DNA from: an uncultured Pseudomonadales bacterium
Lineage (GTDB): Bacteria > Pseudomonadota > Gammaproteobacteria > Pseudomonadales > JAUIET01
DNA: 64,000 bases
Direction of reading: 5' to 3'
Assembly (NCBI GenBank): GCA_964544755.1
Contig: CAZJDL010000001.1
Location: 5,512-69,511, forward strand
Shown here: one piece after another, positions 1-64,000 of the stretch
Numbering within the stretch: position 1 is the first letter of the stretch
How the letters are laid out: every line of letters begins with the position of its first letter
Translations under genes and position numbers: made by a program
The notes under the pieces: model-generated
The model's database searches: none
Told to the model about the DNA's origin: nothing
Seen by the model: the letters and a program-made list of their open reading frames with translations, nothing else

Positions 1-120
1 CACATGAAAATAACGCGCCAGGTCTGCCTCCCAGGGTTGGAATACCGAGCGGTCGAAGCCCCAGCCATGCAACAGCAGCAGCGGCGGCTTGACCTGCATC
101 GCGGCCGCGCCGGCTAACAT
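1..120 (-). CDS. bioH: pimeloyl-ACP methyl ester esterase BioH, N-terminal fragment (runs off the window)
   Basis: The minus-strand ATG at 118-120 translates to MLAGAAAMQVKPPLLLLHGWGFDRSVF, which carries the alpha/beta-hydrolase HGWG motif. It starts 2 nt after the bioF stop, in the usual bioB-bioF-bioH order. Confidence 0.6.
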   Translation of the reverse strand, partial: MLAGAAAMQVKPPLLLLHGWGFDRSVFQPWEADLARYFHV

Positions 121-122
121 AT

Positions 123-1283
123 TCATCGCGATAGATTCGCCAGCGCGTTTAACAGCCGGTCCAGCTGCTGCTCACTGTGCGCGGCGCTCAAGGTGATGCG
201 CAGCCGCGACTGGCCGCGTGCGACCGTGGGTGGCCGAATCGCCGTCACCAGCACGCCGGCCCGCATTAGCGCAGCGCTGAGCTCCATAGCCTTGCTGGCC
301 GAGCCAACCAGTAACGGTTGGATGGCGCTGGTCGAAGGCATCAGGGCAAGCCCCATGTCTTCGGCGCCGCGCTTGAACGCGGCAATCAATCGCTGCAAGT
401 GTTCACTGCGCCAGGCTTCGCGCTGCAACACTTGCAGACTCACCCGTGTGGCGGCGGCAATGGCGGGCGGCAACGCGGTGGTGTAAATATACGTTCGCCC
501 GCATTGAATCAGCGTTTCAATTAAAGCTTCACTGCCGGCGACAAATGCGCCCGCCGTGCCTATCGCCTTGCCGAGTGTCGCCATGTAGATGGGCACGTCA
601 TCTTGATTCAGCCCTGCGGCGGCCACGCTGCCACTGCCGTTTGGCCCCACGCAGCCAAACCCGTGCGCGTCGTCTACCATCAACCAGGCATGGTGCTGCC
701 GTGCGCAGGCGGCGAGTTCGGCGAGCCGGGCGCCGTCACCGTCCATGCTAAATACTGCATCGGTCGCGATCAATTTGCGCTCGCCAGCGCTGCGCTTTAG
801 TTTGCGCGTCAAGTTATCAATATCATTATGCAAGAAGCGCTGAAAGCGCGCGCCGCTGAGTAGTCCGGCATCGAGCAAGGAAGCGTGATTGAGCTTGTCT
901 TGAAACACCGCATCGGCCTTGCTCAGCAGGCTGGTGATCACTGCCAGATTCGCCATATAACCGGTAGAAAACAACAAGGCCCGCGGCCGACCAGTGCATT
1001 CAGCCAGCGCCTGTTCCAGCTCGTGATGCTCGCGATGATGGCCGCAGACCAAATGTGACGCGCCGCTGCCAACGCCGTAGCGCTGCGCGGCCGTGGCAAA
1101 AGCGGCGGCGACATCGGGGTGATTGGCCAGGCCAAGATAATCGTTGCTGCAGAAATTAACATACCGCTTGCCGTCGGCCACAACCTCGGCGCCCGGCGGG
1201 CTTTCCACGGTAAGGCGCCGGCGATACAAGCTTGCGTCGCGGCGTTGCTGCAGGGCCGGCTTTAGTGAATCATCGAGACGCAT
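123..1283 (-). CDS. bioF: 8-amino-7-oxononanoate synthase
   Basis: 386-aa ORF of the PLP-dependent alpha-oxoamine synthase type, with SMDGD and the TLGKAIG PLP-lysine motif. It is adjacent to bioB. Confidence 0.9.
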   Translation of the reverse strand: MRLDDSLKPALQQRRDASLYRRRLTVESPPGAEVVADGKRYVNFCSNDYLGLANHPDVAAAFATAAQRYGVGSGASHLVCGHHREHHELEQALAECTGRPRALLFSTGYMANLAVITSLLSKADAVFQDKLNHASLLDAGLLSGARFQRFLHNDIDNLTRKLKRSAGERKLIATDAVFSMDGDGARLAELAACARQHHAWLMVDDAHGFGCVGPNGSGSVAAAGLNQDDVPIYMATLGKAIGTAGAFVAGSEALIETLIQCGRTYIYTTALPPAIAAATRVSLQVLQREAWRSEHLQRLIAAFKRGAEDMGLALMPSTSAIQPLLVGSASKAMELSAALMRAGVLVTAIRPPTVARGQSRLRITLSAAHSEQQLDRLLNALANLSR

Positions 1284-1303
1284 CAGCGCGATCAGGTGGC
1301 GCG

Positions 1304-2368
1304 CTACGCGGCATCGTAAAATCTTGCATCCGGACGCGGGGCAGGCATGGCTGCCGAGTCAAGGTTGGCGTTGCCGATGTTGTCGGCGCTAATATCGTCG
1401 ATTACGCGCTCTTCAGGGTGCAGACCCAGGCGCTGAAACAAGAGCAAATCAGCATTGGTTTCCGGGTTGGCGGTGGTCAGCAGCCGGTCGCCGTAGAAGA
1501 TGGAATTCGCACCGGCCAAAAAGGCCAGCGCCTGCATTTCATCGTTCATTTCCTCGCGACCGGCCGACAGGCGTACATGCGATCGCGGCATCAAGATACG
1601 CGCGACTGCCAGTGTGCGAATAAAGTCGAAGTTGTCGACGTCACTTTCGTCGGCCAACGGTGTGCCTTCAACCCGCACCAGGCGGTTAATCGGCACGCTG
1701 TCCGGGTGCTGCGCCATCGTCGCGAATTGCAGCAGCAGGCCGATGCGGTCGCGCAGGTTTTCACCCATGCCGAGAATACCGCCACTACAGACCTTCATGC
1801 CCGCCGCGCGTACGGCGTCCAGTGTGTCGAGCCGAGCTTGATAGCTACGGGTGGTGACTATTGAGTCGTAAAATTCGGGCGAGGTATCCAGGTTATGGTT
1901 GTAATAGTCAAGCCCTGCCGCCGCCAGCGACTGCGCTTGCTCGGCACTGAGCATGCCCAGTGTCATGCACGTTTCCAGGCCCAGTTGCTTGACGCCTTGC
2001 ACCATCGCCTCTACGTAAGGCATATCCCTGTTTTTCGGCGACCGCCAGGCGGCGCCCATACAGAAGCGCGTGGCGCCGCTGGCCTTGGCCGCACGTGCCT
2101 CGGCGAGCACTTTTTCGACTTCCATTAACTTTTCGACTTCAAGGCCGGTATCGTAGCGCGTGCTTTGCGGGCAGTATTTACAGTCTTCCGGGCACGCACC
2201 GGTTTTGATCGACAACAACGTACTGATTTGCACGCTATTGGGGTCGAAGAACTGCCGGTGCACGGTCTGCGCCTGAAACAATAAGTCGTTAAATGGCTGG
2301 TTGAACAGCGCCTTGACTTCGGCAAAGGTCCAGTCGTGGCGAATTGCTGGCTGAGTACTGACGTTCAT
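1304..2368 (-). CDS. bioB: biotin synthase
   Basis: Radical-SAM [11 protein letters not shown] motif and full-length BioB-like sequence. I trimmed the start to the internal ATG ([13 protein letters not shown]) because the upstream 29 codons look non-coding. Confidence 0.92.
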
Positions 2369-2464
2369 GGGTATCTCGCGGCTTTTAAATGGGGGCAGCT
2401 CATGGCATGCTGCGGCGACAATAATAGCCCGGCAGCATGCGCTGTCAACCTGCAAGGATGCAAA

Positions 2465-3187
2465 ATGGTTTACAACGTCCTGAACGCGCTGGGGCGCAGC
2501 CTGTTTCCACCGTACTGCTTGCTCTGCCTGAGCAGCCAGGCGGTCGATGATGATTACGTGTGCAACGGTTGCGCGCGCGATTTACCCTGGCTGCGCCACT
2601 GTTGCGAAATCTGCAGCCTGCCGTTGCCGGACTCGGCTAGCGCTGGCCGTTGCGGGCGCTGCCTGCAACAGTTACCCGCTTTCGACCGCTGTGTTGGCGC
2701 TTTTTACTATGCCGACCCGATCGCGCGGCTAATCAGCGATTACAAATACCACGCCAAGCTCACTTACGGACGCGTACTCGGTTTACAGCTGGCGGCGCGT
2801 ATTGCCGATCAATACGCCCGGCAAGCCTTACCTGCGGTGGTTCTGCCAGTGCCGCTGCATCGCTCGCGGCTGCGGGCACGCGGTTTTAACCAAAGTCTGG
2901 AGCTGGGAAAAACCGTAGCGCGGCAGTTGCGGCTGCCGTTGGCCAACCATCATCTGGTCCGTTGTCGGGCGACATCCAGCCAGAAAGATTTACAGCTGAA
3001 CGACCGGCAACGCAATGTGGGCGGCGCTTTTGCCGTGCGTGCGAAGCAGCCACTGCCGCACAGCGTGGCGCTGTTGGATGATGTTGTTACTACTGGCGCC
3101 ACAGCCGCCGAACTGGCGCGTGTGCTAAAAAATAGCGGGGTGGCGCAGGTGCATGTTTGGTGCGTGGCGCGCACTGAACGCGGATAG
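2465..3187 (+). CDS. comF: ComF-family amidophosphoribosyltransferase-like protein
   Basis: N-terminal CxxC...CxxC zinc-finger cysteines and a C-terminal PRTase motif ([14 protein letters not shown]). The start is set at MVYNVLNAL. It is divergent from bioB, as in many gammaproteobacteria. Confidence 0.8.
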
Positions 3188-3237
3188 GAGGATAGTGCTA
3201 AGCTTGCCGATTTACACTGTAGTGGCATCGAACGAGC

Positions 3238-4026
3238 ATGCAGACAATGAGAAAAACGCTATGGGCGACCGTTGCCGGACTTGGACTGATCGTCAGCGCC
3301 GTGTGCACCGCCGATGTCTTACTCGTTGCCGTAGCAAGCAATTTCAAACCCACCGCGCGACTGTTAGCCGATCAATTCCAAACCAACAACGCTATCGACG
3401 TGCAACTCAGCTCTGCTTCGACCGGAGTACTGTTCGCCCAGATTCGCCAGGGTGCGCCGTTCGATGTTTTTCTGGCAGCCGACAGCCGCCATGTGCAAGC
3501 ATTACAGGAAGCAGGACTCATACAGGCTGACACCTTAATGACCTACGCGGTGGGGCAACTGGTGTTGGTGAGCGATAACACAACCACGATAGACAACGAT
3601 CTTGTGCGTACCCTGCAAAACCTGCGCACTAGCAGGCAGCGCATCGCTATCGCCAACCCGTCGACCGCACCTTACGGTCACGCGGCGCGCGAGACGCTAA
3701 AGACACTGGGGTTATGGCAAGACAAGGACAAGCGCTTGATTCGCGCCAATAACGTCGCTCAAAGCCTGCAATATGTTGCGGCGCGAACCGTTAGCGCCGC
3801 TTTTGCGGCCAAGTCGTTACTGCAGCAGTCGAGTTTACCCGACGACCTGGCCATCATCACGGTGCCAGCGAATTTGCATACCCCCATCACACAACAAGCC
3901 GCGGTGCTGCGTCAGTCTGCGCATACCGAACAGGCCAAAGCGTTTATACAATTTTTGCAAACCGACACGGCCCGCACGCTGATTAGCGAAAACGGTTATG
4001 CGCTGCCCGACCGAGCGCTTGAATGA
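3238..4026 (+). CDS. modA: molybdate ABC transporter periplasmic binding protein
   Basis: Signal peptide plus a ModA-like sequence, with its end overlapping the start of modB. Confidence 0.85.
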   Translation: MQTMRKTLWATVAGLGLIVSAVCTADVLLVAVASNFKPTARLLADQFQTNNAIDVQLSSASTGVLFAQIRQGAPFDVFLAADSRHVQALQEAGLIQADTLMTYAVGQLVLVSDNTTTIDNDLVRTLQNLRTSRQRIAIANPSTAPYGHAARETLKTLGLWQDKDKRLIRANNVAQSLQYVAARTVSAAFAAKSLLQQSSLPDDLAIITVPANLHTPITQQAAVLRQSAHTEQAKAFIQFLQTDTARTLISENGYALPDRALE

Positions 4027-4697
4027 CCCCCTCTGATATCAGCGCTATCTGGATCACGTTGAAGCTGGCCTTTATCAGCAGCTTGATCCTGCTGCTTATT
4101 GGCACACCCATCGCCTGGCGCTTGAGCCAATCGCGCTGGCGACTCAAACCCCTCGTTGAAGCGGTCGTGGCGTTGCCGCTGATTCTGCCGCCAACGGTGC
4201 TCGGTTTTTATTTATTGCTCGCATTCGCGCCGGACAGCCCACTCGGGGCAAGCTGGCAACAAATAACCGGCACCAGCCTGGCTTTCAGCTTTAGCGGACT
4301 GGTGATTGGCTCGGTGATTTACTCCCTGCCTTTTGTTGTGCAGCCCTTGCAGGCGGCCTTCGAACAGTTGCCACGCGACCTGCTGGAAGCCGCCGCGACC
4401 ATGGGCGCCACACCGCTGGACCGGTTTGCAACAATCGTGATGCCTATCACCCGACGCAGTTTTATCACCGCTGCCAGCCTTGCCTTCGCGCATACGATAG
4501 GCGAATTTGGCGTCGTATTGATGATAGGCGGCAACATTCCCGGCGTAACCCAGGTCGTGTCGATTGCCTTGTACGATCACGTAGAAACCATGCACTACGC
4601 GCAAGCACATTTACTGGCTGCCGGCTTGCTGCTATTTTCGTTGCTGTTGCTGACCGCGGTTTATTGGGGCAATCGCGGGCCGAGACTGATGCAATGA
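4023..4697 (+). CDS. modB: molybdate ABC transporter permease
   Basis: Multi-TM permease with an EAA loop (EAAATMGATPLDRF). It overlaps both the modA stop and the modC start (ATGA). Confidence 0.88.
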   Translation: MTPSDISAIWITLKLAFISSLILLLIGTPIAWRLSQSRWRLKPLVEAVVALPLILPPTVLGFYLLLAFAPDSPLGASWQQITGTSLAFSFSGLVIGSVIYSLPFVVQPLQAAFEQLPRDLLEAAATMGATPLDRFATIVMPITRRSFITAASLAFAHTIGEFGVVLMIGGNIPGVTQVVSIALYDHVETMHYAQAHLLAAGLLLFSLLLLTAVYWGNRGPRLMQ

Positions 4698-5815
4698 AGC
4701 TGCGCGCAAATATTAAACTGAAACGCGCTCAAGCCACCAGCCACTTCGAGCTGGCCGCTCAGTTTGAGCTGGACGAAAAAGGCATTACGGCACTGTACGG
4801 TCAGTCGGGGGCAGGAAAAACCAGCATTCTACGTTGTATTGCCGGGCTGGAGCGGCAAGGCACTTGCGCCATCAGCTACGGCGACTGCACCTGGCAAGCG
4901 CCGGACAACCGCCTCTTCGCGCCACCCGAACAGCGCAAAATCGCCTACGTGTTCCAGGAGAACCGCTTATTCCCGCATCTCACCGTGCAGGATAATTTAC
5001 GCTACGCATTTCAACGGCGCTTCGCCAGCCACGGCCCGAGTATAGACGACGCCGTCGAATGGTTTGGGCTGGTGGCTCTGCTCGCGCACTACCCGGCGCA
5101 ACTCTCCGGTGGCGAGGCGCGCCGGGTTGCGCTCTCGCGCGCGGCCTTATCGGCACCGCGATTGATGTTATTGGACGAGCCACTCAGCGGCGTCGATCTC
5201 GCCGGCAAAGCGGGCCTGCTGCTGGCGATTCGCCATTTACAGCAACAGCTGGCCTGCCCGATGCTGTATATTAGTCACCATATTGATGAGGTCAGTCAGG
5301 TTGCGGACTATTTAATGCTGTTAGACGCTGGCAAGATTGTTAGCCAGGGATCACTTATTGAGCTGTGTTCGCGCATCGACGCCAGCCTTGCGCATGAGCA
5401 GGACGCGGCTGCAATATTACAGTGCCGCGTCGTGCGGCGCGACACCGACTTTGCGCTAACGGAATTATCGTGCGGCGCGGAGCAACGACTCTTTCTCAGC
5501 GACAGCGAGCTACAAACAGATCAGCTTGTGCGCGTTCGAGTGCCCGCACGCGATGTAAGCATTGCGCTTAGCAAGCCCGCCGACAGCAGCATCCTGAATA
5601 TTTTGCACGCGCACATTGATGCGCTGGAAAATTCGCACAGCAGCAAAGTACTGCTGCGTCTGAAAATCGGCAAGCAGTATTTGCTGGCGCGCATTACCCG
5701 CAAATCGGCACAGCAACTGCAACTGCGCACAGGGCTTGGCGTGTACGCCCAGATAAAAAGCGTGGCGCTGCTTAATCAGGCGCTGGCCATCGATACACGA
5801 GCAAGCCATGAGTGA
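4694..5815 (+). CDS. modC: molybdate ABC transporter ATP-binding protein
   Basis: Walker A (GQSGAGKTS), ABC signature (LSGGEARR), a Walker B (LLDEP) and a C-terminal Mop/TOBE-like tail. The start is set at the ATG overlapping the modB stop. Confidence 0.88.
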   Translation: MKLRANIKLKRAQATSHFELAAQFELDEKGITALYGQSGAGKTSILRCIAGLERQGTCAISYGDCTWQAPDNRLFAPPEQRKIAYVFQENRLFPHLTVQDNLRYAFQRRFASHGPSIDDAVEWFGLVALLAHYPAQLSGGEARRVALSRAALSAPRLMLLDEPLSGVDLAGKAGLLLAIRHLQQQLACPMLYISHHIDEVSQVADYLMLLDAGKIVSQGSLIELCSRIDASLAHEQDAAAILQCRVVRRDTDFALTELSCGAEQRLFLSDSELQTDQLVRVRVPARDVSIALSKPADSSILNILHAHIDALENSHSSKVLLRLKIGKQYLLARITRKSAQQLQLRTGLGVYAQIKSVALLNQALAIDTRASHE

Positions 5816-6788
5816 ACTCTCCGCCGAGCATCCGTTCGATAAACTCACCCCCGAATTCATTCTGGATGCGGTTGAAAGTGTGGGTCTGGTCAGCGACGCC
5901 CGCGTGCTTACCCTCAACAGTTACGAAAATCGTGTCTACCAGGTGGGTATCGACGGCGGCGAACCCGTTATCGCCAAATTCTATCGCCCCAAACGTTGGA
6001 GTCGTGAGCAGATTCTGGAGGAACACCAGTTTGTTGCCGAGTTGCAGGAGGCTGAAATCGACGTGGTTGGCCCGTTAACGGTTAACGGCGACCAGACATT
6101 GTTTGAGTACGAAGACTTTTACATCACCGTGTTTCCGCGCTGTGGCGGGCGCACCCCCGACCTGGAAGGCGAAGGCGTGCTCGCCGTGATCGGGCGCTTG
6201 CTCGGACGTCTGCACGCACTGGGCAGAACACGAAAATTTTCCCGGCGGCCAGCGATTTCGGTGCAGGCCTACGGTGTCGAGAGCTTTGAATTTCTGCGTG
6301 ATAACTGGGTGCCGGCGGAACTTAAGGCGGCATACGCAAGCCTGGGCAATGACTTGATCGCGTGCATGAACGCGACAATGGATGAACTAAAAGATATCGC
6401 GACAATCAGAACTCATGGCGATTTTCATATCGGCAATATGATCGTTCGCGAGCAGCGCATTTTCATGGTCGACTTCGACGACACGCGCAGTGCGCCGGCG
6501 ATACAGGATATCTGGATGCTGCTGTCGGGTAACGACGACGAGCGCGCGCGGCAACTGGATGTGGTGTTAAGCGCGTATGGGGAGTTTTACGATTTTGACT
6601 GGCGCGAAACGCGCGCGATTGAAGTATTTAGAACGCTGCGGCTATTATATTTCAGCGCCTGGATTGGCCGCCGCTGGAATGACCCGGCGTTCCCGAAAAA
6701 TTTCCCGTGGTTTGACAGCCCGCGCTACTGGTCGGATCAAATTTTAACGCTGCGAGAACAACTCTACTTGCTGCAGCAAAGCGGTTGA
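5808..6788 (+). CDS. srkA: stress-response serine/threonine kinase SrkA (YihE/RdoA family)
   Basis: Aminoglycoside-phosphotransferase-like kinase motifs (HGDFHIGNM, VDFDD) and a YihE-like N-terminus (FDKLTPEFILDAVES). Confidence 0.8.
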   Translation: MSELSAEHPFDKLTPEFILDAVESVGLVSDARVLTLNSYENRVYQVGIDGGEPVIAKFYRPKRWSREQILEEHQFVAELQEAEIDVVGPLTVNGDQTLFEYEDFYITVFPRCGGRTPDLEGEGVLAVIGRLLGRLHALGRTRKFSRRPAISVQAYGVESFEFLRDNWVPAELKAAYASLGNDLIACMNATMDELKDIATIRTHGDFHIGNMIVREQRIFMVDFDDTRSAPAIQDIWMLLSGNDDERARQLDVVLSAYGEFYDFDWRETRAIEVFRTLRLLYFSAWIGRRWNDPAFPKNFPWFDSPRYWSDQILTLREQLYLLQQSG

Positions 6789-6871
6789 TCGAGCGCCGTC
6801 GGTCTGGTGATTTCTCGAAGGTTCGGTACAATTCTAGCCCAATCAAACAATGGTTTAAATAAACGCTAGCA

Positions 6872-8137
6872 ATGCATGCAATAAGATGGCTACTTTATAT
6901 TCTTCTTGCCTTGCTGCTGGTCTTGTTGCTTGGTGCAGCACTCGCTGCCTGGCTGATGCTGCAGAGCCAGCCGCTGGCGCACGCAACCGGCGCAGCACAG
7001 AATGACAGCGCTAACCAGCTCGACTTGATGCAGCTAGGTCGCATCACTCCCGAATCGACGCTGTTACTCGAACTCTCCGAAGCCGAATTAAACCAGTTGG
7101 CGCAGCAACAAATCGCCCAGGTCAGTCCCGCGGTCGAGGCGCGTGTCAGTATTCAAATTACACCGGGCGTCGCACAGGTGGATTTCAGCGGCGCATTGCC
7201 GCTGGCTATTGACAGACGCTATCTGAATGTTCGCAGCCGATACCACGTTGGCGACTCTCCCGCACAAATTAGTCTGACCGATCTACAAGTCGGCAAACTG
7301 CGCATACCCAACGGGTTGCAATCATTGTTACTCCCTTACGCCTTGAGTCACTGCCGCGCAGACAATGACTGCAACGCGGCTTTGACCGCCTATAAAAACG
7401 TGACGCAATTTGAACTCAATGAGGGTGCGTTGCGATTGCAGTACGCGCTTGAACCCGGCGGCCTGAGTGCGGAGGGACAGCAAGACCTGGCCAGCGAAGT
7501 CAGCCGTTTGACGCCGTATTTGCAGGAGCTGGCTGCCATGGCGCTGGAGCGGCAAGGCGAGCGCTTGAGCTTGCATGCGGCCATGCGACACGCGTTTTCG
7601 CTAGCCCAGCGGCAAAGCGTGCGCAGCAACGATGCTGTTGCGGAGAATCGCTCGGCGTTGTTGGCGTTGGCAGCCATGGGCGCCGACCCGCGGGTGCTGG
7701 ACTTACTCAACATGAGCGCGCTGCGCGAACAGACCGAGCAATTCGGCAGTCTCTACCTGCGCGGCCGCAAAGACCTGGCGCAGCACTTCCTCACCTCTGC
7801 CGCGCTGTACCTGCTGGGGGGCAGCGAGCTGAGCGAATACCTGGGAGTTTACAAGGAACTTGACGATGTCGATAAGGGCAAACCGTTCGGGGTGGGCGAT
7901 CTGGTAGCCGATCGCGTCGGCATTCGCCTTGCACAACATGCCACCGAGTCGAAACCTTCAGCGCTGCGCATACAAAGCCAGCTGATTACCGCCGCGTCAG
8001 CAGACGCCTATTTGCTGACAGACGCCACGCTGATGCAGCTGGAAGCCCGCTATCAAGGGGCGAACGGCATCGATGTGCCTGGACTCACCGAGCGCATCGA
8101 CAAATTGCTCGCCGAGCTGCCACTGCTGCAGCAGTAG
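6872..8137 (+). CDS. hypothetical protein with an N-terminal transmembrane anchor
   Basis: 421-aa ORF with a strongly hydrophobic N-terminus (LLYILLALLLVLLLGAALAAWLML). I recognise no catalytic motif. Confidence 0.6.
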   Translation: MHAIRWLLYILLALLLVLLLGAALAAWLMLQSQPLAHATGAAQNDSANQLDLMQLGRITPESTLLLELSEAELNQLAQQQIAQVSPAVEARVSIQITPGVAQVDFSGALPLAIDRRYLNVRSRYHVGDSPAQISLTDLQVGKLRIPNGLQSLLLPYALSHCRADNDCNAALTAYKNVTQFELNEGALRLQYALEPGGLSAEGQQDLASEVSRLTPYLQELAAMALERQGERLSLHAAMRHAFSLAQRQSVRSNDAVAENRSALLALAAMGADPRVLDLLNMSALREQTEQFGSLYLRGRKDLAQHFLTSAALYLLGGSELSEYLGVYKELDDVDKGKPFGVGDLVADRVGIRLAQHATESKPSALRIQSQLITAASADAYLLTDATLMQLEARYQGANGIDVPGLTERIDKLLAELPLLQQ

Positions 8138-8265
8138 CGATTACGCACCGCATTGCACGGCGCCCGCTTCACATTGCAGCCTTTAGATCTACCTTCTATA
8201 CTTCAGTAAGCGCTGCAATAGAGATCTGCAAGCTGTTAATGCTACTTTCGCAATAATTAAATCAA

Positions 8266-10746
8266 ATGAGCCAACCGCAACATATTTTGCTAGCGCACCC
8301 GGATGAGCACAACCTGTATCGCATCAGGCGAGTCTTAAACGAGCGTGGCTTTCTAAACCTGATCGAGTCCGCAGGCGACCAACATACAATCAATGCGCTC
8401 AACGAATATGCATTTGACGCCGTCGTGGTTAACGTCGAACTGGGCATGCTCGATGCCTGGCGCCTGACACGCTTGATTCGCTCGGGCGCACTGAACACCA
8501 AGGCGAACACGCCAGTATTTATTGTATCAGCAACATTTAGCGAGCAGATCGCGCTGGCGACCGCCAAAGAATTTGAGGTCAACGCGTTTATACCCCTTGA
8601 CCAGGCGCACAAATTGCCGCGCCTGATGGAAGACATGTTTAGCCGCGGCGAAATCGAGCCGCCCAAGACCTCTATTCTCATTATCGAAGACTACGCCGAC
8701 ACCGCCAAGCTGGTTGAGCGCGTGCTAAAAAACCGCTTTGTTATTCAGTGCGCCAACGACGGCGAAGCCGGGCTGGAGGCGTGGAAAGAGGGCCGGCACG
8801 ACATTGTGCTGCTTGACCTGATGCTACCGAAGATGTCGGGCGAAGATGTGCTGCGTGAAATTTTGACCATCAAACCTACCCAATCGGTCATTATGATGAC
8901 CGCCTTCGGCAGCCCGGAGAAAGCCGGTAGTCTCATCGTCGGCGGCGCCGTTGATTTTATTGCCAAGCCGTTTCGCGCTGAACAATTGCGCCACGTTTGT
9001 AATATCGCCGCGCACCGGGAAGACTATATTGTCAGCAACCAGCAGTTCGAAGCGCGGCAGAAAGAACTGGCATCCGAAAAGGAACGTGCGCTGGTCACTC
9101 TCAAGTCGATCGGCGACGGTGTCATTACTACTAACGCCAAGGCCAAGGTGGATTATCTGAATCCGGTGGCCGAGCATCTGACCGGCTGGCTAAACGCGGA
9201 AGCCCACGGCAAGCCACTGGGTGAAATCTTCAAGACCTACCATGAATATTCGCGCGTACCGGCCGTCAGCCCGCTGGAGCGATGCCTGAATGAAAAGCGT
9301 TCAATACATTCCAAATCCAATATTCTGCTGCGCAGCCGGCAGGGCCTCGAGTTGGTGATTGAACATTCTGCTTCACCTATTCGCGACAGCAATAATGAGA
9401 TTGTCGGCGCGGTCATGGTGTTTCAAGACAATACAGAAGCGCGCAATCTTGAGAAGCAGCTGACCTATCATGCCAGTCATGACCCATTAACCGGCTTGAA
9501 GAATCGTCAGGTGTTCGACCAGGAAGTTAGCGTGTCATTGAAAGACAGCCATAGCTCACAAGTAGAACATGCGCTGTGCCATATCGACGTTAACGAATTC
9601 AAAATGATTAACGAAAGCCGTGGCCACGGCGCGGGCGACAAGTTACTACAGGAAGTCGCACAAATACTCATCAACAAAGTGCGCGCCCCTAGCGATGCGA
9701 TTGCCCGTTTGAGCGGCCACGAATTTGGTGTGCTGCTACGCTTTTGTCCGATCGATGCCGCCACGCGAATTTGTGAAAACATTTGCAGGGCGTTTGAAGC
9801 GTTTAATTTCAAAACAGGCCGTACTGAATATCAGATCACCGTGTCGATTGGGATTGCACAAGTCAATCAGGACAGCCTCGACTTCCAGGACGTCTTCGCC
9901 GCCTCGCAAGCCGCCTGCTACAAAGCGAAAAATCGCGGCGGCAACCGGGTGCATGTTTTTTCAGCGAACGATGACGAACTCTTGCAGCGGCGTAGCGAAG
10001 TGCAAGTTGCGTCAGAAATTGTGCAAGCAGAACGTGAGAACCGCTTCCAACTCTACTGCCAAAAAATTAAATCCTTGACCGACCCGGACGAAGTCAGTTT
10101 TGAAGTGTTGTTGCGTATGCGGGGCGAGAATAACGAGCTGATTTCGCCAGCACATTTCTTACCCGCCGCCGAACGCTTTAATTTAACCCCACAAATAGAT
10201 CGCTGGGTCGTGCGCAATGCGTTTCAATGGCTGGCAGACAACAAGAGCAAGCTCGATTCGCTGAGCCACTTTGCGATTAACCTGTCGGGCCTGTCGCTGG
10301 GCGACGAGAATTTTTACGATTATATTGCACAACAATTTACCCGCACCGGCGTACCCGCCGATAAGATTTGCTTCGAGATAACCGAAACCGCCGCGGTAAA
10401 GAACTTTAAACTCGCCGGCAGTTTTATCGACGCCATCCGTGAGCTGGGCTGCCGCTTTGCGCTCGACGATTTTGGCACCGGCATGTCGTCCTTTGCATAC
10501 TTGAAAAAACTGAAGGTCGATTTTCTTAAAATCGACGGCATCTTCGTCAAAGACATTCTGCAAGACCCCATCGACCTCGCGATGGTGCGCTCGATCAACG
10601 ATATTGGTCACGTTTCAGGACTTAAAACGATTGCCGAGTTCGTCGAAAACAAGGCGATTGAAGAAAAACTGCGCGAGGTCGGTGTCGACTATGTGCAAGG
10701 CTACGGCATCGACAAACCGAACCCGATTGATGATACACGCTGTTAA
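8266..10746 (+). CDS. response-regulator-type c-di-GMP protein: pseudo-REC, REC, PAS, degenerate GGDEF, EAL
   Basis: Two receiver-like domains. The first has Asn at the phospho-acceptor position (DAVVVNVEL); the second is canonical (DIVLLDLMLP). A PAS domain follows, then a GGDEF domain with SGHEF in place of GGDEF, and an EAL domain (EVLLR, DDFGTG). Confidence 0.85.
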   Translation: MSQPQHILLAHPDEHNLYRIRRVLNERGFLNLIESAGDQHTINALNEYAFDAVVVNVELGMLDAWRLTRLIRSGALNTKANTPVFIVSATFSEQIALATAKEFEVNAFIPLDQAHKLPRLMEDMFSRGEIEPPKTSILIIEDYADTAKLVERVLKNRFVIQCANDGEAGLEAWKEGRHDIVLLDLMLPKMSGEDVLREILTIKPTQSVIMMTAFGSPEKAGSLIVGGAVDFIAKPFRAEQLRHVCNIAAHREDYIVSNQQFEARQKELASEKERALVTLKSIGDGVITTNAKAKVDYLNPVAEHLTGWLNAEAHGKPLGEIFKTYHEYSRVPAVSPLERCLNEKRSIHSKSNILLRSRQGLELVIEHSASPIRDSNNEIVGAVMVFQDNTEARNLEKQLTYHASHDPLTGLKNRQVFDQEVSVSLKDSHSSQVEHALCHIDVNEFKMINESRGHGAGDKLLQEVAQILINKVRAPSDAIARLSGHEFGVLLRFCPIDAATRICENICRAFEAFNFKTGRTEYQITVSIGIAQVNQDSLDFQDVFAASQAACYKAKNRGGNRVHVFSANDDELLQRRSEVQVASEIVQAERENRFQLYCQKIKSLTDPDEVSFEVLLRMRGENNELISPAHFLPAAERFNLTPQIDRWVVRNAFQWLADNKSKLDSLSHFAINLSGLSLGDENFYDYIAQQFTRTGVPADKICFEITETAAVKNFKLAGSFIDAIRELGCRFALDDFGTGMSSFAYLKKLKVDFLKIDGIFVKDILQDPIDLAMVRSINDIGHVSGLKTIAEFVENKAIEEKLREVGVDYVQGYGIDKPNPIDDTRC

Positions 10747-10747
10747 A

Positions 10748-10781
10748 CCTAGTGCACTGTAACGAATAAACTGCACACTAG
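10748..10781. repeat. 34-bp inverted repeat, left copy (CCTAGTGCACTGTAACGAATAAACTGCACACTAG)
   Basis: It is the exact reverse complement of 16690-16723. It starts 1 nt after the TAA of the upstream gene and ends 13 nt before the stop codon of the last gene of the bracketed operon. Confidence 0.95.
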
Positions 10782-10794
10782 AAACCGCGCGCGA

Positions 10795-11613
10795 CTAGTC
10801 AGTCGGCACTGCGCGGATCGGTTTACCGGTATACTCGATATCGTCGCAGCGCAGTGGCAAGAAGGAGCCCTGCGGGCGATCGATATTATCGACGTAACAG
10901 GCTTCAATACCGGAACTCACAATCGCCGCAGAAACATTTTTTAATTGCTCGGGGCTAAAACCCTGATCCGTACCGAAGGCGGCGACGACGCCATTCATAT
11001 TCATTTGCTCGCCATACTGCGCGCTCAAATATGCTTCGATTTCTACCGCCAGCTTCTCATAGGGGCCGATAGGAAAACCCAGTTCACGCGCGTAAGCCCA
11101 TAGTATTTCCACCCGCTCGTCGCCTTTGACCAGTGGCCGGGCGAAGCCGGTGATATTGGGCCGACCTCTTCTTCGAGAGACTTCAAGCTCCACAATTTCT
11201 TTGACCGGCATTCCTTGCAGGCGCTTCGCGTAGGCGGAATGGAGGAATTCGCAGCCTTTCAAAATAGTGCCGCCGCCGTAGACTTCGGAGTAGGCTGCTT
11301 GGATACCGGCCGCTATCGCGGCTGCGTCCGGGCAATTTGCCTCCCCCCCCAGGGCGCCAATCTGGTTACACCATATTCTGGAGTCAGGCCAACTTTGAAA
11401 AATAAAAACCGCTTCTATCCAGTCGGCAATCTTTCGTTCCGGCATTTTTCCGGTCACATTTTGCACATGAATCTGCATGTAGGAATACTTCCCAATCACG
11501 CCATCCAGCAAATTAAGACCGTACGAAAACGCGCCCTTACCGAGTATCCAGCCGCCCGCGGCGCTGTAAACGTTGTTTCTGCGCTGATCCCAATAGTCGG
11601 TTTTATTCGGCAT
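10795..11613 (-). CDS. divergent citryl-CoA lyase / citrate-synthase-fold protein, paralog B
   Basis: Start set at MPNKTDYW, overlapping the stop of the upstream paralog by 11 nt. Residues line up by eye with the citrate synthase/ATP-citrate-lyase C-terminal module (ITGFARPLVKGDERV versus GFGHRVYKxxDPR; C-terminal LPLRCDDIEY versus RHPWDDISY). Confidence 0.6.
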   Translation of the reverse strand: MPNKTDYWDQRRNNVYSAAGGWILGKGAFSYGLNLLDGVIGKYSYMQIHVQNVTGKMPERKIADWIEAVFIFQSWPDSRIWCNQIGALGGEANCPDAAAIAAGIQAAYSEVYGGGTILKGCEFLHSAYAKRLQGMPVKEIVELEVSRRRGRPNITGFARPLVKGDERVEILWAYARELGFPIGPYEKLAVEIEAYLSAQYGEQMNMNGVVAAFGTDQGFSPEQLKNVSAAIVSSGIEACYVDNIDRPQGSFLPLRCDDIEYTGKPIRAVPTD

Positions 11614-12436
11614 TTTCGGTCTCGATGTGATAGTGATCATCGGCGGGAAACGGCACCGATGTGATCGGTTTGCCGACCAGTTCCATGCCATGCGCCAATA
11701 AGCCAGGCGCCGAACACAACTGGTATAGCCCCGCACCCGTCTTGGGATTAAAGCCGAGGTCACATAACACGGCGGCAAACAGCCCGGTTGGCAGCCAACC
11801 TATATTGGCGTGTCGCAGTCCAGCGACGAAACCGGCTGCCCAATGCATACACCCGCCAGCGCCCGGTAACGCCATCAGTGTGTTGGCGATTTTGCCGGTC
11901 AAGGGGTCGATACCATCAAACAAACGGCCAAAGCCGGGCACGCCTATCTCGCTACCGGGGTCAAGCCGGCTAGCCATGGTTGCGGCAAGCTGTTCCGGAT
12001 CGTCGCGGTTGTTGCGTACAATAAAGCGCATCGTCGGCAATACATCCTGCGCACCGCAATGTTCGCCGGCGAGAATTGACAGCGATATTGGCAATATCAA
12101 GGCGGGATCGGTTTTGCCAACAGCAGCTAACACTGCGGCGCGCGTCGCGGGGTGACGCGGACCCGGCGACATAAAGGCCACCATCAGGCAGCCAAACAGT
12201 TCGGCCTGTGCTTTATTTGGCAGCTCGCCGCGAAACAATAAGTAAACCGTATCCGAGAAACTACGTTTGCGTACCAGGTCAAGCAGATTGTAACCGTGGC
12301 AAAAGGCGTTTTCGGTTAAGTAGCTGTTTTCGGGATCACGTTCTTCAAGCCAGATTTTGGTCACCGTTTTTTTGGTGAAGGACTCGTCGCGTCGTTGAAT
12401 TTTCCGGGCTGGTGGTGCGTCGGCTTCGCTACTCAC
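11603..12436 (-). CDS. divergent citryl-CoA lyase / citrate-synthase-fold protein, paralog A
   Basis: GTG start with GGAG 8 nt upstream. Shows the HGYNLLDL...YLLFRGELP motif typical of citrate synthase N-terminal regions, then LMVAFMSPGPRHPAT, LAGEHCGAQD, VPGFGRLFDGIDPL and APGLLAHGMEL, in the same order as the ACLY/CCL motifs. Confidence 0.6.
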   Translation of the reverse strand: MSSEADAPPARKIQRRDESFTKKTVTKIWLEERDPENSYLTENAFCHGYNLLDLVRKRSFSDTVYLLFRGELPNKAQAELFGCLMVAFMSPGPRHPATRAAVLAAVGKTDPALILPISLSILAGEHCGAQDVLPTMRFIVRNNRDDPEQLAATMASRLDPGSEIGVPGFGRLFDGIDPLTGKIANTLMALPGAGGCMHWAAGFVAGLRHANIGWLPTGLFAAVLCDLGFNPKTGAGLYQLCSAPGLLAHGMELVGKPITSVPFPADDHYHIETENAE

Positions 12437-12455
12437 AACGGTTGCTCCTGAAGAG

Positions 12456-14663
12456 TTATTGGTTCAGACGGTAACTGAACTCGGCGAATATCGCTCTGCC
12501 TTCAAGACGGTAATCACCAGGTATTTCTTCGACCGGGGCGGCACTGGTAGCACCCCTGCTGGGCGCGAAGGCGTCTTTATCAAACACGTTGCGCGCCACG
12601 ATAGCGAATTCCAGGTTCTTGAACAATTTCTTACGGCGTAAAACTACATCAACAAGCGCATAGTCATCAACATCATCGCGCTGGTCCGATGCCGCTCTAT
12701 CTCTATCGGCCACCCAATTCGCGGTGGTACTTAAACTCCAGTCTGGCAGAAAATTCCAGGTCGCGGCCAGATACAACTGCCAGCCCGGCGCGTCTGCCAC
12801 GTGGTCACTGGTTGACCTATCTTCGCTGTGTTGCCACGCATAGTTGCCATCCAAAGAAAGAGAGTCGCTGGCTTTCCAGGAGTATTCAACTTCAAAACCA
12901 TAACCGTCCTGGTCAACTGCATTTTTGGCTTGCAGTACCCCACCCGCTGTTGCAGGCGCTACAAAACGGATCAAGTCCCGCATCCGGTAGGTAAACAGGT
13001 TGAGCTTGATATTCGATGTTGGCGTTGGCAGATAATCGAAGGCAAGTTCGATCGTGTCGATCATTTCGGGGTCTATGTTTTCATCACCGTGCAATACCGG
13101 GTTGGTTTCCGATAGTTCCAGAAAAGAGGGTGCCCGAAACGCCCGGCCGTACAGTAACTTCGAACTCAGGTTATAGCTGGTCGCCCACACCAGGGCCAGC
13201 CGCGGGTTGATTGTGCTGCCAAAGTCAGAATAGTCGTCGAAGCGCACACCGGCGGTAAGGCGCCAGTCATTGGCCAGCGCCCATTCGTCCTGCAAGGATG
13301 CGAACAAAATATTACGCTCACTGTCCTCGACAAACACGCTTTCGAAATTGGACGTATCAGTCAACGTACCATCGACGCTGGTTTCGTTCCCGTCGAGCAC
13401 GCCGGGGCCAAAATTTCTGGTTTCTTTCGGATCGCCTTCCTGGCGCTGGAAGCCCGCGGAAAACCGCAGTTTATGTTTGTCCCAGCCGGAATAATAAGTG
13501 ACAAGCTCTGCTGTGTGCTTTTGTTCCTCCCCACCGGGGTTACCTAAAACGCCATCCGGAAACGCCACCACTCGGGAAGCAGGAGGAAGTGAGGTGGTTA
13601 AACTCCCCGTCTCGTTATCAATCAAGGCAAGCGTTCCAGCCGGCAATAAGGTGTATTTGTTATCTGAGTCGAACAGGCTCAATGAGAGGCTCGTTTCATA
13701 ACGCCAATTTTCCGACAGCTCGTCATTGTAGGCCAGCGAAAAAAGATAATAATCGCCGTTTAGCTCACCGCCGGGATCGAGCGCATGCAAAACGCCATCG
13801 CCGACTCCCGTATCGTTTTGAACCCACGCCAGGAATGACGTTTTCCAGTGTTCGTTGTTTAATGCGATGCGGGCATTCAAAATATCGTAGCGCGTAGCAA
13901 GAGGGCCAGGCGCGTTGGAGGCATTGATGCCAAAAGCGCTGTCCCCGAGTGTTTGCAGGTCTGCATCAACAATACGATCGTCATCGCCGTTGCTTTTTGC
14001 ATATTCCAGGCTGGTGGAGAACTGCCATGTATCACCCACTGCGCCGCCAGCTTGTAGCCAGTAATCTTGCTTGTCGAATGACCCATAGCGTACGCCGGCT
14101 TCAATACCGTCGATGTCCGAAGGGCTTTTTGAGATGACATTGATGACCCCGGCAAACGCGTCGGCGCCAAAAACGGCCGAGCCGGGGCCGCGGATGATCT
14201 CGATGCGCTTGATATTTTGCACCGGCATGGTAAATCCGGTCGGCAGGCCACCGTTGAAGACTTGCCGGAGTGGAACACCGTCGATCAACAGCAAAACCTG
14301 CGGGTTTTGCGCCGTATGAATGCCACGAATGGAATAAACCGAACTGAGTACGTTATTGCTGGAGAGTGACACATGCAAGCCCGGCACCATTTCCAGCGCC
14401 TCTTGCAAATTGGTTGCGCCGCGATTGCGAATGTCGGCCTCGCTAACGACGCTGGCGATAGATGGCGCCAACCTGATCGACTGCTCCGTGCCGGTGGAGA
14501 TGCTGATCGTCTCGTCGTCGCCGTACAGCTCCAGCAAATCGTCTTCGTCAAAATCCGAGTATGCGTGAGCAGGCACAAGGCCGAACAACGCAACAATTCC
14601 CGTTAGCAGGATTTCACGGGTACGCTTGCCGACCGGCAATTGATCATAAAATGAGCGACTCAT
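12456..14663 (-). CDS. TonB-dependent outer-membrane receptor
   Basis: Signal peptide, TonB-box-like DETISISTG, plug domain (IEIIRGPGSAVFGADAFAGVINVISK) and a long beta-barrel. It lies 19 nt upstream of paralog A. Confidence 0.88.
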   Translation of the reverse strand: MSRSFYDQLPVGKRTREILLTGIVALFGLVPAHAYSDFDEDDLLELYGDDETISISTGTEQSIRLAPSIASVVSEADIRNRGATNLQEALEMVPGLHVSLSSNNVLSSVYSIRGIHTAQNPQVLLLIDGVPLRQVFNGGLPTGFTMPVQNIKRIEIIRGPGSAVFGADAFAGVINVISKSPSDIDGIEAGVRYGSFDKQDYWLQAGGAVGDTWQFSTSLEYAKSNGDDDRIVDADLQTLGDSAFGINASNAPGPLATRYDILNARIALNNEHWKTSFLAWVQNDTGVGDGVLHALDPGGELNGDYYLFSLAYNDELSENWRYETSLSLSLFDSDNKYTLLPAGTLALIDNETGSLTTSLPPASRVVAFPDGVLGNPGGEEQKHTAELVTYYSGWDKHKLRFSAGFQRQEGDPKETRNFGPGVLDGNETSVDGTLTDTSNFESVFVEDSERNILFASLQDEWALANDWRLTAGVRFDDYSDFGSTINPRLALVWATSYNLSSKLLYGRAFRAPSFLELSETNPVLHGDENIDPEMIDTIELAFDYLPTPTSNIKLNLFTYRMRDLIRFVAPATAGGVLQAKNAVDQDGYGFEVEYSWKASDSLSLDGNYAWQHSEDRSTSDHVADAPGWQLYLAATWNFLPDWSLSTTANWVADRDRAASDQRDDVDDYALVDVVLRRKKLFKNLEFAIVARNVFDKDAFAPSRGATSAAPVEEIPGDYRLEGRAIFAEFSYRLNQ

Positions 14664-14791
14664 TGTTGCTTGTTATCACCCCCGTGACGCATCATTTTTT
14701 ACGATAGCGAGCTACTGGGAAAACCAGGTACTCTTTTCAAGAGAGTATAAATATAGTCGATATTCTACAATTTGCTTATAAAGACGAGTTT

Positions 14792-16669
14792 TTAGTGCAT
14801 TTTTTGCAATACTCTGAGCCGTTCCCCCATCGGTGGCGCTTCCTCAGGGTCGATATAAACGTCTATAACGCTTGGCTTGCTCGATTTTAACAAGGCGCAG
14901 AAATCGATTTGGCCCAGGTCATCGGGAGTTTTGACGCGAATGCCGTTTGCTCCCATCGCAATGGCCACCGCCGCAAAATCAATCGCCGGCAGGTACTGCC
15001 CGACCTGCTCACCGCCGCCAAGCCGCTGCCCGTGTTTGACCATACCGAGTGATTGATCATTCAACACGATGAATAGCACCGGCAAGTTGTGCTCAACGGC
15101 AACCGTCAGCTCCTGGCCGCTCATCAACATGCTGCCATCGCCGGTGATACACACGGTCGGCGCCTTGCGGCTGCCTAACGAGGTACCTACGCTGGCGCCA
15201 ATCGCCCAGGCCATCGAACCGTAACCCATTGCGGTACGCACGGTGCCGACAAATTTACGTTGCAGATAATGCAGCCCCCAACACCACGCATTACCCGCGT
15301 CCAGCAGAAACCGGGTGTGGTTCGGCAAGACATGGGCCAAATCGTACATCAAACGTTGTGGTTTAAGCGGCACGGCAGCGGATAAGCACAGCTCGGCTTT
15401 GTCATAGGTAAGTTGCGTAGGTAGCAGGTCGGGCGCTAACTTCACCAGCCCTTTAGCTGCAGGCGGCGTTTCGTCAACGGCATGCAATAGCACCGTGGTG
15501 GGTTTGTGTCGCGGTACAACCCGCAGCAATTTACCAAACACCGCCTTGAGATTGCCGAACACGTGCAAATAGGCCATCGGCGACTGCATGAAGTTTTCGG
15601 CACAGCTTTCGACATGGATGAGCCTGTCGTTCAGGATAACGTTGTCCCAACCCGCCGTTGCAATCTCACTCAGCCCGGTGCCTATGGCGATAACGTTCGC
15701 GACGTCGGATCGTTCCAGGGCGGCGCGCGCGCTGGCATGTCCCGCCAAGCCAAAAACGCCGCGGTACTGCGGATGATAAGCATTGACCCATTGCTTGCCG
15801 CCAGGTGTCGCAACGATTAATGCGTTAACCGCTTCGGCGAGTTGAATAATTTCATCGATCGCTTCGCCGCAGCTTTCGCCGATGAGAAACACCGGCCGCT
15901 GCCGCGCGCGCATGGCATTTAACAAGTCTGTTTCCAGTTGCGCGACCGCCCGCTGGTCGATAACCGGCGGCGAGCGCAGCTGAGTCGCAACGTTAAAGAA
16001 GGTGGGCACAGCAACGATCGACCCTTTAAGGATATCTAACGGGATGCTCAAATGCACCGGCCCGCGCGGCTGGCTGAAGGCGCTGATCAACGCGCTGACC
16101 AGCTTGCTTTCCAACTGCGAGGGATGCGACACCAGCGAATTGTAGCGCGTACAGTGCTCGAACATACCCACCACATCGATGGCATCGCTGGACGACTCCT
16201 GCAACCCCAGCCGGCCAAAATTGGGTAAAGCGATTTGCGGCGTGATCACCAACATCGGAATGTGATCGGCATAGGCCGATGCGACACCGGTCAACAAGTT
16301 GGTGCTTCCTGGGCCCGTGGTCGCGCAGCAAACCGCGAGCTTACCGGTTTCACGCGAGTAGCCGTCGGCCATAAAGGCAGCACCGGCTTCATGGCGTGCG
16401 AAAACGGGCGTCGGCCCATGCCGCGAGCGCTTGCTTTTGCGCGCCAGTGCCCGCTGACCATAATTGATCGTGGCCAACCCGGCACCGCGTTGCTTCCTGG
16501 CTATCGCATCAAAAAACGGTTCTATCGCCCCACCTTGAATACCAAAAACATACTCCACACCTATTTGCGCGAGGTACTCGACGATAAGGTCAGAGTAGGT
16601 GTGATTGGTGGCCGCAACGGGGTTTTGCTGAAGTGCATTTTGCAAAGCTTCTACTACATTATCAGTCAT
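14792..16669 (-). CDS. thiamine-diphosphate-dependent enzyme, acetolactate synthase large-subunit-like
   Basis: PYR domain with the catalytic-Glu motif RHEAG, GPGSTNL, and the ThDP-binding GDGS...NDQ motif. GGAG lies 8 nt upstream of the ATG. No ALS small subunit is adjacent. Confidence 0.85.
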   Translation of the reverse strand: MTDNVVEALQNALQQNPVAATNHTYSDLIVEYLAQIGVEYVFGIQGGAIEPFFDAIARKQRGAGLATINYGQRALARKSKRSRHGPTPVFARHEAGAAFMADGYSRETGKLAVCCATTGPGSTNLLTGVASAYADHIPMLVITPQIALPNFGRLGLQESSSDAIDVVGMFEHCTRYNSLVSHPSQLESKLVSALISAFSQPRGPVHLSIPLDILKGSIVAVPTFFNVATQLRSPPVIDQRAVAQLETDLLNAMRARQRPVFLIGESCGEAIDEIIQLAEAVNALIVATPGGKQWVNAYHPQYRGVFGLAGHASARAALERSDVANVIAIGTGLSEIATAGWDNVILNDRLIHVESCAENFMQSPMAYLHVFGNLKAVFGKLLRVVPRHKPTTVLLHAVDETPPAAKGLVKLAPDLLPTQLTYDKAELCLSAAVPLKPQRLMYDLAHVLPNHTRFLLDAGNAWCWGLHYLQRKFVGTVRTAMGYGSMAWAIGASVGTSLGSRKAPTVCITGDGSMLMSGQELTVAVEHNLPVLFIVLNDQSLGMVKHGQRLGGGEQVGQYLPAIDFAAVAIAMGANGIRVKTPDDLGQIDFCALLKSSKPSVIDVYIDPEEAPPMGERLRVLQKMH

Positions 16670-16689
16670 TGGCTGCTCCAGGTAAAAAG

Positions 16690-16723
16690 CTAGTGTGCAG
16701 TTTATTCGTTACAGTGCACTAGG
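16690..16723. repeat. 34-bp inverted repeat, right copy (CTAGTGTGCAGTTTATTCGTTACAGTGCACTAGG)
   Basis: It is the exact reverse complement of 10748-10781 and lies 21 nt upstream of the ThDP-enzyme start codon, next to its Shine-Dalgarno sequence. Confidence 0.95.
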
Positions 16724-17138
16724 GCCTGCTAACACTATTTTCATCATTATTGCCGGAGACCATTTTTCGGCCACCCAGGCAGAAGGAGCGAGCTGTAGTG
16801 ACTCTACATAAGCGATTGATAACGCCGCTGGGCGAGAAATGGTTCCGCCCCTGCGGATTGCGCCTGCTGCTTCTTATCCTCGCCAGCGGCATGCCGCAAG
16901 CTGGCTTATTCTTTTCGTTTAAAATTAATTTTTGGTGACAAACTGCGGCGTGGCCACAACAAGGGCGAGCATGGTATCGTTCGCATTTAGAATAGTCACT
17001 TCGTATCACTAAAGTTTAACAAGATTAAACAATCTACAAGATGGCGGCTAAAAACCATACAAGACAGTCGGCAAGCGCGGAATGCCGAAGTTTTTCACCC
17101 TCAGAATGAGGTAAGTCCCGGATTATTGGCTAGACTGT

Positions 17139-18167
17139 ATGGATACTTTTGTCGTGATGTGCCATCGCGCAGAACCTCCGGCCCCAGGAAAAGCGTTGTT
17201 TGTGAATTGCTTTTGTTCACGCCTTACTCGCATCGTTAAGCATTTAACGTGGTGGAGGCTGCTGTGCTGCGCTTTGTTTTTTGCGTTGACGCAACCTGCG
17301 TTTGCCGCACCGCTGAAATTCGCCGTTGTTGTGCCTGAAACCGCAAGCAAAGCGCAGGTCATTTATGACGAAATCGTACAGGGCCTACGCAGCGCGGAAA
17401 ATGTTGAGCTAACGCTTTACCGGCTCAGCAGCGCCGCGAAGCGCGACGAAGCGGCAGTGCACAAATGGTTAAGCGGGCAAAACGCGAATGCCGTAATCAG
17501 CATCGGCAGGAACGCACATAACCTGGTAAAAAACTTCGCCACTGATATACCGCTTATCGCCGGCGGAATATCCATTTCGCCAAACCACACCTCTGGCGTC
17601 AGCCTGACCGGCGATCCACAGGAGTTTTTCAAAAACCTGGTGCGAATTGCACCCAAGGTCGAACGGATTTTTCTGATTTACAACAATGCGATCAATGGCT
17701 GGTGGGTAGATTCAGCACGCGCCGCCGCCAGTGAACACAACATAGATCTGCAAGCTTTGCAGGCGGAAGACGTAAAGTCAGGCGCCAAATTGTATCAGCG
17801 CGTATTGAACGGCGCGCGTTCGGGAAAGGACGCCATATGGATTCCGTTAGTCAGTATTGTACCGTCAAAAACAGTACTGCCAATGGTACTGAGGAAGGCA
17901 TGGGAAAAAAACCTCGTGGTATTTACCAATAGCGCGGCCCATGCCCGACAAGGCGCTTTATTCTCGATGTATCCCGACAATGTGGCACTGGGTGAACAGT
18001 TGATAGAGCTGGCCATCGAGCAAACGACAACCAGCGGCGCCAACGTCAGGGTGGCGCCGGTCAAAAAATTGAAAACGGCTTTCAACTTACGCACGGCGTC
18101 CCACCTGGGACTGAAATATTCGTTACGGCGGGGCGGTGGTTTTGACCGAATTTATTCAGCACAGTAA
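17139..18167 (+). CDS. periplasmic ABC-type substrate-binding-like protein (likely sensor partner); start uncertain
   Basis: Signal peptide (WWRLLCCALFFALTQPAFA/AP) followed by a binding-protein-like fold. It overlaps the downstream histidine kinase gene by 32 nt. The true start may be an internal GTG or TTG. Confidence 0.55.
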   Translation: MDTFVVMCHRAEPPAPGKALFVNCFCSRLTRIVKHLTWWRLLCCALFFALTQPAFAAPLKFAVVVPETASKAQVIYDEIVQGLRSAENVELTLYRLSSAAKRDEAAVHKWLSGQNANAVISIGRNAHNLVKNFATDIPLIAGGISISPNHTSGVSLTGDPQEFFKNLVRIAPKVERIFLIYNNAINGWWVDSARAAASEHNIDLQALQAEDVKSGAKLYQRVLNGARSGKDAIWIPLVSIVPSKTVLPMVLRKAWEKNLVVFTNSAAHARQGALFSMYPDNVALGEQLIELAIEQTTTSGANVRVAPVKKLKTAFNLRTASHLGLKYSLRRGGGFDRIYSAQ

Positions 18168-19770
18168 TCCGCAACAGCTGACGCAGCAAGCTGTCACTCA
18201 TGAAAAACGCAGCAGCTTTCGACGCCAGCTGTTTCTGATTTTTGCCACTTGCGGGGTCGCTGTCGCGCTCGCCGTGGCAATCGCCTACTCCTATTCCACC
18301 AGTGAATATATTCGCGACTTGTATGTAAGCCAGGCACTGCAGGCGACCCAGAACTTTGCGCAACTAAGCGAGTTGGCGCTACTCCTCGACAGTGGTGAAA
18401 ATGCCGAGGACGCAGCAAAGAGCACCTTGTCATTCCCGTTGATTAAATATGTGTCGATTGTTAGCGGCAATGGAAAAATGCTGTTTGACCAAGGTCAGTG
18501 GCATGGCGAATATCTGCAGCTTGGCAACCAGCGGCCACGTGAACCCGGCGCCGCGCTGATTAGTGAACAGGACAACGCCTGGCACTTTTGGGCGCCGGTT
18601 TTCTCCCAAACTGCCGAGGCGCAAGCTGATGACGGCCTGATTTTGACCGGCGACAAGCAAAAAAGCTACCTTGGCTTTGTTTATGTGGTGCAAGACAAAA
18701 AGGAATTTCTCGCCAGCCAGTACGAAAGCTTTAGGCGCAACGCCATGATCGGTTTAATGTGCGCGGTGGCCTTCATTATCCTGCTGCACTTCGCCATAAA
18801 TCGCTTGCTGGCGCCCATGACCAGACTGGCAGCGGTAATGGACCGCACGCGGCAGGGCGATACCGCCGCGCGCGCTACGCCCGAGGGAGCGGTAGAGCTG
18901 GTCAACATGGCGGAAATCTACAATAGCGTGATGGACAATCTTGCCGATCGTGACGTACGCCTGATGAGGCAAAAAGATGAACTGGAGTCTGAAGTCACGC
19001 TGCGTACGCAGGAACTTGTGCAGGCGCGCGACGAAGCCATTGACGCCAGCCGCCACAAGTCGGAATTTTTGTCTAACATCAGCCATGAGCTGCGCACACC
19101 GCTGCAGGCGATCATGGGCTATTCTGACATTCTGCACGAGAGACTCGAGGACGAAGGCTTCGATGATTTATGCGAAGACACCGAATGCATTACCGACAAC
19201 GCCAACCACCTGTTGAACTTGATAAACAGCATTCTGGACCTCGCAAAAATCGAAGCCGGCCGCATGGATATTCATTTGGCTTATGTCAAAATTAATAACG
19301 TGGTACGCCAGGCTCAGGAAACGATTCTGCCATTGATGCAGAAGAGCGCCAACGAACTGGTTGTGGAGATCGAAGAAACTGACCAGATGATTAAGATCGA
19401 CGAAACCAAGCTACTGCAAATATTACTCAATCTTTTGAGTAACGCCGGCAAGTTTACCCAGATGGGCCGGGTAACGGTCAGCGTGCGGCAAAGCCAGGAC
19501 GAATTAAATATCGAAGTCGCAGATACCGGCATTGGTATGGAGCAGCAACACTTAAATGTGATTTTCGACGCGTTCCGCCAGATTGACGGCAGCGCGACAC
19601 GAGAATTTGAGGGCACGGGTTTGGGCTTATCGATCACGCGGCGCTTCTGCGAGGTGATGGGCGGCTACATCAGCGTGGTCAGTCAGCCCGGTCGTGGCTC
19701 CACCTTCAGCGTGCGTTTTCCGTTGCCAATTCGCGCCAGCGACAATAGTGAAAACATCGACTTGGCTTAG
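18136..19770 (+). CDS. sensor histidine kinase (TM, periplasmic region, HAMP, HisKA, HATPase)
   Basis: H-box (SHELRTPL), N-box (LLNLLSNAGKF), and G-boxes (DTGIGM, GTGLGLSI). No response regulator gene is directly adjacent. Confidence 0.85.
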   Translation: MVLTEFIQHSNPQQLTQQAVTHEKRSSFRRQLFLIFATCGVAVALAVAIAYSYSTSEYIRDLYVSQALQATQNFAQLSELALLLDSGENAEDAAKSTLSFPLIKYVSIVSGNGKMLFDQGQWHGEYLQLGNQRPREPGAALISEQDNAWHFWAPVFSQTAEAQADDGLILTGDKQKSYLGFVYVVQDKKEFLASQYESFRRNAMIGLMCAVAFIILLHFAINRLLAPMTRLAAVMDRTRQGDTAARATPEGAVELVNMAEIYNSVMDNLADRDVRLMRQKDELESEVTLRTQELVQARDEAIDASRHKSEFLSNISHELRTPLQAIMGYSDILHERLEDEGFDDLCEDTECITDNANHLLNLINSILDLAKIEAGRMDIHLAYVKINNVVRQAQETILPLMQKSANELVVEIEETDQMIKIDETKLLQILLNLLSNAGKFTQMGRVTVSVRQSQDELNIEVADTGIGMEQQHLNVIFDAFRQIDGSATREFEGTGLGLSITRRFCEVMGGYISVVSQPGRGSTFSVRFPLPIRASDNSENIDLA

Positions 19771-19812
19771 CTGCCAGCATGTCTGGACGTGAAGTTATTT
19801 TGCCGTGTGCCC

Positions 19813-20535
19813 TTAGTCCTTTATACTGGGTTTGACTAACGAACGCAGCCAATTCAACGTGCTGTTGCCCTTCAGCAACACATAATCGAGACGGTCATAT
19901 TCCGTTGCCAGCGCAACCGCATCGGTAAAAAAATCGGCTCTGGTCGTCAACTTTTCTGCGCTATCCAGTTCTTTCACCACCTTCGCCGGATTGCCGGCAA
20001 CCACCACGTTAGCCGGCACGTCTCCAACCACAACCGCGCGTGCGGCAACAATGCTGTTGTCTCCAATGCTGACCCCCTTCAGCACGGTCGCATGATCTCC
20101 CAGCCACACGTTATTACCAATATGTACCGGCGTTACCTCACGCGGCCGTTCGATCCGGTTGTAAACACCATGCCAATCGGAATCTGTAATGTAAACACCG
20201 TGGGCCAGCATGCAACTGTCACCAATCACAATTTCATCACAAGCGCTGATTCTGACACCTGGCGTAATCATAACCGCAGCGCCAATTTGAATACGCCCGC
20301 AGTCCGGCACCTGGTTCCACACCCCGATACGCGTGTGGCTGTCTTTTTCGGCGACAATGGTCGCCGACTCACCGATGGAAATATTCGGTCCCGAGATGTG
20401 AATATACCAGGGGTTCATCAGCGTATAATGGTCGCCGAGATGATCCAGGTGTGGTCTTACGTAGTGGCGCACATACCAACGGCGAAATCGCAGATAGTAT
20501 TTTTTGACGTAGTAGGGTCGCAAATCTTTGCGCAT
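19813..20535 (-). CDS. hexapeptide-repeat (LbH) acyl/acetyltransferase
   Basis: Repeated [LIV]G-x4 hexapeptide pattern (IGNNVWLGDHATVLKGVSIGDNSIVAARAVV). Confidence 0.7.
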   Translation of the reverse strand: MRKDLRPYYVKKYYLRFRRWYVRHYVRPHLDHLGDHYTLMNPWYIHISGPNISIGESATIVAEKDSHTRIGVWNQVPDCGRIQIGAAVMITPGVRISACDEIVIGDSCMLAHGVYITDSDWHGVYNRIERPREVTPVHIGNNVWLGDHATVLKGVSIGDNSIVAARAVVVGDVPANVVVAGNPAKVVKELDSAEKLTTRADFFTDAVALATEYDRLDYVLLKGNSTLNWLRSLVKPSIKD

Positions 20536-20636
20536 TTATTGACGCCGCAGTGAAGAGTGAGCCGGTGTATTCGTTGTGGCGCGACAGTCTCGCACAAAGT
20601 ACGCAGTATGAAAACTGAACGTAAGCACCGCTGTCC

Positions 20637-21311
20637 ATGAGTCTTGCTAATTCCTCCACTGTACGGTCAAATCAGACCGGCCCGCACCCGGCCTTGCGAG
20701 CCGTCGTTGACCGCCACCTGGCCAGCAGCTCCAATAAACCGGTTGCAGAGCACAGCCGGGAAGCGTTTGTGCGTGTGCAGCAACGTATCGGGCTAGACGA
20801 GCAGCCGCTGATTCTGGATGCCGGTTGCGGCAACGGCAGCAGCAGCGTAAGGCTTGCGCAATTACATCCGGAGCATCTTATTGTTGGCGTCGACAAGTCC
20901 ACCCACCGCTTGCAAAACGCCCTGCGCAATACAACACCATCCAACTGTATTCTCATTCGCGCTGAACTTGAAGATTTCTGGAGGCTGGCCGTTACCCATC
21001 ATTGGCGGCTAGCGACGCACCTCATTCTGTACCCTAATCCGTGGCCAAAACAACGCCACTTACGGCGCCGCTGGCATGGCTCGGCAGCGTTTCCACTCAT
21101 ACCGGCACTGGGTGGCGCGCTTGAACTGCGCACCAACTGGCATAATTACGCATTAGAATTTGCTGCCGCTTTGCATTATGCTGGGCACGCGTGTGCAGTA
21201 ACGCCATTGTCGACCGTGGAACCATTAACGCCTTTCGAGGCCAAATACCGGGCCAGCGGCCATTCGCTTTGGCGCTGTCGCGCAGATTTTCCTGTTACTC
21301 ATAAGGGTTGA
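20637..21311 (+). CDS. class I SAM-dependent methyltransferase, TrmB-like
   Basis: SAM motif I (ILDAGCGNGSS) and a NPWPKQRHLRRRW motif resembling the tRNA m7G46 methyltransferase family. Confidence 0.55.
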   Translation: MSLANSSTVRSNQTGPHPALRAVVDRHLASSSNKPVAEHSREAFVRVQQRIGLDEQPLILDAGCGNGSSSVRLAQLHPEHLIVGVDKSTHRLQNALRNTTPSNCILIRAELEDFWRLAVTHHWRLATHLILYPNPWPKQRHLRRRWHGSAAFPLIPALGGALELRTNWHNYALEFAAALHYAGHACAVTPLSTVEPLTPFEAKYRASGHSLWRCRADFPVTHKG

Positions 21312-21314
21312 GAT

Positions 21315-22166
21315 ATGACAACTCATCGCATTCGCATCGCCAGCACCGATACCGTTACCGATCCGGTTTGGCAACAAATTCAGCAGGAGACCGCGGAAGA
21401 TGCCCGGCAGGAGCCAGTGCTGGCAAGCTTCTTTCACGCTACCATTCTCAACCACAGCACCCTGGAAGCCGCACTCAGCTTTCACCTCGCCAACAAATTA
21501 GACAGCGCTACCGCTTCGGCGCTGCTGGTGCGCGAAGTTATTCAGGAGGCGCTGGATACTGAACCCGCCATACGCGCTTCTATTCGCGCCGATTTGCAAG
21601 CCGTCGCCGACCGTGACTCAGCGTGCTGCAAGCTGGCAGCGCCATTTTTGTTCTTCAAGGGTTTTCATGCACTGCAAGCATATCGCGTGGCCCATTGGCT
21701 GTGGCGCGCCAAACGTGAGTCGCTGGCACTGTTTCTGCAAAACCGCATCTCGGTTGAGTTCGGCGTCGACATTCACCCGGCCGCACGCATCGGCAGCGGT
21801 ATTTTGCTCGATCACGCAACGGGACTTGTGATTGGCGAAACCGCCGTAGTGGGTAACAATGTGTCCCTGATGCAATCCGTTACGCTGGGAGGAACGGGTA
21901 AGGAATCGGGCGATCGGCATCCGAAAGTCAGCGACGGCGTGTTGATCAGCGCGGGCGCCAAAGTGCTGGGCAATATTCGTATTGGCAGGGGCGCCAAGGT
22001 AGGGGCCGGTAGTGTCGTGCTAACCGATGTGCCGGCGCATACTACGGTAGCCGGTGTACCCGCTGAAATTGTCGGTAAACCCTGCTGCAGTGAGCCGGCG
22101 CTGGAGATGGATCACAATTTAAAGGACGATATTGAATCGGCTGCTGCTTCCAGCGAGAACAGCTAG
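21315..22166 (+). CDS. cysE: serine O-acetyltransferase
   Basis: SATase N-terminal helical domain plus hexapeptide repeats (GVDIHPAARIGSGILLDHATGLVIGETA). Confidence 0.85.
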   Translation: MTTHRIRIASTDTVTDPVWQQIQQETAEDARQEPVLASFFHATILNHSTLEAALSFHLANKLDSATASALLVREVIQEALDTEPAIRASIRADLQAVADRDSACCKLAAPFLFFKGFHALQAYRVAHWLWRAKRESLALFLQNRISVEFGVDIHPAARIGSGILLDHATGLVIGETAVVGNNVSLMQSVTLGGTGKESGDRHPKVSDGVLISAGAKVLGNIRIGRGAKVGAGSVVLTDVPAHTTVAGVPAEIVGKPCCSEPALEMDHNLKDDIESAAASSENS

Positions 22167-22169
22167 TGT

Positions 22170-23234
22170 TTACTGGTGGTAAGCCACCGAGTACTCGTGC
22201 ACGGCGTCGATAAACGCCCGCACATTATCGGGGTCGATATCCGGCGTAATGCCATGCCCCAGGTTAAACACATGCCCCGTGCCTGCGCCGTAGCGGGCCA
22301 GGATGCTCTTCACTTCCTGTTCTATCCGTTGCGGTGTGGCACGTAATATTGCCGGGTCCATATTGCCTTGCAGGGCGACGCGGGATCCAACTTGCGCACG
22401 CGCGACACCAATATCCAGGGTCCAATCCAGCCCGATACAGTCGCAGTCGCTTTGCATGATGTATTGCAACCAACTGCCGCCGTTCTTGGTAAAGACAATA
22501 ACAGGCACACGCTCACCATGATGTTCGCGTGTTAGTCCTGCGATAATCTTCCGCATGTAGTCCAGCGAGAACTCACGGTAAGCCGCCGTGCTTAACACCC
22601 CACCCCAGGTATCAAATATTTGCACCACCTGCGCCCCGGCGGCAATTTGCGCGTTTAAATAAGCTTGCACCGAGAGCGCCAGTTTGTTCAGCAACTCGTG
22701 CATGACCTGCGGCTCGTTAAAAGCCAGCGTTTTTGTTGTGGCGAAGTCTTTGCTTGACCCGCCCTCGATCATATAGGTGGCAAGCGTCCATGGACTACCT
22801 GCAAACCCGATCAAGGGAACGCGATCATTGAGCTCCTTGCGGATGAGGCGCACAGCATCGATAACATAAGGCAGGTCGTGCGCCGGATCGACGATGGGGA
22901 GGGCGTCAACGTCGGCTGCGGTTTGCAGGGTTTTCCTGAATTTTGGCCCTTCACCTTCTACAAAATGGAGACCCAGGCCCATGGCGTCGGGTATCGTTAA
23001 AATGTCGGAAAATAAAATCGCCGCGTCCAGAGGAAAACGCTCAAGTGGCTGCAAAGTGACTTCGCAAGCGAGTTGCGGATCGGTAAACAGATCGATGATG
23101 CCACCCGCTCTGGCGCGGGTCGCGCGGTATTCCGGTAGATAGCGGCCGGCCTGGCGCATCATCCATACCGGTGTATAGGCTACCGGTTCGCGGCGCAGGG
23201 CGCGCAGGAACGTGGCATTTTTTGGTTCTGTCAT
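22170..23234 (-). CDS. hemE: uroporphyrinogen decarboxylase
   Basis: N-terminal [16 protein letters not shown] motif and full-length HemE-like sequence. Confidence 0.92.
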
Positions 23235-23246
23235 AAACGTATGGTC

Positions 23247-24677
<1,431 letters not shown>

Positions 24678-24723
24678 TCATCGTACAGCTGTGAAGCATC
24701 AGGCATTCGGTTGACGGCTGCCG

Positions 24724-27700
24724 TTATTCAGGACGTGCTTGCACACTATGCAACAAGTGCTTCAGGTTGGCGGCTTTCGGCTTCACCAGCCAGACACGAC
24801 CAATGTAGTGGTCAAAGTCCTCGAGTAACTCCTGGCCCCACTCGCTGTGAGTCGCAGCCACGTATTCTTCTATTTCGGAATGCAGATGCACGCGGTAGGG
24901 TTCGAAATCTTCACTCATGATGCGGCATATTTCGACTAATTGCCGATTGTACTTGTCGGGGAACATGCGGTCGAGGTCAAGCACGTAGGCAAAACCACCG
25001 GTCATACCGGCGCCAAAGTTATAGCCGGTGTTACCCAGCACAGTAATCACCCCACCGGTCATATATTCGCAGCAGTGATCGCCAGTGCCTTCCACTATCG
25101 CCAGCGCGCCAGAATTACGCACGCCGAAGCGCTCTCCGGCGGTGCCGGCGGCGAACAAACGGCCGCCGGTAGCGCCGTACAAACAGGTGTTGCCAATAAT
25201 GGACGTTTCAAAGCTTTTAAACGTGCTTTGCCGCGGCGGGTAAATCACCAGCTTGCCACCGGCCATGCCTTTGCCAACGTAGTCGTTAGCGTCGCCCTCC
25301 AGGTGCATATGCAACCCGCCAGCATTCCACACGCCAAAGCTCTGACCGGCCGTGCCGCTGAGATGCAGCACCAGCGGCGCGACCATCATACCGTAGTTAC
25401 CGTGCCGTTTGGCAATTTCACCCGACAAGCGCGCGCCAATCGAGCGGTCGCAATTGGTCACGGCGTAACTAAATTCGCCGCCTCGCAGGTTCTCGATGGC
25501 CGGCAGCGTAGCGGCCAGCATCCGCTCGGCCAGCTCGCCTTTGTCGAATGGGTCGTTGGACGGCAAACGACAGTATTGTGGCGTTTTCGGGTCGATATAA
25601 TCGTTGACCAGCAAACGAGTCAGGTCCAGGTTGCGCTGCTTTTCGGTCAGGCCCGGTAGCCGCTCCAACAGGTCGGTGCGACCGATCAGATCGGCCATCC
25701 TGCGAACGCCCAGCGCAGCCATGAGCTCACGGGTCTCCTGCGCGACGAAACGGAAGAAGTGCATGACCATTTCGACGGTACCATTGAAGTGGTCATCGCG
25801 CAGTGCGGAGTTTTGGGTGGCGACGCCAGTGGCGCAGTTATTCAGGTGGCAAATACGCAAATACTTGCAGCCGAGTGCAACCATTGGGGCGGTGCCGAAG
25901 CCAAAGCTTTCGGCACCAAGGATAGCGGCCTTGACCACATCAAGGCCGGTTTTCAAACCGCCGTCGGTTTGTACCCGCACTTTGTGGCGCAGGGAATTGC
26001 TGCGCAGCGCTTGATGCGTTTCGCTCAAGCCCAATTCCCACGGTGAGCCGGCATAGCGAATCGACGTTAACGGACTGGCGGCGGTACCGCCGTCGTAACC
26101 GGAGATGGTGATAAGATCAGCGTAAGCTTTGGCCACACCCGCGGCAATGGTACCCACACCGGGCTCCGATACCAGCTTTACCGACACCAACGCATTCGGG
26201 TTGACCTGTTTCAGGTCGAAGATAAGCTGGGCCAAATCTTCGATGGAATAAATATCGTGATGCGGCGGCGGAGAAATAAGGGTAACGCCCGGCACTGCAT
26301 AACGCAGGCGGGCGATAAGTGCATTCACCTTGCCACCCGGCAACTGGCCGCCCTCACCCGGTTTCGCCCCCTGGGCGACTTTAATTTGCAGCACCTCGGC
26401 GTTCACCAGATAATGTGGTGTCACACCAAAGCGGCCCGACGCAATCTGCTTGATCTTGGATACCCGCTCGGTGCCAAAACGGTTAGGATCTTCACCACCC
26501 TCACCGGAGTTGGAGCGCCCGCCGAGGCGGTTCATGGCGGCTGCCAACGCCTCGTGCGCTTCCGGCGACAGCGCGCCCAGCGACATTCCGGCCGAATCGA
26601 AGCGCAGCAGAATGTCTTTAAGCGGTTCGACTTCGTCGATAGTAATGGCCTTACCGCTAAATTTAAGTGTTAGAAGATCGCGCAAGGTCGCTACCGGGCG
26701 GTCATTAACCAGCCCGGCGTAGGTCCGATAGTGCTCGTAGTCTCCCGTTTGCACCGCCCGTTGCAGCGCACCGACGACATCCGGATTAAACGCATGGTAC
26801 TCCGCGCCATGCACATACTTGAGCAAACCACCTTGCGCAATCGGTTTGCGCTGCAACCAGGCATCGCGTAACAGGATTTTCTGATCTTGCTCAAGATCCT
26901 TGAAACGCGCGCCTTGCACCCTGCTGGCCATGCCCTTAAAGCACAGCTCAATGACCTCGTCGGCCAGACCCACCGCTTCGAACAATTGCGCACCACGGTA
27001 CGAGGCAACGGTGGAAATACCCATTTTCGACAGTATCTTGAGCAGACCTTTGTTAATGCCTTTGCGATAGTTTTTAAAAGCGTCATCGACGTCGCCCAGC
27101 AGTTCACCGCTGCGCACCAGATCATTGAGAATATAGTAGATCAGGTAGGGGTACACCGCAGTCGCACCCAGGCCAACGAGGGCGGCGAATTGGTGCGAAT
27201 CGCGCGCACTACCGGTTTCAACCACAATATTGCAGTCACAGCGCAGACCTTCTTCGAGCAAGCGGTGGTGCACGGCGCCGGTCGCGAGCAGAGCGTGGAT
27301 GACCAACAGGCCCGGCTGTAAGCCCAGGTCGGAGAGCACAAGTATCGTCTTGCCATTGCGCACTGCCGCCACGGCAGCAGCAGCCACGTCCTCTATGGCG
27401 CGCCGCAAACCCTTGTCATCCGGCTGGTACAGCAAGCTTATTTGCTCAGCTCCAAACCCTCGTTTTTCCAGATGCAAGAGTTGCTGAAATTTCCCCGGCG
27501 ACAGTAGTGGCGAACTCAGAATCGCGCGGTTAGCATGTTCGGGCGTTTCGACAAAAACGTTGAGCTCGGGCCCAATACTGGTTGCCAGCGACATCACCAC
27601 CGCTTCGCGCAACGGGTCGATCGGCGGGTTGGTCACCTGGGCAAACTGTTGCCGCAAATAGTCGTACAAGGAACGTTGCGTGCTCGACAGCACCGCCATG

Positions 27701-29169
27701 GGCGTGTCGTCGCCCATCGATCCGACGGCTTCCTGCCCCGCTTCCGCCAACGGTCGCAGTATCTGATCGCGCTCTTCAAATGAGACCTGGAACATCTTCA
27801 GGTAAATATGCAGCTTTTCGTTGCCGACCGCATTAAAGTCGTCTTTTTCCAGTGAGCCAGTGATGCGCATCGCGTTATCTTTCAGCCAGCGCCGATACGG
27901 CTGCCGCTTTTTAAGCTTGGCGTCGATGTCATCGGTAAACAGAACATCACCGGTTAGGGTGTCGATCGACAGTATTTGGCCGGGTCCGACCCGACCTTTG
28001 GCCACGACGTCTTCGGGCTGGTAGGAGTAGGTGCCAATTTCGGAGGCCAGTGTAATAAACCCGTCTTTGGTGATCACGTAGCGTGCCGGTCGCAGGCCGT
28101 TTCTGTCTAACATGCATACTGCGTGGCGGCCATCGGTCATCACAACACCGGCCGGCCCGTCCCACGGCTCCATATGCATGGAGTTATACTCATAAAACGC
28201 TTTCAGGTCTGCGTCTATAGTTTCTACGTTTTGTGATGCTGGCGGCATCAGCAGGCGTATCGCACGATACAAATCCATGCCACCGGCAAGCAATAATTCA
28301 AGCATGTTATCCATACTGGATGAATCCGACCCGGAGCTGTTCACCAACGGCGCAATGCTATGTATGTCGGGCAACAAATCGGTTTGAAATTTATTGGTGC
28401 GGGCCACGGCCCAATTGCGATTGCCACGAATAGTATTAATTTCACCGTTATGCGCCAGCAAGCGAAACGGTTGCGCCAGTCGCCACTTGGGCAAGGTATT
28501 AGTAGAAAAACGTTGATGAAATACGCAGATAGCCGTTTGCAGCCGCTCATCGCCCAAATCTTTATAGAATAGCGGCAGGTCGGCCGGCATCACCAGGCCT
28601 TTGTACGACAACACAGTGGCAGAAAGTGAACAGACATAGCAGCCTTCATGACCACTCATTTGGTGCGCAAACTTTTTCCTGGCCAGAAACAGTTTGTTGT
28701 TGAACTCGAGGTCGGAAAGTTGCTCACTGTCGACGAATATCTGCTCAATAGCCGGCAGCGCACGCAACGCAATGTCGCCGCATACGCTGGGGTCTATCGG
28801 CACACTACGCCAGCCAATAACGTGCACATTTTCCGCTTCCAGGTGCCGTTCCAACTCGCTTTTGCTGCGCTCGGCAAGAACTTTGTCCTGGCTCAGAAAC
28901 ACCATGCCGACGCCATACACGGCGCCAAGTTCACGCCCAAAAGTTTCGTGCGCCAGCGCACGCAAGAAGCTGTCGGGTTTTTGCAGCAGCAAGCCACAGC
29001 CGTCGCCGGTTTTACCATCGGCGGCGATGCCACCGCGGTGTGTCATACAGGTCAAGGATTCGATCGCGGTTTGCAGCAAGCGATGACTGACCTCGCCACG
29101 CCGATGAGCAATCAAGCCGAAGCCGCAATTGTCCTTGAATTCTGTCGGCTGATAAAGCCCTGACCTCAT
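24724..29169 (-). CDS. gltB: glutamate synthase large subunit
   Basis: 1481 aa with the Ntn amidotransferase Cys (NCGFGLIAH), an FMN/Fe-S domain and a GXGXG C-terminal domain. Confidence 0.95.
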
Positions 29170-29357
29170 AGCGCGAATCTCAAAAAAACAAGTTAATATA
29201 AAGACTTGTAATATCTATTGCGGTAAAAGTAAGGGGGTTTTACCGGCCAAAAAGGCTAGTTAGTCTACACGTTAGAGGCAGTACCGACAAATGTGCATAG
29301 GGTTGAAAACAGGCGAATCAAAGACGCGCCAGCCGCCAAAAGCAGATCTTGTCGCCG

Positions 29358-30917
29358 TCAACGCACATCCCCGGCCGATTTTATATCAGCTTGCACTTTA
29401 CTCAGCGGTCGCGCCCAGGGTTTTAACTCCCGCAGCGCCTTGGGCAAGCCAGCCAGCGCTGTCGTCGCTTGTTCCTGGTTCGGGTAATCGCCGGTCACTG
29501 CCACATACCACGGTTTAGTGTTCAGGCGCTGACGGAATACGATGATTTTGCTGTCTTTATGGCGATTGGCGAAATCACGCACGCCGTCAGGTGACTTACT
29601 ACCCACCAATTGCAGCGTGTAGTGGCTCGCAGGCAGGCTCAACAGGTAGCGCTCATCGCTTGTGAATGCGGCAGTGCTGGATTGCTCTTCCACCTTAACC
29701 GGCTTCAACGCGGGCTGGTTCGCGGACGACCCACCGGCGACGGCTGGCTCGGTAGCAACGATTTTTACCTGTGGCTTGGGCTTAACCGCCGCGTTACCAT
29801 CGGCCACCTCGTTTTTTGGCACGGCGGGCGGCGCCCCGGGTTTTGTCGCCGCCGTAGTAATGTCGGCACCGGGTGCCGCAAAACGCGCGGGAGTTTCTTG
29901 TGGCTCTGGCGCGGACTGCGGCGTACGCGCCGCATTATCGCGCTCGGCAGGCGCCGTTAGTGTTGCTGGCGGGAAATTTTTGCTCGTTCGCGCTACTTGG
30001 GCTTCGGGTTTAGTCGCCACGGTTTCATCATCATCGCTGCCGATGCTCCAGAGCACAACGATAAACAGCATTAAACCGACACTGGCAACAACATGCAGCC
30101 AGGGTACACGCACTTTTAAGGGAGCGGGCGGCGGTGATTGCGGCTGGCCGGCGAGGGCAGCGCGTAATTTTTGTTCGGCCATATCGTGCATGTGCTCGGG
30201 AATTCCGCCACTAAGCTGCAACAGGCTCAGCAGATCGGCTTTGGTAAATGGAAATGGGCCATTGTAACCAGCTATTGTCACGCGGTAGCGCAGATAGTCT
30301 TCAACGCCGACCAGGTCTAACGGTCGAATAGCGATTTTCTTTATAGCATCCTGATTCAACTCGGGACGCAAGTCACCGTTGGCATCGGTGGCCGCGAACA
30401 ACAGCAATTTGATATCATTACTGTCATCGTGCGCAAGCTCTAACAGGCTGGCGAGCGTCCGTTCCGGCACTTCGTGGGCATCATCAACCAGCACAATCAG
30501 CGCCTTGGAATGCGCTACGCCTTGCCGCAAACGCTGCAAAACCCGGGCGCGTAACTCATCCGGCGCCAGCTCGGCCGCTGGCAGATCAAAGGCGTCGCCA
30601 ATCTCACCAAACACCTGCTCGACCGTCAGCATAAAGCTGCCTTGTAGCCGCACCACGAAGCTCACGCCGTCGAGGCCGGCCGTCAGCGCTGCCAACAGTT
30701 TCGTTTTGCCGACCCCTGGCGCACCGGTGAACACCGCAACCTGGGTGGCAAAACGCGCCATATGCAAGGCCGACCGCAGCAGTTCTTCGCGATCCGCGCC
30801 AGCAAAACAGGAGCCGCTAACGGTCGCGTCCGCGAACGGATCGCAGCGCATCCCGTACCGCCGCCAGTATTCTGTATCCGCCGTTGTGGGTGCCTGCTTC
30901 GCTTCGGTGTCGGTCAT
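29358..30917 (-). CDS. AAA ATPase (ExeA-like) with a low-complexity linker and C-terminal SPOR domain (DamX-like position)
   Basis: Walker A (GAPGVGKTK), a TM segment, a Pro/Ala-rich linker and a SPOR-like C-terminus (YTLQLVGS...WYVAVTGDY). It lies downstream of aroB as in Pseudomonas. Confidence 0.75.
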   Translation of the reverse strand: MTDTEAKQAPTTADTEYWRRYGMRCDPFADATVSGSCFAGADREELLRSALHMARFATQVAVFTGAPGVGKTKLLAALTAGLDGVSFVVRLQGSFMLTVEQVFGEIGDAFDLPAAELAPDELRARVLQRLRQGVAHSKALIVLVDDAHEVPERTLASLLELAHDDSNDIKLLLFAATDANGDLRPELNQDAIKKIAIRPLDLVGVEDYLRYRVTIAGYNGPFPFTKADLLSLLQLSGGIPEHMHDMAEQKLRAALAGQPQSPPPAPLKVRVPWLHVVASVGLMLFIVVLWSIGSDDDETVATKPEAQVARTSKNFPPATLTAPAERDNAARTPQSAPEPQETPARFAAPGADITTAATKPGAPPAVPKNEVADGNAAVKPKPQVKIVATEPAVAGGSSANQPALKPVKVEEQSSTAAFTSDERYLLSLPASHYTLQLVGSKSPDGVRDFANRHKDSKIIVFRQRLNTKPWYVAVTGDYPNQEQATTALAGLPKALRELKPWARPLSKVQADIKSAGDVR

Positions 30918-30956
30918 TGCGTGTGTAGAGGTCGCCGCGACGGCGAGCTGCGCGTT

Positions 30957-31140
30957 ATCCTAGAAACCGCAGTTGGATCACGAAAGTATGCGCCAGCTCT
31001 TAATGCGCATGGAAAATTCGAAAAAGCTCTCATCACCAATAAGGTGACCACGAGTTTTTCGAATCTCCCATGCACATCAAGCTTTTTATATGAATCAAGA
31101 GGTGCACATCTTTTTCGCGCCCAACTGCGGTTTCTAGGAT
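30957..31140. repeat. 184-bp hairpin-forming MITE-like element with 20-bp perfect terminal inverted repeats
   Basis: ATCCTAGAAACCGCAGTTGG at 30957-30976 is the exact reverse complement of CCAACTGCGGTTTCTAGGAT at 31121-31140. The interior is an imperfect palindrome centred near 31045. No ORF with a ribosome-binding site is present. Confidence 0.85.
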
Positions 31141-32222
31141 TATGCATGCAGCGCAGCAGCCAACGTTTCCTGCAGAAGTTGCGCGTCGAAGTCTTCGGTC
31201 ACGATAGCTCGGCCCAGTGCTACTGGCAATACCAGCCGCAGGCGGCCATTCAGCACCTTTTTGTCGACCTGCATGGTGTCCCGAATCTGCTCCAGATCTA
31301 ACTGTCGCGGCACCGCGACCGGTAGCTCGGCTGCCACCAGCAATGCGGTTATTCGGTGCTGGTCTACGGTGCTCAACAGCCCCATTCGATGCGCAAGGTC
31401 GGCAGCTAACACGGTACCCATCGCCACCGCTTCACCGTGCAACACGCCCTGGTACGCCATACAAGTTTCAATGGCGTGGCCAAAAGTGTGGCCCAGATTG
31501 AGCACCGCGCGGCAACCCTGCTCTCTTTCATCTTCGGCGACTATAGCGGCCTTGGTCGCGCAGGAACGATGGATAGCATGCACCAGCGCCGCCTGGTCGC
31601 GCGCGACCAGGGCTGCCATGTTCGCTTCCAGCCAGGCAAAGAATTCAAGGTCGGCGATCACACCATATTTGATCACCTCGGCCAAACCAGCAGCGAATTC
31701 GCGCGCAGGCAGCGTCGTCAGCGTTGCCGTATCGACAATGACGCAACGCGGCTGGTAGAACGCGCCCACCATATTCTTACCCAGTTTGTGATTGACCGCC
31801 GTTTTGCCACCCACCGACGAATCAACTTGCGCCAGCAAGGTGGTAGGCAGCTGAATAAAGTCCACTCCACGCTGATAACAGGCAGCGGCAAAACCGGTCA
31901 TATCGCCCACTACACCACCCCCCAAGGCTATTAATGTGGTGCTGCGGTTATGTTTATCAATCAGCAGTCGATCGAAAATAGTATTCAGATGCTCAAGGTC
32001 TTTGTATTTCTCGCCGTCAGGCAGACACACCGTAGACACAGCGCAGCCGTCGAAGTGCGCTTGCACCGTAGAGAGGTACAGCGGCGCTACCGTTTGGTTG
32101 CTGACGATCAATAGCTGTCGACCGCGAACATGGCGGCGCAACAGTTCGGCTTGCTGCAGCAGATCCGCAGCAATATAGATTGGATAACTTCGCGTTCCGA
32201 GTTCTACGCGCAATTCCCGCAT
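31140..32222 (-). CDS. aroB: 3-dehydroquinate synthase
   Basis: Full-length AroB-like sequence. Start trimmed to [17 protein letters not shown], which aligns with the E. coli AroB N-terminus. Confidence 0.9.
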
Positions 32223-32460
32223 GAGTCCAAGGCCTGGAGATTGATAGTACAGCCATGGTACTACGCTCTGATTCGCGACTAAAGTCGCTGTTGCCCGCAA
32301 CAGAGTGCAACAACTGCAGAAACGAATTTAGTCGTGACAAACCGGCAGGATAGCCGCTTCAGAGGCTGCGTCGATGTGGCCTGTCTGTACAACCGCAGGC
32401 TACCCGACAGGGCGAGCCACAGGGATGTGACGAGTGAACAATTGCACAACACGGAACTGG

Positions 32461-32976
32461 CTAGTCGGCCAGTGCCCTGGCAATTTCGGCTGCAACCCGT
32501 TTCGGGGCACGAGTATCGGTCGCGACGACATGGTCGGCTACATCGAGATACAGCGGTTCACGCTCTTGCATGAGCCGCTCCAACACCTCGGCGCGATTTT
32601 CCACCTGTAATAGCGGGCGTTTTTTATCGCGGATTGTGCGATCGAGCTGCTGCCGAATGCTGGCCTGCAAGTACACAACGAAGCCCGCTTTCTGTAATAA
32701 CTTGCGGTTTTCATTGCTGCTGACAATGCCGCCGCCGGTGGCAATCACGCAGCGATCGTTACCGCTGACATCAGCCAACACCGTTGCTTCGCGCTTGCGA
32801 AAACCGTCTTCGCCCTCAATGTCGAAAATCCAGGGAATATCAGCGCCGCAGCGCTGCTCAATTTCGGTGTCGGTATCGATGAACTGAAAACCAAGTTCGG
32901 CCGCCAATTGGCGACCGATGGTTGATTTGCCGGCCCCCATGGGGCCGACCAGGAAAATGCGTGTGTAACCCATCAC
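32461..32976 (-). CDS. aroK: shikimate kinase
   Basis: Walker A (GPMGAGKSTIGR) and the size and sequence typical of AroK. Confidence 0.92.
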   Translation of the reverse strand: MMGYTRIFLVGPMGAGKSTIGRQLAAELGFQFIDTDTEIEQRCGADIPWIFDIEGEDGFRKREATVLADVSGNDRCVIATGGGIVSSNENRKLLQKAGFVVYLQASIRQQLDRTIRDKKRPLLQVENRAEVLERLMQEREPLYLDVADHVVATDTRAPKRVAAEIARALAD

Positions 32977-33012
32977 TTCAGTGTTTCACACAAATGCGGG
33001 TACACACAAGCA

Positions 33013-35229
33013 TTAGTCGACCAGAGCATCAGCCAGGATACGGGGCGTGATAAAGATCAGCGTTTCCGTTTTCACCTGGCGGTCGTTGGTGCGTTTGAAC
33101 AAGCGGCCAATGTACGGGATGTCACCGAGGAATGGCGTCTTGACAGTCGACTGCACGTCTTCGGTGCGGAACACGCCACCCAGCACCACAGTCTCGCCAT
33201 TGCCAACCAGTACCTCGGTGATCAACTCGGTCACGTCAATCAGCGGTACCTGCGAGTTGTTTTCGCCGGCGATAAAGCCACCTACCGAATCCTGGTTGAT
33301 GACCAGACGCATCATGATGCGGTCATCCGGCGTGATGTGCGGAGTAACGTCCAGCTTCAGCACGGCATCTTTAAACTTAACCGTGGTGCGGCCACTCGAC
33401 GACGATTCGAGGTACGGTACTTCGGTACCCGACTTGATCGTTGCCTGTTGTTTGTCACCGGTAATAACCTTCGGCTGCGATACAACTTCACCGTGACCGG
33501 CCGATTCAAAGGCCGACAGTTCCAGATCCAGCAGATAACCGTCGCCGTTAAAACCGATGGCGAAGGAGCTGGCACCCTGCTCGCTCACACCGAGGTCGAC
33601 CGACAGCGCGTCCGGAAAGCCGATGGTCAGTGGATCACCATTCACCGCCGCGTTGTTAGCGCCCAATGTGGTCGCCGAACTACCGCCAAAGGTGAAGAAG
33701 TCGTCGCTAGTATCGGTGGGGACGCCTTTGGCGAAACCGCCGCCGCCCCATTGGATGCCCAGTTGCTCAGAGTAGTCCGAGTCGGCTACCACGATCCGCG
33801 CTTCGATCAGCACCTGCCGTACCGGTACGTCGATAAGCTTGACCAGGCGGCGAAACTCCTGCAGCTTGGCCGCCGTCTCGGTGATCAGCAACGAGTTGGT
33901 GCGTTCGTCGACAATCACGCGTCCACGCGGCGACAGCAGCCCACCGGTAGAGGCTGAATCTCCGCCTTCGCCAGTTTCCGAGCCGTTGTCATCAAACAGT
34001 TTGAACAGTTCTTCTGCGTCGGCGTAGCGGATGCGCATAAACTCGGTTTGCAACGGCGCGAGCTCTTGCAACTGCTTTGTGGTTTCGATTTCCTGACGCT
34101 CGCGCTCGGCAATCTCGGCCGCCGGTGCGACCATCAACACGTTGCCCGCCTGGCGCTTGTCCAGACCCTTGGTCTTCAACACCAGATCCAGCGCCTGGTC
34201 CCAGGGAACGTTCTGCAAGCGCAGCGTGATTTTGCCTGCTACGGTATCGCTGGCCACCAGGTTAAGGTCGGTAAAGTCGGCGATCAACTGCAATACCGCA
34301 CGCACGTCGATGTCCTGGAAGTTAAGGGATAATTTATCGCCTACATACTGGAATTCTCTGGCTTTGGCTTCCAGCTCTTCTTCCGTCACGGGTTTAACAC
34401 TTAACACGTATTCGTTGTCGACCTGATAAGCCAGAAACTCATACTGGCCTTGCGGGCGCACGTTGATCTGCGTGTTACCGCCGGCATAGGTCGCTTCCAT
34501 ACTTTTTACCGGTGTAGCGAAATCGCTTACGTCGTAGCGATGACGTAAATCTGTCGGCAAATCAGCGCCTTTGAATACTACACGGATACGATTGCCTTCC
34601 TGACGCACGTCGACTTCAGTCTTCGGGTCGCTCAGCTGAACAATCACTTTACCCTCACCATCGTCGCCGCGCTGGAAATCAATATTCCTGATACCGCGCG
34701 TACCGCCACTTTCTTCGGCCGCAAACTCCAGCACTGATTTCGTGCTTTTCAAATAGTCTTTAGCGCCGCTATCACCGACTTCGACCAACAGGCTGTTGCC
34801 GTCGACGCGGGTGGTATAACCGCTAAGCTCCGCCAGGTTCAAAATAAAGCGCGTACGGCCATTGGCTTCAAGCACCAGCGCACTTTTGGCATTACCAATG
34901 TCCAATATGTGCCTCTTCTTTTTCAGCTTGCTGCCCACACCGTCAAGGTCAAGCGCGATACGCGCAGGCTGCTCAATAGTGTAGCCTTTTGGCTGCGGCG
35001 GCTGGCCATCGAAATCCATTCGCACTTCAAGCTTGCCGCCCGGCAATGAGCTGAAGTTGATGTCGGTAATATTGACGGCGTTGGCGGTGGTGCTTGCACT
35101 GGCGGCAAAGAAAACTACCAGCGGCAGCAACACCCGCGATTGCAACCATCCGCGACAACAATCCCTGCCTCCAGGTAGCCGACGAGAAATTTTGAATTTT
35201 TGCAAAGTAACCATTGAATTCTCCACCAA
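33013..35229 (-). CDS. pilQ: type IV pilus secretin PilQ (start may be the GTG/ATG 1-5 codons downstream)
   Basis: AMIN-like N-terminal region plus a secretin C-terminal domain (VPFLGDIPYIGRLF). It is the last gene of pilMNOPQ. Confidence 0.9.
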   Translation of the reverse strand: MVENSMVTLQKFKISRRLPGGRDCCRGWLQSRVLLPLVVFFAASASTTANAVNITDINFSSLPGGKLEVRMDFDGQPPQPKGYTIEQPARIALDLDGVGSKLKKKRHILDIGNAKSALVLEANGRTRFILNLAELSGYTTRVDGNSLLVEVGDSGAKDYLKSTKSVLEFAAEESGGTRGIRNIDFQRGDDGEGKVIVQLSDPKTEVDVRQEGNRIRVVFKGADLPTDLRHRYDVSDFATPVKSMEATYAGGNTQINVRPQGQYEFLAYQVDNEYVLSVKPVTEEELEAKAREFQYVGDKLSLNFQDIDVRAVLQLIADFTDLNLVASDTVAGKITLRLQNVPWDQALDLVLKTKGLDKRQAGNVLMVAPAAEIAERERQEIETTKQLQELAPLQTEFMRIRYADAEELFKLFDDNGSETGEGGDSASTGGLLSPRGRVIVDERTNSLLITETAAKLQEFRRLVKLIDVPVRQVLIEARIVVADSDYSEQLGIQWGGGGFAKGVPTDTSDDFFTFGGSSATTLGANNAAVNGDPLTIGFPDALSVDLGVSEQGASSFAIGFNGDGYLLDLELSAFESAGHGEVVSQPKVITGDKQQATIKSGTEVPYLESSSSGRTTVKFKDAVLKLDVTPHITPDDRIMMRLVINQDSVGGFIAGENNSQVPLIDVTELITEVLVGNGETVVLGGVFRTEDVQSTVKTPFLGDIPYIGRLFKRTNDRQVKTETLIFITPRILADALVD

Positions 35230-35230
35230 C

Positions 35231-35782
35231 TTAACCTTCTTTTTCCTGTAATTTGAGTGTACGCGGACGTTCTATCCAGCTATCTGAACCACTCGAAACG
35301 ATTTCAATAACTGAGAGCTGTGATTCTGAAACTTCAATAATGCGCCCATGGTTACGGCCGAGGTAATTGCCCAGCGTTACGCGGTGCACGCCACCGTTAC
35401 CATCGTCTATCAGCACCCACAGCTGGCCTTTTTGTCGCAGGCTACCCACCATGTCCAATGCTTCAAAGTTATACTGTTCGAGGTATTCCTTGGTACGAAT
35501 CGGATCGGGCTTCACGTCACTGCGTGGCCCACCAATACGTACCAACTCCTTGACATCCAGCGGCACATCAAACGGCGCGCGAAACGCCGTTGCCGCGTAA
35601 TTGAATGCTGTGTACGGTCGAAACGCCGGAATAGGATCTATGGCGCTGCGCGATGCCGCGTCAGTTTTCGTTTGCGCCATGAAGTCATCCAAATCGGTGT
35701 GACTCGAGTCGCTGACACACGCTGTCATTGACAGCACTGTGCCGACAACGACCACACGTTTTATTTGCTTGAGCAGGTTCAT
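35231..35782 (-). CDS. pilP: type IV pilus assembly lipoprotein PilP
   Basis: Lipobox (LSMTAC). Start set at MNLLKQ, with GAGGAGGG 8 nt upstream and 1 nt after the pilO stop. Confidence 0.85.
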   Translation of the reverse strand: MNLLKQIKRVVVVGTVLSMTACVSDSSHTDLDDFMAQTKTDAASRSAIDPIPAFRPYTAFNYAATAFRAPFDVPLDVKELVRIGGPRSDVKPDPIRTKEYLEQYNFEALDMVGSLRQKGQLWVLIDDGNGGVHRVTLGNYLGRNHGRIIEVSESQLSVIEIVSSGSDSWIERPRTLKLQEKEG

Positions 35783-35783
35783 G

Positions 35784-36407
35784 TTACGCGCCCTCCTCAT
35801 TCTCTTCGTTATAACGATATGTCTTAGCCGTGATGCTAAGCGTCAGCGAGCCATCGCTTTCTTTACCCGGCTCGATTCCAAAGTCGTGTAAGGTGACGAT
35901 ACGCGGCAAACCCGCTATACCGCTGACGAATGCGCCCAAATCATGATAGGTGCCTTTAACAACCATTTTGATCGGCAATTCAACGTAGAACTCCGCGGCG
36001 CGTTCCGGCTGCAGGTCGATACTCTTAAACTCCAGTCCAGACGCCACCCCTCTGTTGGTAATGTCTTCCAACAGACCTGGCACCTCGGTATCGCTCGGCA
36101 GCTGCCGTACGAGCGCACCGAAGGTTTCTTCCATTTCTTCCATCTGTTTGCGATACGCATCCAGGTTGGCAGCTTTGCCTGCCTTGTCCTTAAATTCGCT
36201 TTTGAGCTTGGTTTCCTGCTGTTCGACTTGCGCTAAATTTTGCTGTAAGCCGCTCAGGTGCAGACGATAGCCAAGGCCCATGCAGATGAGGAAAACCAGC
36301 ACCCAAATGACCACCTTGACCGCCATTGGCCAACTGCCGACATTGTCGAAATCCAGATCGCCGAGATCGAACTCCTGCAATGACTTTATTGCATCACTGA
36401 GGGCCAT
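35784..36407 (-). CDS. pilO: type IV pilus assembly protein PilO
   Basis: Single TM segment plus coiled coil, PilO-like, in operon position. Its ATG overlaps the pilN stop (TGATG). Confidence 0.85.
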   Translation of the reverse strand: MALSDAIKSLQEFDLGDLDFDNVGSWPMAVKVVIWVLVFLICMGLGYRLHLSGLQQNLAQVEQQETKLKSEFKDKAGKAANLDAYRKQMEEMEETFGALVRQLPSDTEVPGLLEDITNRGVASGLEFKSIDLQPERAAEFYVELPIKMVVKGTYHDLGAFVSGIAGLPRIVTLHDFGIEPGKESDGSLTLSITAKTYRYNEENEEGA

Positions 36408-36975
36408 CACTTGTTCTCCTTTTCTAGCGCATCGGCCGGCAGCGTAATTTGCACCGACAGATTGAAATCATTGCCCTGGTCTCCGAAAGCTTCATTTGCT
36501 TTAACCCCGATCAAGTTCGGATTGGAAAACCAGTCGGAGGCATCGAGTTTGCGCATCAAACTCGATACGCGGTTATTCGATTCCGCAGTACCTTCAATTT
36601 TTACCATGTTTTTTTCACGGGTCAGGTTGCGGTAGTACACGCCATCGGGCACGGTGCGAACTAGCTCGTCGAAAACCCGTACGATAATCGGCCGGTTGCC
36701 CTGCAGCGCCTGAATAATCTTCATGCGATCGAGTAGCTGTTCCTTCTTGCTTTCCAGCTCACTGATTTCGGCAACCTCTTTGTTGAGGCTATCAATATTC
36801 CTTTGCAAATACTGATTACGCGACGTTTGGCTGTCGACCCAGTAGTTGTAGGTGCGATCAGCCAGGAATAACAAAGCCACCGCACCAATAACGACCGCCG
36901 CAAGCAGCGTCAGGAATTCTTTCTTAAGTTCTTCGCGACGCTCTTCACGCCACGGCAGTAAGTTAATATTTGCCA

Positions 36976-36976
<1 letters not shown>
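36407..36976 (-). CDS. pilN: type IV pilus assembly protein PilN
   Basis: Conserved N-terminal INLLPWRE motif. Its ATG overlaps the pilM stop (TAATG). Confidence 0.87.
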
Positions 36977-38040
<1,064 letters not shown>

Positions 38041-38215
38041 TTATTCCTGCTTTACGCCTGCGAGGTGCAGACTGTAGTTTGATGAAAACGTGAAATGTTA
38101 TTTATAACCATAGTGGATTTATATCAAAAGTAAAAAAAATAATTATAATGGCCCGTTATTTCAACCACTTATTACATCGGTTAGCTCTCCGACCGAATCG
38201 GCAGTCACTTCCCGT

Positions 38216-40717
38216 ATGAATCGATATCTCTATCTCGCCTTCTGGTTGTTTTTCACGCTTGTCACAGGCGCCGCTCTCATTTCTGCCGGCACCTATTTAT
38301 ACCTTAGTCCGAAATTGCCGAATGTCGACGCGCTGGATGAAATAAAGCTGCAAGTTCCGTTGCGCATTTACACGAACGACGGCGAGCTGATTGGCGAATT
38401 TGGCGAGAAGCGGCGCACACCCGTGAGCTACGTCGATGTGCCGCCAAAATTTATCGCGGCACTACTCGCCGCGGAGGACGATAATTTTGAAAATCATCGC
38501 GGCGTTGATATCAATGGCTTGATTCGAGCGGCAAGTCAGCTGTTGACCAGCGGCCACATTCAAACGGGTGGCAGTACCATCACCATGCAGGTCGCAAAAA
38601 ACTTTTTCCTGAGCAGCGAGAAAACCTTTACCCGCAAGTTCAACGAGATATTGCTGGCGCTGCAAATCGAGGCCAAGCTAAGCAAGCCACAAATACTTGA
38701 GTTGTATATGAATAAGATTTACCTCGGCAACCGCGCCTACGGCGTTAACGCGGCGGCCCAGGTGTATTACGGCAAACGGTTGCACGAACTTGATCTGGCG
38801 CAGCTGGCCATGATCGCCGGCCTGCCTAAGGCGCCTTCACGGTTCAACCCGATTATCAACCCCGATCGCGCGCTGCTACGCCGTAACTGGATTCTGCGCC
38901 GTATGCAGTCACTCGGCACTCTCAGCAGCGAGGAGTACGAAACAGCCAAACAACAGCCTGGCAGTGCCAGCCTGCACGGCCAACGTCTCGCCATGCGGGC
39001 GCCCTATGTCGCTGAAATGGCGCGCGCTGAAATGATCGAGCGGTATGGCGGCGCCGCTTATGTAGATGGTTATAAGGTATACACCACAATCCCTATTGCC
39101 CAACAACAGGCAGCACACGTTGCCGTTATAAAAGGCCTTGAAACCTATGGGCAACGGCACGGCTATCACGGCCCGGAAAAGAATGTTTTCTATCCTGAGG
39201 ACCCACAAGCCACCTTCGAAGAATGGAAGAAGTTATTACGCACTACGAAGGTGTTGGGTGGCATGTCCCCCGCGTTCGTAACCACGGTCAACGAGAAAAG
39301 TATAGACATACTGTTAGCCGATGAGAGCAAAGCGGTTGTCGAATGGGACAACGGGCTACGGCAGGCACGTAAGTTCATCACCACCAACAACCGCGGCCCG
39401 AAACCGGAAACAGCCGCTGCGGTAGTTGAGGTAGGCGACCTCATTCGAGTTTCCCAGGGCGAGCAGCAACAATGGCATCTTACCCAGCTGCCGCGGGCAC
39501 AGGCGGCGCTGGTCGCGCTCGACCCAAACAACGGCGCCATTCGTGCGCTGGTCGGCGGCTTCGATTATCGCCAGAGCAAGTTTAATCGCGTGACACAGGC
39601 GGCACGCCAACCCGGATCAAGCTTCAAACCTTTCGTTTACAGCGCGGCGTTAGAGAATGGCTTCACGGCCGCCAGCCTTATCAACGACGCCCCGGTGGTA
39701 TTTGCCGACGATGACCTGGAGAATATCTGGCGACCGGAAAATTCCAGTGGCAAGTTTTACGGGCCGACGCGTTTACGCAAGGCCTTGTACCTTTCCCGCA
39801 ATCTGGTATCGATTCGAATACTGCGATCCATTTCACCGGCAACTGCGGTCAAGTACATGCAGCGTTTCGGGTTCGACGCGAGCACGATGCATAAAGACTT
39901 GTCGCTGGCGCTGGGCAGCCAAGCGTTAACACCGCTGCAAATTGCCACCGGCTATGCGGTATTTGCTAACGGTGGCTATAAAGTAAAACCTTATTTGATT
40001 GAACGGATCGATGACGCGGCAGGCAACACGGTATATGAGGCCAACCCGGCAGTGGTTTGCAATGACTGTGAAGAGGATGAGGATAAACGCCACGCAGAGA
40101 CAATCCCACTTGCCGATTTTGGCGGGCGAGACCAACAGGCTTCGGTGGCAGCTGACGACGCCAGAAGCAAGGCGCTCAATGATCGACAAAAGAATGCCGA
40201 TCAACAAGAAGCGCATATCGCGCCGCGCGTGCTTGACGAGCGCGTGACCTACATTATGGACAATATGCTACAAGACGTTATTCGCCGTGGCACCGGTGTC
40301 AAAGCGCGCGTGCTGAAGCGTAACGATATTGTCGGCAAGACCGGCACCACCAACGGGCCAACCGACGCCTGGTTTTCAGGTTACAGTCCGGCGTTGGTGA
40401 CAACGGTATGGCTTGGTTTCGATCAAAACCAGCTACTGGGCCGGCGTGAATATGGCGGCTCAGCGGCGCTACCCATATGGATTAAGTTCATGTCCGCCGC
40501 CCTGGACGGCGTGCCCGAGCAACCGCGAACAACCCCCGAGGGCATCGTGACAATTCGGATTGACCCGCAAACCGGCAAGCGCGCATCGCCGGATCAAAGC
40601 GACGCGATATTCGAAGTCTTCAGGGAAGAAAACGTACCACAGGAAGAGGCTAAACCGAGCAATCTCGACCCGTTTTCGATTGAACTCGAAGATGATCTTC
40701 TGGAAGACGTGTTTTAG
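38216..40717 (+). CDS. mrcA: penicillin-binding protein 1A (bifunctional glycosyltransferase/transpeptidase)
   Basis: GT51 motif (AEDDNFENHRGVD) and transpeptidase motifs (SSFKP, KTGTT). Confidence 0.92.
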   Translation: MNRYLYLAFWLFFTLVTGAALISAGTYLYLSPKLPNVDALDEIKLQVPLRIYTNDGELIGEFGEKRRTPVSYVDVPPKFIAALLAAEDDNFENHRGVDINGLIRAASQLLTSGHIQTGGSTITMQVAKNFFLSSEKTFTRKFNEILLALQIEAKLSKPQILELYMNKIYLGNRAYGVNAAAQVYYGKRLHELDLAQLAMIAGLPKAPSRFNPIINPDRALLRRNWILRRMQSLGTLSSEEYETAKQQPGSASLHGQRLAMRAPYVAEMARAEMIERYGGAAYVDGYKVYTTIPIAQQQAAHVAVIKGLETYGQRHGYHGPEKNVFYPEDPQATFEEWKKLLRTTKVLGGMSPAFVTTVNEKSIDILLADESKAVVEWDNGLRQARKFITTNNRGPKPETAAAVVEVGDLIRVSQGEQQQWHLTQLPRAQAALVALDPNNGAIRALVGGFDYRQSKFNRVTQAARQPGSSFKPFVYSAALENGFTAASLINDAPVVFADDDLENIWRPENSSGKFYGPTRLRKALYLSRNLVSIRILRSISPATAVKYMQRFGFDASTMHKDLSLALGSQALTPLQIATGYAVFANGGYKVKPYLIERIDDAAGNTVYEANPAVVCNDCEEDEDKRHAETIPLADFGGRDQQASVAADDARSKALNDRQKNADQQEAHIAPRVLDERVTYIMDNMLQDVIRRGTGVKARVLKRNDIVGKTGTTNGPTDAWFSGYSPALVTTVWLGFDQNQLLGRREYGGSAALPIWIKFMSAALDGVPEQPRTTPEGIVTIRIDPQTGKRASPDQSDAIFEVFREENVPQEEAKPSNLDPFSIELEDDLLEDVF

Positions 40718-40743
40718 AGATGGTGTTAGCAGACCCTAACCGC

Positions 40744-42000
40744 TCAGTAAGGAATCGCCAGCGGATAATGCTCAGGGTAACCCAGCCGAGCAACGCCCGT
40801 TTCAATTGCGGCACGCGCGACGGCGTCGGCCACGCCGCGCAGCAGCCGCGCATCCATGGGTTTTGGAATAATGTAGTCGCGGCCAAATTCCAGGTGATCG
40901 CAACCGCAAGCGTCAAGCACGGCCTGCGGCACCGGTAGCCGGGCAATTTTTCTAATCGCCTCAACGGCAGCGACTTTCATCTCCTCGTTGATACGACTGG
41001 CGCGCACATCGAGCGCACCACGGAAAATAAATGGGAAGCCGAGCACATTATTCACCTGGTTCGGGTAGTCGGAGCGTCCGGTCGCGACGATCACATCGCC
41101 GCGCGTTTGCCGCGCTAGCTCAGGTTTAATCTCCGGGTCAGGGTTAGAACAGGCAAACACGATTGGACGCGGCGCCATGCGTTGCAACAACTCCGCCGGC
41201 AGTAAGTTCGCCCCGGACAAGCCAACGAAAATATCCGCACCCTCGCAGGCGTCGGCCAGCGTGCGTTTGTCACTGGGGTGAGCGAACTCTTCTTTGAATT
41301 CATTCAAACCATCACGACCGCTGTAAATAACGCCGCGCCGGTCCAACATGTATACGTTCTCGGCGCTAGCGCCAAGCCTGATCAACAAACGCATGCAAGC
41401 GATCGCAGCGGCGCCCGCACCCAGGCAAACGATGGTGGCGCTGCCAAGCTCCTTGTGTTGTATTTCTAACGCATTGAGTATGCCGGCCGCGGTGACTATC
41501 GCGGTGCCGTGCTGATCATCGTGAAAAACCGGCACGTCGCATTGCTCGATCAGGGCCTTTTCTATCGCGAAACAAGCGGGGGCTTTAATGTCTTCCAGGT
41601 TGATGCCGCCAAATGACAAGGAAATATTTCTGACGGTATCGATAAATGCCTGCGGGCTCCGTGCGTCGACTTCTATGTCGATGGAGTTGATGTCGGCGAA
41701 GCGCTTGAACAGCAGGCTTTTACCTTCCATAACCGGTTTGCTGGCAAGCGGGCCGAGATCGCCCAGCCCCAAAATTGCACTGCCGTCGCTGATGACGGCT
41801 ACCAGATTGCCCTTACCGGTATATTTATAGGCGTTCAGCGCGTCTCTGGCAATTTCCTTTACCGGTTCAGCAACGCCGGGGCTGTACGCCAACGCGAGAT
41901 CAACCTGCGTTTCTGCCGCCGTCGTCAGTTCAACGCTAATTTTGCCCGGCGTGGGGTATTGATGGTAATCCAGCGCGGCGCGCTCGCTTTGTTCCGGCAT
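40744..42000 (-). CDS. maeB: NAD(P)-dependent malic enzyme, short form without a PTA-like domain
   Basis: Malic enzyme N-terminal and NAD-binding domains (VFHDDQHGTAIV, GAGAAAIA), 418 aa. Confidence 0.85.
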   Translation of the reverse strand: MPEQSERAALDYHQYPTPGKISVELTTAAETQVDLALAYSPGVAEPVKEIARDALNAYKYTGKGNLVAVISDGSAILGLGDLGPLASKPVMEGKSLLFKRFADINSIDIEVDARSPQAFIDTVRNISLSFGGINLEDIKAPACFAIEKALIEQCDVPVFHDDQHGTAIVTAAGILNALEIQHKELGSATIVCLGAGAAAIACMRLLIRLGASAENVYMLDRRGVIYSGRDGLNEFKEEFAHPSDKRTLADACEGADIFVGLSGANLLPAELLQRMAPRPIVFACSNPDPEIKPELARQTRGDVIVATGRSDYPNQVNNVLGFPFIFRGALDVRASRINEEMKVAAVEAIRKIARLPVPQAVLDACGCDHLEFGRDYIIPKPMDARLLRGVADAVARAAIETGVARLGYPEHYPLAIPY

Positions 42001-42155
42001 TACTCGTACTCAAAATTATTGTTGCCGCAGCATAGCGCTTTACTGTTAGCGTCACAACAAATGCCGCCGCCGGCAAATCAGACAGCCGCGAAGAGCACCG
42101 CCGTGTGTACTCTGGCATTGGAGTCGATAGAGATTGAACTGGCGCTGCGGAAGGC

Positions 42156-42368
42156 TTACTTTGCCGTGCGTTTACCGAAACGTTTGTTGAAACGGTCGAT
42201 GCGGCCGCCGGTGTCCAGCACTTTTTGCTTACCGGTGTAGAACGGATGGCAATTGGAACACACGTCGATGTGAATATCCTTGTGCAGCGTAGAGCGCGTC
42301 TTAATGACATTGCCACAACTGCAAGTGGCCGTTAAATCGCCGTATTGTGGATGAATATCTGTTTTCAT
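42156..42368 (-). CDS. rpmE: 50S ribosomal protein L31 (zinc-ribbon type)
   Basis: MKTDIHPQY start with cysteine pairs CSC and CSNC. The ORF is trimmed to 70 aa. Confidence 0.93.
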
Positions 42369-42555
42369 ATTGAACTTACCCTGGTTTTTGGGTACCGCCG
42401 CCCAGCACTGATGCTGGCACCGTACCGCATGGTATTCCCGACAGAGCGGGGCGCGCATCATAGCAAACAACAATTTTTTAGCAAGCAGTGGCCCGTTTCG
42501 CTGAACCCGAGTTGAATTTTATACCCGACACGGAGATTTACGGTAATCTGTTTCT

Positions 42556-44775
42556 ATGCCATCTGACATTATCTGCTGCATCGCAGTTCCTACCCCGCTC
42601 AACCACTTGTTCGACTATCTGCCGCCAAAGGAGATGTCCACTGCGGATCTGCAACGGCTAAAACCCGGCCAGCGCCTGCGCGTGCCATTTGGCCCGCGCC
42701 ATATGACGGGTCTGCTGTTGGAGATAAAACAACACACTGACGTACTCCCCGAGCGCCTCAAACACGCCGCCGAGCTGATCGATGACCAACCGCTGTTCGA
42801 CGACGGCTTGCTGAAGCTAGTGCAATGGGTAGCCGACTATTACCACCACCCGCTGGGCGATGCACTGTTCGGCTTCTTACCCGCCTTGCTGCGCCGGGGC
42901 CGGGCCGCAACGCCCAGCAATGCCAAGCTGGTGTGGCGACTCAGCCGACATGGTTTGGGACTGGGTACCGGCGCCCTAAAACGCGCCCCCAAACAAGCCG
43001 CCCTGCTGGCTTTGTTGCAGGACTACAGCGAAGTCGATCGCGACATGCTGGCGGCCGCCGACATTAGCGCCGCTACTGTACGCCGCATGGAACAGAAGCA
43101 GCTTGTCGATCGCCACCAGCTAAACAAACCTTCGCCGGCCAACGTCGAGCGGGCTGCCCGGCAGCAAAAACTGCGGCTCAACCCCGAGCAGCACAATGCG
43201 CTACAGGCAATCAGCTCGGATTTAGGCCATTACAGCTGTAATTTACTCGACGGCGTGACCGGCAGCGGCAAAACCGAAGTCTATATGCAGTTGATCGACA
43301 CCGTGCTGGCAAACGGCCAGCAGGCGCTGGTACTGGTGCCGGAAATCGGCCTGACACCACAGATGCAACAGCGTTTTACGGGCCGTTTCGGTGACTCGGT
43401 GCTCAGCCTGCACAGCGGCCTGAACGATACCGAGCGACTGGACAACTGGTTACAGGCGCGCGCCGGCACGGCGCAGGTCATTGTCGGCACGCGCTCGGCG
43501 GTGCTGACACCAATGCCGCGGCTGGGATTGATCGTGATCGATGAGGAACACGACGGTTCGTTTAAGCAGCAGGACGGCCTACGCTACTCAGCGCGCGACA
43601 TCGCCATCAAGCGTGCCCAGTCTTGCGCCATCCCGATAGTGCTGGGCTCCGCGACGCCGTCGACCGAAAGCCTGAACAACGCAGCCCAGGGTAAATACCG
43701 TCACTTAACCTTGTCGCGCCGCGTTGGCGAGGCGGCAATGCCGCAGTTCGAGATCGTAGATACCAGCACGCAGAACCTGGACGAAGGCCTGTCGGAGCAA
43801 TTGTTGCAGGCCGTCGACCGGCATTTACAGGCGGGCCAGCAGGTGCTGCTGTTTCTAAACCGGCGCGGCTTCGCACCGACCCTGCTGTGCAGCGAGTGCG
43901 GCTGGATTGCGCAATGCAATGCCTGCGACGCGCGCCTAACCTTGCACTCACACACGCGCCAGTTACGTTGTCATCATTGCGACGCCAAGGCCGCTTGGCC
44001 GAGCCGTTGTCCGCACTGCAAGAGCACGCATCTGCAAGCGCTGGGCATTGGCACGCAGCGCAGCGAAGCGGCTTTGAACATGCATTTTCCAGGCACGCCA
44101 GTTATTCGACTGGATCGCGATTCGACCCAGCGCAAGGGCGAGCTGCAAGCGAAATTGGCACAAATTGAACAAGGTGAGCCATCTATACTGCTGGGCACGC
44201 AAATGCTCGCCAAGGGCCACCACTTCCCCGCGATCACCTTGGTTGCGATTATCGACGCCGATGCGGCTTTATTCAGTGCCGATTTTCGCGGGCCGGAACG
44301 CATGGCGCAAACGCTGATCCAGGTTGCCGGTCGGGCCGGCCGCGCCAGCCACCGCGGTGAAGTGTTAATTCAGAGCCAGCTGCCACAACATCCCATGCTC
44401 ACCACCTTGCTGAGCGATGGCTACGCCATTTTTGCGCAGCAGATTTTGACCCAGCGCCAGGATTGCGGCTTGCCGCCGTTCACGCGCATGGCAATGATTC
44501 AGGCCGAGCACAAAAATCTGAACAGCGCGCTGGATGCGCTGCAACAGCTTAAATCAGCCGCGCAGCCGTTACCTCGATCGCTACAATGCATCGGCCCCAT
44601 GCCCGCCGCATTGCTGCGCAAGGCTAATCGTTACCGCGCGCAACTGTCATTATTCGGCACGAATATTAAACATCTGCACCAGGCACTGGCGAAAATTCGA
44701 CACACCATGGACAGCAAACGCGCCGAGCGCGATTTACGCCTGAATATTGATGTCGACCCGGTGGATGCTTATTAA
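42556..44775 (+). CDS. priA: primosomal replication-restart helicase PriA
   Basis: Walker A (GVTGSGKTEVY), a DEEHD box and a Cys-rich zinc-binding insertion. Confidence 0.92.
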   Translation: MPSDIICCIAVPTPLNHLFDYLPPKEMSTADLQRLKPGQRLRVPFGPRHMTGLLLEIKQHTDVLPERLKHAAELIDDQPLFDDGLLKLVQWVADYYHHPLGDALFGFLPALLRRGRAATPSNAKLVWRLSRHGLGLGTGALKRAPKQAALLALLQDYSEVDRDMLAAADISAATVRRMEQKQLVDRHQLNKPSPANVERAARQQKLRLNPEQHNALQAISSDLGHYSCNLLDGVTGSGKTEVYMQLIDTVLANGQQALVLVPEIGLTPQMQQRFTGRFGDSVLSLHSGLNDTERLDNWLQARAGTAQVIVGTRSAVLTPMPRLGLIVIDEEHDGSFKQQDGLRYSARDIAIKRAQSCAIPIVLGSATPSTESLNNAAQGKYRHLTLSRRVGEAAMPQFEIVDTSTQNLDEGLSEQLLQAVDRHLQAGQQVLLFLNRRGFAPTLLCSECGWIAQCNACDARLTLHSHTRQLRCHHCDAKAAWPSRCPHCKSTHLQALGIGTQRSEAALNMHFPGTPVIRLDRDSTQRKGELQAKLAQIEQGEPSILLGTQMLAKGHHFPAITLVAIIDADAALFSADFRGPERMAQTLIQVAGRAGRASHRGEVLIQSQLPQHPMLTTLLSDGYAIFAQQILTQRQDCGLPPFTRMAMIQAEHKNLNSALDALQQLKSAAQPLPRSLQCIGPMPAALLRKANRYRAQLSLFGTNIKHLHQALAKIRHTMDSKRAERDLRLNIDVDPVDAY

Positions 44776-44896
44776 GCAATCTGTGATTTTGTACAAATCG
44801 AGGCGCACTCATTGGCAAGTCCGCGGCAAGTGCGCATAATGGCTGGCCGCATTAACGCCATTACTTTCTCTGCTCCCGGCAAGCCAATCGATTCGA

Positions 44897-46657
44897 ATGA
44901 AGCAACGCATCACGCACCTTATTGACCAGGCCTTGCAGCAGCTCGTTGCGCAGGAAAAACTGCCACCCGCGGGCAATACGCAAATACGGGTTGACGCGGC
45001 GCGCGACAATGCGCACGGCGACTATGCCAGTAATATTGCGCTGAGCCTCGCCAAACAGGCGCGACGTAATCCTCGCGAACTGGCCGAATTAATATGCACG
45101 GCGCTGCAGCAAAGCCATGATATCGACAAGGTCGAGATTGCCGGCCCGGGGTTTATTAATTTCTTCGTTAGCGCGGGCAGCACCAACGCCGTGGTCAAGC
45201 AAGTGCTCGAACAGCAGCAAAGTTTCGGCCGCAGCGCGGTCGGTGCTGGCCAAAAAGTGCAGGTGGAGTTCGTATCCGCCAACCCGACTGGCCCGCTGCA
45301 TGTCGGCCATGGCCGCGGCGCCGCTTACGGCGACGCCGTTGCCGCGCTGCTGGAGGCAACCGGTTGCACGGTAGAACGCGAATATTATGTCAATGACGCC
45401 GGCCGGCAAATGGATATATTGGCGACCAGTGTGTGGCTGCGCTATTTGCAACAGTGTGGCGAGCAGCTGACTTTCCCGGCCAATGGCTACCAGGGCGACT
45501 ATGTGCGCGCCATCGCCGAACAGCTATTCGTCGAACACGGAGAGCTGCTGCGCGCCGGTGCGGACGACGTGCTTACCGCTGTGCCTGCCGACGCCACCCA
45601 CGGAGGCGACCAGGAAAAACACATCGACGGCTTGATCGCCAGCGCCAAAACCCACTTGCAAGAACGCTATGAACAGCTATTCAACGCGGCTCTAAACGGC
45701 ATTCTGGACGATATTCGAGCCGATTTGCAAGAATTTGGCGTGACCTATCACACCTGGTTTTCCGAACGCTCGCTGACCGACGAGCCCAGCCAGATCGACA
45801 AAGCGATTGCGCAACTGCAAGCCAACGGTGTCGTCGAGCCTGAAAACGGCGCGCTGTGGTTTCGCTCGACCCGCTTCGGCGACGATAAGGATCGCGTCGT
45901 GCTACGCGAAAACGGCGAATCTACCTATTTCGCTTCCGATATCGCTTACGTGTTAAATAAATACGAGCGTGGCTACGATAAAATCATCTACGTTTGGGGC
46001 GCGGACCATCACGGCTATATCGCGCGCGTCTATGCGGCGATTAAAGCCCTGGGGCTGGAGCCGGCAACGGTCAGCATAAAGTTGGTGCAATTTGTTCACT
46101 TGTACCGCGGCAAGCAGCAAATTCAAATGTCGACCCGTAGCGGCGAGTTTGTCACCCTGCGCGAATTGCGCGAAGAAGTCGGCACCGATGCCACGCGCTT
46201 CTTTTATTTGATGCGGCGCTGCGAACAAACCACCGATTTTGACCTCGACCTGGCCAAATCACAAAGCAAAGACAACCCGGTATACTACGTGCAGTACGCG
46301 CACGCGCGAGTCTGCAGCGTGTTCAAAAAACTCGACCAGGCCGGCCGCCAGTGGGATTCGGCGAATGGACTGAATCACCTCGGCAGCCTGATCGAAGAAC
46401 ACGAACAAAACCTGATGCGTAAACTGACCGCCTACCCCGAAATGCTTGCCAGGGCGGCGCAAAAGTACGAACCGCATCTGCTCACCACCTATTTGCGCGA
46501 ATTGGCCGCCGACTTTCACACTTACTACAATGCGCACAAGATGCTTATCGACGATGCCAATCTGCGCGACGCGCGTCTGTGTCTGAGCGCCGCGGCACGC
46601 CAGGTGATCGCTAACGGCTTACAGTTACTTGGAGTCTCGGCCCCGGAGAGCATGTAA
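44897..46657 (+). CDS. argS: arginine--tRNA ligase
   Basis: Class I HVGH motif (PLHVGHGRGAA) and full-length ArgS-like sequence. Confidence 0.93.
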   Translation: MKQRITHLIDQALQQLVAQEKLPPAGNTQIRVDAARDNAHGDYASNIALSLAKQARRNPRELAELICTALQQSHDIDKVEIAGPGFINFFVSAGSTNAVVKQVLEQQQSFGRSAVGAGQKVQVEFVSANPTGPLHVGHGRGAAYGDAVAALLEATGCTVEREYYVNDAGRQMDILATSVWLRYLQQCGEQLTFPANGYQGDYVRAIAEQLFVEHGELLRAGADDVLTAVPADATHGGDQEKHIDGLIASAKTHLQERYEQLFNAALNGILDDIRADLQEFGVTYHTWFSERSLTDEPSQIDKAIAQLQANGVVEPENGALWFRSTRFGDDKDRVVLRENGESTYFASDIAYVLNKYERGYDKIIYVWGADHHGYIARVYAAIKALGLEPATVSIKLVQFVHLYRGKQQIQMSTRSGEFVTLRELREEVGTDATRFFYLMRRCEQTTDFDLDLAKSQSKDNPVYYVQYAHARVCSVFKKLDQAGRQWDSANGLNHLGSLIEEHEQNLMRKLTAYPEMLARAAQKYEPHLLTTYLRELAADFHTYYNAHKMLIDDANLRDARLCLSAAARQVIANGLQLLGVSAPESM

Positions 46658-46659
46658 GC

Positions 46660-47295
46660 ATGGCGCAGGATTTTGCCAAACGGCGTAGCAATAATGGGCG
46701 CCGGGCAAAAAAAGGGGGTAACTCGGGCCCGATATGGCTGGTCACCGGCCTGTTGTGCGGCTTCTTTCTGGCCTTTTTGCTGCAGCTGGCCGGCGTAAGC
46801 CTGGTGCCAAATAACGCCGACCGCGTGGCCGCCCCCGTAGCGGATTCAGAGCTGAACACCACGAATCAGGAACGAGGACAACCCGCAAAAAAACCGCGCT
46901 TCGAGTTTTATGCCCTGCTGCCGGAAGCGAAAGTGGAGGTGCAGGAAGAAGCGGAAGTTCCGGTTGCGGAGTCCTCTTCGAGTACGGCGCTGAAAAACAC
47001 CGAACAAAGTAAGCCATTGGCAAGCACCCGACGAGACACGCCAGCCACCAACGCTACCCGGTATGTTTTACAGGCCGGATCGTTTAAAAGCCACAGCGAT
47101 GCCGATCGACTGCGCGCCAGGTTATTGTTGATGGGACTTGAAGCCAGTATCGAAAAGGTCAGATTAAGCGGCACCGACAACCGCCACCGGGTGCATGTGG
47201 GTCCGTTTGTGGCGCGCGCGGAAATGCTTGATGCCCGCAAGCAGCTAACCAAGGCTCGGATAGACACGCTGCTGCTGGAACGCAAGATTCGCTAG
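46660..47295 (+). CDS. SPOR-domain membrane protein (FtsN-like position)
   Basis: N-terminal basic region plus a TM segment, a linker, and a C-terminal SPOR domain (YVLQAGSFKSHSDADRLRARL). It lies between argS and hslV. Confidence 0.75.
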   Translation: MAQDFAKRRSNNGRRAKKGGNSGPIWLVTGLLCGFFLAFLLQLAGVSLVPNNADRVAAPVADSELNTTNQERGQPAKKPRFEFYALLPEAKVEVQEEAEVPVAESSSSTALKNTEQSKPLASTRRDTPATNATRYVLQAGSFKSHSDADRLRARLLLMGLEASIEKVRLSGTDNRHRVHVGPFVARAEMLDARKQLTKARIDTLLLERKIR

Positions 47296-47443
47296 TGTAC
47301 CGTAACGAGTAAAGTGTACCTAGCAGAAGTCATCAAAGTCAGTGCACTAGGAGGCTGCTTGAAGCTGGCAACCGCAGTGGGATCATGAAAGTATGCACGC
47401 GCTCTTAATGCACATCTTTTCCGCACCCAACTGCAGTTTCCAG
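47292..47443. repeat. composite intergenic repeat: CTAG-hairpin module (47292-47323), GTGCACTAG fragment (47342-47350) and a short form of the MITE-like element (47365-47443)
   Basis: CTAGTGTACCGTAACGAGTAAAGTGTACCTAG aligns with the 34-bp repeat at 10748. Positions 47365-47443 align with both ends of the 30957-31140 element, with about 100 bp of its centre missing. Confidence 0.8.
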
Positions 47444-47548
47444 GTTGAAATTTGCCATCCGCGACCCATATTTTACAGTTAACGATTGTTTTTGCATTCG
47501 CGGCAACTAAATAGCGCCGCAACAGATTGACTAGAAGAGGCTCTATAC

Positions 47549-48094
47549 GTGGAACAATATCGCGGTACCACCATTTTGTCTGTGCGCCGCAACGGCAAGG
47601 TCGTCATCGGCGGCGATGGTCAGGTCTCACAAGGCAATACCATTATGAAAGGCAATGCACGCAAAGTGCGGCGCCTGTATAACGATAAGGTGCTCGCCGG
47701 TTTCGCCGGTGGTACGGCAGACGCGTTCACCTTATTCGAGCTGTTTGAGGCACAACTGGAAAAACACCAGGGCAAACTCACCCGCGCCGCGGTCGAGCTG
47801 GCCAAGGCCTGGCGCACCGAACGCGCACTGCGCCGGCTGGAAGCATTGCTGGCCGTGGCCGACGCTGAAGCATCGTTGATTATTACCGGCAACGGCGACG
47901 TCATCGAACCCGAAGATTACCTGATCGCCATCGGGTCGGGCGGCCCGTTCGCCCAGTCGGCCGCCCGCGCGCTGCTCGATAATACCGAGTTGTCGGCCCG
48001 CGATATTGTCGACAAAGGCCTGCACATCGCCGCCGACATTTGTATTTACACCAACCACCACCGGACGATTGAAGAACTGGATTGCAACGCATGA
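47549..48094 (+). CDS. hslV: ATP-dependent protease subunit HslV
   Basis: [21 protein letters not shown] core. GTG start with GAGG 8 nt upstream. The stop overlaps the hslU start. Confidence 0.9.
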
Positions 48095-49410
48095 GCACCA
48101 TGACTCCACGCGAAATTGTTCACGAATTGGACAAGCACATCATCGGCCAGAACGAGGCCAAGCGCGCCGTCGCCATTGCGCTGCGTAACCGTTGGCGCCG
48201 CATGCAGCTCGGCGAACATCTGCGCGAAGAAATCACACCGAAGAATATTTTGATGATCGGTCCGACCGGTGTCGGCAAGACCGAAGTCGCCCGGCGGTTG
48301 GCCAAGCTGGCCAACGCGCCGTTTATTAAAGTCGAAGCGACTAAATTTACCGAGGTCGGTTATGTCGGCCGCGACGTGGAATCGATCATTCGCGACTTGG
48401 TCGACGGCGCGGTCAAGAAACTGCGCGAAGAGGAAGTCGGCAAAGTCGAAAATCGTGCCATGGACGCCGCCGAAGACCGCATCCTCAACACCGTACTGCC
48501 GCCAGCGCGCGACGGGGTAACCGAAGACAAGGAAACCGGCACCCGCCAGCTATTTCGCAAGAAGCTGCGTGAGGGCGAACTGGACGATAAGGAAATAGAA
48601 ATCGAAGTACGCGCCACACCGGTGGGAGTTGAGATTATGGCGCCACCCGGCATGGAAGAGATGACCAGTCAACTGCAGGGCATGTTTTCCAATATGGGCG
48701 GCGACCGTAAGCGCACGCGCAAACTGACGGTCAAAGCCGCGCTCAAGGCACTGCGCGACGAGGAAGCCGCCAAACTGATCAACGAAGACGAATTGAAAGT
48801 ACATGCGCTTGAAAGCGCCGAACAAAACGGCATCGTGTTCATCGACGAGCTCGACAAAGTCGCCAAACGCTCGGAGACCACCGGCGCCGACGTATCGCGC
48901 GAAGGCGTGCAGCGCGACCTGCTGCCGCTCATTGAAGGCAGCACGGTCAGCACTAAATACGGCATGCTGCGCACCGACCATATTTTATTTATCGCATCGG
49001 GCGCGTTTCATTTGGCCAAGCCATCTGACCTTATTCCGGAACTGCAGGGGCGGCTGCCCATTCGGGTCGAGCTGCAAGCGCTGACGCCGGAAGATTTTCA
49101 ACGCATATTAACCGAACCCGACGCCTCGCTGACCGAGCAATACGAGGCCTTGCTTGGAACCGAGGGCCTTGAAGTGAAGTTTAGCGAAGACGGCATCCGC
49201 AAAATTGCCGAAATCGCCTGGGAAGTCAACGAGCGTACCGAAAACATCGGCGCCCGCCGCTTGCATACGGTATTGGAACGCTTGCTGGAAGAAGCTTCGT
49301 TTGCTGCGACCGATACGCACGAAGACACACTGCTGGTCGATGCCGCGTACGTTGAAAAACACGTCGGCGAATTGGCTCAAGACGACGATTTAAGCCGCTT
49401 TATCCTGTAG
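48091..49410 (+). CDS. hslU: ATP-dependent protease ATPase subunit HslU
   Basis: Walker A ([15 protein letters not shown]) and full-length HslU-like sequence. Start set at the ATG that overlaps the hslV stop (ATGA). Confidence 0.93.
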
Positions 49411-49415
49411 CGCTA

Positions 49416-49796
49416 ATGACGACTCCGACACACATTCATCTGCACAAACACGCGCAGGAGTTGGAACTCGTGTATGCAGCCGGTGAATCGTATCGGCTGA
49501 AAAGCGAGTATCTGCGGGTCTATTCGCCCTCGGCCGAAGTACGCGGCCATGGCAAAGATCAAGAAGTGCTGCAAAGCGGTAAAAAATACGTGAATATCCA
49601 GGCGCTACACCCGGTAGGCAATTACGCGATTCAACTGGTGTTTACCGACGGCCACGACACCGGCATTTACTCCTGGGACTATCTGTACGAACTTTGCGTC
49701 CAACAGGAACGGAAGTGGACCGCCTACCTGAGGCGCCTGGCAGCGGCCAAGGCCAGCCGCGAACCGGTATCGGAGCCGATTATTTTCAAAGGCTAG
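49416..49796 (+). CDS. DUF971-family protein (gamma-butyrobetaine hydroxylase-like N-terminal domain)
   Basis: 126 aa with a YSPSAEVRGHG...HPVGNYAIQLVFTDGHDTGIYSWDYL pattern typical of DUF971. It has the conserved position after hslU. Confidence 0.65.
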   Translation: MTTPTHIHLHKHAQELELVYAAGESYRLKSEYLRVYSPSAEVRGHGKDQEVLQSGKKYVNIQALHPVGNYAIQLVFTDGHDTGIYSWDYLYELCVQQERKWTAYLRRLAAAKASREPVSEPIIFKG

Positions 49797-49843
49797 GGCC
49801 TTTGCTTTATGGGTGACCTACTTTTTATGGATGGCATAAGGGC

Positions 49844-50593
49844 ATGAACGATAAAACAAAGACCCACTTTGGCTACCGCGAGGTCGATGTCGAAGAAAAA
49901 GAGAGCCTGGTGGCCCACGTATTCGATTCGGTTGCCGGTAAATACGACATAATGAACGACTTGATGTCGGCCGGCATACACCGCATCTGGAAACGCTTCA
50001 CCATTGAGGTCAGTGGTGTTCGCGCCGGACACCGCGTGTTGGACATTGCCGGTGGCACGGGGGATATGGCGCAGAAGTTTCACGCCATGGCCGGGGACGA
50101 GGGTCACGTGGTGCTGGCAGACATTAACGCCGCCATGCTGCGGGTGGGCCGCGATCGGCTCACCGACCGCGGTATTTGCAGTAACCTCGATTACGTGCAG
50201 GCCAACGCCGAATGCTTACCGTTTGCCGAAGACCATTTTAACTGCGTCACTATCGCCTTCGGTTTACGCAACGTGACCAACCAAGACGCGGCTTTGCGCT
50301 CAATGCTGGATGTACTGAAACCCGGCGGCAAGCTATTGATACTGGAATTCTCCAAACCGAAAAATGAACTGTTAAGCAAGGCCTACGACGCCTACTCGTT
50401 CGCCGTCTTGCCGCGACTGGGCAAACTGATCAGCAACGACAGCGACAGCTATCAATACCTGGCCGAATCGATTCGCAAACACCCGGATCAGGAAACCCTG
50501 CAAGATATGATGATAGAAGCCGGCTTCGCTAACTGCGAATACCACAATATGACCGGCGGTATTGTCGCTTTGCACATCGGCACAAAACCATAA
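49844..50593 (+). CDS. ubiE: ubiquinone/menaquinone C-methyltransferase UbiE
   Basis: THFGYREV start region, SAM motif ([10 protein letters not shown]) and a C-terminal GGIVALHIG. Confidence 0.92.
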
Positions 50594-51225
50594 TGACAGA
50601 CCCCGCACTGCAAACCGCCGCGCTCGGCAGCCTTGAATTTGTGATCAACAAAGCACTGCAGCTCGACCCCGGCACCAGCGCGCGGCTGGCTGCCATGCAA
50701 GGTCTGACGCTAAAAGTAGAATGCACCGCGCCCGCATTTACTGTGTACGTGCAGCCTGGAGAGCAAGGACTGCGCCTGAAAAGCTGGAACGACCTGGTGC
50801 CCGACAGCGGCATCAGCGGCACCTTGTCTGAATTTACTCGGCTATTGCAGGCGCAAGACAAAGCCTCGGCATTGGTGAACGGCGCTTTCCGGATCAGCGG
50901 CGACAGCGGCCCGCTGTTGCAATTACAGGAAATACTGGTGCAACTGGAGATCGATTGGGAACAACCCATAGCGCGATTGCTAGGCGATGTGGCCGGCCAT
51001 CAGGTGGGCAAGTTTATCCGCGGCTCGCTGGCTTGGGGCAAACACGCGTCCGGCAGTTTGCAGCGCAACGTGGAAGAGTTTATCCACGAAGAGGCGCGCT
51101 TGCTGCCGCCACGGCTGGAACTGGAAAACTTCTATGCTGATGTTGGCGCCCTGCAATTGCGCGTTGATCGTCTTGCCGCGCGGGTGCGTAAAACGCGGCA
51201 AAATCTAACGCCCGAAGCCGAATAA
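50593..51225 (+). CDS. ubiJ: ubiquinone biosynthesis accessory factor UbiJ (SCP2 domain)
   Basis: Lies between ubiE and ubiB, with an SCP2-like N-terminal region. Confidence 0.7.
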
Positions 51226-51226
51226 C

Positions 51227-52858
51227 GTGCGCGGGCTGCGGCGCTTAAGCAAAATAATTCGGGTAACGCTGCGCTACCGGCTCGATCTGCTGCTCAATAC
51301 CAGCTCTCTGCCCTGGCATATCCGCACCCTGTTGCTACCGGCCCGGGCGTTCCCGGCCGGCACGCTCGGCCGCGGCCAACGCATCCGCCTGGCACTGGAA
51401 GAGCTGGGCCCGATCTTTATCAAGTTTGGGCAAATGCTGTCGACCCAACCCGACCTTGTTCCGGCCGACATCGCCGAACAACTCAGCGAGCTGCAAGACA
51501 ATGTGGCGCCGTTTGATGAGGCGCTGGCGGCGGCGACTATCGAGGCGGCGCTAGAACAAAAAATAAGTACCGTGTTCGACAGCTTTGACAGTACCCCCAT
51601 GGCTTCCGCCTCGGTTGCCCAGGTACACGCCGCGGTTTTACAGGATGGCAGCAACGTTGTGGTCAAGGTGCTGCGCCCGGGTATTGAGAAAGTGATTCAG
51701 CAGGATATTAAACTGCTGTTTTCGCTGGCGCGCCTGGTGCAGCGTTACGCCCCCGATGGCCGCCGCTTGCGGCCGCTGGAAGTGGTTAACGATTACCAGC
51801 ACACCATCATGGATGAACTGGACCTGCAGCGCGAAGCGGCCAACGCCGCCCAGTTGAAACGCAACTTCGCCGACTCGGATATGTTGTACGTACCAGAGAT
51901 CTATTGGGACTATACCCGTACTAACGTTTTCGTTATGGAGCGCATCTCCGGTATTGCCGTGACCGATGTTGCCGCGCTACGGGCCGGCAATACCAATATG
52001 GAAGTATTGGCGAAACGCGGGGTAGAGATATTTTTCACCCAGGTATTACGCGACAGTTTTTTTCATGCCGACATGCACCCCGGCAATATTTTCGTCGATA
52101 TCCAGAACCCGGAAAAACCGCGCTATATCGCCGTAGATTGCGCGATTATCGGCAGCCTTTCAGACCACGATCAGTATTATTTAGCGCGTAACTTGCTGGC
52201 AATTTTTCAGCGCGACTATCGCCTGGTCGCACAACTGCATATCGAATGCGGCTGGGTGCCCGAGAGCACCCGGGTCAACGACTTCGAGGCGGCTATTCGC
52301 ACAGTGTGCGAACCGGTGTTCCAAAAACCCATCGGCGAGCTTTCGTTTGGTCAATTACTGGTGCATTTATTCACTGTTGCACGCCGCTTCGATATGACCG
52401 TGCAACCGAGCCTGGTGCTGCTGCAAAAAACCCTGCTCAATATCGAAGGTCTCGGGCGTCAGCTGTACCCACAGCTCGACCTGTGGCAAACCGCGCAGCC
52501 GTTTCTGGAACGCTGGGTTGAGGAACGCTACGCCCCGGCCCAGGTCTTGCGACGCCTGCAACGGCAGGCGCCTTCGTGGCTGGAACAATTACCGCAAGTG
52601 CCCGATTTATTGCTAAAAAGCCTGCAGCAAAGTCAACATCTCGCCGAGCTGACCCAGCTGCAACAGCAGCAGCTGGCGCAAATGCGCAGTACCGAGAAAA
52701 AAGCCCAACGGCGGCGCTTGCTGGCCCTGGTTGCCCTGCTGGCCACTGCCGGGCTGGTGCTGCTCAACCCCGCGGCGGTGCAACTGGTGGCTGGTGACCT
52801 GACAAAGACTGGCCTGCTAATCGGCGGCTTTGCATTGGCGATCTTCCTGTTGGGGTAA
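51227..52858 (+). CDS. ubiB: ubiquinone biosynthesis regulatory kinase-like protein UbiB
   Basis: ABC1/UbiB kinase-like motifs ([22 protein letters not shown]) and C-terminal TM helices. Confidence 0.9.
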
Positions 52859-52910
52859 TGAATTTCCGGCTGTGCCATAATATAGCGCCATAAACTGATA
52901 GCACTAGATT

Positions 52911-53303
52911 ATGCTTGATACCGCATTTTTAGATGACATTAAGTGGGATGCTGGCGGACTGGTGCCGGCCATCGCGCAAGACTATCAGAACCGGCGCGTT
53001 CTCATGGTCGCGTGGATGGATCGTACGGCGCTCACAGAGACTGTGCAAAGCGGGCAAGCGGTGTATTATTCACGTTCACGACAAAAACTCTGGCATAAAG
53101 GTGAACAGTCGGGGCACGTGCAGCACGTCAGGGAAATTCGTCTCGACTGCGATGCAGACGTTATTACCTTATTAGTTGAGCAAATCGGTGGTATCGCTTG
53201 TCATACTGGCAGGGAAAGTTGTTTTTATCGCAAGCTGGAAGACGGCCAGTGGCGCAGCGTAGAACCGGTGTTGAAAGATCCAGCGCAAATTTATTCGAGC
53301 TAG
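52911..53303 (+). CDS. hisI: phosphoribosyl-AMP cyclohydrolase
   Basis: 130 aa with the GLVPAIAQD...[16 protein letters not shown] motif. Confidence 0.9.
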
Positions 53304-53313
53304 CTGATCTGCA

Positions 53314-53655
53314 ATGAACGATGTACTCCAACAGTTGACCGATATTATTCAGCAACGCATTGAAGCCGGTGATAGCGAAAGCTCGTACGTGGCCAAACTA
53401 CACGCGGCGGGTTTGGACAAGATACTGCAAAAGGTCGGCGAAGAGGCAACTGAGACTATTATTGCCGCCAAAAACGCCGAGCAATTTTCCACTAACGATA
53501 AGCTTGTGCACGAAACCGCAGACCTGGTATTCCATACCCTGGTCATGCTCGCGGCACTGGGAGTCGATTTCAACGCGGTACTGAAGGAGCTTGAGCAGCG
53601 CTTTGGCACGTCGGGTATCAACGAGAAGCAAAGCCGTGGCAAGGCCAAGAATTAA
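53314..53655 (+). CDS. hisE: phosphoribosyl-ATP pyrophosphatase
   Basis: 113 aa with SYVAKL...[13 protein letters not shown] (MazG-like HisE). Confidence 0.9.
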
Positions 53656-53672
53656 CATATCTGGAGGTTAAC

Positions 53673-53900
53673 ATGGGAATCGGTGGCATAAGCATTTGGC
53701 AACTATTGATCGTATTGGCCATTGTAGTGATGTTGTTTGGCACGAAAAGGCTGCGCAACCTGGGCAGCGATTTGGGCGAGGCGATAAAGGGTTTTCGTAA
53801 ATCCATCGTCGACAAGGAAGGCGACGCCGACCCCTTCGAACAGAATAAAGACAACGTGATTGATGGCAAAGCCGAGGAGCTCAAGGAGAACGGCAAGTAG
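53673..53900 (+). CDS. tatA: twin-arginine translocase subunit TatA
   Basis: TM helix followed by the [14 protein letters not shown] amphipathic motif. Confidence 0.92.
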
Positions 53901-53932
53901 TTCTTGCGACCTTATTCTTCTAGCTAACGCCT

Positions 53933-54244
53933 GTGTTTGATATTGGTTTTGCCGAACTACTGCTGATTGCCGTCGTCAGCCTACTGGTCATTGGCCCGGA
54001 ACAACTACCGGCCACTGTGCGCACCATCAGTCTGTGGCTAGGACGCATGCGGCGTAGCTTTAATGAGATCAAGGCCGACATTGAGCGCGAGATTGGCGCC
54101 GATGATATCAAGCGCCAACTGCACAACGAAACCATTCTCAAAGAACTGGAAAACACGCGCGCCGAATTAAGCGCTATTGCCAACGACACCGAACAAAGCG
54201 TCAAAAAAATCTTGCCAGCGGACGACTCAGATGACAAACCATGA
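53933..54244 (+). CDS. tatB: twin-arginine translocase subunit TatB
   Basis: [27 protein letters not shown]-terminus with a GTG start. Confidence 0.9.
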
Positions 54245-55026
54245 GCGATGCGGCAGTGACTGAACCTGACCCGCAAGAACCATTAAGCGAAGACAAACCG
54301 CAGCCACTGGTCGAACACTTGATCGAACTGCGCGACCGCTTGCTGCGCTGCCTGGGCATTGTATTGGGCGTGTTCGTTGCATTGTTCTATTTTGCCAACG
54401 ACATCTATGCGTTCGCGGCCGAACCGTTACGCAAATTTTTGCCGGAAGGCGCCACCATGATCGCTACCGAGGTGGCGTCGCCGTTTCTCACACCCTTTAA
54501 ACTTACACTGGTGTTGGCGGCGTTTATCAGCGTGCCGTTTATCCTCTACCAGATGTGGGCGTTTATCGCGCCGGGCATGTATAAAAACGAAAAGCGCTTC
54601 GCCGTGCCGCTGCTGGCTTCCAGCGTCGTGCTCTTTTATGCCGGCATGGCGTTTGCTTACTATGTAGTGTTCCCGCTGGTATTCAAGTTTTTTACCAGTG
54701 TGGGCCCAGAATCGGTCACGGTGATGACCGACATCAATCGCTATCTGGATTTTATTCTCAAATTATTTTTCGCGTTTGGCATCGCCTTTGAAATTCCGAT
54801 AGCGACCGTATTGCTTATTTGGTCGGGCATTACAACGCCCGAAGACCTTGCGAAAAAACGGCGCTACATTATCGTGGGTTGTTTCGTTATGGGTATGCTG
54901 CTGACGCCTCCCGATCTGATTTCGCAGGCACTGCTTGCCGTACCAATGTGGTTGCTGTTCGAACTCGGCATTGTGCTCGGGCGCTGGATCAAGCAACAAG
55001 AACCTGTGACGGACGACCAGGCTTAG
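54241..55026 (+). CDS. tatC: twin-arginine translocase subunit TatC
   Basis: Six-TM protein with an [10 protein letters not shown]-terminal motif. It overlaps the tatB stop. Confidence 0.92.
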
Positions 55027-55035
55027 GAGAAAAAA

Positions 55036-55896
55036 GTGAAATTCGGTTTAATTCCCGTCAACGTAGGCACCAAGTCGGCAGAACAAGTCGTCGGTCTGGC
55101 GCAGCTCGCCGAAGCGGCGGGTATGGAATCAGTGTGGACCTTCGAGCACGTGATGGTACCGCATGATTACAACTCCAAATATCCGTACCACAAGTCCGGC
55201 AAGATGGGCATAGAAGCAAGCACAAACTTTATTGACCCGCTGATCACGCTAGCGACAGTGGCGGCGCACACCAAAACGCTGCGCCTGGGCACCGGTGTGA
55301 ATATACTGCCGCAGTGCAATCCCCTGCTATTGGCCAAGCAAGCCGCAAGCCTCGACCTGATGTCCAACGGTCGCTTCATGTTGGGCGTCGGCATAGGTTG
55401 GCTGCGCGAAGAGTATGAGGCCATGGGGGTGCCGTTTGAACGCCGTGGCGCTCGTTTTGACGACTATGTACAAGCCCTCAAAAAAGTCTGGTCAGGCGAA
55501 CAGGTAGAACACGAAAGCGATTTTCTGCACTGGCATGGCTTTCATAGCTTCCCCACACCGGCACAAACACCACATTTACCCATTATTATCGGCGGCGCGG
55601 CCGGCAAGGTTTTCGAGCGCGTGGTGCTGCACGGCGACGGCTGGTACGCGCCGGTCGATAAGGCCGAGAGTCTGGCGCCGCACCTGCAAAAACTGCAAGC
55701 GGCATGCGACGCACACGGGCGCGACTACAATAGCATTGAAATATCGGCGATGTTTAACCCCCAAGACGGCCTGGACGGCGTACGAAGATACCAGGATCTC
55801 GGTGTTGCCCGGCTGACTGTACCTTTGCAATCGCTGGGCGAAGATCCTATTAAAGGTATTAGCGAGTTGGGAGAACAATTTATCGCGAAACTGTAG
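55036..55896 (+). CDS. luciferase-like (LLM class) flavin/F420-dependent oxidoreductase
   Basis: 286 aa with an LLM-type sequence (FGLIPVN...ESVWTFEHV...GRFMLGVGIGW). GTG start. Confidence 0.65.
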   Translation: MKFGLIPVNVGTKSAEQVVGLAQLAEAAGMESVWTFEHVMVPHDYNSKYPYHKSGKMGIEASTNFIDPLITLATVAAHTKTLRLGTGVNILPQCNPLLLAKQAASLDLMSNGRFMLGVGIGWLREEYEAMGVPFERRGARFDDYVQALKKVWSGEQVEHESDFLHWHGFHSFPTPAQTPHLPIIIGGAAGKVFERVVLHGDGWYAPVDKAESLAPHLQKLQAACDAHGRDYNSIEISAMFNPQDGLDGVRRYQDLGVARLTVPLQSLGEDPIKGISELGEQFIAKL

Positions 55897-55916
55897 ACGA
55901 TGAGAAACTTTAGCGA

Positions 55917-57953
55917 ATGAGCAACCCCTTATTAAGCAACAACGAACTGCCACCCTTTGCCGCCATCAAACCCGAGCATATTGAACCGGCGATGACGCAG
56001 CTTATAGAAGACAGCCTTGCCGCAGTCGATAACCTGCTACAGCATCAGCCAGCGCCCGACTGGGCGTCGTTGCTGCAGCCGCTGGAAAACCTCGACGATA
56101 GAATGCAGCAAGCCTGGTCACCGGTCGGTCATTTGAACGGCGTCGCGCAGAACGATGTCCTGCGCGAGGCTTACGACAATTGCCTGCCTAAACTGTCGGA
56201 ATACCATACCCGGCTGGGGCAGAACAAGGCGCTGTTTAGCGCCTACAAAACGCTAAAAGAGAGCGCACAATTCGCACGCTTGAACACGGCGCAACAAAAA
56301 GTCATCGACAACGCCTTGCGAGACTTTCGCCTCAGCGGTATCGACCTTCCGGTGAACCAGCAACAGCGTTTTGCCAATATCAGAAAGCGTTTGGCCGAAC
56401 TGGCCAGCGACTTTTCAAACAATGTATTAGACGCCACGCAAGCCTGGAACAAGCTGGTCAGCGACGAAGCCGAGTTGGCGGGCGTACCCGAGACCGCATT
56501 AAACGCCGCCGGCGTTGCTGCCAAAAACCGGGGCGCGACGGGCTTTTTATTAACGCTGGACGCCCCTTGCTACCTGGCAGTCGTAACTTACGCCGACGAC
56601 CCGGCTGTGCGCGAAGAGATCTACCGCGCTTACACTTCGCGCGCTTCCGAATTGGGTCCGAACGCCGGCAAGTATGACAATAGGGCGAACATGGTCGACA
56701 TCCTCGGCTTGCGCAAAGAAATGGCGCGGCTATTGGGCTTTGCAAACTACGCCGACTACTCCCTCGCGACAAAAATGGCGCCATCTGCCGCGACCGTATT
56801 GGGTTTTCTACGGGAGCTGGCGGAAAAATCGCGTCCAAATGCGCAACAGGAGTTGGCAGAACTGCAACATTTCGCCAGGCAACAACACGGCGCGGCCGAC
56901 CTGGCAGCCTGGGATATCGCTTACTATTCGGAAAAGCTGCGGCAACACAAGTACGCCGTTAGTCAGGAGCAGCTGCGCCCCTACTTTCCTGCCGCCAAGG
57001 TGCTTGAGGGCTTGTTCGCGGTGACCTCGCGTTTGTTCGATGTCAGCATCAAAGCTGCCGATGCGATTGAGACCTGGCACCCTGACGCGCAGGTTTTCAA
57101 CATTTACCGCAACGAGCAACTGATCGCGCGCTTTTATATAGATTTATACGCCCGTGAACACAAGCGCGGTGGCGCCTGGATGGACGAGTGCCGCGTACGC
57201 AGGAAACGTGACGATAACAGCATACAGCTGCCAGTGGCTTACCTCACCTGTAATTTCATGGCGCCTGCCGGCAGCAAACCCTCCTTGCTGACTTTCAACG
57301 AAGTAACTACCGTGTTTCACGAATTTGGCCACGGCTTGCACCATATGCTGACCGAGATCGATTGTGCAGGCGTGTCTGGCATTAACGGCGTGGCATGGGA
57401 CGCGGTGGAACTGCCCAGTCAGTTTCTGGAAAACTGGTGCTGGCAAAAGACCGTTATACCGCTGATCTCCTCTCACTATGAGACCGGCGAAGCGCTGCCC
57501 GAAAGCCTGCTAGACAAGCTGCTGGCGGCAAAGAATTTTCAGTCAGGCATGCAAATGCTCAGGCAAATTGAATTTGCGATGTTCGATTTCGAAATGCACC
57601 AGTCCGAGGATATCTGCAACGCCGATGATGTTCAGGCGCTGCTCAACGATGTTCGTCAGCGCGTTGCCGTACTGCAACCACCGCCAGAAAATCGTTTTCA
57701 ACTTAGCTTTTCGCATATCTTTGCCGGCGGCTACGCGGCCGGATACTACAGTTATAAATGGGCCGAAGTCCTCGCCGCCGACGCTTTCGCCGTGTTCGAA
57801 GAAAACGGCATTTTTGACCCCGCCACGGGTCGCGATTTTCTGACCAAGATATTGGCCAAAGGCGGCTCGATCGACGCGCTGGAACTGTTCAAAAGTTTTC
57901 GGGGCCGTGAGCCGCGGGTAGACGCGTTGTTACGGCATGCGGGTATCGGCTAG
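55917..57953 (+). CDS. prlC: oligopeptidase A (M3 family)
   Basis: HEFGH zinc motif and full-length PrlC-like sequence. Confidence 0.9.
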   Translation: MSNPLLSNNELPPFAAIKPEHIEPAMTQLIEDSLAAVDNLLQHQPAPDWASLLQPLENLDDRMQQAWSPVGHLNGVAQNDVLREAYDNCLPKLSEYHTRLGQNKALFSAYKTLKESAQFARLNTAQQKVIDNALRDFRLSGIDLPVNQQQRFANIRKRLAELASDFSNNVLDATQAWNKLVSDEAELAGVPETALNAAGVAAKNRGATGFLLTLDAPCYLAVVTYADDPAVREEIYRAYTSRASELGPNAGKYDNRANMVDILGLRKEMARLLGFANYADYSLATKMAPSAATVLGFLRELAEKSRPNAQQELAELQHFARQQHGAADLAAWDIAYYSEKLRQHKYAVSQEQLRPYFPAAKVLEGLFAVTSRLFDVSIKAADAIETWHPDAQVFNIYRNEQLIARFYIDLYAREHKRGGAWMDECRVRRKRDDNSIQLPVAYLTCNFMAPAGSKPSLLTFNEVTTVFHEFGHGLHHMLTEIDCAGVSGINGVAWDAVELPSQFLENWCWQKTVIPLISSHYETGEALPESLLDKLLAAKNFQSGMQMLRQIEFAMFDFEMHQSEDICNADDVQALLNDVRQRVAVLQPPPENRFQLSFSHIFAGGYAAGYYSYKWAEVLAADAFAVFEENGIFDPATGRDFLTKILAKGGSIDALELFKSFRGREPRVDALLRHAGIG

Positions 57954-58012
57954 GCGCTGAACCGCTAATGCCTTCTGCGCGGAAATCATTTGACTCCTAT
58001 TATTGAAGGTAA

Positions 58013-58049
58013 TGCACTAGCGTCTTGAACCTAGAAACCGCAGTGATCA
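58013..58049. repeat. partial copy of the CTAG-bounded repeat family (TGCACTAG ... CCTAGAAACCGCAGTGATCA)
   Basis: It shares the TGCACTAG end of the hairpin module and the CCTAGAAACCGCAGT left end of the MITE-like element. It overlaps the TGA stop of the Smr-domain gene. Confidence 0.65.
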
Positions 58050-58616
58050 GCGCTTGATCGCTTCGCGCGTTTTCTGTTTTTGCCTTTCGCTTTTGCGCAA
58101 CAGAACATACACGGCGCCAACGCCGCCATGCTGTTTCTGCGCGCTGTGAAAAGCCAGCACATCAGGCAATTGCTTTAACCAATGGTTGACACAGCTTTTG
58201 ATCATGGCCGACCGCGGCTGACTGCGCGCGCCCTTGCCGTGCACGATCAGTGCGGTACGTGCATCGTAGCGCATGCTGTCCCGGATAAAATCGAATAGCG
58301 CCACGCGAGCCTGCGCCACGGTATGTTTATGCAAGTCCAGTCGCGCGTCAATTGAGTAGCGCCCAAGCCGCAGCTTGCGCAGCACGCCATGCTGAATACC
58401 CGGCTTGTTAAATTCCAGAATATCATCGGGTGCAATTTGCGGAACAAAATCTTCACCGAGAAAATTATCGTCTTGCGTGTTTTCCTGCTGCGCGGCGAGC
58501 CGGCGTGCCTGTTGCGCCACAGAAGGCGCGCGCCGCTCCCCTTTCAACTCGGCGCGAGTCTGTATCAGTGGCGTAACACCCTGCATCTCTTCGCGAAAGA
58601 TATCGTCGTCTTGCAT
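58047..58616 (-). CDS. Smr-domain protein (SmrA/YdaL-like endonuclease)
   Basis: C-terminal Smr domain (LDLHKHTVAQARVAL...LIVHGKG). Confidence 0.75.
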   Translation of the reverse strand: MQDDDIFREEMQGVTPLIQTRAELKGERRAPSVAQQARRLAAQQENTQDDNFLGEDFVPQIAPDDILEFNKPGIQHGVLRKLRLGRYSIDARLDLHKHTVAQARVALFDFIRDSMRYDARTALIVHGKGARSQPRSAMIKSCVNHWLKQLPDVLAFHSAQKQHGGVGAVYVLLRKSERQKQKTREAIKR

Positions 58617-58627
58617 GCTGCGCCAAC

Positions 58628-59065
58628 CTAAACTTCCAACAGAAATGTGACCGGCCCATCGTTAGTCAACTGTACCTGCATATTCGCGCCGAATTCGCCG
58701 GTGGACAACGCACTGCATTTGCCGCGAGCATAGTCAACGACGTAGTCGTAGAGCGCACGCGCCAGCGCCGGCGCTGCGGCGCTGGAGAAGCTGGGACGCA
58801 AACCTTTGCGGGTATCGGCAGACAAGGTGAATTGGGGAACAACAAGAACCCCGCCTTGAATATCACTGACACTGCGGTTCATTTTACCGGCGCTGTCGGC
58901 AAACACACGATAAGCCAATACTTTATCGACCAGCTTGCGTGCCGCTTCTTTATTGTCGTTTTTATCGATACCAAGCAATACCAGCAAGCCTTGATCGATG
59001 GCGCCTGTTATCTCGCCGTTAACACTGACGCTGGCCTGGCTGACGCGCTGCAATAACGCGCGCAT
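58628..59065 (-). CDS. dtd: D-aminoacyl-tRNA deacylase
   Basis: MRALLQRV N-terminus and an SADTRKGLRPSF motif, 145 aa. Confidence 0.92.
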   Translation of the reverse strand: MRALLQRVSQASVSVNGEITGAIDQGLLVLLGIDKNDNKEAARKLVDKVLAYRVFADSAGKMNRSVSDIQGGVLVVPQFTLSADTRKGLRPSFSSAAAPALARALYDYVVDYARGKCSALSTGEFGANMQVQLTNDGPVTFLLEV

Positions 59066-59083
59066 ACGAGTGACTCCAAATAA

Positions 59084-60049
59084 CTATACGTTGAAATCTT
59101 CGGCGAAGCGTTTCGCCATATCACGTGTGGCGCGTATCAGGGCATCAACATTGCCAGGTTCATTGGCGCTGTGACCGGCATCGCGCACGATATACAGTGC
59201 TGCATCATGCCAAACTTTTTGCAGCGCATGGGCGTTGTCTAACGGGCACACCATGTCGTAGCGGCCGTGTACGATAATGCCGGGGATGCCTTTCAGCTTG
59301 CCGGCCTGACGCAAAATCTGGTCTTTGTCGATGAATGCTTCATTGACAAAATAATGCGCCTCAATTCTGGCCAATGCCAGCGCGACGTGCGGTTCGGAAA
59401 AATGCTCCACCATATTGGCGTTGGGCCGCAGCGTTGCGCAGCGCGCTTCCCACAAAGACCACGCTTTGGCAGCGCCCATGCGCGCCAACTCGTTATTGCC
59501 CGTTAGGCGGCTGTAGTAGGCTTGCACCAAATCGCCACGCTCGGCCGCTGGTATCGGCGCCAGAAAGTCTTCCCAGTAATCGGGAAAAATCAAACTTGCG
59601 CCCTGCTGATAGAACCACTCAATATCTTGCCGACGGCACAGAAAAATACCACGTAAAATTAACCCGAGTACGCGCTCGGCATTTTGCTCGGCATACAGCA
59701 AACTCAGCGTCGAACCCCACGAGCCACCAAACACTACCCAACGCTCAACGTTCAGTTCTTTGCGAATATGTTCAATATCATTCAACAACGTCTGCGTGTC
59801 GTTGTTCATTAACTCGGCATGCGGAGTAGACTGCCCGGCGCCGCGCTGGTCAAACAGAATAATGCGAAACTTCTCGGGGTCGAAGAAACAACGACTGGAG
59901 GGCGATGTACCTCCGCCGGGGCCGCCGTGGACAAACAACACGGGAATACCCTGCGGATTACCCGACTCCTCCACATACAACTCATGCGGCGGCGACACTT
60001 TCATACGCTGCGTTCGGTACGGCTTGATATCAGGGTATAAAACAAACAT
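59084..60049 (-). CDS. pip: prolyl aminopeptidase (proline iminopeptidase)
   Basis: HGGPGGG oxyanion motif, GGSWGSTL nucleophile elbow, and a catalytic His near the C-terminus. Confidence 0.88.
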   Translation of the reverse strand: MFVLYPDIKPYRTQRMKVSPPHELYVEESGNPQGIPVLFVHGGPGGGTSPSSRCFFDPEKFRIILFDQRGAGQSTPHAELMNNDTQTLLNDIEHIRKELNVERWVVFGGSWGSTLSLLYAEQNAERVLGLILRGIFLCRRQDIEWFYQQGASLIFPDYWEDFLAPIPAAERGDLVQAYYSRLTGNNELARMGAAKAWSLWEARCATLRPNANMVEHFSEPHVALALARIEAHYFVNEAFIDKDQILRQAGKLKGIPGIIVHGRYDMVCPLDNAHALQKVWHDAALYIVRDAGHSANEPGNVDALIRATRDMAKRFAEDFNV

Positions 60050-60184
60050 GCCAGAGTCCGTGAGTTTTAACGTTCGTTACAATACGTTAAAAAGCCGGTT
60101 TTTGCTATTGATGGCACGTACGCCTGCATTAAAAATACGCCGGATAAATATCGGAGCCAACGCTCGGGCTCCCACCGCTGCATT

Positions 60185-60964
60185 TCAGGAAGGAGGGATA
60201 ATGACTTCCACCCTGCGGTTTTTTATCCGGCCTTCCTTGCTGTTATTGTCGGCGATGGGGTAATACTGACCGAGGCCAATGGCGCCAATTTTATCTTCGG
60301 CGGCGCCAAGCTCGATCAACTGACGTTTTACATTTTCCGCGCGGAGTTGCGAAATACTGCGATTAACGGCTGCGTTGCCGCTGTTGTCGGTATAACCTTC
60401 AATCAGAATATTCCGGTCGGGATATTGCTGCAGAATTCCGGCAATGCGTTTAATCGCTTTTTTGCCACTGGCATTGAGTTCTGCCGTATTAAACTCGAAT
60501 AGAACATCGCCGATGGTCAGTACTTGACCGCGGCCATCCTTTGACTGTTGCAAACCCTCTTGCGTGGCATCTGAATTCTGCGCTTTTAGTGACGCGGGTA
60601 CTACCTGTTGTTGCTGCATTTCTTTGGTCGCCTGGCTAAGCCTTGCGTGCGCCTCGGCGATCTTTTGCTTTTCCAGCGCAACAGTCGATAGCCTGAGCGA
60701 TAACTGCGCGTAGCCGTCCACCAGCTCGGTTTTCACCTTTCTATTGTGCAGTTGTTCGGCCTTGATCAAGGCCTTCTCCGCCTCGGCCAGCGCTTCGGCG
60801 CCGCTCTTTGACAACTCCTTTTTATCTCGCAGCTCGTGATAAGCCTGCCGCGCTTGCTCCAGGTTCGGGTTCGTCTCGGGCTCGTCCAGACCCGTCTCGA
60901 TAGCGGCACAGCCTGCCAATAAGAACAGTGCTAGTAGCGGCACGCTTGGTTTGAATGGCATCAC
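60185..60964 (-). CDS. OmpA-family lipoprotein with an N-terminal coiled-coil (DUF4398-like) region
   Basis: Lipobox (LLAGC), a helical Ala/Lys/Glu-rich region and a C-terminal OmpA peptidoglycan-binding domain (GYTDNSG...NRRVEV). Confidence 0.8.
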   Translation of the reverse strand: MMPFKPSVPLLALFLLAGCAAIETGLDEPETNPNLEQARQAYHELRDKKELSKSGAEALAEAEKALIKAEQLHNRKVKTELVDGYAQLSLRLSTVALEKQKIAEAHARLSQATKEMQQQQVVPASLKAQNSDATQEGLQQSKDGRGQVLTIGDVLFEFNTAELNASGKKAIKRIAGILQQYPDRNILIEGYTDNSGNAAVNRSISQLRAENVKRQLIELGAAEDKIGAIGLGQYYPIADNNSKEGRIKNRRVEVIIPPS

Positions 60965-61048
60965 TCGAGTCCCCCCTGATTTTGTTCAAAGTATAACCTA
61001 ATAGTCACAAATTTTGTGCATCTTTGCAATTCGTCTGATGTTTGCCCC

Positions 61049-61597
61049 TTATTTGGCTACCAACAGATAAGGGAAGCATTTGCGCTTTTCGCTCAAGGTT
61101 AAGCGTCTGATCCTATTAATATTTCGCTCGGGAATCTTCTCTGGTGCAGGGTAATTCTGCAGCACTTTTTCAATACTCGCCTCGCGAAGAATATGCAATA
61201 TCGGGTACGGCGAGCAATTGGTGAGATTCTCGGCCGCATCAGCTCTGGTGCCCGCAAAACGATAATGTGGATGAAAACTGGCGATCTGATAGTAGCCTTG
61301 CCAGCCAAACTGTTGCAGCAATGCGTCGGCCGGGTCGATAAACTGATTGTATTCCTCAAAGTCGGCCAGCATATGCGGAATAATCAGCAGCGTGGTTTCA
61401 ATCTTGTCTGCCACTGTTGCATCTAGCAGCCGCAATTCTGCCTGCAAGTCAGCCAGCAGTTGCCGTTCGGTGCGGGCCATACTGACGCGCATTCTAACCT
61501 GCTGGCGTCGTTGTGGCTTGACGGCGAACGGGCATAGATTTAAACCTATGACTACCTGATCCAACCACCGCTGTACGGCTTGCTCTATCGTTGACAT
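61049..61597 (-). CDS. DUF1415-family protein
   Basis: 182 aa with the GLNLCPFA motif near the N-terminus. Confidence 0.6.
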   Translation of the reverse strand: MSTIEQAVQRWLDQVVIGLNLCPFAVKPQRRQQVRMRVSMARTERQLLADLQAELRLLDATVADKIETTLLIIPHMLADFEEYNQFIDPADALLQQFGWQGYYQIASFHPHYRFAGTRADAAENLTNCSPYPILHILREASIEKVLQNYPAPEKIPERNINRIRRLTLSEKRKCFPYLLVAK

Positions 61598-61706
61598 TTA
61601 AGGTTTAGGGTTGAATATTTTATAATCATGTTGATTGCGCGCTCGATTCTATAATAGCGCTTTTTACAGACTTCCCGCGCCAGTTGCTATACCATTGCCA
61701 GAATTG

Positions 61707-61796
61707 ACCTAAGGGGTGGCTCAGCCTGAGATACCGGCGGCATTGCTGCGGTGAACCCTCGAACCTGATCCGGATAATACCGGCGTAGGAATAGGC
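61707..61796 (+). promoter_or_regulatory. TPP (THI-box) riboswitch
   Basis: Conserved aptamer elements occur in the canonical order: GGGGTG, CTGAGA, ACCC, then AACCTGATCCGGATAATACCGGCGTAGGAA, closed by a CCTA/TAGG P1 helix. It lies 60 nt upstream of the receptor ATG. A possible SD-sequestering helix (GGTCTCT...AGAGAACC) follows. Confidence 0.85.
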
Positions 61797-61857
61797 GACA
61801 CCATACTTATCTCCGCGCCGTACACCGGGTCTCTTTTGTTGTTGACGAGAGAGAACC

Positions 61858-63987
61858 ATGCTCAAAAAATCTTTCCGGCCACGTGCTGTTTACATTACTC
61901 TGCTGTGTGCCACCGGCCTGCCTGCCACGCAGAGTATTGCGTACAATGCAGACGAAATTCCCGAGATCATTGTCACCACCGACTTTCGCCCTAGCGAATT
62001 GCAAAGCCTGCCCGCCAGTCTAACCGTGCTGTCGGCAGAAAGCATTCAAGCACGCGCCGCGCAGCATCTGGAAGATATTATCAACCTCGCGCCCAACGTT
62101 AACTTCTCCGCCGGGTCATCGCGGGCGCGTTATTTTCAAATTCGCGGCATCGGCGAGCGCAGTCAATTCCAGGAGCCTGTCAACCCGTCGGTGGGTTTTA
62201 TCATCGATGATATCGACTTCAGCGGCATTGGCAGCGGCGCGACTTTATTCGACGTTGAACAGGTCGAGGTTTTGCGCGGCCCGCAAGGCACGCGCTACGG
62301 CGCCAACGCGCTGGCCGGCTTAATCAACATTAAAACGAAGGCGCCCGGCGATACTCTCGAGTCACGCATGGAAGCTTCACTGGCAGACTACGCCACGAGC
62401 AGCCTGGGGCTGGCCGCTGGCGGCCCACTGGTGGAAGGCAGCTTACTCGGCCGCCTTGCGGTTCAGCAATACCGCTCGGATGGCTTTACAGACAACACCT
62501 TCCTCGACCGTGACGATGTCAACGAGCGCGATGAACTCACCGTGCGCGGTCGCCTGCGCTGGCTGGCGAGCGACGATCTTAGCGTCGACGTTAGCGCCAT
62601 GCATATCGATATCGACAACGGCTACGACGGGTTTTCACTCGACAATAACCGCGAAACCCGCTCCGACGAACCGGGACGCGACCAGCAAACAACTAACGCG
62701 CTGTCCATCAAAGCGGACTGGGAGATCAGTGATGCGCTGCAACTGGTGAGCAGTGTTTCCTACGCCAATTCCGACCTGCTATACGGCTACGACGAAGACT
62801 GGACTTATACCGGCTTCCACCCCGACGGCTATGCCTCTACCGACAACTACGAACGTGAGCGCACGACCTACAGCGCCGAGCTGCGCTTGCTGTCGGGCGA
62901 CGCCGGCAAGTTGTTCGCCGGCAGTACCGATTGGGTTATCGGCATTTACCACCTCGCGAAAAGAGAAAGTCTGGATCGCCAACAAACCTTTAACGCGCCA
63001 TTCAGCAGCGACTACGATACCGACAACACGGCTATTTACGGGCAACTGCAAAGCGCGTTGAGCGATCGCCTGACCCTGACCAGCGGCCTGCGGCTGGAAC
63101 GATGGGAAGCCGACTATAAGGATTCCTCAGCCTTACCGCCCAATAGCCCCAATGAATCACTGTACGGCGGCAAGCTCGGGCTCGATTACCAACTTGGCGA
63201 TTCTCAGCTACTCTACGCTAGCATCTCACGCGGCTACAAAGCGGGCGGCATCAACAACGATGGCCAGCTGATTGGCACCCAGGCAAAACTGGATTTTGAC
63301 ACCGAATTGCTGTGGAATATTGAAACCGGCGTGAAGTCCACCTGGTTAGGCAAGCGCCTGCAGAGTCGCGTGTCGGCTTTTTATAGCAAGCGCAAAGACC
63401 AACAAGTGAAAAGCTCGTTCGTTATTCCGCGCGATGTCAACGACCCCAATAGCGTGCCGCAGTTTATCGCTTTTATCGCCAACGCCGCCCGCGGTGAAAA
63501 CTATGGGCTGGAAGCAGAGCTGAATTGGCAAGTGGGCGCCGAATTACAATGGTTTGCCAACCTCGGTTTGCTGCGCGCCACCTTCGACGAATATCTCGCG
63601 CCGGCGACCCAGGCAGACCCGGACGGCCTGGACCTGAGCGGCAGAGACCAGGCGCACGCGCCGCGGTACCAATTCGCACTCGGCGGTCAATACGATTTCG
63701 CTAGTGGCTGGCATGTACGCATGGAAGTGGAAGGCAAAGACGAGTTTTATTTCTCCGACCGGCACAACGCGCAGTCGGACGCGTACCAGTTGGTACACTT
63801 ACGTCTGGGCTATAGCGCCGCCGCATGGAGCGTGGCATTGTGGACTCGCAACCTGTTCGATAAGGACTATGACGTACGCGGTTTCGGTAGTTTCGGCAAC
63901 GACCCGCGCAACGGCTACGCGGTTGGCACCTACACCCAGCTGGGTGAGCCGCGCGTTGTGGGTATCACCGCGAATTGGGACTTGTGA
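61858..63987 (+). CDS. TonB-dependent outer-membrane receptor (thiamine-regulated)
   Basis: Signal peptide, TonB box (EIIVTT), plug (VEVLRGPQGTRYGANALAGLINIKTK) and beta-barrel. It is preceded by the TPP riboswitch. Confidence 0.88.
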   Translation: MLKKSFRPRAVYITLLCATGLPATQSIAYNADEIPEIIVTTDFRPSELQSLPASLTVLSAESIQARAAQHLEDIINLAPNVNFSAGSSRARYFQIRGIGERSQFQEPVNPSVGFIIDDIDFSGIGSGATLFDVEQVEVLRGPQGTRYGANALAGLINIKTKAPGDTLESRMEASLADYATSSLGLAAGGPLVEGSLLGRLAVQQYRSDGFTDNTFLDRDDVNERDELTVRGRLRWLASDDLSVDVSAMHIDIDNGYDGFSLDNNRETRSDEPGRDQQTTNALSIKADWEISDALQLVSSVSYANSDLLYGYDEDWTYTGFHPDGYASTDNYERERTTYSAELRLLSGDAGKLFAGSTDWVIGIYHLAKRESLDRQQTFNAPFSSDYDTDNTAIYGQLQSALSDRLTLTSGLRLERWEADYKDSSALPPNSPNESLYGGKLGLDYQLGDSQLLYASISRGYKAGGINNDGQLIGTQAKLDFDTELLWNIETGVKSTWLGKRLQSRVSAFYSKRKDQQVKSSFVIPRDVNDPNSVPQFIAFIANAARGENYGLEAELNWQVGAELQWFANLGLLRATFDEYLAPATQADPDGLDLSGRDQAHAPRYQFALGGQYDFASGWHVRMEVEGKDEFYFSDRHNAQSDAYQLVHLRLGYSAAAWSVALWTRNLFDKDYDVRGFGSFGNDPRNGYAVGTYTQLGEPRVVGITANWDL

Positions 63988-64000
63988 ATCAAGCAGCGTT

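Follow-up and report, generated by a model that had tools for sequence, protein, structure and literature searches.

The segment considered here (8266–19770) lies within a window of 64,000 nt, the whole stretch of Pseudomonadales DNA that was analysed. It carries a plus-strand gene for a receiver protein with GGDEF and EAL domains (hereafter the regulator), a minus-strand operon of four genes led by the ThDP gene, and a plus-strand pair encoding a solute-binding protein (SBP) and a histidine kinase (HK) (Table 1). An ORF check reproduced the gene content and ORF coordinates given in an earlier note on this DNA. The 32-nt overlap that it described between SBP and HK holds arithmetically if HK starts at the GTG at 18136, and is also kept in L025, L026 and L029. 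As the note had also observed, no second histidine kinase or response regulator was found by domain search to adjoin the regulator or the SBP/HK pair. The neighbouring genes encode an SrkA-like kinase, a 421-aa membrane protein, a hexapeptide acetyltransferase, a TrmB-like methyltransferase, a CysE-like protein, HemE, GltD and GltB.

Table 1. Features of the segment, in window coordinates.
Feature	Position	Strand	Basis or placement
Regulator: pseudo-REC (1-125), canonical REC (137-244), PAS, degenerate GGDEF (SGHEF), intact EAL	8266..10746	+	Pfam, NCBIfam, translation, motif survey
34-nt inverted repeat, left arm	10748..10781	.	From 1 nt past the regulator stop to 13 nt before the CCL2 stop
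CCL2, citrate-synthase-fold, weakly citryl-CoA-lyase-like, 272 aa as called	10795..11613	-	NCBIfam below cut-off, PDB 6hxp alignment, gene call in L025
CCL1, citrate-synthase-fold	11603..12436	-	Pfam Citrate_synt, 6hxp alignment, homologues
TonB-dependent outer-membrane receptor: signal peptide, plug, barrel	12456..14663	-	Pfam Plug and TonB_dep_Rec_b-barrel
Cytoplasmic ThDP-dependent enzyme, acetolactate-synthase / ScyA-related carboligase superfamily	14792..16669	-	Three TPP_enzyme domains
34-nt inverted repeat, right arm	16690..16723	.	20 nt upstream of the ThDP ATG; RBS inside the bracket
Divergent spacer	16724..17138	.	Alignments with relatives, Rfam search
Secreted PF04392 solute-binding protein (SBP)	17139..18167	+	Pfam, signal peptide, homologues
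Membrane histidine kinase (HK): TM1, periplasmic sCache_4, TM2, HAMP, HisKA, HATPase_c	18136..19770	+	Domain and topology searches

Pfam places a receiver domain (REC2) at residues 137-244 of the regulator, followed by PAS, GGDEF and EAL domains. The N-terminal 133 residues (REC1) match REC only weakly (24.2 bits against a cut-off of 30.2), with Asn at the acceptor position and IP instead of the usual KP. The earlier label REC-REC is therefore right as a description of fold, but REC1 is a pseudo-receiver. A motif survey of 34 full-length homologues found REC1 to lack the Lys and the Asp/Thr/Lys sites of REC2 to be invariant (motifs EDY, VLLDLML, MMTA and AKPF). The motifs of an EAL phosphodiesterase (E-x-L, N, E-x-x-E, DDFG(T/S)G, K, E, Q) are present in the window protein as EVL, AINLS, EITE, DDFGTG, LKID, EFVE and VQGY, and are conserved in 34/34 homologues. 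The GG(D/E)EF motif of diguanylate cyclases reads SGHEF in the window protein and the rest of its sub-clade, and is canonical in most other homologues surveyed. No DNA-binding domain was found in the regulator with Pfam or NCBIfam. HK has two transmembrane segments around its periplasmic domain and contains neither REC nor Hpt by domain search; homologues elsewhere carry REC-Hpt-REC-GGDEF-EAL on the same chain. The HisKA and HATPase_c domains of HK, with the acidic pocket and the Asp, Thr and Lys of REC2, are those of a classical two-component system.

SBP matches PF04392 at 30.1 bits (cut-off 25.9) and has a signal peptide ending in QPAFA, followed by A; no PDB relative was found at E≤1. Its gene is directly upstream of the kinase gene in all loci examined, and no ABC permease or ATPase is encoded in its neighbourhood. 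A secreted SBP encoded next to a kinase that has a periplasmic domain, without cognate ABC genes, is the arrangement of a binding-protein-dependent sensor, and SBP is likely the ligand-sensing partner of HK. Translation probably starts downstream of 17139, because the ATG there is covered by a motif conserved in the non-coding DNA of relatives.

The ThDP enzyme has all three TPP_enzyme domains and falls below every NCBIfam cut-off (acolac_lg 272 vs 538; ScyA-related 246 vs 1000; Xsc 194 vs 676), its nearest solved structures being BbmA/CsmA (E=2e-72); the receptor reaches no NCBIfam equivalog. CCL1 scores 27.0 bits, at the cut-off, against Pfam Citrate_synt, 86 bits against its best NCBIfam model (cut-off 212) and E=1e-15 against PDB 6hxp. 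Its family is widespread and well conserved, with more than 1000 homologues at ~50% identity in Gammaproteobacteria and Desulfobacterota-type lineages. CCL2, whose ORF extends to 11778 although gene callers start it at 11613 (272 aa), has no Citrate_synt match in Pfam, NCBIfam matches of 35-47 bits that are all below cut-off (the best 47 vs 193), and aligns to 6hxp at E=1e-6. By the usual citrate synthase motifs, we take the catalytic residues of 6hxp to be the His of HGGA, the His of G-F/Y-G-H-R and an Asp. At these positions CCL1 has EHCGA (His kept), PGFG-RLF (His missing) and LPTG (Asp to Thr), and CCL2 has VYGGG, GFARP and MNG, with all three replaced. Neither family cut-offs nor the catalytic triad place CCL1 or CCL2 among citryl-CoA lyases or citrate synthases, and since most of the triad is absent, both may lack the enzymatic role expected of them. 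Between close relatives, CCL2, CCL1 and the receptor barrel are swapped as a cassette while the flanks stay 91-97% identical.

The earlier note held that the operon and its repeats were inserted into a pre-existing two-component locus. Is the regulator then found next to SBP and HK in related genomes? Among 24 genome loci anchored on SBP, 18 reach both flanks, and in 18/18 the regulator gene is followed by CCL2, CCL1, receptor and ThDP genes on the opposite strand and then by SBP and HK in the original direction (SBP identity 31-53%). The remaining loci are incomplete and agree as far as their sequence goes. L025 and L032 have the same order, so that 20/20 both-flank loci keep the operon at this site. 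Every both-flank relative thus has genes between regulator and SBP, which runs against the proposal by the note's own test, and these are the same four gene families throughout, five in some.

More distant loci are rearranged. The order ThDP, CCL, CCL, receptor, SBP and a fused HK-REC-Hpt-REC-GGDEF-EAL, all co-directional, is found in L030/L031 and L035; L033 and L036 have receptor, SBP and fusion, and L034 a ThDP remnant, SBP, a hybrid HK and REC-EAL. In Ca. Tenderia electrophaga (L037), SBP, HK and a REC-PAS-GGDEF-EAL protein are encoded directly adjacent to one another, with the operon convergent. Trichloromonas (L038) has SBP, HK, receptor, CCL1 and CCL2, then ThDP and a response regulator (RR) on the other strand with the RR gene upstream. 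Aurantivibrio (L039) has ThDP, SBP and a fused HK-GGDEF-EAL on one strand, beside receptor, CCL1 and CCL2 on the other. HK and GGDEF-EAL are thus fused in one protein of 1408-1537 aa in several lineages, directly after SBP in L030, L033, L035, L036 and L039, and SBP-HK is placed inside the operon in L038, L043, L064 and L102. The matches of 30-36% in the most distant loci indicate shared architecture rather than proven orthology, GGDEF-EAL and HisKA paralogues being abundant. An independent sample of 25 metagenome loci, anchored on CCL1 and with at least 6 kb on each side, contains CCL2 and receptor in 22 loci and the ThDP enzyme in 19; at least one signalling gene is present in 19/25, a kinase in 17/25 and a GGDEF-EAL protein in 15/25.

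The seven families (ThDP enzyme, receptor, CCL1, CCL2, SBP, HK and regulator) therefore travel together across distant bacteria in several gene orders. The shuffled orders, the adjacency in L037 and the HK/GGDEF-EAL fusions argue that the three signalling genes form one pathway, as the earlier note had supposed, and that the operon is part of it. Domain logic points the same way (an SBP with a signal peptide and no ABC partner, an sCache_4 kinase, invariant REC2 and EAL sites), as does the lack of an island signature in GC content, mobility genes or target-site duplication. We consider it probable that 8266–19770 is one ancestral functional module of seven genes rather than a two-component locus interrupted by an island.

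The insertion reading, in which a mobile or horizontally acquired operon split a regulator/SBP/HK array, draws on the repeat and on gene order. The arms of the repeat are 100% complementary over 34 nt and sit exactly at both operon ends, there are two copies in 64 kb against 0 expected, excision would yield a co-directional regulator-SBP-HK array, and an adjacent SBP-HK-regulator array exists in Ca. Tenderia. No both-flank relative, however, has an empty site; all relatives examined, even those with 31% SBP identity, carry the operon at the same place, and its families accompany signalling genes in unrelated genomes too. The repeat, although it has the form of terminal inverted repeats, is absent from 18/18 of the relatives in which it was sought. 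It is missing, too, between the ThDP and SBP genes of L029, although the ThDP gene there is 96% identical at the DNA level, and it is therefore younger than the gene arrangement; its right arm is at the edge of 172 nt specific to this lineage. The repeat is a very recent, lineage-specific addition that probably had no role in creating the arrangement. Pfam and NCBIfam searches found no transposase or integrase domain in the four operon genes, GC is 0.48-0.60 across the operon vs 0.50-0.56 in the flanks, and there is no target-site duplication, the outer flanks (...GCTGTTAAA to the left and GCCTGCTAAC to the right) not being a direct repeat. An insertion is, on this evidence, scarcely credible. 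Conservation by descent alone, with the operon an unrelated uptake or metabolic unit between the kinase pair and an orphan c-di-GMP regulator, would suit the window's clade, where the adjacent housekeeping genes (hemE, gltBD, cysE-like) are equally syntenic. Synteny within the clade is for that reason no proof of function, and it is the distant, rearranged loci that carry the argument. There the association holds although order, strand and chromosomal context have been completely reshuffled, with SBP-HK even lying within some operons, and it spans phylum-level distances, which makes descent alone very improbable.

Two further readings concern regulation of the operon. The repeat could make the 5.9-kb operon invertible, a flip uncoupling it from the spacer and leaving it co-directional behind the regulator. 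The perfect arms, the cassette-like placement with RBS and ATG inside and the presumed promoter region outside, and the co-directional order of other lineages would fit, as would the four independent assemblies that break within an arm (contigs L026-L028 end inside the right arm, and L120, a strain variant in which the right arm is deleted, inside the left). Yet k-mer assembly alone predicts contig breaks at repeats of at least 31 nt, all relatives and the source scaffold L025 have a single orientation, and the genes examined, at about 5.8-24.7 kb, include no recognisable recombinase. RecA-dependent exchange has its lower length limit near 34 nt, and inversion seems quite unlikely. The earlier note had also suggested that the signalling system controls the operon through a 415-bp divergent region, which corresponds to the stretch from the inner repeat edge to the SBP ATG within a full ThDP-to-SBP spacer of 469 bp. 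The functional tie is supported in general, but this route is not: a regulator whose output is c-di-GMP turnover and which carries no DNA-binding domain could control the operon through the spacer only indirectly. In favour of transcriptional control as the main job of the system, the divergent arrangement and the spacer are conserved in the clade, about 16890-17140 is more conserved than flanking coding DNA in L029 and L001, and relatives with protein identity as low as 50% still have the motif TTGnCTAraCTkTA of about 17120-17140. That motif, however, adjoins the SBP gene and not the ThDP gene; no Rfam family, including c-di-GMP riboswitches, was detected in the spacer or elsewhere in 8000-20600, and no convincing sigma-70 or terminator consensus was seen in the spacer. 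Operon and signalling genes are, moreover, co-directional, convergent or interleaved in other lineages, and a shared divergent promoter region is therefore not a conserved feature. Such control as the main role is unlikely.

How might a single seven-gene module work? The receptor would bring a ligand that is scarce or bulky into the periplasm, where the secreted SBP, having no transporter partner, would bind it and modulate the sCache_4/HAMP kinase. HK would then phosphorylate the conserved Asp of REC2, a transfer indirectly supported by the adjacency in L037 and by the fusion proteins. This would change how active the intact EAL phosphodiesterase is, and ligand supply would in this way set the cellular c-di-GMP level, the GGDEF domain being degenerate in the window's lineage. 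Making or converting that same ligand would most likely fall to the cytoplasmic ThDP enzyme together with the citrate-synthase-fold pair. Against this, the module loci share no recurrent inner-membrane transporter or exporter that would link a periplasmic ligand with cytoplasmic enzymes. A strictly cassette-specific ligand also sits badly with the data, as SBP identity does not follow that of the swapped receptor/CCL cassette (L003 vs L005: SBP 92%, receptor 54%).

The closest parallels on the sensing side are TorT/TorS and LuxP/LuxQ, in which, as here, a secreted SBP without a transporter role is encoded beside a membrane kinase that it presumably controls. The kinase core of HK scores best against BarA/TorS/LuxQ-type NCBIfam models, at levels far from equivalog membership (TorS 210 vs 676.5 bits, LuxQ 207.7 vs 1200), and receiver and Hpt domains are lacking in HK. 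SBP is of the PF04392 rather than the TorT or LuxP type, the output is c-di-GMP turnover instead of a DNA-binding regulator or LuxU/LuxO, and the sensing genes are coupled with genes for a TonB-dependent receptor and enzymes. In NspS-MbaA of Vibrio cholerae, a periplasmic SBP acts directly on a membrane GGDEF-EAL phosphodiesterase. A periplasmic SBP reports a small molecule to a c-di-GMP-metabolising protein there, as it presumably does in the present system, whereas here HK and a predicted phosphotransfer to the cytoplasmic REC-GGDEF-EAL protein would intervene, or all are fused in other lineages.

On the output side, RocS1/RocR, PvrS/PvrR and Legionella Lpl0330/Lpl0329 likewise combine a histidine kinase with a receiver protein that has an EAL or GGDEF-EAL output. 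The regulator here adds a pseudo-receiver and PAS and reaches 128 bits with the PvrR model (cut-off 580), the kinase presumably relies on a separate PF04392 protein, and uptake and enzyme genes are included. FimX-type proteins (REC*-PAS-GGDEF*-EAL) have the same order of degenerate receiver, PAS, degenerate GGDEF and EAL. The EAL domain of FimX is itself degenerate; the regulator has a second, canonical receiver and intact EAL motifs, and is therefore predicted to be an enzyme and not a c-di-GMP receptor of the FimX type. Pyoverdine-type loci share with the operon a receptor barrel replaced together with its neighbours (here CCL1 and CCL2) between close relatives, and loss of a putative biosynthetic gene, here ThDP, in some strains that retain the receptor. 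With no NRPS or known siderophore synthetase here and CCL proteins lacking most of the citrate-synthase triad, this likeness is one of pattern only. The seven genes together probably constitute an uncharacterised module that recurs in distant bacteria.

The seven genes at 8266-19770 form a widespread module, as yet uncharacterised, in which a TonB-dependent receptor and unusual enzymes are coupled to a c-di-GMP phosphodiesterase under two-component, binding-protein-dependent control. All open reading frames were confirmed at the coordinates tabulated here, and gene content is as the earlier note described. A literature search on this gene combination found nothing relevant.

Genes of the module and the inverted repeat around its operon (window positions; minus-strand genes are given from start to stop)
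Feature	Position	Strand	Description
Regulator	8266-10746	+	826 aa; domains from Pfam
CCL2	11613-10795	-	Citrate-synthase-fold; fourth in operon
CCL1	12436-11603	-	Citrate-synthase-fold; third in operon
TonB-dependent receptor	14663-12456	-	Second in operon
ThDP enzyme	16669-14792	-	First in operon transcription order; cytoplasmic
Binding protein	17139-18167	+	PF04392 solute-binding protein (Pfam); cleavable signal peptide
Kinase	18136-19770	+	sCache_4, HAMP, HisKA, HATPase_c
Perfect 34-nt inverted repeat	10748-10781 and 16690-16723		Brackets the operon

The regulator has a canonical receiver (REC2, residues 137-244) followed by PAS, GGDEF and EAL domains. Over its first 133 residues the match to the receiver profile is weak (24.2 bits against a cut-off of 30.2), with Asn at the position of the phospho-acceptor Asp and the conserved Lys missing, and the protein is thus read as pseudo-REC/REC/PAS/GGDEF/EAL. 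The Asp, Thr and Lys of REC2 are invariant among the 34 homologues surveyed, as are the EAL catalytic motifs (EVL, N, EITE, DDFGTG, K, E and Q), which are intact in the window protein. The GGDEF motif reads SGHEF (window 9700-9730; residues about 480-488), a form seen in seven of the 34 homologues, with canonical GGDEF in the remainder. Since SGHEF is limited to the window and its nearest sub-clade, this lineage appears to have undergone a recent loss of cyclase function; most other homologues, given their canonical motif, may be bifunctional. At 6872-8137, directly upstream of the regulator, lies a gene for a 421-aa protein that has a membrane anchor at its N terminus and matches neither Pfam nor NCBIfam. 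Nearly all relatives in the clade keep it at this position, with 28-39% identity; in distant lineages the module occurs without it.

The kinase places its sCache_4 domain in the periplasm between two transmembrane segments, followed by HAMP, HisKA and HATPase_c, and has no receiver domain. Its gene shares 32 nt with that of the binding protein, and no further kinase, regulator or ABC transporter gene was found in the neighbourhood of the locus. Solved PF04392 structures have Trp, Tyr and Phe as ligands (PMC10443332). How might these parts work together? The receptor would import a ligand to the periplasm, where the secreted binding protein, with no transporter to serve, would capture it and modulate the sCache_4/HAMP kinase. 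The kinase would then phosphorylate REC2 and so tune the EAL phosphodiesterase; because the cyclase half is degenerate in the window's lineage, the output of the regulator would be c-di-GMP hydrolysis. The module is a variation on established signalling designs, namely TorT/TorS, LuxP/LuxQ, NspS/MbaA and RocS1/RocR.

In the window's clade the hemE, gltD, gltB and cysE-like flank genes are syntenic as well, so synteny by itself is weak evidence, and decisive support for the module comes from distant relatives with other chromosomal contexts. At L030/L031 and L035, related loci from other genomes or metagenomes, the order is ThDP enzyme, CCL, CCL, receptor, binding protein and then a fused protein of 1408-1489 aa that joins the kinase to REC-Hpt-REC-GGDEF-EAL in one chain. 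Receptor and binding protein precede a like kinase fusion at L033 and L036, and L034 holds a ThDP remnant, a binding protein, a hybrid kinase and a separate REC-EAL protein. Searches with CCL1 add three named carriers. Ca. Tenderia electrophaga (L037) has binding protein, kinase and a REC-PAS-GGDEF-EAL protein directly adjacent, with the operon convergent; Trichloromonas (L038) has binding protein, kinase, receptor, CCL1 and CCL2, then the ThDP enzyme and regulator on the other strand; and Aurantivibrio infirmus (L039) has a fused kinase-GGDEF-EAL protein, the binding protein and the ThDP enzyme beside receptor, CCL1 and CCL2.

An independent sample comprised 80 metagenome loci anchored on CCL1, 25 of them with at least 6 kb on each side. 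CCL2 and the receptor were present in 22 of these 25, the ThDP enzyme in 19, at least one signalling gene also in 19, the kinase in 17 and a GGDEF-EAL protein in 15; binding proteins are undercounted because tblastn overlooked PF04392 proteins that Pfam detects. Three of the 25 lack the module and carry a stand-alone CCL1 paralogue by acyl-CoA synthetase and FadB-like genes. Gene adjacency and gene fusion together place regulator, binding protein and kinase in one pathway, which bears out the earlier note's proposal of one signalling module. The operon is itself integral to that module, not an intruder.

It had also been proposed that the operon and its repeats were inserted into this signalling locus or, alternatively, that the signalling genes control the operon through the divergent spacer between the ThDP and binding-protein genes. 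Binding-protein relatives were searched in one genome per species with 10 kb kept on either side (24 loci), and the window proteins were placed in these by tblastn. All 18 loci with both flanks show the regulator, opposite-strand CCL2-CCL1-receptor-ThDP, then binding protein and kinase, over a range of binding-protein identity from 53% to 31%; gene order is identical in the source scaffold (L025) and in a metagenome locus (L032). Since relatives always carry genes between regulator and binding protein, the insertion idea fails on the earlier note's own terms. The GC content of the operon is that of its flanks, the segment holds no mobility genes and the 34-nt repeat has no target-site duplication. 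The repeat is lineage-specific and very young, being absent in 18 of 18 relatives tested. In L029, a related locus with 96% DNA identity over the ThDP gene, it is missing and homology stops exactly at 16690 and restarts at 16863, with 172 nt between these points in the window versus 81 unrelated nt in L029. Synteny, repeat age and the missing island signatures thus rule out an island, and a perfect inverted repeat at the ends of an operon is alone no proof of insertion. As for the spacer, direct control is unlikely because the regulator has no DNA-binding domain and no c-di-GMP riboswitch or other Rfam element occurs in 8000-20600 at E<=5. The mechanism is thus unsupported, though blocks of the spacer are conserved. 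The half next to the binding-protein gene (about 16890-17140) is conserved above adjoining coding DNA in L029 and L001, another related locus; the spacer has a small palindrome, GTTTAAcaagaTTAAAC, at about 17014-17030, and a motif, TTGnCTAraCTkTA (about 17120-17140), is retained in relatives with 50% protein identity. As the annotated ATG at 17139 lies within this motif, the actual start of the binding protein probably lies further downstream.

What, then, is the repeat? Two copies occur within the 64-kb window versus none expected, and four independent short-read contigs terminate inside an arm, as expected of a 34-nt repeat that exceeds the k=31 of the assembly; such ends in several samples indicate that the repeat is real. 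A terminator or structured RNA was ruled out, as the arms fold no better than shuffled sequence (z = +0.98 to -0.12), no site in 16600-17200 resembled a terminator and there is no Rfam match. A dispersed REP/MITE family was also rejected, given just two copies in the 64 kb and no exact match among JGI metagenome contigs for its 24-nt core, a result that covers the window and those contigs. The arms are precisely placed, with the ribosome-binding site and ATG inside the bracket and the spacer outside, so inversion between them would cut the operon from the spacer and leave all seven genes co-directional. Such inversion is a minority possibility.

The ThDP enzyme has the three ThDP domains and reaches no NCBIfam equivalog. 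The solved structures nearest to it bear the deposited names BbmA and CsmA; the searchable literature gave no lead on their function, so neither name is applied to the enzyme and nothing about its function is drawn from them. CCL1 and CCL2 resemble the citryl-CoA lyase 6hxp. Aligned to it, CCL1 retains the first and CCL2 none of three positions that we take, from general citrate synthase motifs, to be catalytic. Even so, CCL1 shows strong conservation, with about 50% identity between very distant bacteria, and it nearly always occurs together with CCL2 and a TonB-dependent receptor. Stand-alone paralogues without CCL2, receptor or signalling genes (related loci L053, L056, L060 and L107) adjoin genes for an acyl-CoA synthetase and a FadB-like enoyl-CoA hydratase/3-hydroxyacyl-CoA dehydrogenase, neighbours that point to CoA-thioester chemistry for the CCL1 family.

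Other parts of the module vary. One sub-clade (L005-L008) has a sulfotransferase gene between CCL1 and receptor (L005:3905-5179; Sulfotransfer_3, E=3e-35). Genes within the module elsewhere encode SDR or aldolase-SDR proteins (14 loci), a lipid-A-type acyltransferase (five loci), a methyltransferase (four loci), a condensation-domain protein (L039) and, at several loci (L037, L042, L068), a second ThDP enzyme. Between L003 and L005 the regulator, ThDP enzyme, binding protein and kinase are 91-97% identical and CCL2, CCL1 and receptor just 42-54% (L003:3606-6891; L005:2202-6920), with DNA homology ending at the regulator stop codon and restarting within the N-terminal plug region of the receptor. 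This is cassette replacement of CCL2, CCL1 and the receptor barrel (window 10795-14663). The CCL genes of the window are themselves nearest to those of L012, a locus with the flanks of a more distant group. The ThDP gene can also be lost. In the strain L120 (SRR26701711), whose DNA is 98% identical to that of the window, the segment matching window 15338-16959 (1,622 bp) is deleted, with about 7 bp of microhomology at the junction. The deletion takes ThDP codons 1-444 together with the right repeat arm and 236 bp of spacer and leaves receptor, CCL1/2, binding protein and kinase intact. A second, independent loss is seen in L002 (224-2814; 63% binding-protein identity), where about 350 bp separate receptor and binding protein.

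Turnover of tailoring genes, cassette swapping and ThDP loss hint that the enzymes make a variable small molecule rather than serve catabolism. It is possible, if rather doubtful, that the module is a self-contained circuit to make, re-import and sense a secreted small molecule, a metallophore or a signal, that differs between strains. Synthesis of the secreted molecule would fall to the ThDP carboligase, the CCL pair and the variable tailoring enzymes (sulfotransferase, SDR/aldolase, acyltransferase, methyltransferase). Once its cognate receptor had brought it back to the periplasm, a binding protein and kinase dedicated to it would gauge it and adjust c-di-GMP. Variation in the binding protein does not follow that of the swapped CCL/receptor cassette, and clustering of 257 accessory ORFs revealed no recurrent exporter or inner-membrane transporter or importer in the module, both of which argue against a simple cassette-specific ligand.

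If such a circuit exists, swapping of the receptor and CCL cassette would confer type specificity, and ThDP loss with receptor and sensor retained would be cheating, features likened to those of siderophore systems. The CCL proteins represent a large citrate-synthase-fold family without canonical catalytic residues. Carriers of the module include marine Cellvibrionales/Pseudomonadales, Ca. Tenderia and Trichloromonas and, by the names of CCL1 homologues alone, Desulfobulbaceae including Ca. Electrothrix. Should the signalling model hold, these bacteria would share a route, widespread and so far unstudied, that turns the arrival in the periplasm of a compound imported by the receptor into a c-di-GMP decision, for example between attachment and motility.

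Follow-up and report, generated by a model that had tools for sequence, protein, structure and literature searches.

The two arms of a perfect 34-bp inverted repeat enclose a four-gene operon in the window, the whole 64-kb stretch of uncultured Pseudomonadales DNA analysed here. Each arm is, with high probability, an independent and lineage-specific insertion of a 27-bp derivative of an IS630-family IS/MITE beside a pre-existing operon. The two insertions flanking the operon are recent, and the pair is ordinary mobile-element litter, neither an operon switch nor a cassette.

Sequence and placement of the repeat pair

Over 34 bp, the sequence at 10748-10781 (CCTAGTGCACTGTAACGAATAAACTGCACACTAG on the + strand) is matched perfectly by the reverse complement of 16690-16723, as first described; the chance expectation for such a match is 0 (none in 100 shuffles), and no other match to the 34-mer was found in the window at up to 3 mismatches. 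Identity ends where the original prediction placed its limits, the bases before and after the repeat each being A at one copy and C at the other. The tightness of the bracket holds as well. The right copy (16690-16723, - strand), presumed to sit in the operon's 5' leader, is separated by 20 nt from the ATG of the ORF at 14792-16669 (- strand), its nearest base being -21. The left copy (10748-10781, + strand) lies 13 nt past the stop of the ORF at 10795-11613 (- strand) and 1 nt past the stop of the convergent GGDEF-EAL gene (8266-10746, + strand). Between the copies there is no coding content other than these four ORFs of the operon.

Both 34-mers open and close with CTAG (at 10749-10752 and 10778-10781 on the left, at 16690 and 16719 on the right). 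The inserted DNA in each amounts to 27 bp plus one TA, the remainder being target sequence. The 27-bp unit, GTGCACTGTAACGAATAAACTGCACAC in each copy, spans 10752-10778 between duplicated TAs at 10750-10751 and 10779-10780; the identical unit at 16693-16719 has its TAs at 16691-16692 and 16720-16721.

The bracketed operon

The first gene (14792-16669, - strand) has the Pfam domains TPP_enzyme_N/M/C and codes for a thiamine-diphosphate enzyme resembling the large subunit of acetolactate synthase, all its NCBIfam matches falling under their cut-offs. The second (12456-14663, - strand) encodes a TonB-dependent outer-membrane receptor with Pfam Plug and TonB_dep_Rec_b-barrel domains. The products of the two last genes resemble citryl-CoA lyase or citrate synthase (11603-12436, - strand; 277 aa) and citryl-CoA lyase (10795-11613, - strand; 272 aa); the TAG stop of the latter gene shares bases with a CTAG at 10795.

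This operon belonged to the locus ancestrally and is not cargo. The order GGDEF-EAL, operon, ABC-binding-protein and histidine-kinase genes is kept in L092, in L099 together with L091, and in L098 together with L102. The operon is found at the same place and in the same orientation, free of the repeats, in L098 plus L102 (~95% identical to the window), in L090 and in L099 plus L091, and more distant relatives also retain its position. The receptor gene keeps its place in L092, L099 and L098. The gene of the thiamine-diphosphate enzyme belongs to the host and not to the mobile element; L102 and L090 carry it free of repeats, L101 has a truncated version and L092 lacks it. Identity to L098/L102 is alike inside the operon (91.7-96.0%) and in its flanks (93.1-95.5%), giving no sign of import.

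An IS630-type family of insertion sequences and MITEs

The 27-bp unit contains the complete terminal inverted repeat (TIR) of an IS630-family (Tc1/mariner-type) IS/MITE family. This one TIR (a 19-nt core plus its inner part) is accompanied by only ~5-8 nt of the opposite end (…CACAC), and in both the left and the right copy it reads inward, toward the operon. The unit lacks the two TIRs around a short non-coding core of a strict MITE and is better termed a solo-TIR remnant.

The family terminus is common in uncultured Gammaproteobacteria, where it borders bona fide IS630 transposase genes and MITEs of 170-290 bp. A scan of GTDB with the motif CTAGTGNNNNGTAACGANTAAA returned 84 loci, mainly from Ca. 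Thiodiazotropha and 'Pseudomonadales bacterium' MAGs. Most matches are found 100-137 nt away from a contig end and point outward, as is characteristic of a multicopy repeat's terminus. The repeat boundary is marked by CTAG, to the left of which 89 copies have random sequence; from CTAG inward their consensus is CTAGTGTGGTGTAACGAATAAAnnGnACATATCAG. In L014 the terminus (CTAGTG..TGTAACGAATAAA) delimits an IS of 1186 bp, whose 362-aa product matches NCBIfam NF033545 'IS630 family transposase' (259.6 bits, cut-off 100) as well as Pfam DDE_3 and HTH domains. The ends of the unit match the TIRs of this autonomous DDE element, and homologous transposase genes adjoin the motif at six further loci (L072, L046, L021, L042, L041 and L013). 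The best annotated relatives of the associated transposases are IS630-family members with ~52-56% identity. L012, L015, L081 and L082 contain MITEs with the same family ends, 174-292 bp long and each set between CTAGs (CTAG...CTAG), and smaller forms are found in L084 (57 bp), L036 (...GGCACACTAG) and L075. A scan of JGI metagenomes for solo-TIR forms gave one chance match only, which indicates that such forms are not generally abundant.

The family has three copies in the window: the two identical ones and a diverged, internally deleted member at 47292-47350 (+ strand; CTAGTGTACCGTAACGAGTAAAGTGTACCTAG...CAGTGCACTAG), which resembles the start of the L071 MITE and lies directly against a piece of a second MITE family. 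Neither the 64-kb window nor ~100 kb from close relatives contains a full-length parent MITE or an IS630 transposase gene. Another CTAG-targeting element, MITE-B, is present in full length at 30959-31138 (TIR CCTAGAAACCGC...GCGGTTTCTAGG), which shows this genome to be rich in miniature elements that target CTAG. The segment 10778-10798 (CTAG-AAACCGCGCGCGA-CTAG) is probably a remnant of MITE-B, of which L092 has a full-length copy at the orthologous site, and the left 27-bp unit probably inserted at the terminal CTAG of this remnant.

Filled and empty sites in relatives

Both copies are missing in the 95% relatives (L098, L102 and L090), and over 21 kb the window differs from its 95% relative by indels of more than 14 nt only at the two repeat sites. 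The left locus of L098 is a clean empty site, CCTAG|AAACCGC, exactly 29 nt shorter than that of the window, that is, by 27 bp plus TA. The empty site reads GCTGTTAAACCTAGAAACCGCGCACGACTAG and the filled one GCTGTTAAACCTAG[TGCACTGTAACGAATAAACTGCACACTAG]AAACCGCGCGCGACTAG, demonstrating TA duplication within CTAG for the left copy.

L102, L090 and L091 lack the right copy, although they share the TPP-enzyme gene, the leader start and the Shine-Dalgarno region with the window. No empty site was recovered for it, 16690-16862 being replaced relative to every available relative: the right 34-mer and a unique segment of 139 nt just outside it (16724-16862) stand in place of an unrelated 81-nt stretch common to L102, L090 and L091. 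Its junctions read C-TA...TA-G as at the left copy, and these CTAG/TA junctions suggest that the right copy also inserted into a CTAG.

Presence/absence polymorphism between related genomes extends to a third position. The CTAG at 22163-22166, empty in the window, is occupied in strain L101 (98% identical) by a member of the family (CTAGTGTGCTGTAACGAATAAAGTGCA...), an additional insertion which indicates that the family is active in this population.

Proposed origin of the bracket

IS630-type transposases cut and paste their elements into TA, preferably within CTAG, and duplicate the TA, which accounts for the C-TA-[27 bp]-TA-G arrangement at both copies. Duplication of TA is described for IS630/ISY100, and a 24-bp inverted repeat was judged sufficient in cis (PMC2170065); the preference of IS630 for TA within CTAG is stated there and in the title of Tenzen & Ohtsubo 1991, which that paper cites. 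CTAG is about five-fold depleted in this genome (50 observed in the window versus 244 expected), with only one within the operon's coding sequence. Insertions would survive only between genes, and the nearest tolerated CTAGs would have been those just past the operon's last stop and just upstream of the ribosome-binding site. The tight bracket is then explained by the rarity of CTAG together with the restriction of tolerated insertions to intergenic DNA. A caution follows from this, since nucleotide-tight framing of an operon by a perfect repeat can arise without any function where a transposon is target-specific and the genome it enters offers few permitted sites.

Most likely, local hops of a MITE or IS would each have left the same scar, a solo TIR consisting of one complete terminal inverted repeat and then the last few bases of the opposite end. 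Shrinkage of the element to 27 bp may have occurred by microhomology-mediated deletion or by abortive gap repair; miniaturisation of Tc1/mariner elements via microhomology is documented (PMC3814204). The copies are identical because the same active element subfamily was their source. Two independent miniaturisations with products identical at 27 of 27 positions are nevertheless unparsimonious; a strongly directed deletion, or copying of the 27-bp unit in that form, would remove the difficulty. Expression might be affected through hairpins, of which the right copy would place one in the 5' leader and the left copy another between the convergent genes.

Alternative explanations

Pairing between the copies in the 5' leader and the 3' UTR could create a 34-bp mRNA duplex leading to RNase III cleavage or to transcript stabilisation. 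This is compatible with origin by transposon insertion but unlikely to take place. The predicted duplex has -61.3 kcal/mol versus -7.2 and -11.7 kcal/mol for the local hairpins. The right copy should be transcribed, being only 20 nt from the ATG with the promoter necessarily upstream. No canonical terminator is predicted from the last stop codon to the left copy, where the single terminator-like match (10792-10773) overlaps the left copy itself. RNase III is also described to act on transcribed Correia MITE hairpins of Neisseria (PMC2649163). However, 5.9 kb of translated mRNA separate the two sites, and each copy is able to fold alone. The pair is moreover lineage-specific, the 95%-identical relatives having the operon with neither copy, and any pairing effect would thus be incidental rather than a selected design.

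Copying of the 27-bp unit itself from site to site, and/or creation of a new trans-mobilisable 5.97-kb operon cassette, is likewise improbable. The first process would explain the 27/27 identity of insertions lying 5.9 kb apart and, if true, would make the unit the smallest transposable unit known in bacteria; the second, if true, would offer a snapshot of chromosomal operons becoming cargo.

In one of its three readings, the original prediction took the copies as possible termini of a mobile cassette carrying the operon. That they are transposon termini is borne out by the complete IS630-family TIR. The cargo part fails, since relatives carry the operon in place and orientation without repeats, the outcome that had been named beforehand as speaking against it, and arrival of the operon as cargo was rejected. 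In addition, the left site of L098 is empty for the 29-nt insertion alone and not for a 5.9-kb unit. There is little chance, on the other hand, that the 5.97-kb segment, not acquired in this way, has now become movable by an IS630-family transposase in trans, a nascent cargo transposon that would resemble a composite or MITE-flanked cassette. Inward-facing inverted ends are present at both borders, with a whole TIR in each copy directed inward from the outer TA, the IS/MITE family is active in this population, and MITE-flanked integrons are known (PMC10969869). Against this, neither an empty site for the whole unit nor a copy of the unit at another locus was seen, and the exact TPP-enzyme protein occurs in this one context only (six contigs from several samples). 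The inward-inverted orientation is expected in 1/4 of random pairs, no transposase gene lies within the window, and the availability of CTAG sites fully explains the bracketing.

Operon-scale phase variation by inversion between the 34-bp arms is very improbable. The perfect inverted homology is there, and ~34 bp is about the minimum length for RecA-dependent recombination. However, all three separate assemblies that run across both copies, namely the window, L085 and L094, are collinear and show one orientation, at the consensus level, at which a minor orientation could be present. This orientation equals that of the repeat-free relatives, and the repeats are recent transposon debris and not a conserved switch. 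The proposed flipping of the operon thus finds no support. The Logan contigs end within the repeat only because its length exceeds the assembler's k-mer (k taken as 31); these breaks carry no information on orientation. The accompanying statement that no recombinase is encoded nearby is correct for the annotated genes: the precomputed Pfam lists for all called genes between 777 and 28167 of the window include no recombinase, resolvase, integrase, invertase or transposase, and none of the four operon proteins, checked directly, is a recombinase. On this annotation no site-specific recombinase, as expected for a phase switch, lies in or next to the segment.

Identity as REP/REPIN palindromes spread by a RAYT (IS200/IS605-like) transposase has a negligible probability and was rejected: the copies are short, imperfectly palindromic, intergenic and at the operon end, but insertion generates a TA duplication in CTAG, the TIR belongs to elements encoding a DDE IS630 transposase and not a Y1 enzyme, the GTAG-type head is absent, and no RAYT was found.

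Relation to known elements

The closest counterparts are IS630 of Shigella sonnei and ISY100 of Synechocystis, in the Tc1/mariner superfamily. As in these elements, the copies in the window lie at TA within CTAG with the TA duplicated, the repeat is the TIR of elements encoding an NF033545 protein, and a TIR of about 24-30 bp is the entire cis requirement (PMC2170065). The window copies differ in having no transposase and a single complete TIR each, and annotated plasmid-borne members of the IS630 family reach no more than ~56% identity to the associated transposases.

MITEs of IS630/Tc1-mariner type include RUP of Streptococcus pneumoniae, the TA-duplicating Correia elements of Neisseria and eukaryotic Stowaway-like elements, miniaturised through microhomology. 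The window copies share with them a non-autonomous, intergenic, TA-flanked nature and derivation from transposon ends, clustering or nesting with other small repeats (PMC10969869), an origin through deletion between microhomologies (PMC3814204) and the ability to put hairpins into UTRs. In contrast, a unit of 27 bp that misses the second full TIR is far below the about 100 to 400 bp of described MITEs.

The original prediction knew of no described system in which such a pair frames an operon, but framing of genes by small repeats does have precedents. These are the class 1 integrons of Acinetobacter flanked by identical MITEs (PMC10969869) and, going by the title of Tenzen & Ohtsubo 1991 as cited in PMC2170065, an IS630-associated composite transposon. 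Common to these cassettes and the window are two identical small inverted elements, with transposase-binding ends (here predicted), around a multigene segment; here, however, the genes were at the locus ancestrally, relatives have them without the repeats, and nothing points to past movement of the unit. Paired solo TIRs could seed new cargo transposons if they are still transposase substrates. The window documents an undescribed and currently active IS630-type IS/MITE family of uncultured marine Gammaproteobacteria, with an unusually small, TIR-only derivative of 27 bp and a clean pair of filled and empty sites.

The inverted repeat and the bracketed operon

The left 34-mer, CCTAGTGCACTGTAACGAATAAACTGCACACTAG (10748-10781, plus strand), has its exact reverse complement at 16690-16723, with no other match at up to 3 mismatches, either in the 64-kb window or in 100 shuffles. 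The original prediction of a perfect 34-bp inverted repeat placed tightly around a four-gene operon is confirmed in its coordinates, complementarity and spacing. The right arm lies 20 nt from the first ATG. The left arm starts 13 nt past the last stop codon of the operon and 1 nt past the stop of the convergent GGDEF-EAL gene. The bracketed ORFs, all on the minus strand, code for a thiamine-diphosphate (TPP) enzyme like the acetolactate synthase large subunit (14792-16669), a TonB-dependent receptor (12456-14663) and two citryl-CoA lyase-like proteins (11603-12436 and 10795-11613), the latter 272 aa long. The operon (10795-16669) is an unusual mix of genes, combining two tandem citryl-CoA lyase-like proteins of ~275 aa with a TonB-dependent receptor and an acetolactate-synthase-like enzyme. 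The 272-aa protein has widespread homologues in metagenomes, often annotated as 'citrate synthase'.

A family of IS630-type insertion sequences and MITEs

A weaker scan of the window revealed a diverged third copy at 47292-47350, which makes the 34-mer one of a family of repeats. Scanning one genome per GTDB species with the shared core CTAGTGNNNNGTAACGANTAAA yielded 84 loci, mostly from Ca. Thiodiazotropha, Sedimenticola, Niveibacterium and 'Pseudomonadales bacterium' MAGs. Most matches point outward, towards a contig end 100-137 nt away, the pattern expected where a multicopy repeat breaks short-read assembly at its terminus. The 89 aligned copies have random sequence to the left of CTAG and the consensus CTAGTGTGGTGTAACGAATAAAnnGnACATATCAG from CTAG inward. 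Two inverted termini in locus L014 enclose a 1186-bp element with a single ORF of 362 aa, which matches NCBIfam NF033545 'IS630 family transposase' with 259.6 bits (cut-off 100) and has Pfam DDE_3 and HTH domains. Transposase homologues adjoin the motif in six further loci, and the closest annotated plasmid-borne relatives of the transposase are of the IS630 family (~52-56% identity). Classical MITEs, 174-292 bp long, share these ends and have CTAG on either side (L012, L015, L081, L082); full-length MITEs of the family are expected to end in CTAGTGCACTG and CTAGTGTGC(A/T)G. Still smaller derivatives are found in L084 (57 bp), L036 and L075.

IS630-family elements move by cut-and-paste into TA, which is duplicated, and require in cis only ~24-30 bp per end (PMC2170065); a passage of that article, citing Tenzen & Ohtsubo 1991, gives CTAG as the preferred target. 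The 34-mer has the hallmarks of the family: its terminal inverted repeat (TIR) is common to an element with an IS630 transposase gene, TA is duplicated within CTAG (seen at the left site), and its presence is polymorphic. The family is previously undescribed and of a well-known kind. Unlike a MITE in the strict sense, each unit bracketing the operon has one full TIR only, hence our term solo TIR. A REP/RAYT identity was rejected, given the TA duplication and the association with a DDE, not a Y1, transposase. In some MAGs, namely Ca. Thiodiazotropha Bin_25 and Pseudomonadales bacterium metabat_bins.161 (e.g. JASFJX01, JBBKXJ01), dozens of contigs terminate in this IS630-type MITE family, a leading reason for the fragmented assemblies of those genomes.

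Insertion of the repeats at an ancestral locus

A lineage ~95% identical to the window (L098 and L102, from one sample, and L090, an NCBI MAG) carries this operon at the corresponding position and in the same orientation. The left site reads GCTGTTAAACCTAGAAACCGCGCACGACTAG in L098 and GCTGTTAAACCTAG[TGCACTGTAACGAATAAACTGCACACTAG]AAACCGCGCGCGACTAG in the window, a difference of exactly 29 nt composed of the 27-bp unit and the duplicated TA of CTAG. At the right site the repeat is absent from L102, L090 and the more distant L091. Homology of the window to these three loci extends from the TPP gene through the Shine-Dalgarno region, ends exactly at 16690 and restarts at 16863; between these points (16690-16862) the window has the 34-mer followed by 139 unique nt, versus an unrelated 81 nt common to the three. 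An empty site for the right copy was not found among the contigs covering it, which have the repeat (L104, L105), a deletion (L101) or replacement of the whole 173-nt stretch (L102). The 34-mer is likewise missing from more distant relatives (L099 with L091, and L092), in which GGDEF-EAL, operon, ABC-binding protein and histidine kinase follow one another in the same order. Over 21 kb, sizeable indels relative to the ~95% lineage are found solely at the two repeat sites. Judged from these sequence comparisons, the operon is the ancestral occupant of the locus, and the repeats came later, as small insertions.

The genome of the window recurs in further metagenome assemblies. L085 (100% identical to the window) and L094 (99.99%) have both repeats and an unchanged orientation; in two others, L104 and L105, coverage is limited to the right copy, where the repeat is present. 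A 98% identical strain, L101, keeps the left copy and has a 1.6-kb deletion (L101 4586-4592; window 15337-16960) that removes the 5' two-thirds of the TPP gene, the leader and the site of the right copy. It bears an additional family member at CTAG 22163, a site empty in the window, showing that the family is active in this population. Variation in the operon centres on the TPP gene, which is cut by deletion in L101 and wholly absent from L092 (9605-10000), where the other three genes are present.

Origin of the 27-bp unit and choice of target

Each 34-mer is composed of C-TA-[GTGCACTGTAACGAATAAACTGCACAC]-TA-G plus one C matching by chance. The 27-bp unit can be read as a full TIR to which the final few bases of an opposite end are joined. 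Its right end, CTGCACAC-TAG, is the reverse complement of the proper family terminus CTAGTGTGCAG, and the L101 element starts CTAGTGTGCTG. Exactly this 27-bp product would arise if a deletion joined one TIR, at its inner part (…CTGCACA), to the opposite terminus (…GCACAC|TA); alternatively, abortive gap repair after excision, joined at the same microhomology, would yield the same product. The parent element under the microhomology model would have CTAGTGCACTGTAACGAATAAACTGCACA at one end and ...CACACTAG at the other. The same type of junction is found in L036, from another genus, and a variant junction in L075. Tc1/mariner elements provide documented cases of miniaturisation through microhomology (PMC3814204). 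The identity and proximity of the two copies would be accounted for if one element had moved locally and left an identical scar at both sites, and direct copying of the 27-bp unit may also be the source of identical copies. Intramolecular replicative transposition with inversion, as single source of both, was rejected because the operon has the same orientation as in repeat-free relatives and IS630 elements are cut-and-paste. A search of JGI metagenomes for the solo-TIR pattern CTAGTG..GTAACGA.TAAA N3-12 CTAG gave one match, unrelated and cyanobacterial-like.

CTAG is ~five-fold under-represented in the window (50 versus 244 expected from base composition) and occurs once inside the operon coding sequence. 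Insertion would be tolerated only at intergenic CTAGs, and target choice accounts for the tight bracket. Several of the remaining CTAGs of the window are MITE junctions. The crowding of these sites is illustrated by a second CTAG-targeting MITE family of ~165-180 bp (TIR CCTAGAAACCGC...GCGGTTTCTAGG), present in the window as a full copy (30959-31138) and a fragment (47370-47443). In L092 a full copy (L092 5555-5717) occupies the orthologue of the left 34-mer site, where the window and L098 have a probable 13-nt remnant (10782-10794, within 10778-10798). A nested small-repeat cluster is found between two genes at 47292-47443, where a diverged, internally deleted IS630-type member abuts the second-MITE fragment.

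Possible roles of the repeat pair

The original prediction also proposed pairing of the two copies on the mRNA. It is conceivable that the copy in the 5' leader and the 3' copy form a duplex cleaved by RNase III: the right copy must be within the leader since the ATG is just 20 nt away, the predicted duplex has -61.3 kcal/mol versus -7.2 and -11.7 kcal/mol for the hairpins of the individual copies, and a passage of PMC2649163 provides an RNase III precedent in transcribed Correia elements. However, relatives at 95% identity lack this arrangement, and any effect of pairing would therefore be incidental. RecA-dependent recombination across 34 bp could very rarely flip the segment, but there is no sign of the operon-scale inversion switch envisaged earlier. 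The three assemblies spanning both arms are all collinear, with a single orientation that matches the repeat-free relatives, and the earlier remark that no recombinase is encoded nearby holds for the annotated genes between 777 and 28167 of the window. Logan contigs break within the 34-mer, which we attribute to its exceeding the assembler's k-mer, taken as 31, and they thus carry no information on orientation. The solo TIRs might themselves be mobile, or the inward-facing pair might now make the operon mobilisable in trans, though this is improbable. The proposal of a mobile cassette is refuted by the operon being in place in relatives without the repeats, the finding named beforehand as decisive against it; unlike in a cargo transposon, the cargo occurs without the ends. 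Recombinational import of the entire operon together with its flanking repeats was rejected, as divergence from the ~95% lineage is alike in operon and flanks.

Leader segment and conserved upstream region

The 139-nt segment 16724-16862 has no match outside the lineage (BLAST against all fetched loci), and its alignment to the ancestral 81 nt scores no better than shuffles. Located in the leader/promoter region of the operon, it carries an inverted repeat, GCCGGAGACCATTTTTCGGCC / GGGCGAGAAATGGTTCCGCC, and, on the operon strand, a candidate Fur-box-like sequence, AATAATGATGAAAATAGTG. Scans for promoters and terminators gave nothing beyond shuffle expectation; one terminator-like match (10792-10773), poor in its T-tract, overlaps the left copy. 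A permissive Rfam scan of 10000-18000 gave one sub-threshold chance match, within a coding region, and none in 16863-17138; no known RNA family therefore accounts for the repeat or the leader. The non-coding region 16863-17138, which separates the operon from the divergent ABC-binding-protein gene, shows strong conservation, including in a relative whose ABC-binding protein is 76% identical. Its conserved stretches, e.g. GAGCATGGTATCGTTC...AATAGTCAC...AAGTTTAACAA, suggest shared regulatory sites.

Follow-up and report, generated by a model that had tools for sequence, protein, structure and literature searches.

IS5-group and IS630-type elements, and their MITEs, enter at CTAG and duplicate either CTAG or its TA. 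The Correia repeats of Neisseria and the ERIC repeats of enterobacteria are MITE-type repeats of 100-160 nt that lie at gene boundaries and form long RNA hairpins. Both are known as complete copies and as copies with internal deletions, and they can influence the promoters and mRNA next to them. Correia duplicates TA, and the ends and duplications of both repeats are unlike those of the M2 family described below. The inverted repeats (IRs) of Tn3-family transposons begin with GGGG. A CTAG-duplicating MITE has been documented in P. syringae: MITEPsy1, an IS5-family MITE from ISPsy2, inserts at CTAG (or YTAA) with a 4-nt duplication (PMC3189936). IS630 targets the TA within CTAG (PMC2577343). 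In the IS1380 family, ISEcp1 has the IRL CCTAGATTCTACGT and 5-bp AT-rich repeats (PMC6061673; also read in locus L124), and IS1678 reads CCTGAATAATTC...GAATTATTCAGG with GATAG on both flanks (loci L123 and L124).

We analysed CTAG-bounded repeats in a stretch of 64,000 nt from an uncultured Pseudomonadales bacterium (the window). They probably derive from non-autonomous DNA transposons of at least two unrelated families, some as insertions and others as decayed fragments. The original prediction had described six or more loci of one modular family. The repeats are indeed real, intergenic, of mobile type and not due to chance, but the tally splits over two or three families, nested in one another: M2 with two copies and one or two end fragments, M1 with three copies and two end-like fragments, and M3 with one possible 12-nt fragment (47347-47358). 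M2 is very likely a MITE, and on balance we regard M1 as a mobile fragment that targets CTAG. The locus thus probably holds at least two miniature transposon families nested in each other, of which M2 is hairpin-forming, occurs in many marine bacterial genomes and is apparently uncatalogued. The finding is ordinary in kind, and some of its details are interesting.

A genome-wide family, the existence of which the original prediction had set as a test, does exist at least for M2. Its elements end in CCTAG...CTAGG with terminal inverted repeats (TIRs) of 17-18 nt, (C)CTAGAAACCGCAGTTGG; they have no coding capacity, and the body is an imperfect palindrome. A scan for the TIR pattern gave at least 90 stretches in at least 27 genomes, and in the window the TIR has five matches against 0.10 expected. 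Gammaproteobacteria, Nitrospirota and Nitrospinota are the hosts among the matches listed. M2 thus spans several phyla, whereas Correia and ERIC are each restricted to one genus or family, and there is no sequence similarity between M2 and either of them. From the matches listed we recovered 82 paired elements, whose most frequent length is 161 nt; TIR-to-TIR forms of only 30-38 nt were also seen (L063, L085, L068), and solo ends adjoin ordinary genes. Identical 5-bp direct repeats lie directly outside CCTAG/CTAGG in 49 of the 82 elements, with the consensus WTNAW, T at position 2 and A at position 4 in all 49, and with TTAAA as a recurrent duplication. A 6-bp repeat flanked none of the 82, and the shifted control gave none. 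Because the pairs, such as TTGAA/TTGAA, are direct and not inverted, they represent a target duplication rather than an extension of the TIR.

The full-length M2 in the window is a MITE of 180 nt (30959-31138, + strand; nhmmer E = 6.5e-44) with perfect 18-nt inverted ends, CCTAGAAACCGCAGTTGG and CCAACTGCGGTTTCTAGG. Its 5-bp flanks, GTTAT (30954-30958) and ATTAT (31139-31143), agree at four of five positions, and the right one contains the aroB stop (TTA on the + strand, TAA on the - strand, 31140-31142). The 'A-first' end of this copy is on the + strand, so that the more stable 'B-first' RNA would come from the - strand, on which aroB and the AAA/SPOR gene also lie. The predicted RNA folds have energies of -78.3 (+) and -101.8 (-) kcal/mol, with z scores of -10.6 and -13.9, respectively.

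A short form of 81 nt (47364-47444, + strand; nhmmer E = 1.1e-07 and 3.6e-05 for its two ends) carries an internal deletion and decayed tips, GCTGG...CCAGG; its ortholog in L116 is even shorter. This copy provides an empty site. In the spacer between the SPOR gene and hslV, L106, L102 and L117 have one TTGAA, at the position of the left duplication (47359-47363), whereas the window and L116 have TTGAA-[M2]-TTGAA. The right TTGAA (47445-47449), a motif kept in all relatives, doubles as the -35-like TTGAA(A) of a promoter-like site of hslVU, TTGAAA-N14-CCCATAT.

Two further sites carry truncated left ends. At 58025-58045 (+ strand), TTGAA is followed by CCTAGAAACCGCAGTG, which matches the M2 end at 16 of 16 nt (58030-58045) and stops 1 nt before the TGA (58047-58049) of the convergent Smr gene; in L106 only 3 nt separate the same two convergent genes. 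An M1-end-like fragment between two TTGAA pentamers, AATGCACTAGC (58010-58020, + strand), is of uncertain status. At 10743-10748 (+ strand), a typical M2 target, TTAAA, contains the TAA of the GGDEF-EAL gene and is followed by the first C of an M2 left end. This end plausibly resumes after an M1 copy as CTAGAAACCGC (10778-10788, + strand); the 11-nt match, with a chance probability of about 0.03, is only marginally significant alone and is supported by the TTAAA flank.

How M2 moves can be proposed from its ends and duplications. The M2 ends would be bound by a DDE transposase acting in trans, which would insert the element at W-T-N-A-W through a 5-bp staggered cut, and such a cut would leave the 5-bp duplication that is observed. 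We infer that the most likely source of this transposase is the IS1380 family (ISEcp1, IS1678), whose members have CCT-tipped ends and 5-bp duplications, and a derivation of M2 from that family appears fairly likely. The 5' ends are CCTAGA... in M2 and ISEcp1 and CCTGAA... in IS1678; IS1380 elements also share with M2 short IRs (about 14-24 nt) and target duplications of 5 bp, which are AT-rich in ISEcp1. Past the first 6 nt, however, the M2 repeat is unrelated to that of ISEcp1, and unlike IS1380 elements M2 has no transposase gene, a tight W-T-N-A-W target and a long palindrome as its body. No autonomous element with M2 ends was found among the fetched loci, and tblastn of the ISEcp1 transposase against about 0.7 Mb of these loci found nothing. 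The only long element, L053, is an ISL3 element that sits within the MITE.

Mobilisation by a Tn3-family transposase, which would make M2 similar to a TIME (Tn3-derived inverted-repeat miniature element) instead of an IS1380 derivative, is quite unlikely. TIMEs are likewise non-autonomous and insert at AT-rich sites (PMC4133298), and 5-bp (sometimes 6-bp) AT-rich duplications and palindromic AT-rich targets are found in TIMEs and the Tn3 family (PMC4133298; PMC2577343 Table 1). TIMEs, however, have conserved 38-bp IRs common to Tn3-family transposons, whereas the perfect IR of M2 is 17-18 nt long with a CCTAG tip that shares 6 identical nt with the ISEcp1 IRL. Another view is that selection acts on the M2 hairpin as a structure of strand-specific RNA (or of single-stranded DNA), such as a processed RNA or an mRNA stabiliser carried on a mobile element. 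Across the family the element folds into a long hairpin; covariation is strong, and the two strands differ consistently. In an alignment of 39 sequences, pairing holds in 97.1% of cells, as compared to 88.3% in shuffles, and both partners vary in 23 of 62 pairs; none of 500 shuffles reached the observed values. One strand folds better by about 26 kcal/mol in 64 of 65 elements. The pairs hold 355 G.U cells against 14 A.C, an excess of 25:1 on one strand with eight pairs conserved as G.U, although this count is inflated because the favoured strand was the one used to predict the structure, a bias of which the energy comparison is free. Neither the strong covariation nor the G.U excess is predicted by plain decay of selfish DNA, so both count against the transposon reading we prefer. 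On the other hand, the orientation of M2 relative to flanking genes is unbiased (13 vs. 11, p = 0.84), no match to Rfam was found, the strand asymmetry could come from one ancestor, and repair can homogenise the arms of a palindrome without selection. We therefore consider selection on the structure rather unlikely.

M1 consists of a core of 24-25 nt between two CTAGs, in canonical form CTAGTGCACTGTAACGAATAAACTGCACACTAG. It is perfect at 10749-10781 (copy A, + strand) and 16690-16722 (copy B, - strand), where shuffles give 0 expected; the loop motif GTAACGARTAAA occurs three times against 0.28 expected. Copy A, with a 25-nt core, interrupts the truncated M2 tip at its CTAG, and copy B is its inverted copy, 20 nt upstream of the ThDP-enzyme ATG. 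The two are identical at 34 of 34 nt and form a perfect 34-nt inverted repeat that brackets a four-gene operon (10795-16669, - strand). Copy C (47292-47323, + strand), CTAGTGTACCGTAACGAGTAAAGTGTACCTAG, is diverged, and the SPOR gene ends within its left CTAG, which supplies the TAG stop. It adjoins a second CTAG-to-CTAG unit with a 23-nt core (47320-47350, + strand) that ends in ...CAGTGCA-CTAG, like the CCTAGTGCACTG end of M1, has 12 identical nt, CAGTGCACTAGG, in common with copies A and B, and is probably a decayed M1-type fragment. The certain copies are thus three, within about 83 kb of the host genome and all in this lineage. L118 (98.8% identical) has copy C, with CTGT in place of the right CTAG, and L116 (96.7% identical) lacks it; L119 (93-96% identical) lacks canonical copy B. 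Searches of JGI metagenomes, viral contigs, plasmids and non-host loci gave no M1. Since copies A and B are identical and M1 is absent from relatives that are 93-97% identical, it is recent and lineage-specific.

The most likely entry point of M1 is CTAG, with duplication of CTAG or of the inner TA, and M1 may be a minimal internally deleted derivative of an IS5-group or IS630-type element or be mobilised as one. It has no convincing terminal inverted repeat past TGCA. As CTAG is a palindrome, the flanking CTAG could be part of the element and not a duplication. The comparison with relatives gives no clean boundaries: at site C the 57-nt surplus of the window over L116 is not bounded exactly by CTAGs, and at site B the relative has a rearranged segment of similar length, not a clean empty site. 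M1 shares with MITEPsy1 the geometry of CTAG on both sides but has a 25-nt core as compared to 100 nt, no clear 18-nt TIR, no GG start and no sequence similarity.

The apparent modularity of the repeats can be explained by nesting of unrelated elements at CTAG rather than by a combinatorial family. Each M2 tip carries a CTAG, so that CTAG-seeking elements would land in M2 ends and produce what looks like module fusion. A third family, M3, of the small CTAG-duplicating type like MITEPsy1, is seen in other genomes in the form CTAG|GGAGSCTGTCSGA...|CTAG. In L088 an M3 element (764-931) lies in the terminal CTAG of an M2, and excising it restores the TTAAA duplication of that M2. Site A of the window has the same geometry, TTAAA-C-CTAG[M1]CTAG-AAACCGC. 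A fragment at 47347-47358 (+ strand), CTAGGAGGCTGC, of which 11 nt equal the start of M3, CTAG|GGAGGCTGTCC..., is possibly an M3 remnant (chance about 0.04-0.08).

Two other readings of M1 were weighed against a mobile fragment. The original prediction had likened the repeats to REP/BIME elements, and a single family of that kind, dependent on a RAYT (Y1 transposase) from elsewhere in the genome, is very improbable. Like REPs, M1 is an extragenic imperfect palindrome, of about 33 nt, and copies sit at gene ends. REPs, however, lack TIRs and a target duplication, and M2 has an empty site besides its TIRs and 5-bp duplication, which are the signature of a DDE-transposase MITE. The GTAG/CTAC head, the very high copy number and the linked RAYT gene of REPs were not seen here. 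M1 density is low at three copies in 83 kb, its hairpins have little stability (DNA -3.2 to -4.6 kcal/mol, z -1.2 to -2.5), and CTAG nesting accounts for the juxtaposition of modules. The absence of a RAYT-type transposase from the window had been noted earlier from the sequence, and the window has no transposase gene; no Pfam family listed for its called genes is a transposase, and the annotation shows none, whatever its type, in the window or the surrounding 20 kb. A functional, non-mobile cis element (a protein site, an RNA element pairing as a 33-bp duplex, or a DNA inversion repeat) is unlikely. In its favour, the inverted pair A/B encloses the ThDP-enzyme/TonB-receptor operon, with one copy 20 nt ahead of its first ATG and the other 13 nt past its last stop. 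For a protein site, M1 offers two TGCAC direct repeats 19 nt apart, kept as TGTAC...TGTAC in the variant copy. Binding sites, however, seldom match at 34 of 34 nt with even the loop conserved; an unrelated gene precedes the third copy, and M1 is missing from close relatives that retain the same genes. No recombinase is annotated nearby, and assemblies with longer k-mers show a single orientation only.

The same variant bears on the claim that a paired TGCA/TGCA to GTAC/GTAC change indicated selection on structure. The change is a C-to-T at the same position of the two direct TGCAC repeats, which would keep a direct repeat no less than a stem and is thus ambiguous as a compensatory change; a single ambiguous variant and weak hairpins do not establish such selection.

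The reported distances to codons are all correct to within 1 nt. The repeats do not, however, always abut start or stop codons: the stop of a long ORF lies in the duplication or tip of 10 of the 82 M2 elements. The preferred targets TTGAA, TTAAA, ATAAT and CTAG contain stop codons, so codon adjacency follows from the target sites, and insertions may be tolerated only at gene boundaries. The stretch at 52889-52908, previously counted as a copy, is instead ancestral hisI leader sequence, kept in L115 (97% identical; its CTAG reads CTAT) and recognisable in L106 (82% identical).

The repeat sequences of modules 1 and 2 (M1 and M2) were found where the original prediction had placed them, and the distances to codons quoted with them were correct. 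The full-length copy of M2 is 180 nt long (30959-31138) and has perfect 18-nt inverted ends (30959-30976 and 31121-31138). A short form of 81 nt lies at 47364-47444, and the third site is a 16-nt left end at 58030-58045. The terminal inverted repeat (TIR), CCTAGAAACCGCAGTTGG with its complement at the opposite end, gave five matches in the window compared with 0.10 expected, and the nhmmer E values were 6.5e-44 for the full-length copy, 1e-7/4e-5 for the short form and 0.6 for the left end. M2 has no coding capacity; only spurious ORFs overlap its copies. When species-representative genomes were scanned with CTAGAAACCGCAGTKGGNNNNNRAAA, at least 90 stretches were found in at least 27 genomes, so that a family extending beyond the window does exist.

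Pairing of plus- and minus-strand TIR matches defined 82 M2 elements among the matches listed, and the inverted ends are conserved across all of them. Their modal length is 161 nt, and the same listed matches contain further size classes of about 80, 176-198, 226-233 and 258-278 nt as well as longer forms. The shortest forms, of 30-38 nt, are two TIRs alone. In the alignment, a 5-bp direct repeat immediately outside the CCTAG/CTAGG tips is identical in 49 of the 82 listed elements, and the remaining pairs mostly differ at one base. A 6-bp direct repeat was seen in none of the 82, and a shifted control also gave none. The target consensus is W-T-N-A-W, with T at position 2 and A at position 4 in 49 of 49 cases. 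Because the flanking pentamers pair directly (TTGAA/TTGAA in 18 cases, TTCAA/TTCAA in five) and not in inverted order, they represent a target duplication that lies outside the TIR. An empty site supports this structure: three loci from relatives of the host (L106, L102 and L117) have a single ...TTGAA(A/T)TTT..., and the same place is filled as TTGAA-M2-TTGAA in the window and in two other relatives (L118 and L116). M2 has every defining feature of a miniature transposon (MITE) except an identified autonomous partner, and it is a well-defined and widespread MITE family.

Among the matches listed, many carriers of M2 are Gammaproteobacteria, with Halieaceae, Microbulbifer (one of them the cultured M. 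rhizosphaerae CECT 8799), Ca. Endobugula, Cellvibrionaceae and Thiotrichales; Ca. Endobugula JBLHJR01, CAXMRQ01 and Nitrospirales OY820905.2 are rich in it. The family is also present in Nitrospirota, where one complete 4.6-Mb chromosome has at least nine loci, and, again among the matches listed, in Nitrospinota and on one short contig of an Acidimicrobiia MAG. Two Pseudomonadales-labelled MAGs whose HslV is 94% identical to that of the host (GCA_037969395.1 and GCA_051008535.1) both carry it; by this similarity the host is itself an uncultured gammaproteobacterium. GCA_054017955.1 is a further near relative. That M2 is shared by Nitrospirales, Nitrospinota and Gammaproteobacteria suggests that a mobile element was recently exchanged among marine bacteria. 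Viral contigs contained no match. At gathering thresholds Rfam matched neither M2 nor M1, its sole hit being a TPP riboswitch elsewhere, and the matches to M2 below threshold were meaningless miRNA-like hairpins. A literature search on the TIR sequence and on MITEs of these taxa found nothing relevant. As far as we checked, the family is uncatalogued.

No autonomous element with M2 ends was found in about 0.7 Mb of fetched loci or in plasmids, phages and viral contigs, and tblastn of the ISEcp1 transposase against the same 0.7 Mb gave no match. Solo M2 ends border ordinary genes. Long M2 forms hold nested foreign repeats or, in one case, a whole insertion sequence. The latter, a 1.6-kb element in L053 (6207-7799; ends GGCTCTTCTCCGCTTTTGTGAGG and CCTCACGTAAGCGGAGAAGAGCC) with a 424-aa transposase, was ruled out as the M2 parent since it is an ISL3-family element nested in the MITE. 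Two M2 forms in L085, of 587 nt (1508-2094) and 770 nt (2587-3356), and others in L040 and L045 (Nitrospirales OY820905.2), contain nested palindromic repeats beginning GGGTCCGTCACGAAATAACCGGGACAATTGGCC and their inverse. These palindromes are another MITE-like family landing in M2; the 587- and 770-nt forms have no transposase and were likewise rejected as the autonomous parent.

CC-tipped ends together with a duplication of 4-5 bp are traits of the IS1380 family. M2 starts with CCTAGAAACC, ISEcp1 with CCTAGATTCT and IS1678 with CCTGAATAAT, and all three have short inverted repeats with 5'-CC(T) tips. The left inverted repeat of ISEcp1 is CCTAGATTCTACGT and its insertions are flanked by 5-bp AT-rich repeats (PMC6061673); the repeat was also read directly from a plasmid copy (L124). 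IS1678, a distant family member, runs from CCTGAATAATTC to GAATTATTCAGG with GATAG, 5 bp, on both sides (L123). Thus the 5-bp target duplication is common to M2, ISEcp1 and IS1678, and the first six bases of M2 and ISEcp1 are identical. Because no partner element was found, we infer the origin of M2 from its ends and target, and on these an IS1380 ancestor appears the most probable. A Tn3-type origin would make M2 similar to TIMEs, which likewise give 5-bp AT-rich duplications but carry 38-bp inverted repeats (PMC4133298). M2 lacks such repeats: perfect inversion in its ends stops after 17-18 nt, and the subterminal regions are unlike each other (ATCACGAAAG vs. GCGCGAAAAAG).

M2 shows strong covariation. 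The full-length M2 copy in the window folds as a single long hairpin (RNA, -78.3 kcal/mol on the plus strand and -101.8 kcal/mol on the minus strand; z = -10.6 and -13.9). The alignment consisted of 39 members of the 161-nt class with 62 predicted pairs, of which 97.1% of cells were paired compared with 88.3% in shuffles. Twenty-three of the 62 pairs change on both sides and several show four pair types; none of 500 shuffles reached the observed values, and slid controls paired at 36-47%. The alignment has 355 G.U cells and 14 A.C cells, a count biased by the strand used for prediction, and at eight pairs G.U is the conserved form. In a comparison of folding energies, which does not have this bias, the strand starting CCTAGAAACCGCAGTTGGGCGCGAAAAAG was the more stably folded one in 64 of 65 elements, with a mean advantage of 26 kcal/mol over its complement. 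The orientation of M2 relative to flanking genes is random (13 vs. 11), and we therefore claim no function at the mRNA level. The asymmetry may have been inherited from one ancestor, and repair can homogenise the arms of a palindrome. We regard this asymmetry as the most interesting loose end.

These features could also be read as selection on one strand of a hairpin of about 160 nt, with M2 a mobile, spreading structured RNA or ssDNA element and M1, separately, a mobile unit of unusually small size (25-nt core) that targets CTAG and can bracket an operon. We consider this reading improbable. If true, M2 would be a horizontally spreading structured element in Gammaproteobacteria, Nitrospirota and Nitrospinota and not inert transposon debris. 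The covariation and asymmetry make M2 a candidate for testing RNA-level selection on MITE hairpins.

M1 (CTAGTGCACTGTAACGAATAAACTGCACACTAG) is perfect at 10749-10781 on the plus strand (copy A) and at 16690-16722 on the minus strand (copy B), and had no match in shuffles. Copy C, at 47292-47323, has diverged. Three matches to the loop motif GTAACGARTAAA were counted in the window, compared with 0.28 expected. All three copies have the arrangement CTAG-core-CTAG within unrelated flanks, and CTAG is the sole sequence that M1 and M2 have in common. M1 forms a weak hairpin (DNA, -3.2 to -4.6 kcal/mol; z = -1.2 to -2.5), its inverted match being TGCA/TGCA only, with a 2-nt bulge, and no parent insertion sequence is known. 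The change from TGCAC...TGCAC to TGTAC...TGTAC in the variant copy had been taken as compensatory and as a sign of selection on structure. One variant is insufficient for this conclusion, because the direct repeat is kept equally with the wobble or shifted stem and the hairpin is weak.

M1 was not found outside the host lineage in JGI metagenomes, viral contigs, plasmids, phages or the fetched loci. A single JGI metagenome match to YACYGTAACGARTAAASTGYA lacks the CTAG bounds, lies in unrelated sequence and is due to chance, and the best plasmid match (Acinetobacter) is coding sequence. The 10 kb on either side of the window (20 kb) contained no further copies of M1 or M2. At site C, a locus 98.8% identical to the window (L118) carries the copy with its right CTAG mutated. 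Another, 96.7% identical (L116), reads CGCTAG-TGTGC-TTGAA and is 57 nt shorter, and the M1 boundaries there are not clean. The short state is ancestral, since L106, which is more distant, has a spacer of equal length (5 nt). At site B, L119 (93-96% identical) has no canonical copy; because the segment is rearranged there, it does not represent a clean empty site. The comparison with close relatives indicates that M1 is recent. We infer that M1 is mobile as a unit, and slightly favor the view that it is either a non-autonomous element of minimal size that targets CTAG or a piece of such an element. It is small, lineage-restricted and CTAG-bounded, and its mechanism is uncertain.

With one flanking base added (10748-10781 and 16690-16723), copies A and B form a perfect 34-nt inverted repeat. 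This repeat brackets a four-gene operon on the minus strand encoding a ThDP enzyme, a TonB-dependent receptor, a citrate-synthase-like protein and an unknown protein. If one transcript spanned both copies, its two ends could pair; alternatively, the DNA between the copies could undergo inversion. The two copies were rejected as ends of a 5.9-kb mobile cassette, as L119 keeps the gene neighborhood across site B without the canonical repeat. A further CTAG-to-CTAG spacer unit at 6834-6869, CTAGCCCAATCAAACAATGGTTTAAATAAACGCTAG, has a 28-nt core with AATAAAC as in the M1 loop; the match may be due to chance, or the unit may be an M1-type copy that has decayed.

The modular composition that the original prediction described is explained by nested insertion at CTAG. 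A stray 12-nt match led to a third family, M3, with the structure CTAG-GGAGSCTGTCSGA...-CTAG and a length of 166-297 nt. Nine copies were found in the fetched loci: three in L088 (764-931, 4635-4800 and 7039-7227) and one each in L038 (6453-6641), L062 (3339-3504), L046 (6845-7141), L063 (2367-2663), L020 (6709-6970) and L059 (6618-6811). The hosts are Ca. Endobugula, Nitrospirales, Nitrospinota, an uncultured gammaproteobacterial MAG and Thiotrichales. The flanks of these copies are unrelated, indicating that CTAG, or the TA in it, is duplicated. In this respect M3 behaves like MITEPsy1, an IS5-family MITE that duplicates CTAG (PMC3189936); the IS630 target is the TA in CTAG (PMC2577343). M3 was found twice in the CTAG tip of an M2 element. 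In L088 it lies exactly in the terminal CTAG of M2, and excising it restores the TTAAA duplication of that M2.

Site A has the same geometry as M3 in M2 in L088, with M1 at the CTAG of an M2 tip: TTAAA, a typical M2 target which contains the TAA of the gene, is followed by C, CTAG, the M1 core, CTAG and AAACCGC. The order at site C is CTAG, M1, CTAG, an M1-like end fragment, CTAG and GAGGCTGC, and then TTGAA, the short M2 and TTGAA. GAGGCTGC corresponds to 11 nt of the M3 TIR and is possibly a fragment of M3, and the left arm of M1 loosely resembles this TIR by eye (CTGT..CGA..ATA.A). M2 tips contain CTAG and each CTAG-duplicating insertion adds another, so that such elements pile up and look modular without belonging to a modular family. 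CTAG is under-represented in the window (50 observed vs. 71 expected), which makes its clusters in spacers conspicuous.

What had been counted as six or more loci of a single family was a mixture of M1, M2 and other fragments. The stretch at 52889-52908, proposed as a degenerate M1 half, is retained in two relatives (97% and 82% identical) and therefore belongs to the ancestral hisI leader. The repeats are real, but they are not REP/BIME elements. The latter have a conserved GTAG/CTAC head beside a palindrome, make no target duplication and reach hundreds of copies per genome, whereas M1 is bounded by CTAG, with three copies in 83 kb of host sequence (window plus 20 kb), and M2 is bounded by CCTAG and duplicates 5 bp. 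No transposase was found among the Pfam matches listed for genes of the window plus 20 kb.

Repeats had been said always to abut start or stop codons. Among the matches listed, 10 of 82 M2 elements have the stop codon of a long ORF within their duplication or tip, and stop codon adjacency is a tendency, not a rule. The M2 targets (TTGAA, TTTAA, TTAAA, ATAAT and others) and CTAG all contain stop codons, and the CCTAG tip adds TAG. In a genome of 55% G+C such strings are frequent at the ends of genes, and selection acts against insertions within genes. For the copies in the window, the aroB TAA is in the right duplication of the full-length M2, the GGDEF-EAL TAA is within TTAAA at site A, and the SPOR TAG is part of the CTAG adjoining M1 copy C. 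A single nucleotide separates the M2 end at 58030-58045 from the Smr TGA (58047-58049). The convergent peptidase-M3 and Smr genes are 93 nt apart in the window (57954-58046) and 3 nt apart in L106 (20454-20456; 80% identical), and the two loci also differ in the C-terminus of Smr. It appears that the 3' end of the Smr gene was remodelled by repeated indels near MITE fragments.

Upstream of hslV, the duplicated TTGAA serves as -35-like hexamer in a promoter-like site, TTGAAA-N14-CCCATAT (47445-47479), which we take to resemble the sigma-32 consensus. This hslVU site is kept in all relatives (L106 9899-9930, L102 and L117). Because M2 took its TTGAA as target, the duplication leaves an intact copy beside the promoter. 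Terminator and promoter scans of the repeats found nothing beyond this site and one marginal terminator-like match, which at site A covers both M1 and the remnant of M2.

With its ends, 5-bp W-T-N-A-W target, size classes and 39-sequence alignment, M2 is now cleanly defined and can be used for masking, annotation and tracing the horizontal transfer of its transposase. It is scattered over marine and symbiont genomes of several phyla, where assemblies break at it, and it provides stop codons and duplicates promoter hexamers. In kind these repeats are ordinary mobile-DNA debris and leave the understanding of such elements unchanged; the features of note are the cross-phylum spread and covarying, strand-asymmetric hairpin of M2 and the tiny size and operon bracketing of M1.

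Scaffolds of an ENA metagenome assembly and several Logan contigs match the window at 100% identity. Logan contigs (k = 31) break within M1, and an ENA scaffold ends within the short M2, a usual effect of repeats on assemblies. The TPP riboswitch (RF00059, 67.2 bits) is at 61702-61808 on the plus strand, directly upstream of a TonB-dependent receptor gene (61858-63987). Past the window end (L107) follow a small ORF, an NMN_transporter-family (PnuC-like) gene and a choline/APH-type kinase gene, and the whole looks like a riboswitch-controlled operon for thiamine uptake and salvage. Three Logan contigs also break within this riboswitch.

Follow-up and report, generated by a model that had tools for sequence, protein, structure and literature searches.

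Within the window (the whole 64,000-nt stretch of DNA analysed, from an uncultured Pseudomonadales bacterium), a four-gene operon encodes a ThDP-dependent carboligase, a TonB-dependent outer-membrane receptor and two small proteins, here called A and B, and is neighboured by genes for a periplasmic binding protein, a sensor kinase and a c-di-GMP response regulator (Table 1). A and B had been reported in a preliminary description as adjacent ORFs with an 11-nt overlap. Both ORFs were recovered as described, and the overlap can be read in the sequence: GAAAATGCCGAATAA contains the A stop codon and the B ATG. An alternative B ATG lies 27 nt upstream, from which the overlap would be 38 nt. The receptor gene is directly upstream of A, with 19 nt containing AGGAG between its stop and the A start, and the binding-protein gene overlaps the sensor kinase gene.

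Table 1. Features of the locus, in window coordinates.
Feature	Position	Strand	Evidence or remark
REC-PAS-GGDEF-EAL response regulator (c-di-GMP turnover)	8266..10746	+	convergent with B
Left arm of perfect 34-nt inverted repeat around the four-gene operon	10748..10781		
Subunit B, distant paralogue of A, 272 aa	10795..11613	-	ORF, profile, PDB and AF2 matches
11-nt overlap of A stop codon and B start codon	11603..11613	-	sequence
Subunit A, predicted CCL/citrate-synthase fold, 277 aa, GTG start	11603..12436	-	ORF, profile, PDB and AF2 matches
TonB-dependent outer-membrane receptor, Plug and beta-barrel, without signalling extension	12456..14663	-	
ThDP-dependent carboligase, acetolactate-synthase superfamily, first gene of the operon	14792..16669	-	
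Right arm of the same 34-nt inverted repeat	16690..16723		end 20 nt upstream of the ThDP ATG
Periplasmic solute-binding protein, PF04392 family, signal peptide	17139..18167	+	divergent from the operon
Sensor histidine kinase, periplasmic domain between two transmembrane segments	18136..19770	+	

A relative with 95% protein identity in B is missing 29 nt of the left arm of the inverted repeat, and the extra 29 nt carry a duplicated CTAG on their flanks. The arms were rejected as hairpins, neither folding better than shuffled sequence, and no other copies of the repeat were found in a metagenome scan. Two modes of control were also rejected for the locus: classic iron regulation, as the window holds no Fur box above background (best match, 7/19 mismatches), and riboswitch control, as the sole Rfam match is a TPP riboswitch 45 kb away.

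Both A and B align over nearly their full length with the PRK06224 "citryl-CoA lyase" models of NCBIfam (NF004864-NF004869), scoring 86 bits (A against NF004869, cut-off 212) and 48 bits (B against NF004868, cut-off 193). Because these scores are well under the cut-offs, which run from 193 to 261 bits, both proteins fall outside all six subfamilies. Sequence searches of the PDB matched the citryl-CoA lyase (CCL) of Hydrogenobacter thermophilus (6hxp) with A (E=1e-15), B (E=1e-6) and the B-family profile (E=1e-14); the matches of A to citrate synthases were weaker. 6hxp was also the best Foldseek PDB match of the AF2 models of A (pLDDT 81; E=2e-11) and B (pLDDT 79; E=3e-9), with the CCL modules of ATP-citrate lyase (ACLY) next in rank. 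The models match CCL, ACLY and citrate synthase structures and thus have a predicted citrate-synthase-type fold. Matches so far beyond chance bear out the homology first noticed by eye, and we conclude, on sequence and predicted fold, that A and B are homologues of CCL. Compared with each other by hhalign (probability 96.9%, 22% identity), the two share a PxPR loop and are, by this measure, old paralogues. They have the same short fold as CCL and the CCL module of ACLY (~260-280 aa) and are ~100 residues shorter than the citrate and 2-methylcitrate synthases (PF00285) of the same superfamily, whose N-terminal GY.L..L......F.....LL..GELP is well conserved in A. A also has a conserved RRxxxF at its N-terminus; since no hydrophobic region follows, Tat or Sec export was rejected and A is judged to be cytoplasmic.

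Catalytic positions were mapped by hmmalign of CCL to the HMM of each family, with 121 sequences per family; this replaced a mafft --add alignment to CCL, discarded as visibly out of register. The A family has P at CCL H64 in 120/121 sequences, T at D189 in 103/121, and S, N, R or C at H139, where H never occurs among the 121. The B family has P or S at H64, N at D189 in 104/121, and a deletion at H139. E. coli citrate synthase has H264, H305 and D362 as catalytic residues, and these are used for verifying real citrate synthases (PMC13147460). The His/His/Asp triad is kept in none of the 121 A and 121 B sequences (242 in total), so that the loss proposed for this one pair holds family-wide, and the motif pairings then read by eye (MSPGP, GRL, PTG, GFARPL and NMNG) agree with the HMM-based mapping. 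The arginines that bind oxaloacetate in E. coli citrate synthase (R314, R387, R407) are not retained as a set in either subunit. Most are gone in A, which has L/M/I in place of R314 and S/C/A in place of R387; B keeps the R314 equivalent (R167) and the K/R-P motif of the R407 region and has V at R387. CCL R214, which we take to be the counterpart of citrate synthase R387 on an assumed equivalence of motifs between the two enzymes, is lost in both families. Shared with CCL are the PG(Y/F)G CoA loop in A, kept as the CoA-adenine loop PGFG in 117-121/121 sequences, and, besides the K/R-P motif, two arginines in B (R159 and R167, CCL R140 and R148), kept in 121/121; K/R246 of B is also kept.

Family signatures are strictly conserved in A (NPGPRHPATRAA), and B has its own (SWPDPRIWCN, GxARPxxxGDER and FLPLRCxDIxYxG). 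This pattern of conservation indicates that the triad positions are not decayed and that new, strictly conserved motifs have taken their place. Invariant cysteines are found in B (C82, C239 and C256) and A (C46). Because divergent A-B fusion proteins are without most of them, the cysteines are not a family-wide catalytic feature, and a Fe-S or cysteine-nucleophile site was rejected.

Homologues are named in databases only "citrate synthase" or "hypothetical protein". If the former name were taken at face value, A and B would be ordinary citrate synthase or citryl-CoA lyase subunits, and A does score 27.0 bits against PF00285, exactly the gathering score. That match covers residues 42-88 (47 residues), however, B has no match to PF00285, and neither protein reaches the gathering threshold over the whole domain. 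The shortfall against the NCBIfam cut-offs, the absence of the triad from all 242 sequences and the loss of CCL R214 speak against such an identity as well. So does the setting: citryl-CoA synthetase (succinyl-CoA-synthetase-like) genes were found neither in the window neighbourhood nor among the recurrent gene families of 83 loci (families in more than a few loci), and in contrast to CCL the pair sits with a receptor, a ThDP enzyme and c-di-GMP proteins rather than in a reductive TCA cycle context. We regard ordinary citrate synthase or CCL activity as extremely improbable.

A gene overlap of 4-44 nt between A and B is kept in ~50/53 loci, and natural A-B fusion proteins exist (P0254, P0282, P0297 and P0320), P0254 lying in the same ThDP/receptor/SDR/kinase/binding-protein cluster and P0282 occurring on 5 contigs. 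Because of the conserved overlap and the fusions, A and B probably form a heteromer, as had been suggested from the window alone; the 11-nt overlap seen here implies that their translation would be coupled. CCL and ACLY, in contrast, have a single subunit type, whereas the A/B families comprise two diverged subunits without the triad in any member. Both proteins otherwise stand alone (~275 aa), and the fusions found were A-B and B-B only, with none to, and no association with, an acyl-CoA-synthetase-homology (ASH) module.

The CCL module of ATP-citrate lyase serves as an oligomerisation hub. A comparable role would fall to the A/B pair if it were a pseudoenzyme, that is, a ligand-binding or scaffold module that senses a metabolite or has an organising or regulatory role for the ThDP enzyme or the kinase. 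The pair's constant association with signalling proteins is consistent with this, as is a groundwater lineage whose A-B fusion gene shares an overlap with the beginning of the gene for a large dCache-GAF-PAS sensor kinase, and A has lost the whole triad along with most of the arginines for oxaloacetate binding. Yet the replaced positions hold strictly conserved polar or charged residues, which is not drift, the two distinct subunits are still ~50% identical across phyla, A retains its CoA-adenine loop, and ThDP and tailoring enzymes consistently accompany the pair. We consider a pseudoenzyme unlikely. Three features favour an enzyme over a non-enzymatic binding module: polar residues are strictly conserved where the active site used to be, the CoA loop has been kept, and the neighbouring genes are of a biosynthetic type.

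Relatives of the pair occur in at least 182 GTDB species representatives (a single two-pattern scan), and the B family comprises 113 representatives at 50% clustering and E<=1e-30. Carriers that can be cultured include Cellvibrio mixtus, Malonomonas rubra and Sideroxydans. Synteny was counted in 48 well-covered loci, i.e., those with enough flanking sequence, and spans Gamma- and Betaproteobacteria, Desulfuromonadales and Desulfobulbales. In 42/48 the ThDP enzyme occurs with both B and the receptor, a co-occurrence that the preliminary description had marked for checking; the ThDP enzyme is present in 43, the GGDEF-EAL regulator in 37 and the PF04392 binding protein in 31. The receptor adjoins A/B in 45 of the 48, which, with the short AGGAG-containing gap in the window, supports the proposed co-transcription of the pair with the receptor. 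Most loci, and likewise the divergent fusion lineage, carry a binding protein (PF04392, SBP_bac_5, PhnD-like or YfiR-like) and a kinase beside the enzymes. An SDR, a PF00891 O-methyltransferase, a sulfotransferase with APS kinase, a condensation-domain protein or a P450 is added in some lineages. No characterised member of either family was found, and literature searches returned no paper on the cluster; taken with the NCBIfam scores, this sustains the earlier view that the pair lies outside any characterised family. We conclude that the ThDP enzyme, receptor, A, B, binding protein, kinase and REC-PAS-GGDEF-EAL regulator constitute an uncharacterised conserved gene cluster.

Such a cluster might be catabolic: a compound from outside would enter through the receptor, be sensed by the binding protein and kinase, and be degraded via CoA esters by the ThDP enzyme and A/B in the role of lyases. 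CCL cleaves C-C bonds, as do several ThDP enzymes, and the receptor gene precedes A and B in one operon. In one lineage A alone ends a fadE-fadA-fadB-fadD-like operon (acyl-CoA dehydrogenase, thiolase, FadB-like enzyme and acyl-CoA ligase), a beta-oxidation-type setting that also fits degradation. (The 151-aa gene after this solo A was rejected as a cryptic B, having no hhalign similarity.) Against catabolism, however, the cluster has no conserved inner-membrane importer, such accessory genes as occur encode the tailoring enzymes listed above, and regulation ends in c-di-GMP turnover and not in a DNA-binding regulator. The divergent groundwater lineage, moreover, shows no receptor on the recovered contigs yet keeps the ThDP enzyme, binding protein, sensor kinases and A-B fusion. 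A catabolic role is in our judgement improbable.

The closest solved relatives of the cluster ThDP enzyme are BbmA and CsmA (PDB 8x3x and 8x3z; E=2e-72, versus 6e-44 for acetolactate synthase), on which no papers were found in literature searches. Like the cluster ThDP enzyme, a CsmA homologue is encoded beside a GGDEF-EAL gene; CsmA itself matches proteins of Chryseomicrobium (Firmicutes), and its locus is without CS-like genes and without a receptor. By analogy only, the arrangement resembles LuxS with LuxP-LuxQ, CqsA-CqsS and siderophore loci, where genes of small-molecule enzymes stand beside those of a binding protein, kinase or receptor. As in quorum-sensing-type systems, the enzyme genes keep synteny with those of a periplasmic binding protein and a kinase, and as at siderophore loci a dedicated TonB-dependent receptor adjoins the candidate biosynthetic genes. 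The cluster differs from these systems in that its enzymes belong to unrelated families and its output is a GGDEF-EAL regulator. Of the further hallmarks of siderophore loci, NRPS or NIS synthetase genes, like the importer, are not conserved in the cluster, and the window has no Fur box above background. PDB homology gave no receptor substrate, only generic plug-domain similarity to CirA, BtuB and PqqU.

The explanation we prefer, to which we give somewhat less than an even chance, is that A/B is a neofunctionalised acyl-CoA/carboxylate enzyme which, with the ThDP enzyme, makes an extracellular metabolite that is re-imported and sensed and that controls c-di-GMP. The A/B ancestor would have lost His/His/Asp before A and B diverged, and a new site would have been built from the P-x-P-R loop of both subunits and the ARP...GDER and E-x-M-N-x-N-G motifs of B. 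Because A keeps the CoA-adenine loop and B two of the carboxylate-binding arginines, an acyl-CoA and a carboxylated partner would most likely still be ligands of the heteromer, whose chemistry would be other than citrate or citryl-CoA condensation or cleavage. A/B and the CsmA/BbmA-type ThDP carboligase would form the two-enzyme core of the module, whose product may be a small extracellular molecule that serves as a signal or a metallophore. The co-transcribed receptor would readmit the metabolite to the periplasm, where the binding protein would bind it for the sensor kinase to read, and the kinase would drive the REC-PAS-GGDEF-EAL regulator that sets the c-di-GMP level.

Several observations accord with this preferred explanation: the tailoring genes of some lineages are typical of biosynthetic clusters, the conserved genes include no inner-membrane importer, and the link of the ThDP subfamily with c-di-GMP genes extends to Firmicutes. 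Others count against it. The cluster has no conserved exporter, and most loci offer only two candidate enzymes. The solo A behind the fad-like operon fits acyl-CoA handling, not an obligate A/B plus ThDP unit, and a conspecific contig (98.5% nucleotide identity) has lost two-thirds of the ThDP gene with receptor, A and B intact. As the three invariant cysteines of B are absent from the divergent fusions, part of the putative new active site would be clade-specific.

A more far-reaching version, which we think rather doubtful, is a self-signalling system of a kind not recognised before. A 2-oxoacid and an acyl-CoA would be the starting materials from which the ThDP carboligase and a catalytically reinvented A/B heterodimer make an extracellular signal of a new class. 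A dedicated TonB-dependent gate would be the only way for this signal back into the periplasm, where the binding protein and kinase would read it. The bacteria whose c-di-GMP would come under its control live in sediments and biofilms and include iron oxidisers, cable bacteria, Desulfuromonadales and Cellvibrio.

Within the citrate synthase/CCL superfamily, A and B represent a large uncharacterised branch in which the classic active site appears to have been replaced, not lost, and the two-subunit A/B enzyme would be a clean case of a central-metabolism fold gaining new chemistry. Naming its members "citrate synthase" or "citryl-CoA lyase" could plausibly mislead predictions of the reductive or reverse-oxidative TCA cycle, to which autotrophs such as Tenderia, Gallionellaceae and Desulfobulbaceae would be exposed. 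The conserved link between the ThDP enzyme, A/B, receptor, binding protein/kinase and GGDEF-EAL regulator leads to a testable hypothesis, which predicts an extracellular metabolite that would control c-di-GMP, and several of the carriers are environmentally important bacteria that can be cultured.

Against Pfam, A reaches PF00285 only marginally (27.0 bits, residues 42-88) and B has no match. NCBIfam citryl-CoA lyase (CCL) models cover almost the whole length of both A (86 bits) and B (48 bits), but these scores fall far short of the 193-261 bits set as family cut-offs. Among solved structures, only the Hydrogenobacter thermophilus CCL (PDB 6hxp) matches strongly, with E-values of 1e-15 for A, 1e-6 for B and 1e-14 for a profile of B homologues. 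For both structures predicted by AlphaFold2 (pLDDT 81 for A and 79 for B), Foldseek likewise ranks 6hxp first among PDB entries; next come the CCL modules of ATP-citrate lyases from bacteria, archaea and human. These NCBIfam, 6hxp and AlphaFold2/Foldseek results bear out the citrate-synthase/CCL homology proposed in the preliminary description. Comparison by hhalign (probability 96.9%, 22% identity) shows A and B to be distant paralogues. We conclude that A/B is a new variant inside the citrate synthase/CCL superfamily.

The proposed absence of the catalytic His, His and Asp holds family-wide when CCL is aligned to one HMM per family (121 sequences each). The A family has Pro at the first catalytic His (CCL H64) in 120 of 121 sequences and Ser, Asn, Arg or Cys at the second (H139); Thr replaces the catalytic Asp (D189) in 103, and small or hydrophobic residues stand at both oxaloacetate-binding arginines (R148 and R214). 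The B family has Pro or Ser at H64, a deletion at H139, Asn at D189 (104/121) and Val at R214. We take the motifs of CCL and citrate synthase to be equivalent. The catalytic and oxaloacetate-binding set mapped here comprises the residues at which true citrate synthases are verified (PMC13147460). Strictly conserved motifs fall precisely on the replaced catalytic positions in both families, namely NPGPRHPATRAA, PGFG, GWLxTGxxAAxxxDLGF and APGLxAHGxExxxKP in A, and SWPDPRIWCNQIGALGG, GxARPxxKGDER, ExMNxNG, SGVTACY and FLPLRCxDIxYxG in B; the replaced positions are not in decay. Also kept in A is the PG(Y/F)G loop, which in citrate synthases recognizes the CoA adenine. B keeps R159, R167 and a K/R-P motif, the counterparts of carboxylate-binding positions, and its invariant cysteines are limited to one clade. 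A P-x-P-R loop at the site of the lost first catalytic His is common to A and B, which suggests that the rewiring is older than their divergence. An ordinary citrate synthase or CCL function of A/B is effectively excluded.

The stop codon of A and the ATG of B both lie within GAAAATGCCGAATAA, with the 11-nt overlap given in the preliminary description. The receptor gene stop is 19 nt from the start of A, and a terminator-like site lies directly 3' of B; from this gene order and spacing, the ThDP-enzyme gene, receptor gene, A and B look like a single operon. The long ORFs antisense to A and B are probably not genes.

Coordinates of features in and around the A/B operon (window positions)
Feature	Position	Strand	Remarks
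Left inverted repeat arm	10748-10781		34 nt, perfect
B	10795-11613	minus	272 aa, ATG start
Antisense ORF	11215-11664	plus
A	11603-12436	minus	277 aa, GTG start, AGGAG 8 nt upstream
Antisense ORF	11661-12155	plus	also in 17 related loci, apparently only as mirror of conserved A
TonB-dependent receptor gene	12456-14663	minus	precedes A
ThDP-enzyme gene	14792-16669	minus	precedes receptor gene
Right inverted repeat arm	16690-16723		34 nt, perfect
ABC transporter operon	3238-5815	plus	upstream of cluster
TPP riboswitch (RF00059)	61702-61808	plus	67 bits

In about 50 of 53 loci the two genes keep a stop/start overlap, 4-44 nt long. Natural A-B fusions turned up when 1.84 billion representative proteins were searched with a profile; they include P0254 (574 aa, A half first, in a cluster of the same kind), P0282 (516 aa, on five contigs from different samples), P0297 and P0320. 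Together, the overlap and the fusions support the suggestion that A and B form a heteromer. Active sites of citrate synthases and CCL are built across the subunit interface, so an A-B pseudo-dimer would be the natural reading. The representative library also contains a tandem fusion of two B-type halves without an A-type half (P0242, 523 aa), which shows that subunit combinations other than A-B occur in the family.

The two arms of the inverted repeat, separated by 5,908 nt, enclose exactly the ThDP-receptor-A-B operon. They are the only copies in the 64 kb window (zero expected by chance), and no others were found in a metagenome scan. In locus L092, whose B protein is 95% identical, the left arm is shorter by 29 nt, and a duplicated CTAG flanks the extra 29 nt. 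Folding of either arm was no better than that of shuffled sequence, and no recombinase gene was found near the repeat or operon. The arms would give the operon mRNA complementary 5' and 3' UTRs, or could be marks of an invertible or mobile segment.

Homologues in the metagenome protein collection number more than 1,000 for A and nearly 600 for B; save a handful of close relatives they are about 50% identical to the query, and the names they carry do not go beyond "citrate synthase" or "hypothetical protein". Relatives are encoded by at least 182 GTDB species representatives, as counted with two peptide patterns in one scan. Carriers include Cellvibrio, Neptuniibacter, Tenderia, Chromatiales, Gallionellaceae, Sideroxydans, Desulfuromonadales (including Malonomonas rubra) and Desulfobulbaceae (including Electrothrix).

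Among 48 well-covered loci (at least 7.5 kb flanking each side, genes assigned by clustering), 45 carry the receptor, 43 the ThDP enzyme and 44 B, and a weaker tblastn match hints at B in one more (L039); all three occur jointly in 42. Of the same 48 loci, 37 encode a GGDEF-EAL-type regulator and 31 a PF04392 binding protein. The sensor component differs by lineage (PF04392, PhnD-like, YfiR-like or sCache), and the logic of periplasmic sensor, kinase and c-di-GMP turnover is kept across lineages. A divergent groundwater lineage encodes the ThDP enzyme, an SBP_bac_5 protein, a 124-aa protein, an A-B fusion, a dCache-GAF-PAS kinase and more kinases and regulators; no receptor was seen on its recovered contigs. 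Lineage-specific additions are an SDR (17 loci), a PF00891 O-methyltransferase, a sulfotransferase with APS kinase, a condensation-domain protein and a P450, a pattern typical of small-molecule biosynthetic clusters. No conserved inner-membrane importer or exporter was found in the cluster across the compared loci. The ABC transporter operon (periplasmic binding protein, permease and ATPase) lies outside the conserved module; its L092 counterparts carry SBP_bac_11, BPD_transp_1 and ABC_tran plus TOBE domains, and it is probably of the molybdate type (modABC-like). The TPP riboswitch is distant from the cluster and apparently unrelated.

The closest solved relatives of the ThDP enzyme are BbmA and CsmA (PDB 8x3x and 8x3z; E=2e-72, versus 6e-44 for acetolactate synthase), on which no literature was found. 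CsmA matches Chryseomicrobium proteins, and a homologue 83% identical to CsmA, in Chryseomicrobium sp. (CP151997, L090 5212-9635), has a GAF-PAS-GGDEF-EAL gene translationally coupled to it and no CS-like neighbours. This coupling suggests that the ThDP subfamily is tied to c-di-GMP proteins also outside Proteobacteria, in Firmicutes.

Two sets of loci depart from the module. In L093, a conspecific metagenome contig (98.4-98.6% nucleotide identity) ending within the left repeat arm, about 1.6 kb is deleted (L093 5212-5763 versus window 15338-16962): the right arm, the region upstream of the ThDP gene and the N-terminal two-thirds of that gene are gone, whereas receptor, A and B are intact. A gammaproteobacterial lineage found in vent and sediment samples, a single tight clade with members 93% identical (L014, L017, L024, L026 and L041), has no B, receptor or ThDP gene near its A homologue. 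There, A ends an operon of acyl-CoA dehydrogenase, thiolase, FadB-like enzyme and acyl-CoA ligase genes (e.g., L017 845-12593), with an unannotated 150-aa gene after it. This solo A behind a fad-like operon speaks for the rival reading of a catabolic module.

Beyond the observed homology, residue replacement, heteromer indications and synteny, we infer a three-part model as the most economical. A/B would be a neofunctionalized enzyme acting on an acyl-CoA and a carboxylated compound, rather than, as a rival reading has it, a sensor or scaffold without catalysis. As an enzyme, A/B would make an extracellular metabolite together with the ThDP carboligase; the receptor would let it back into the periplasm, and the binding protein and kinase would read it there and adjust c-di-GMP. 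The overall observation of the preliminary description is confirmed and its interpretation supported: A/B belongs to a conserved, uncharacterized module, and the function of this module makes a good target for experiments.
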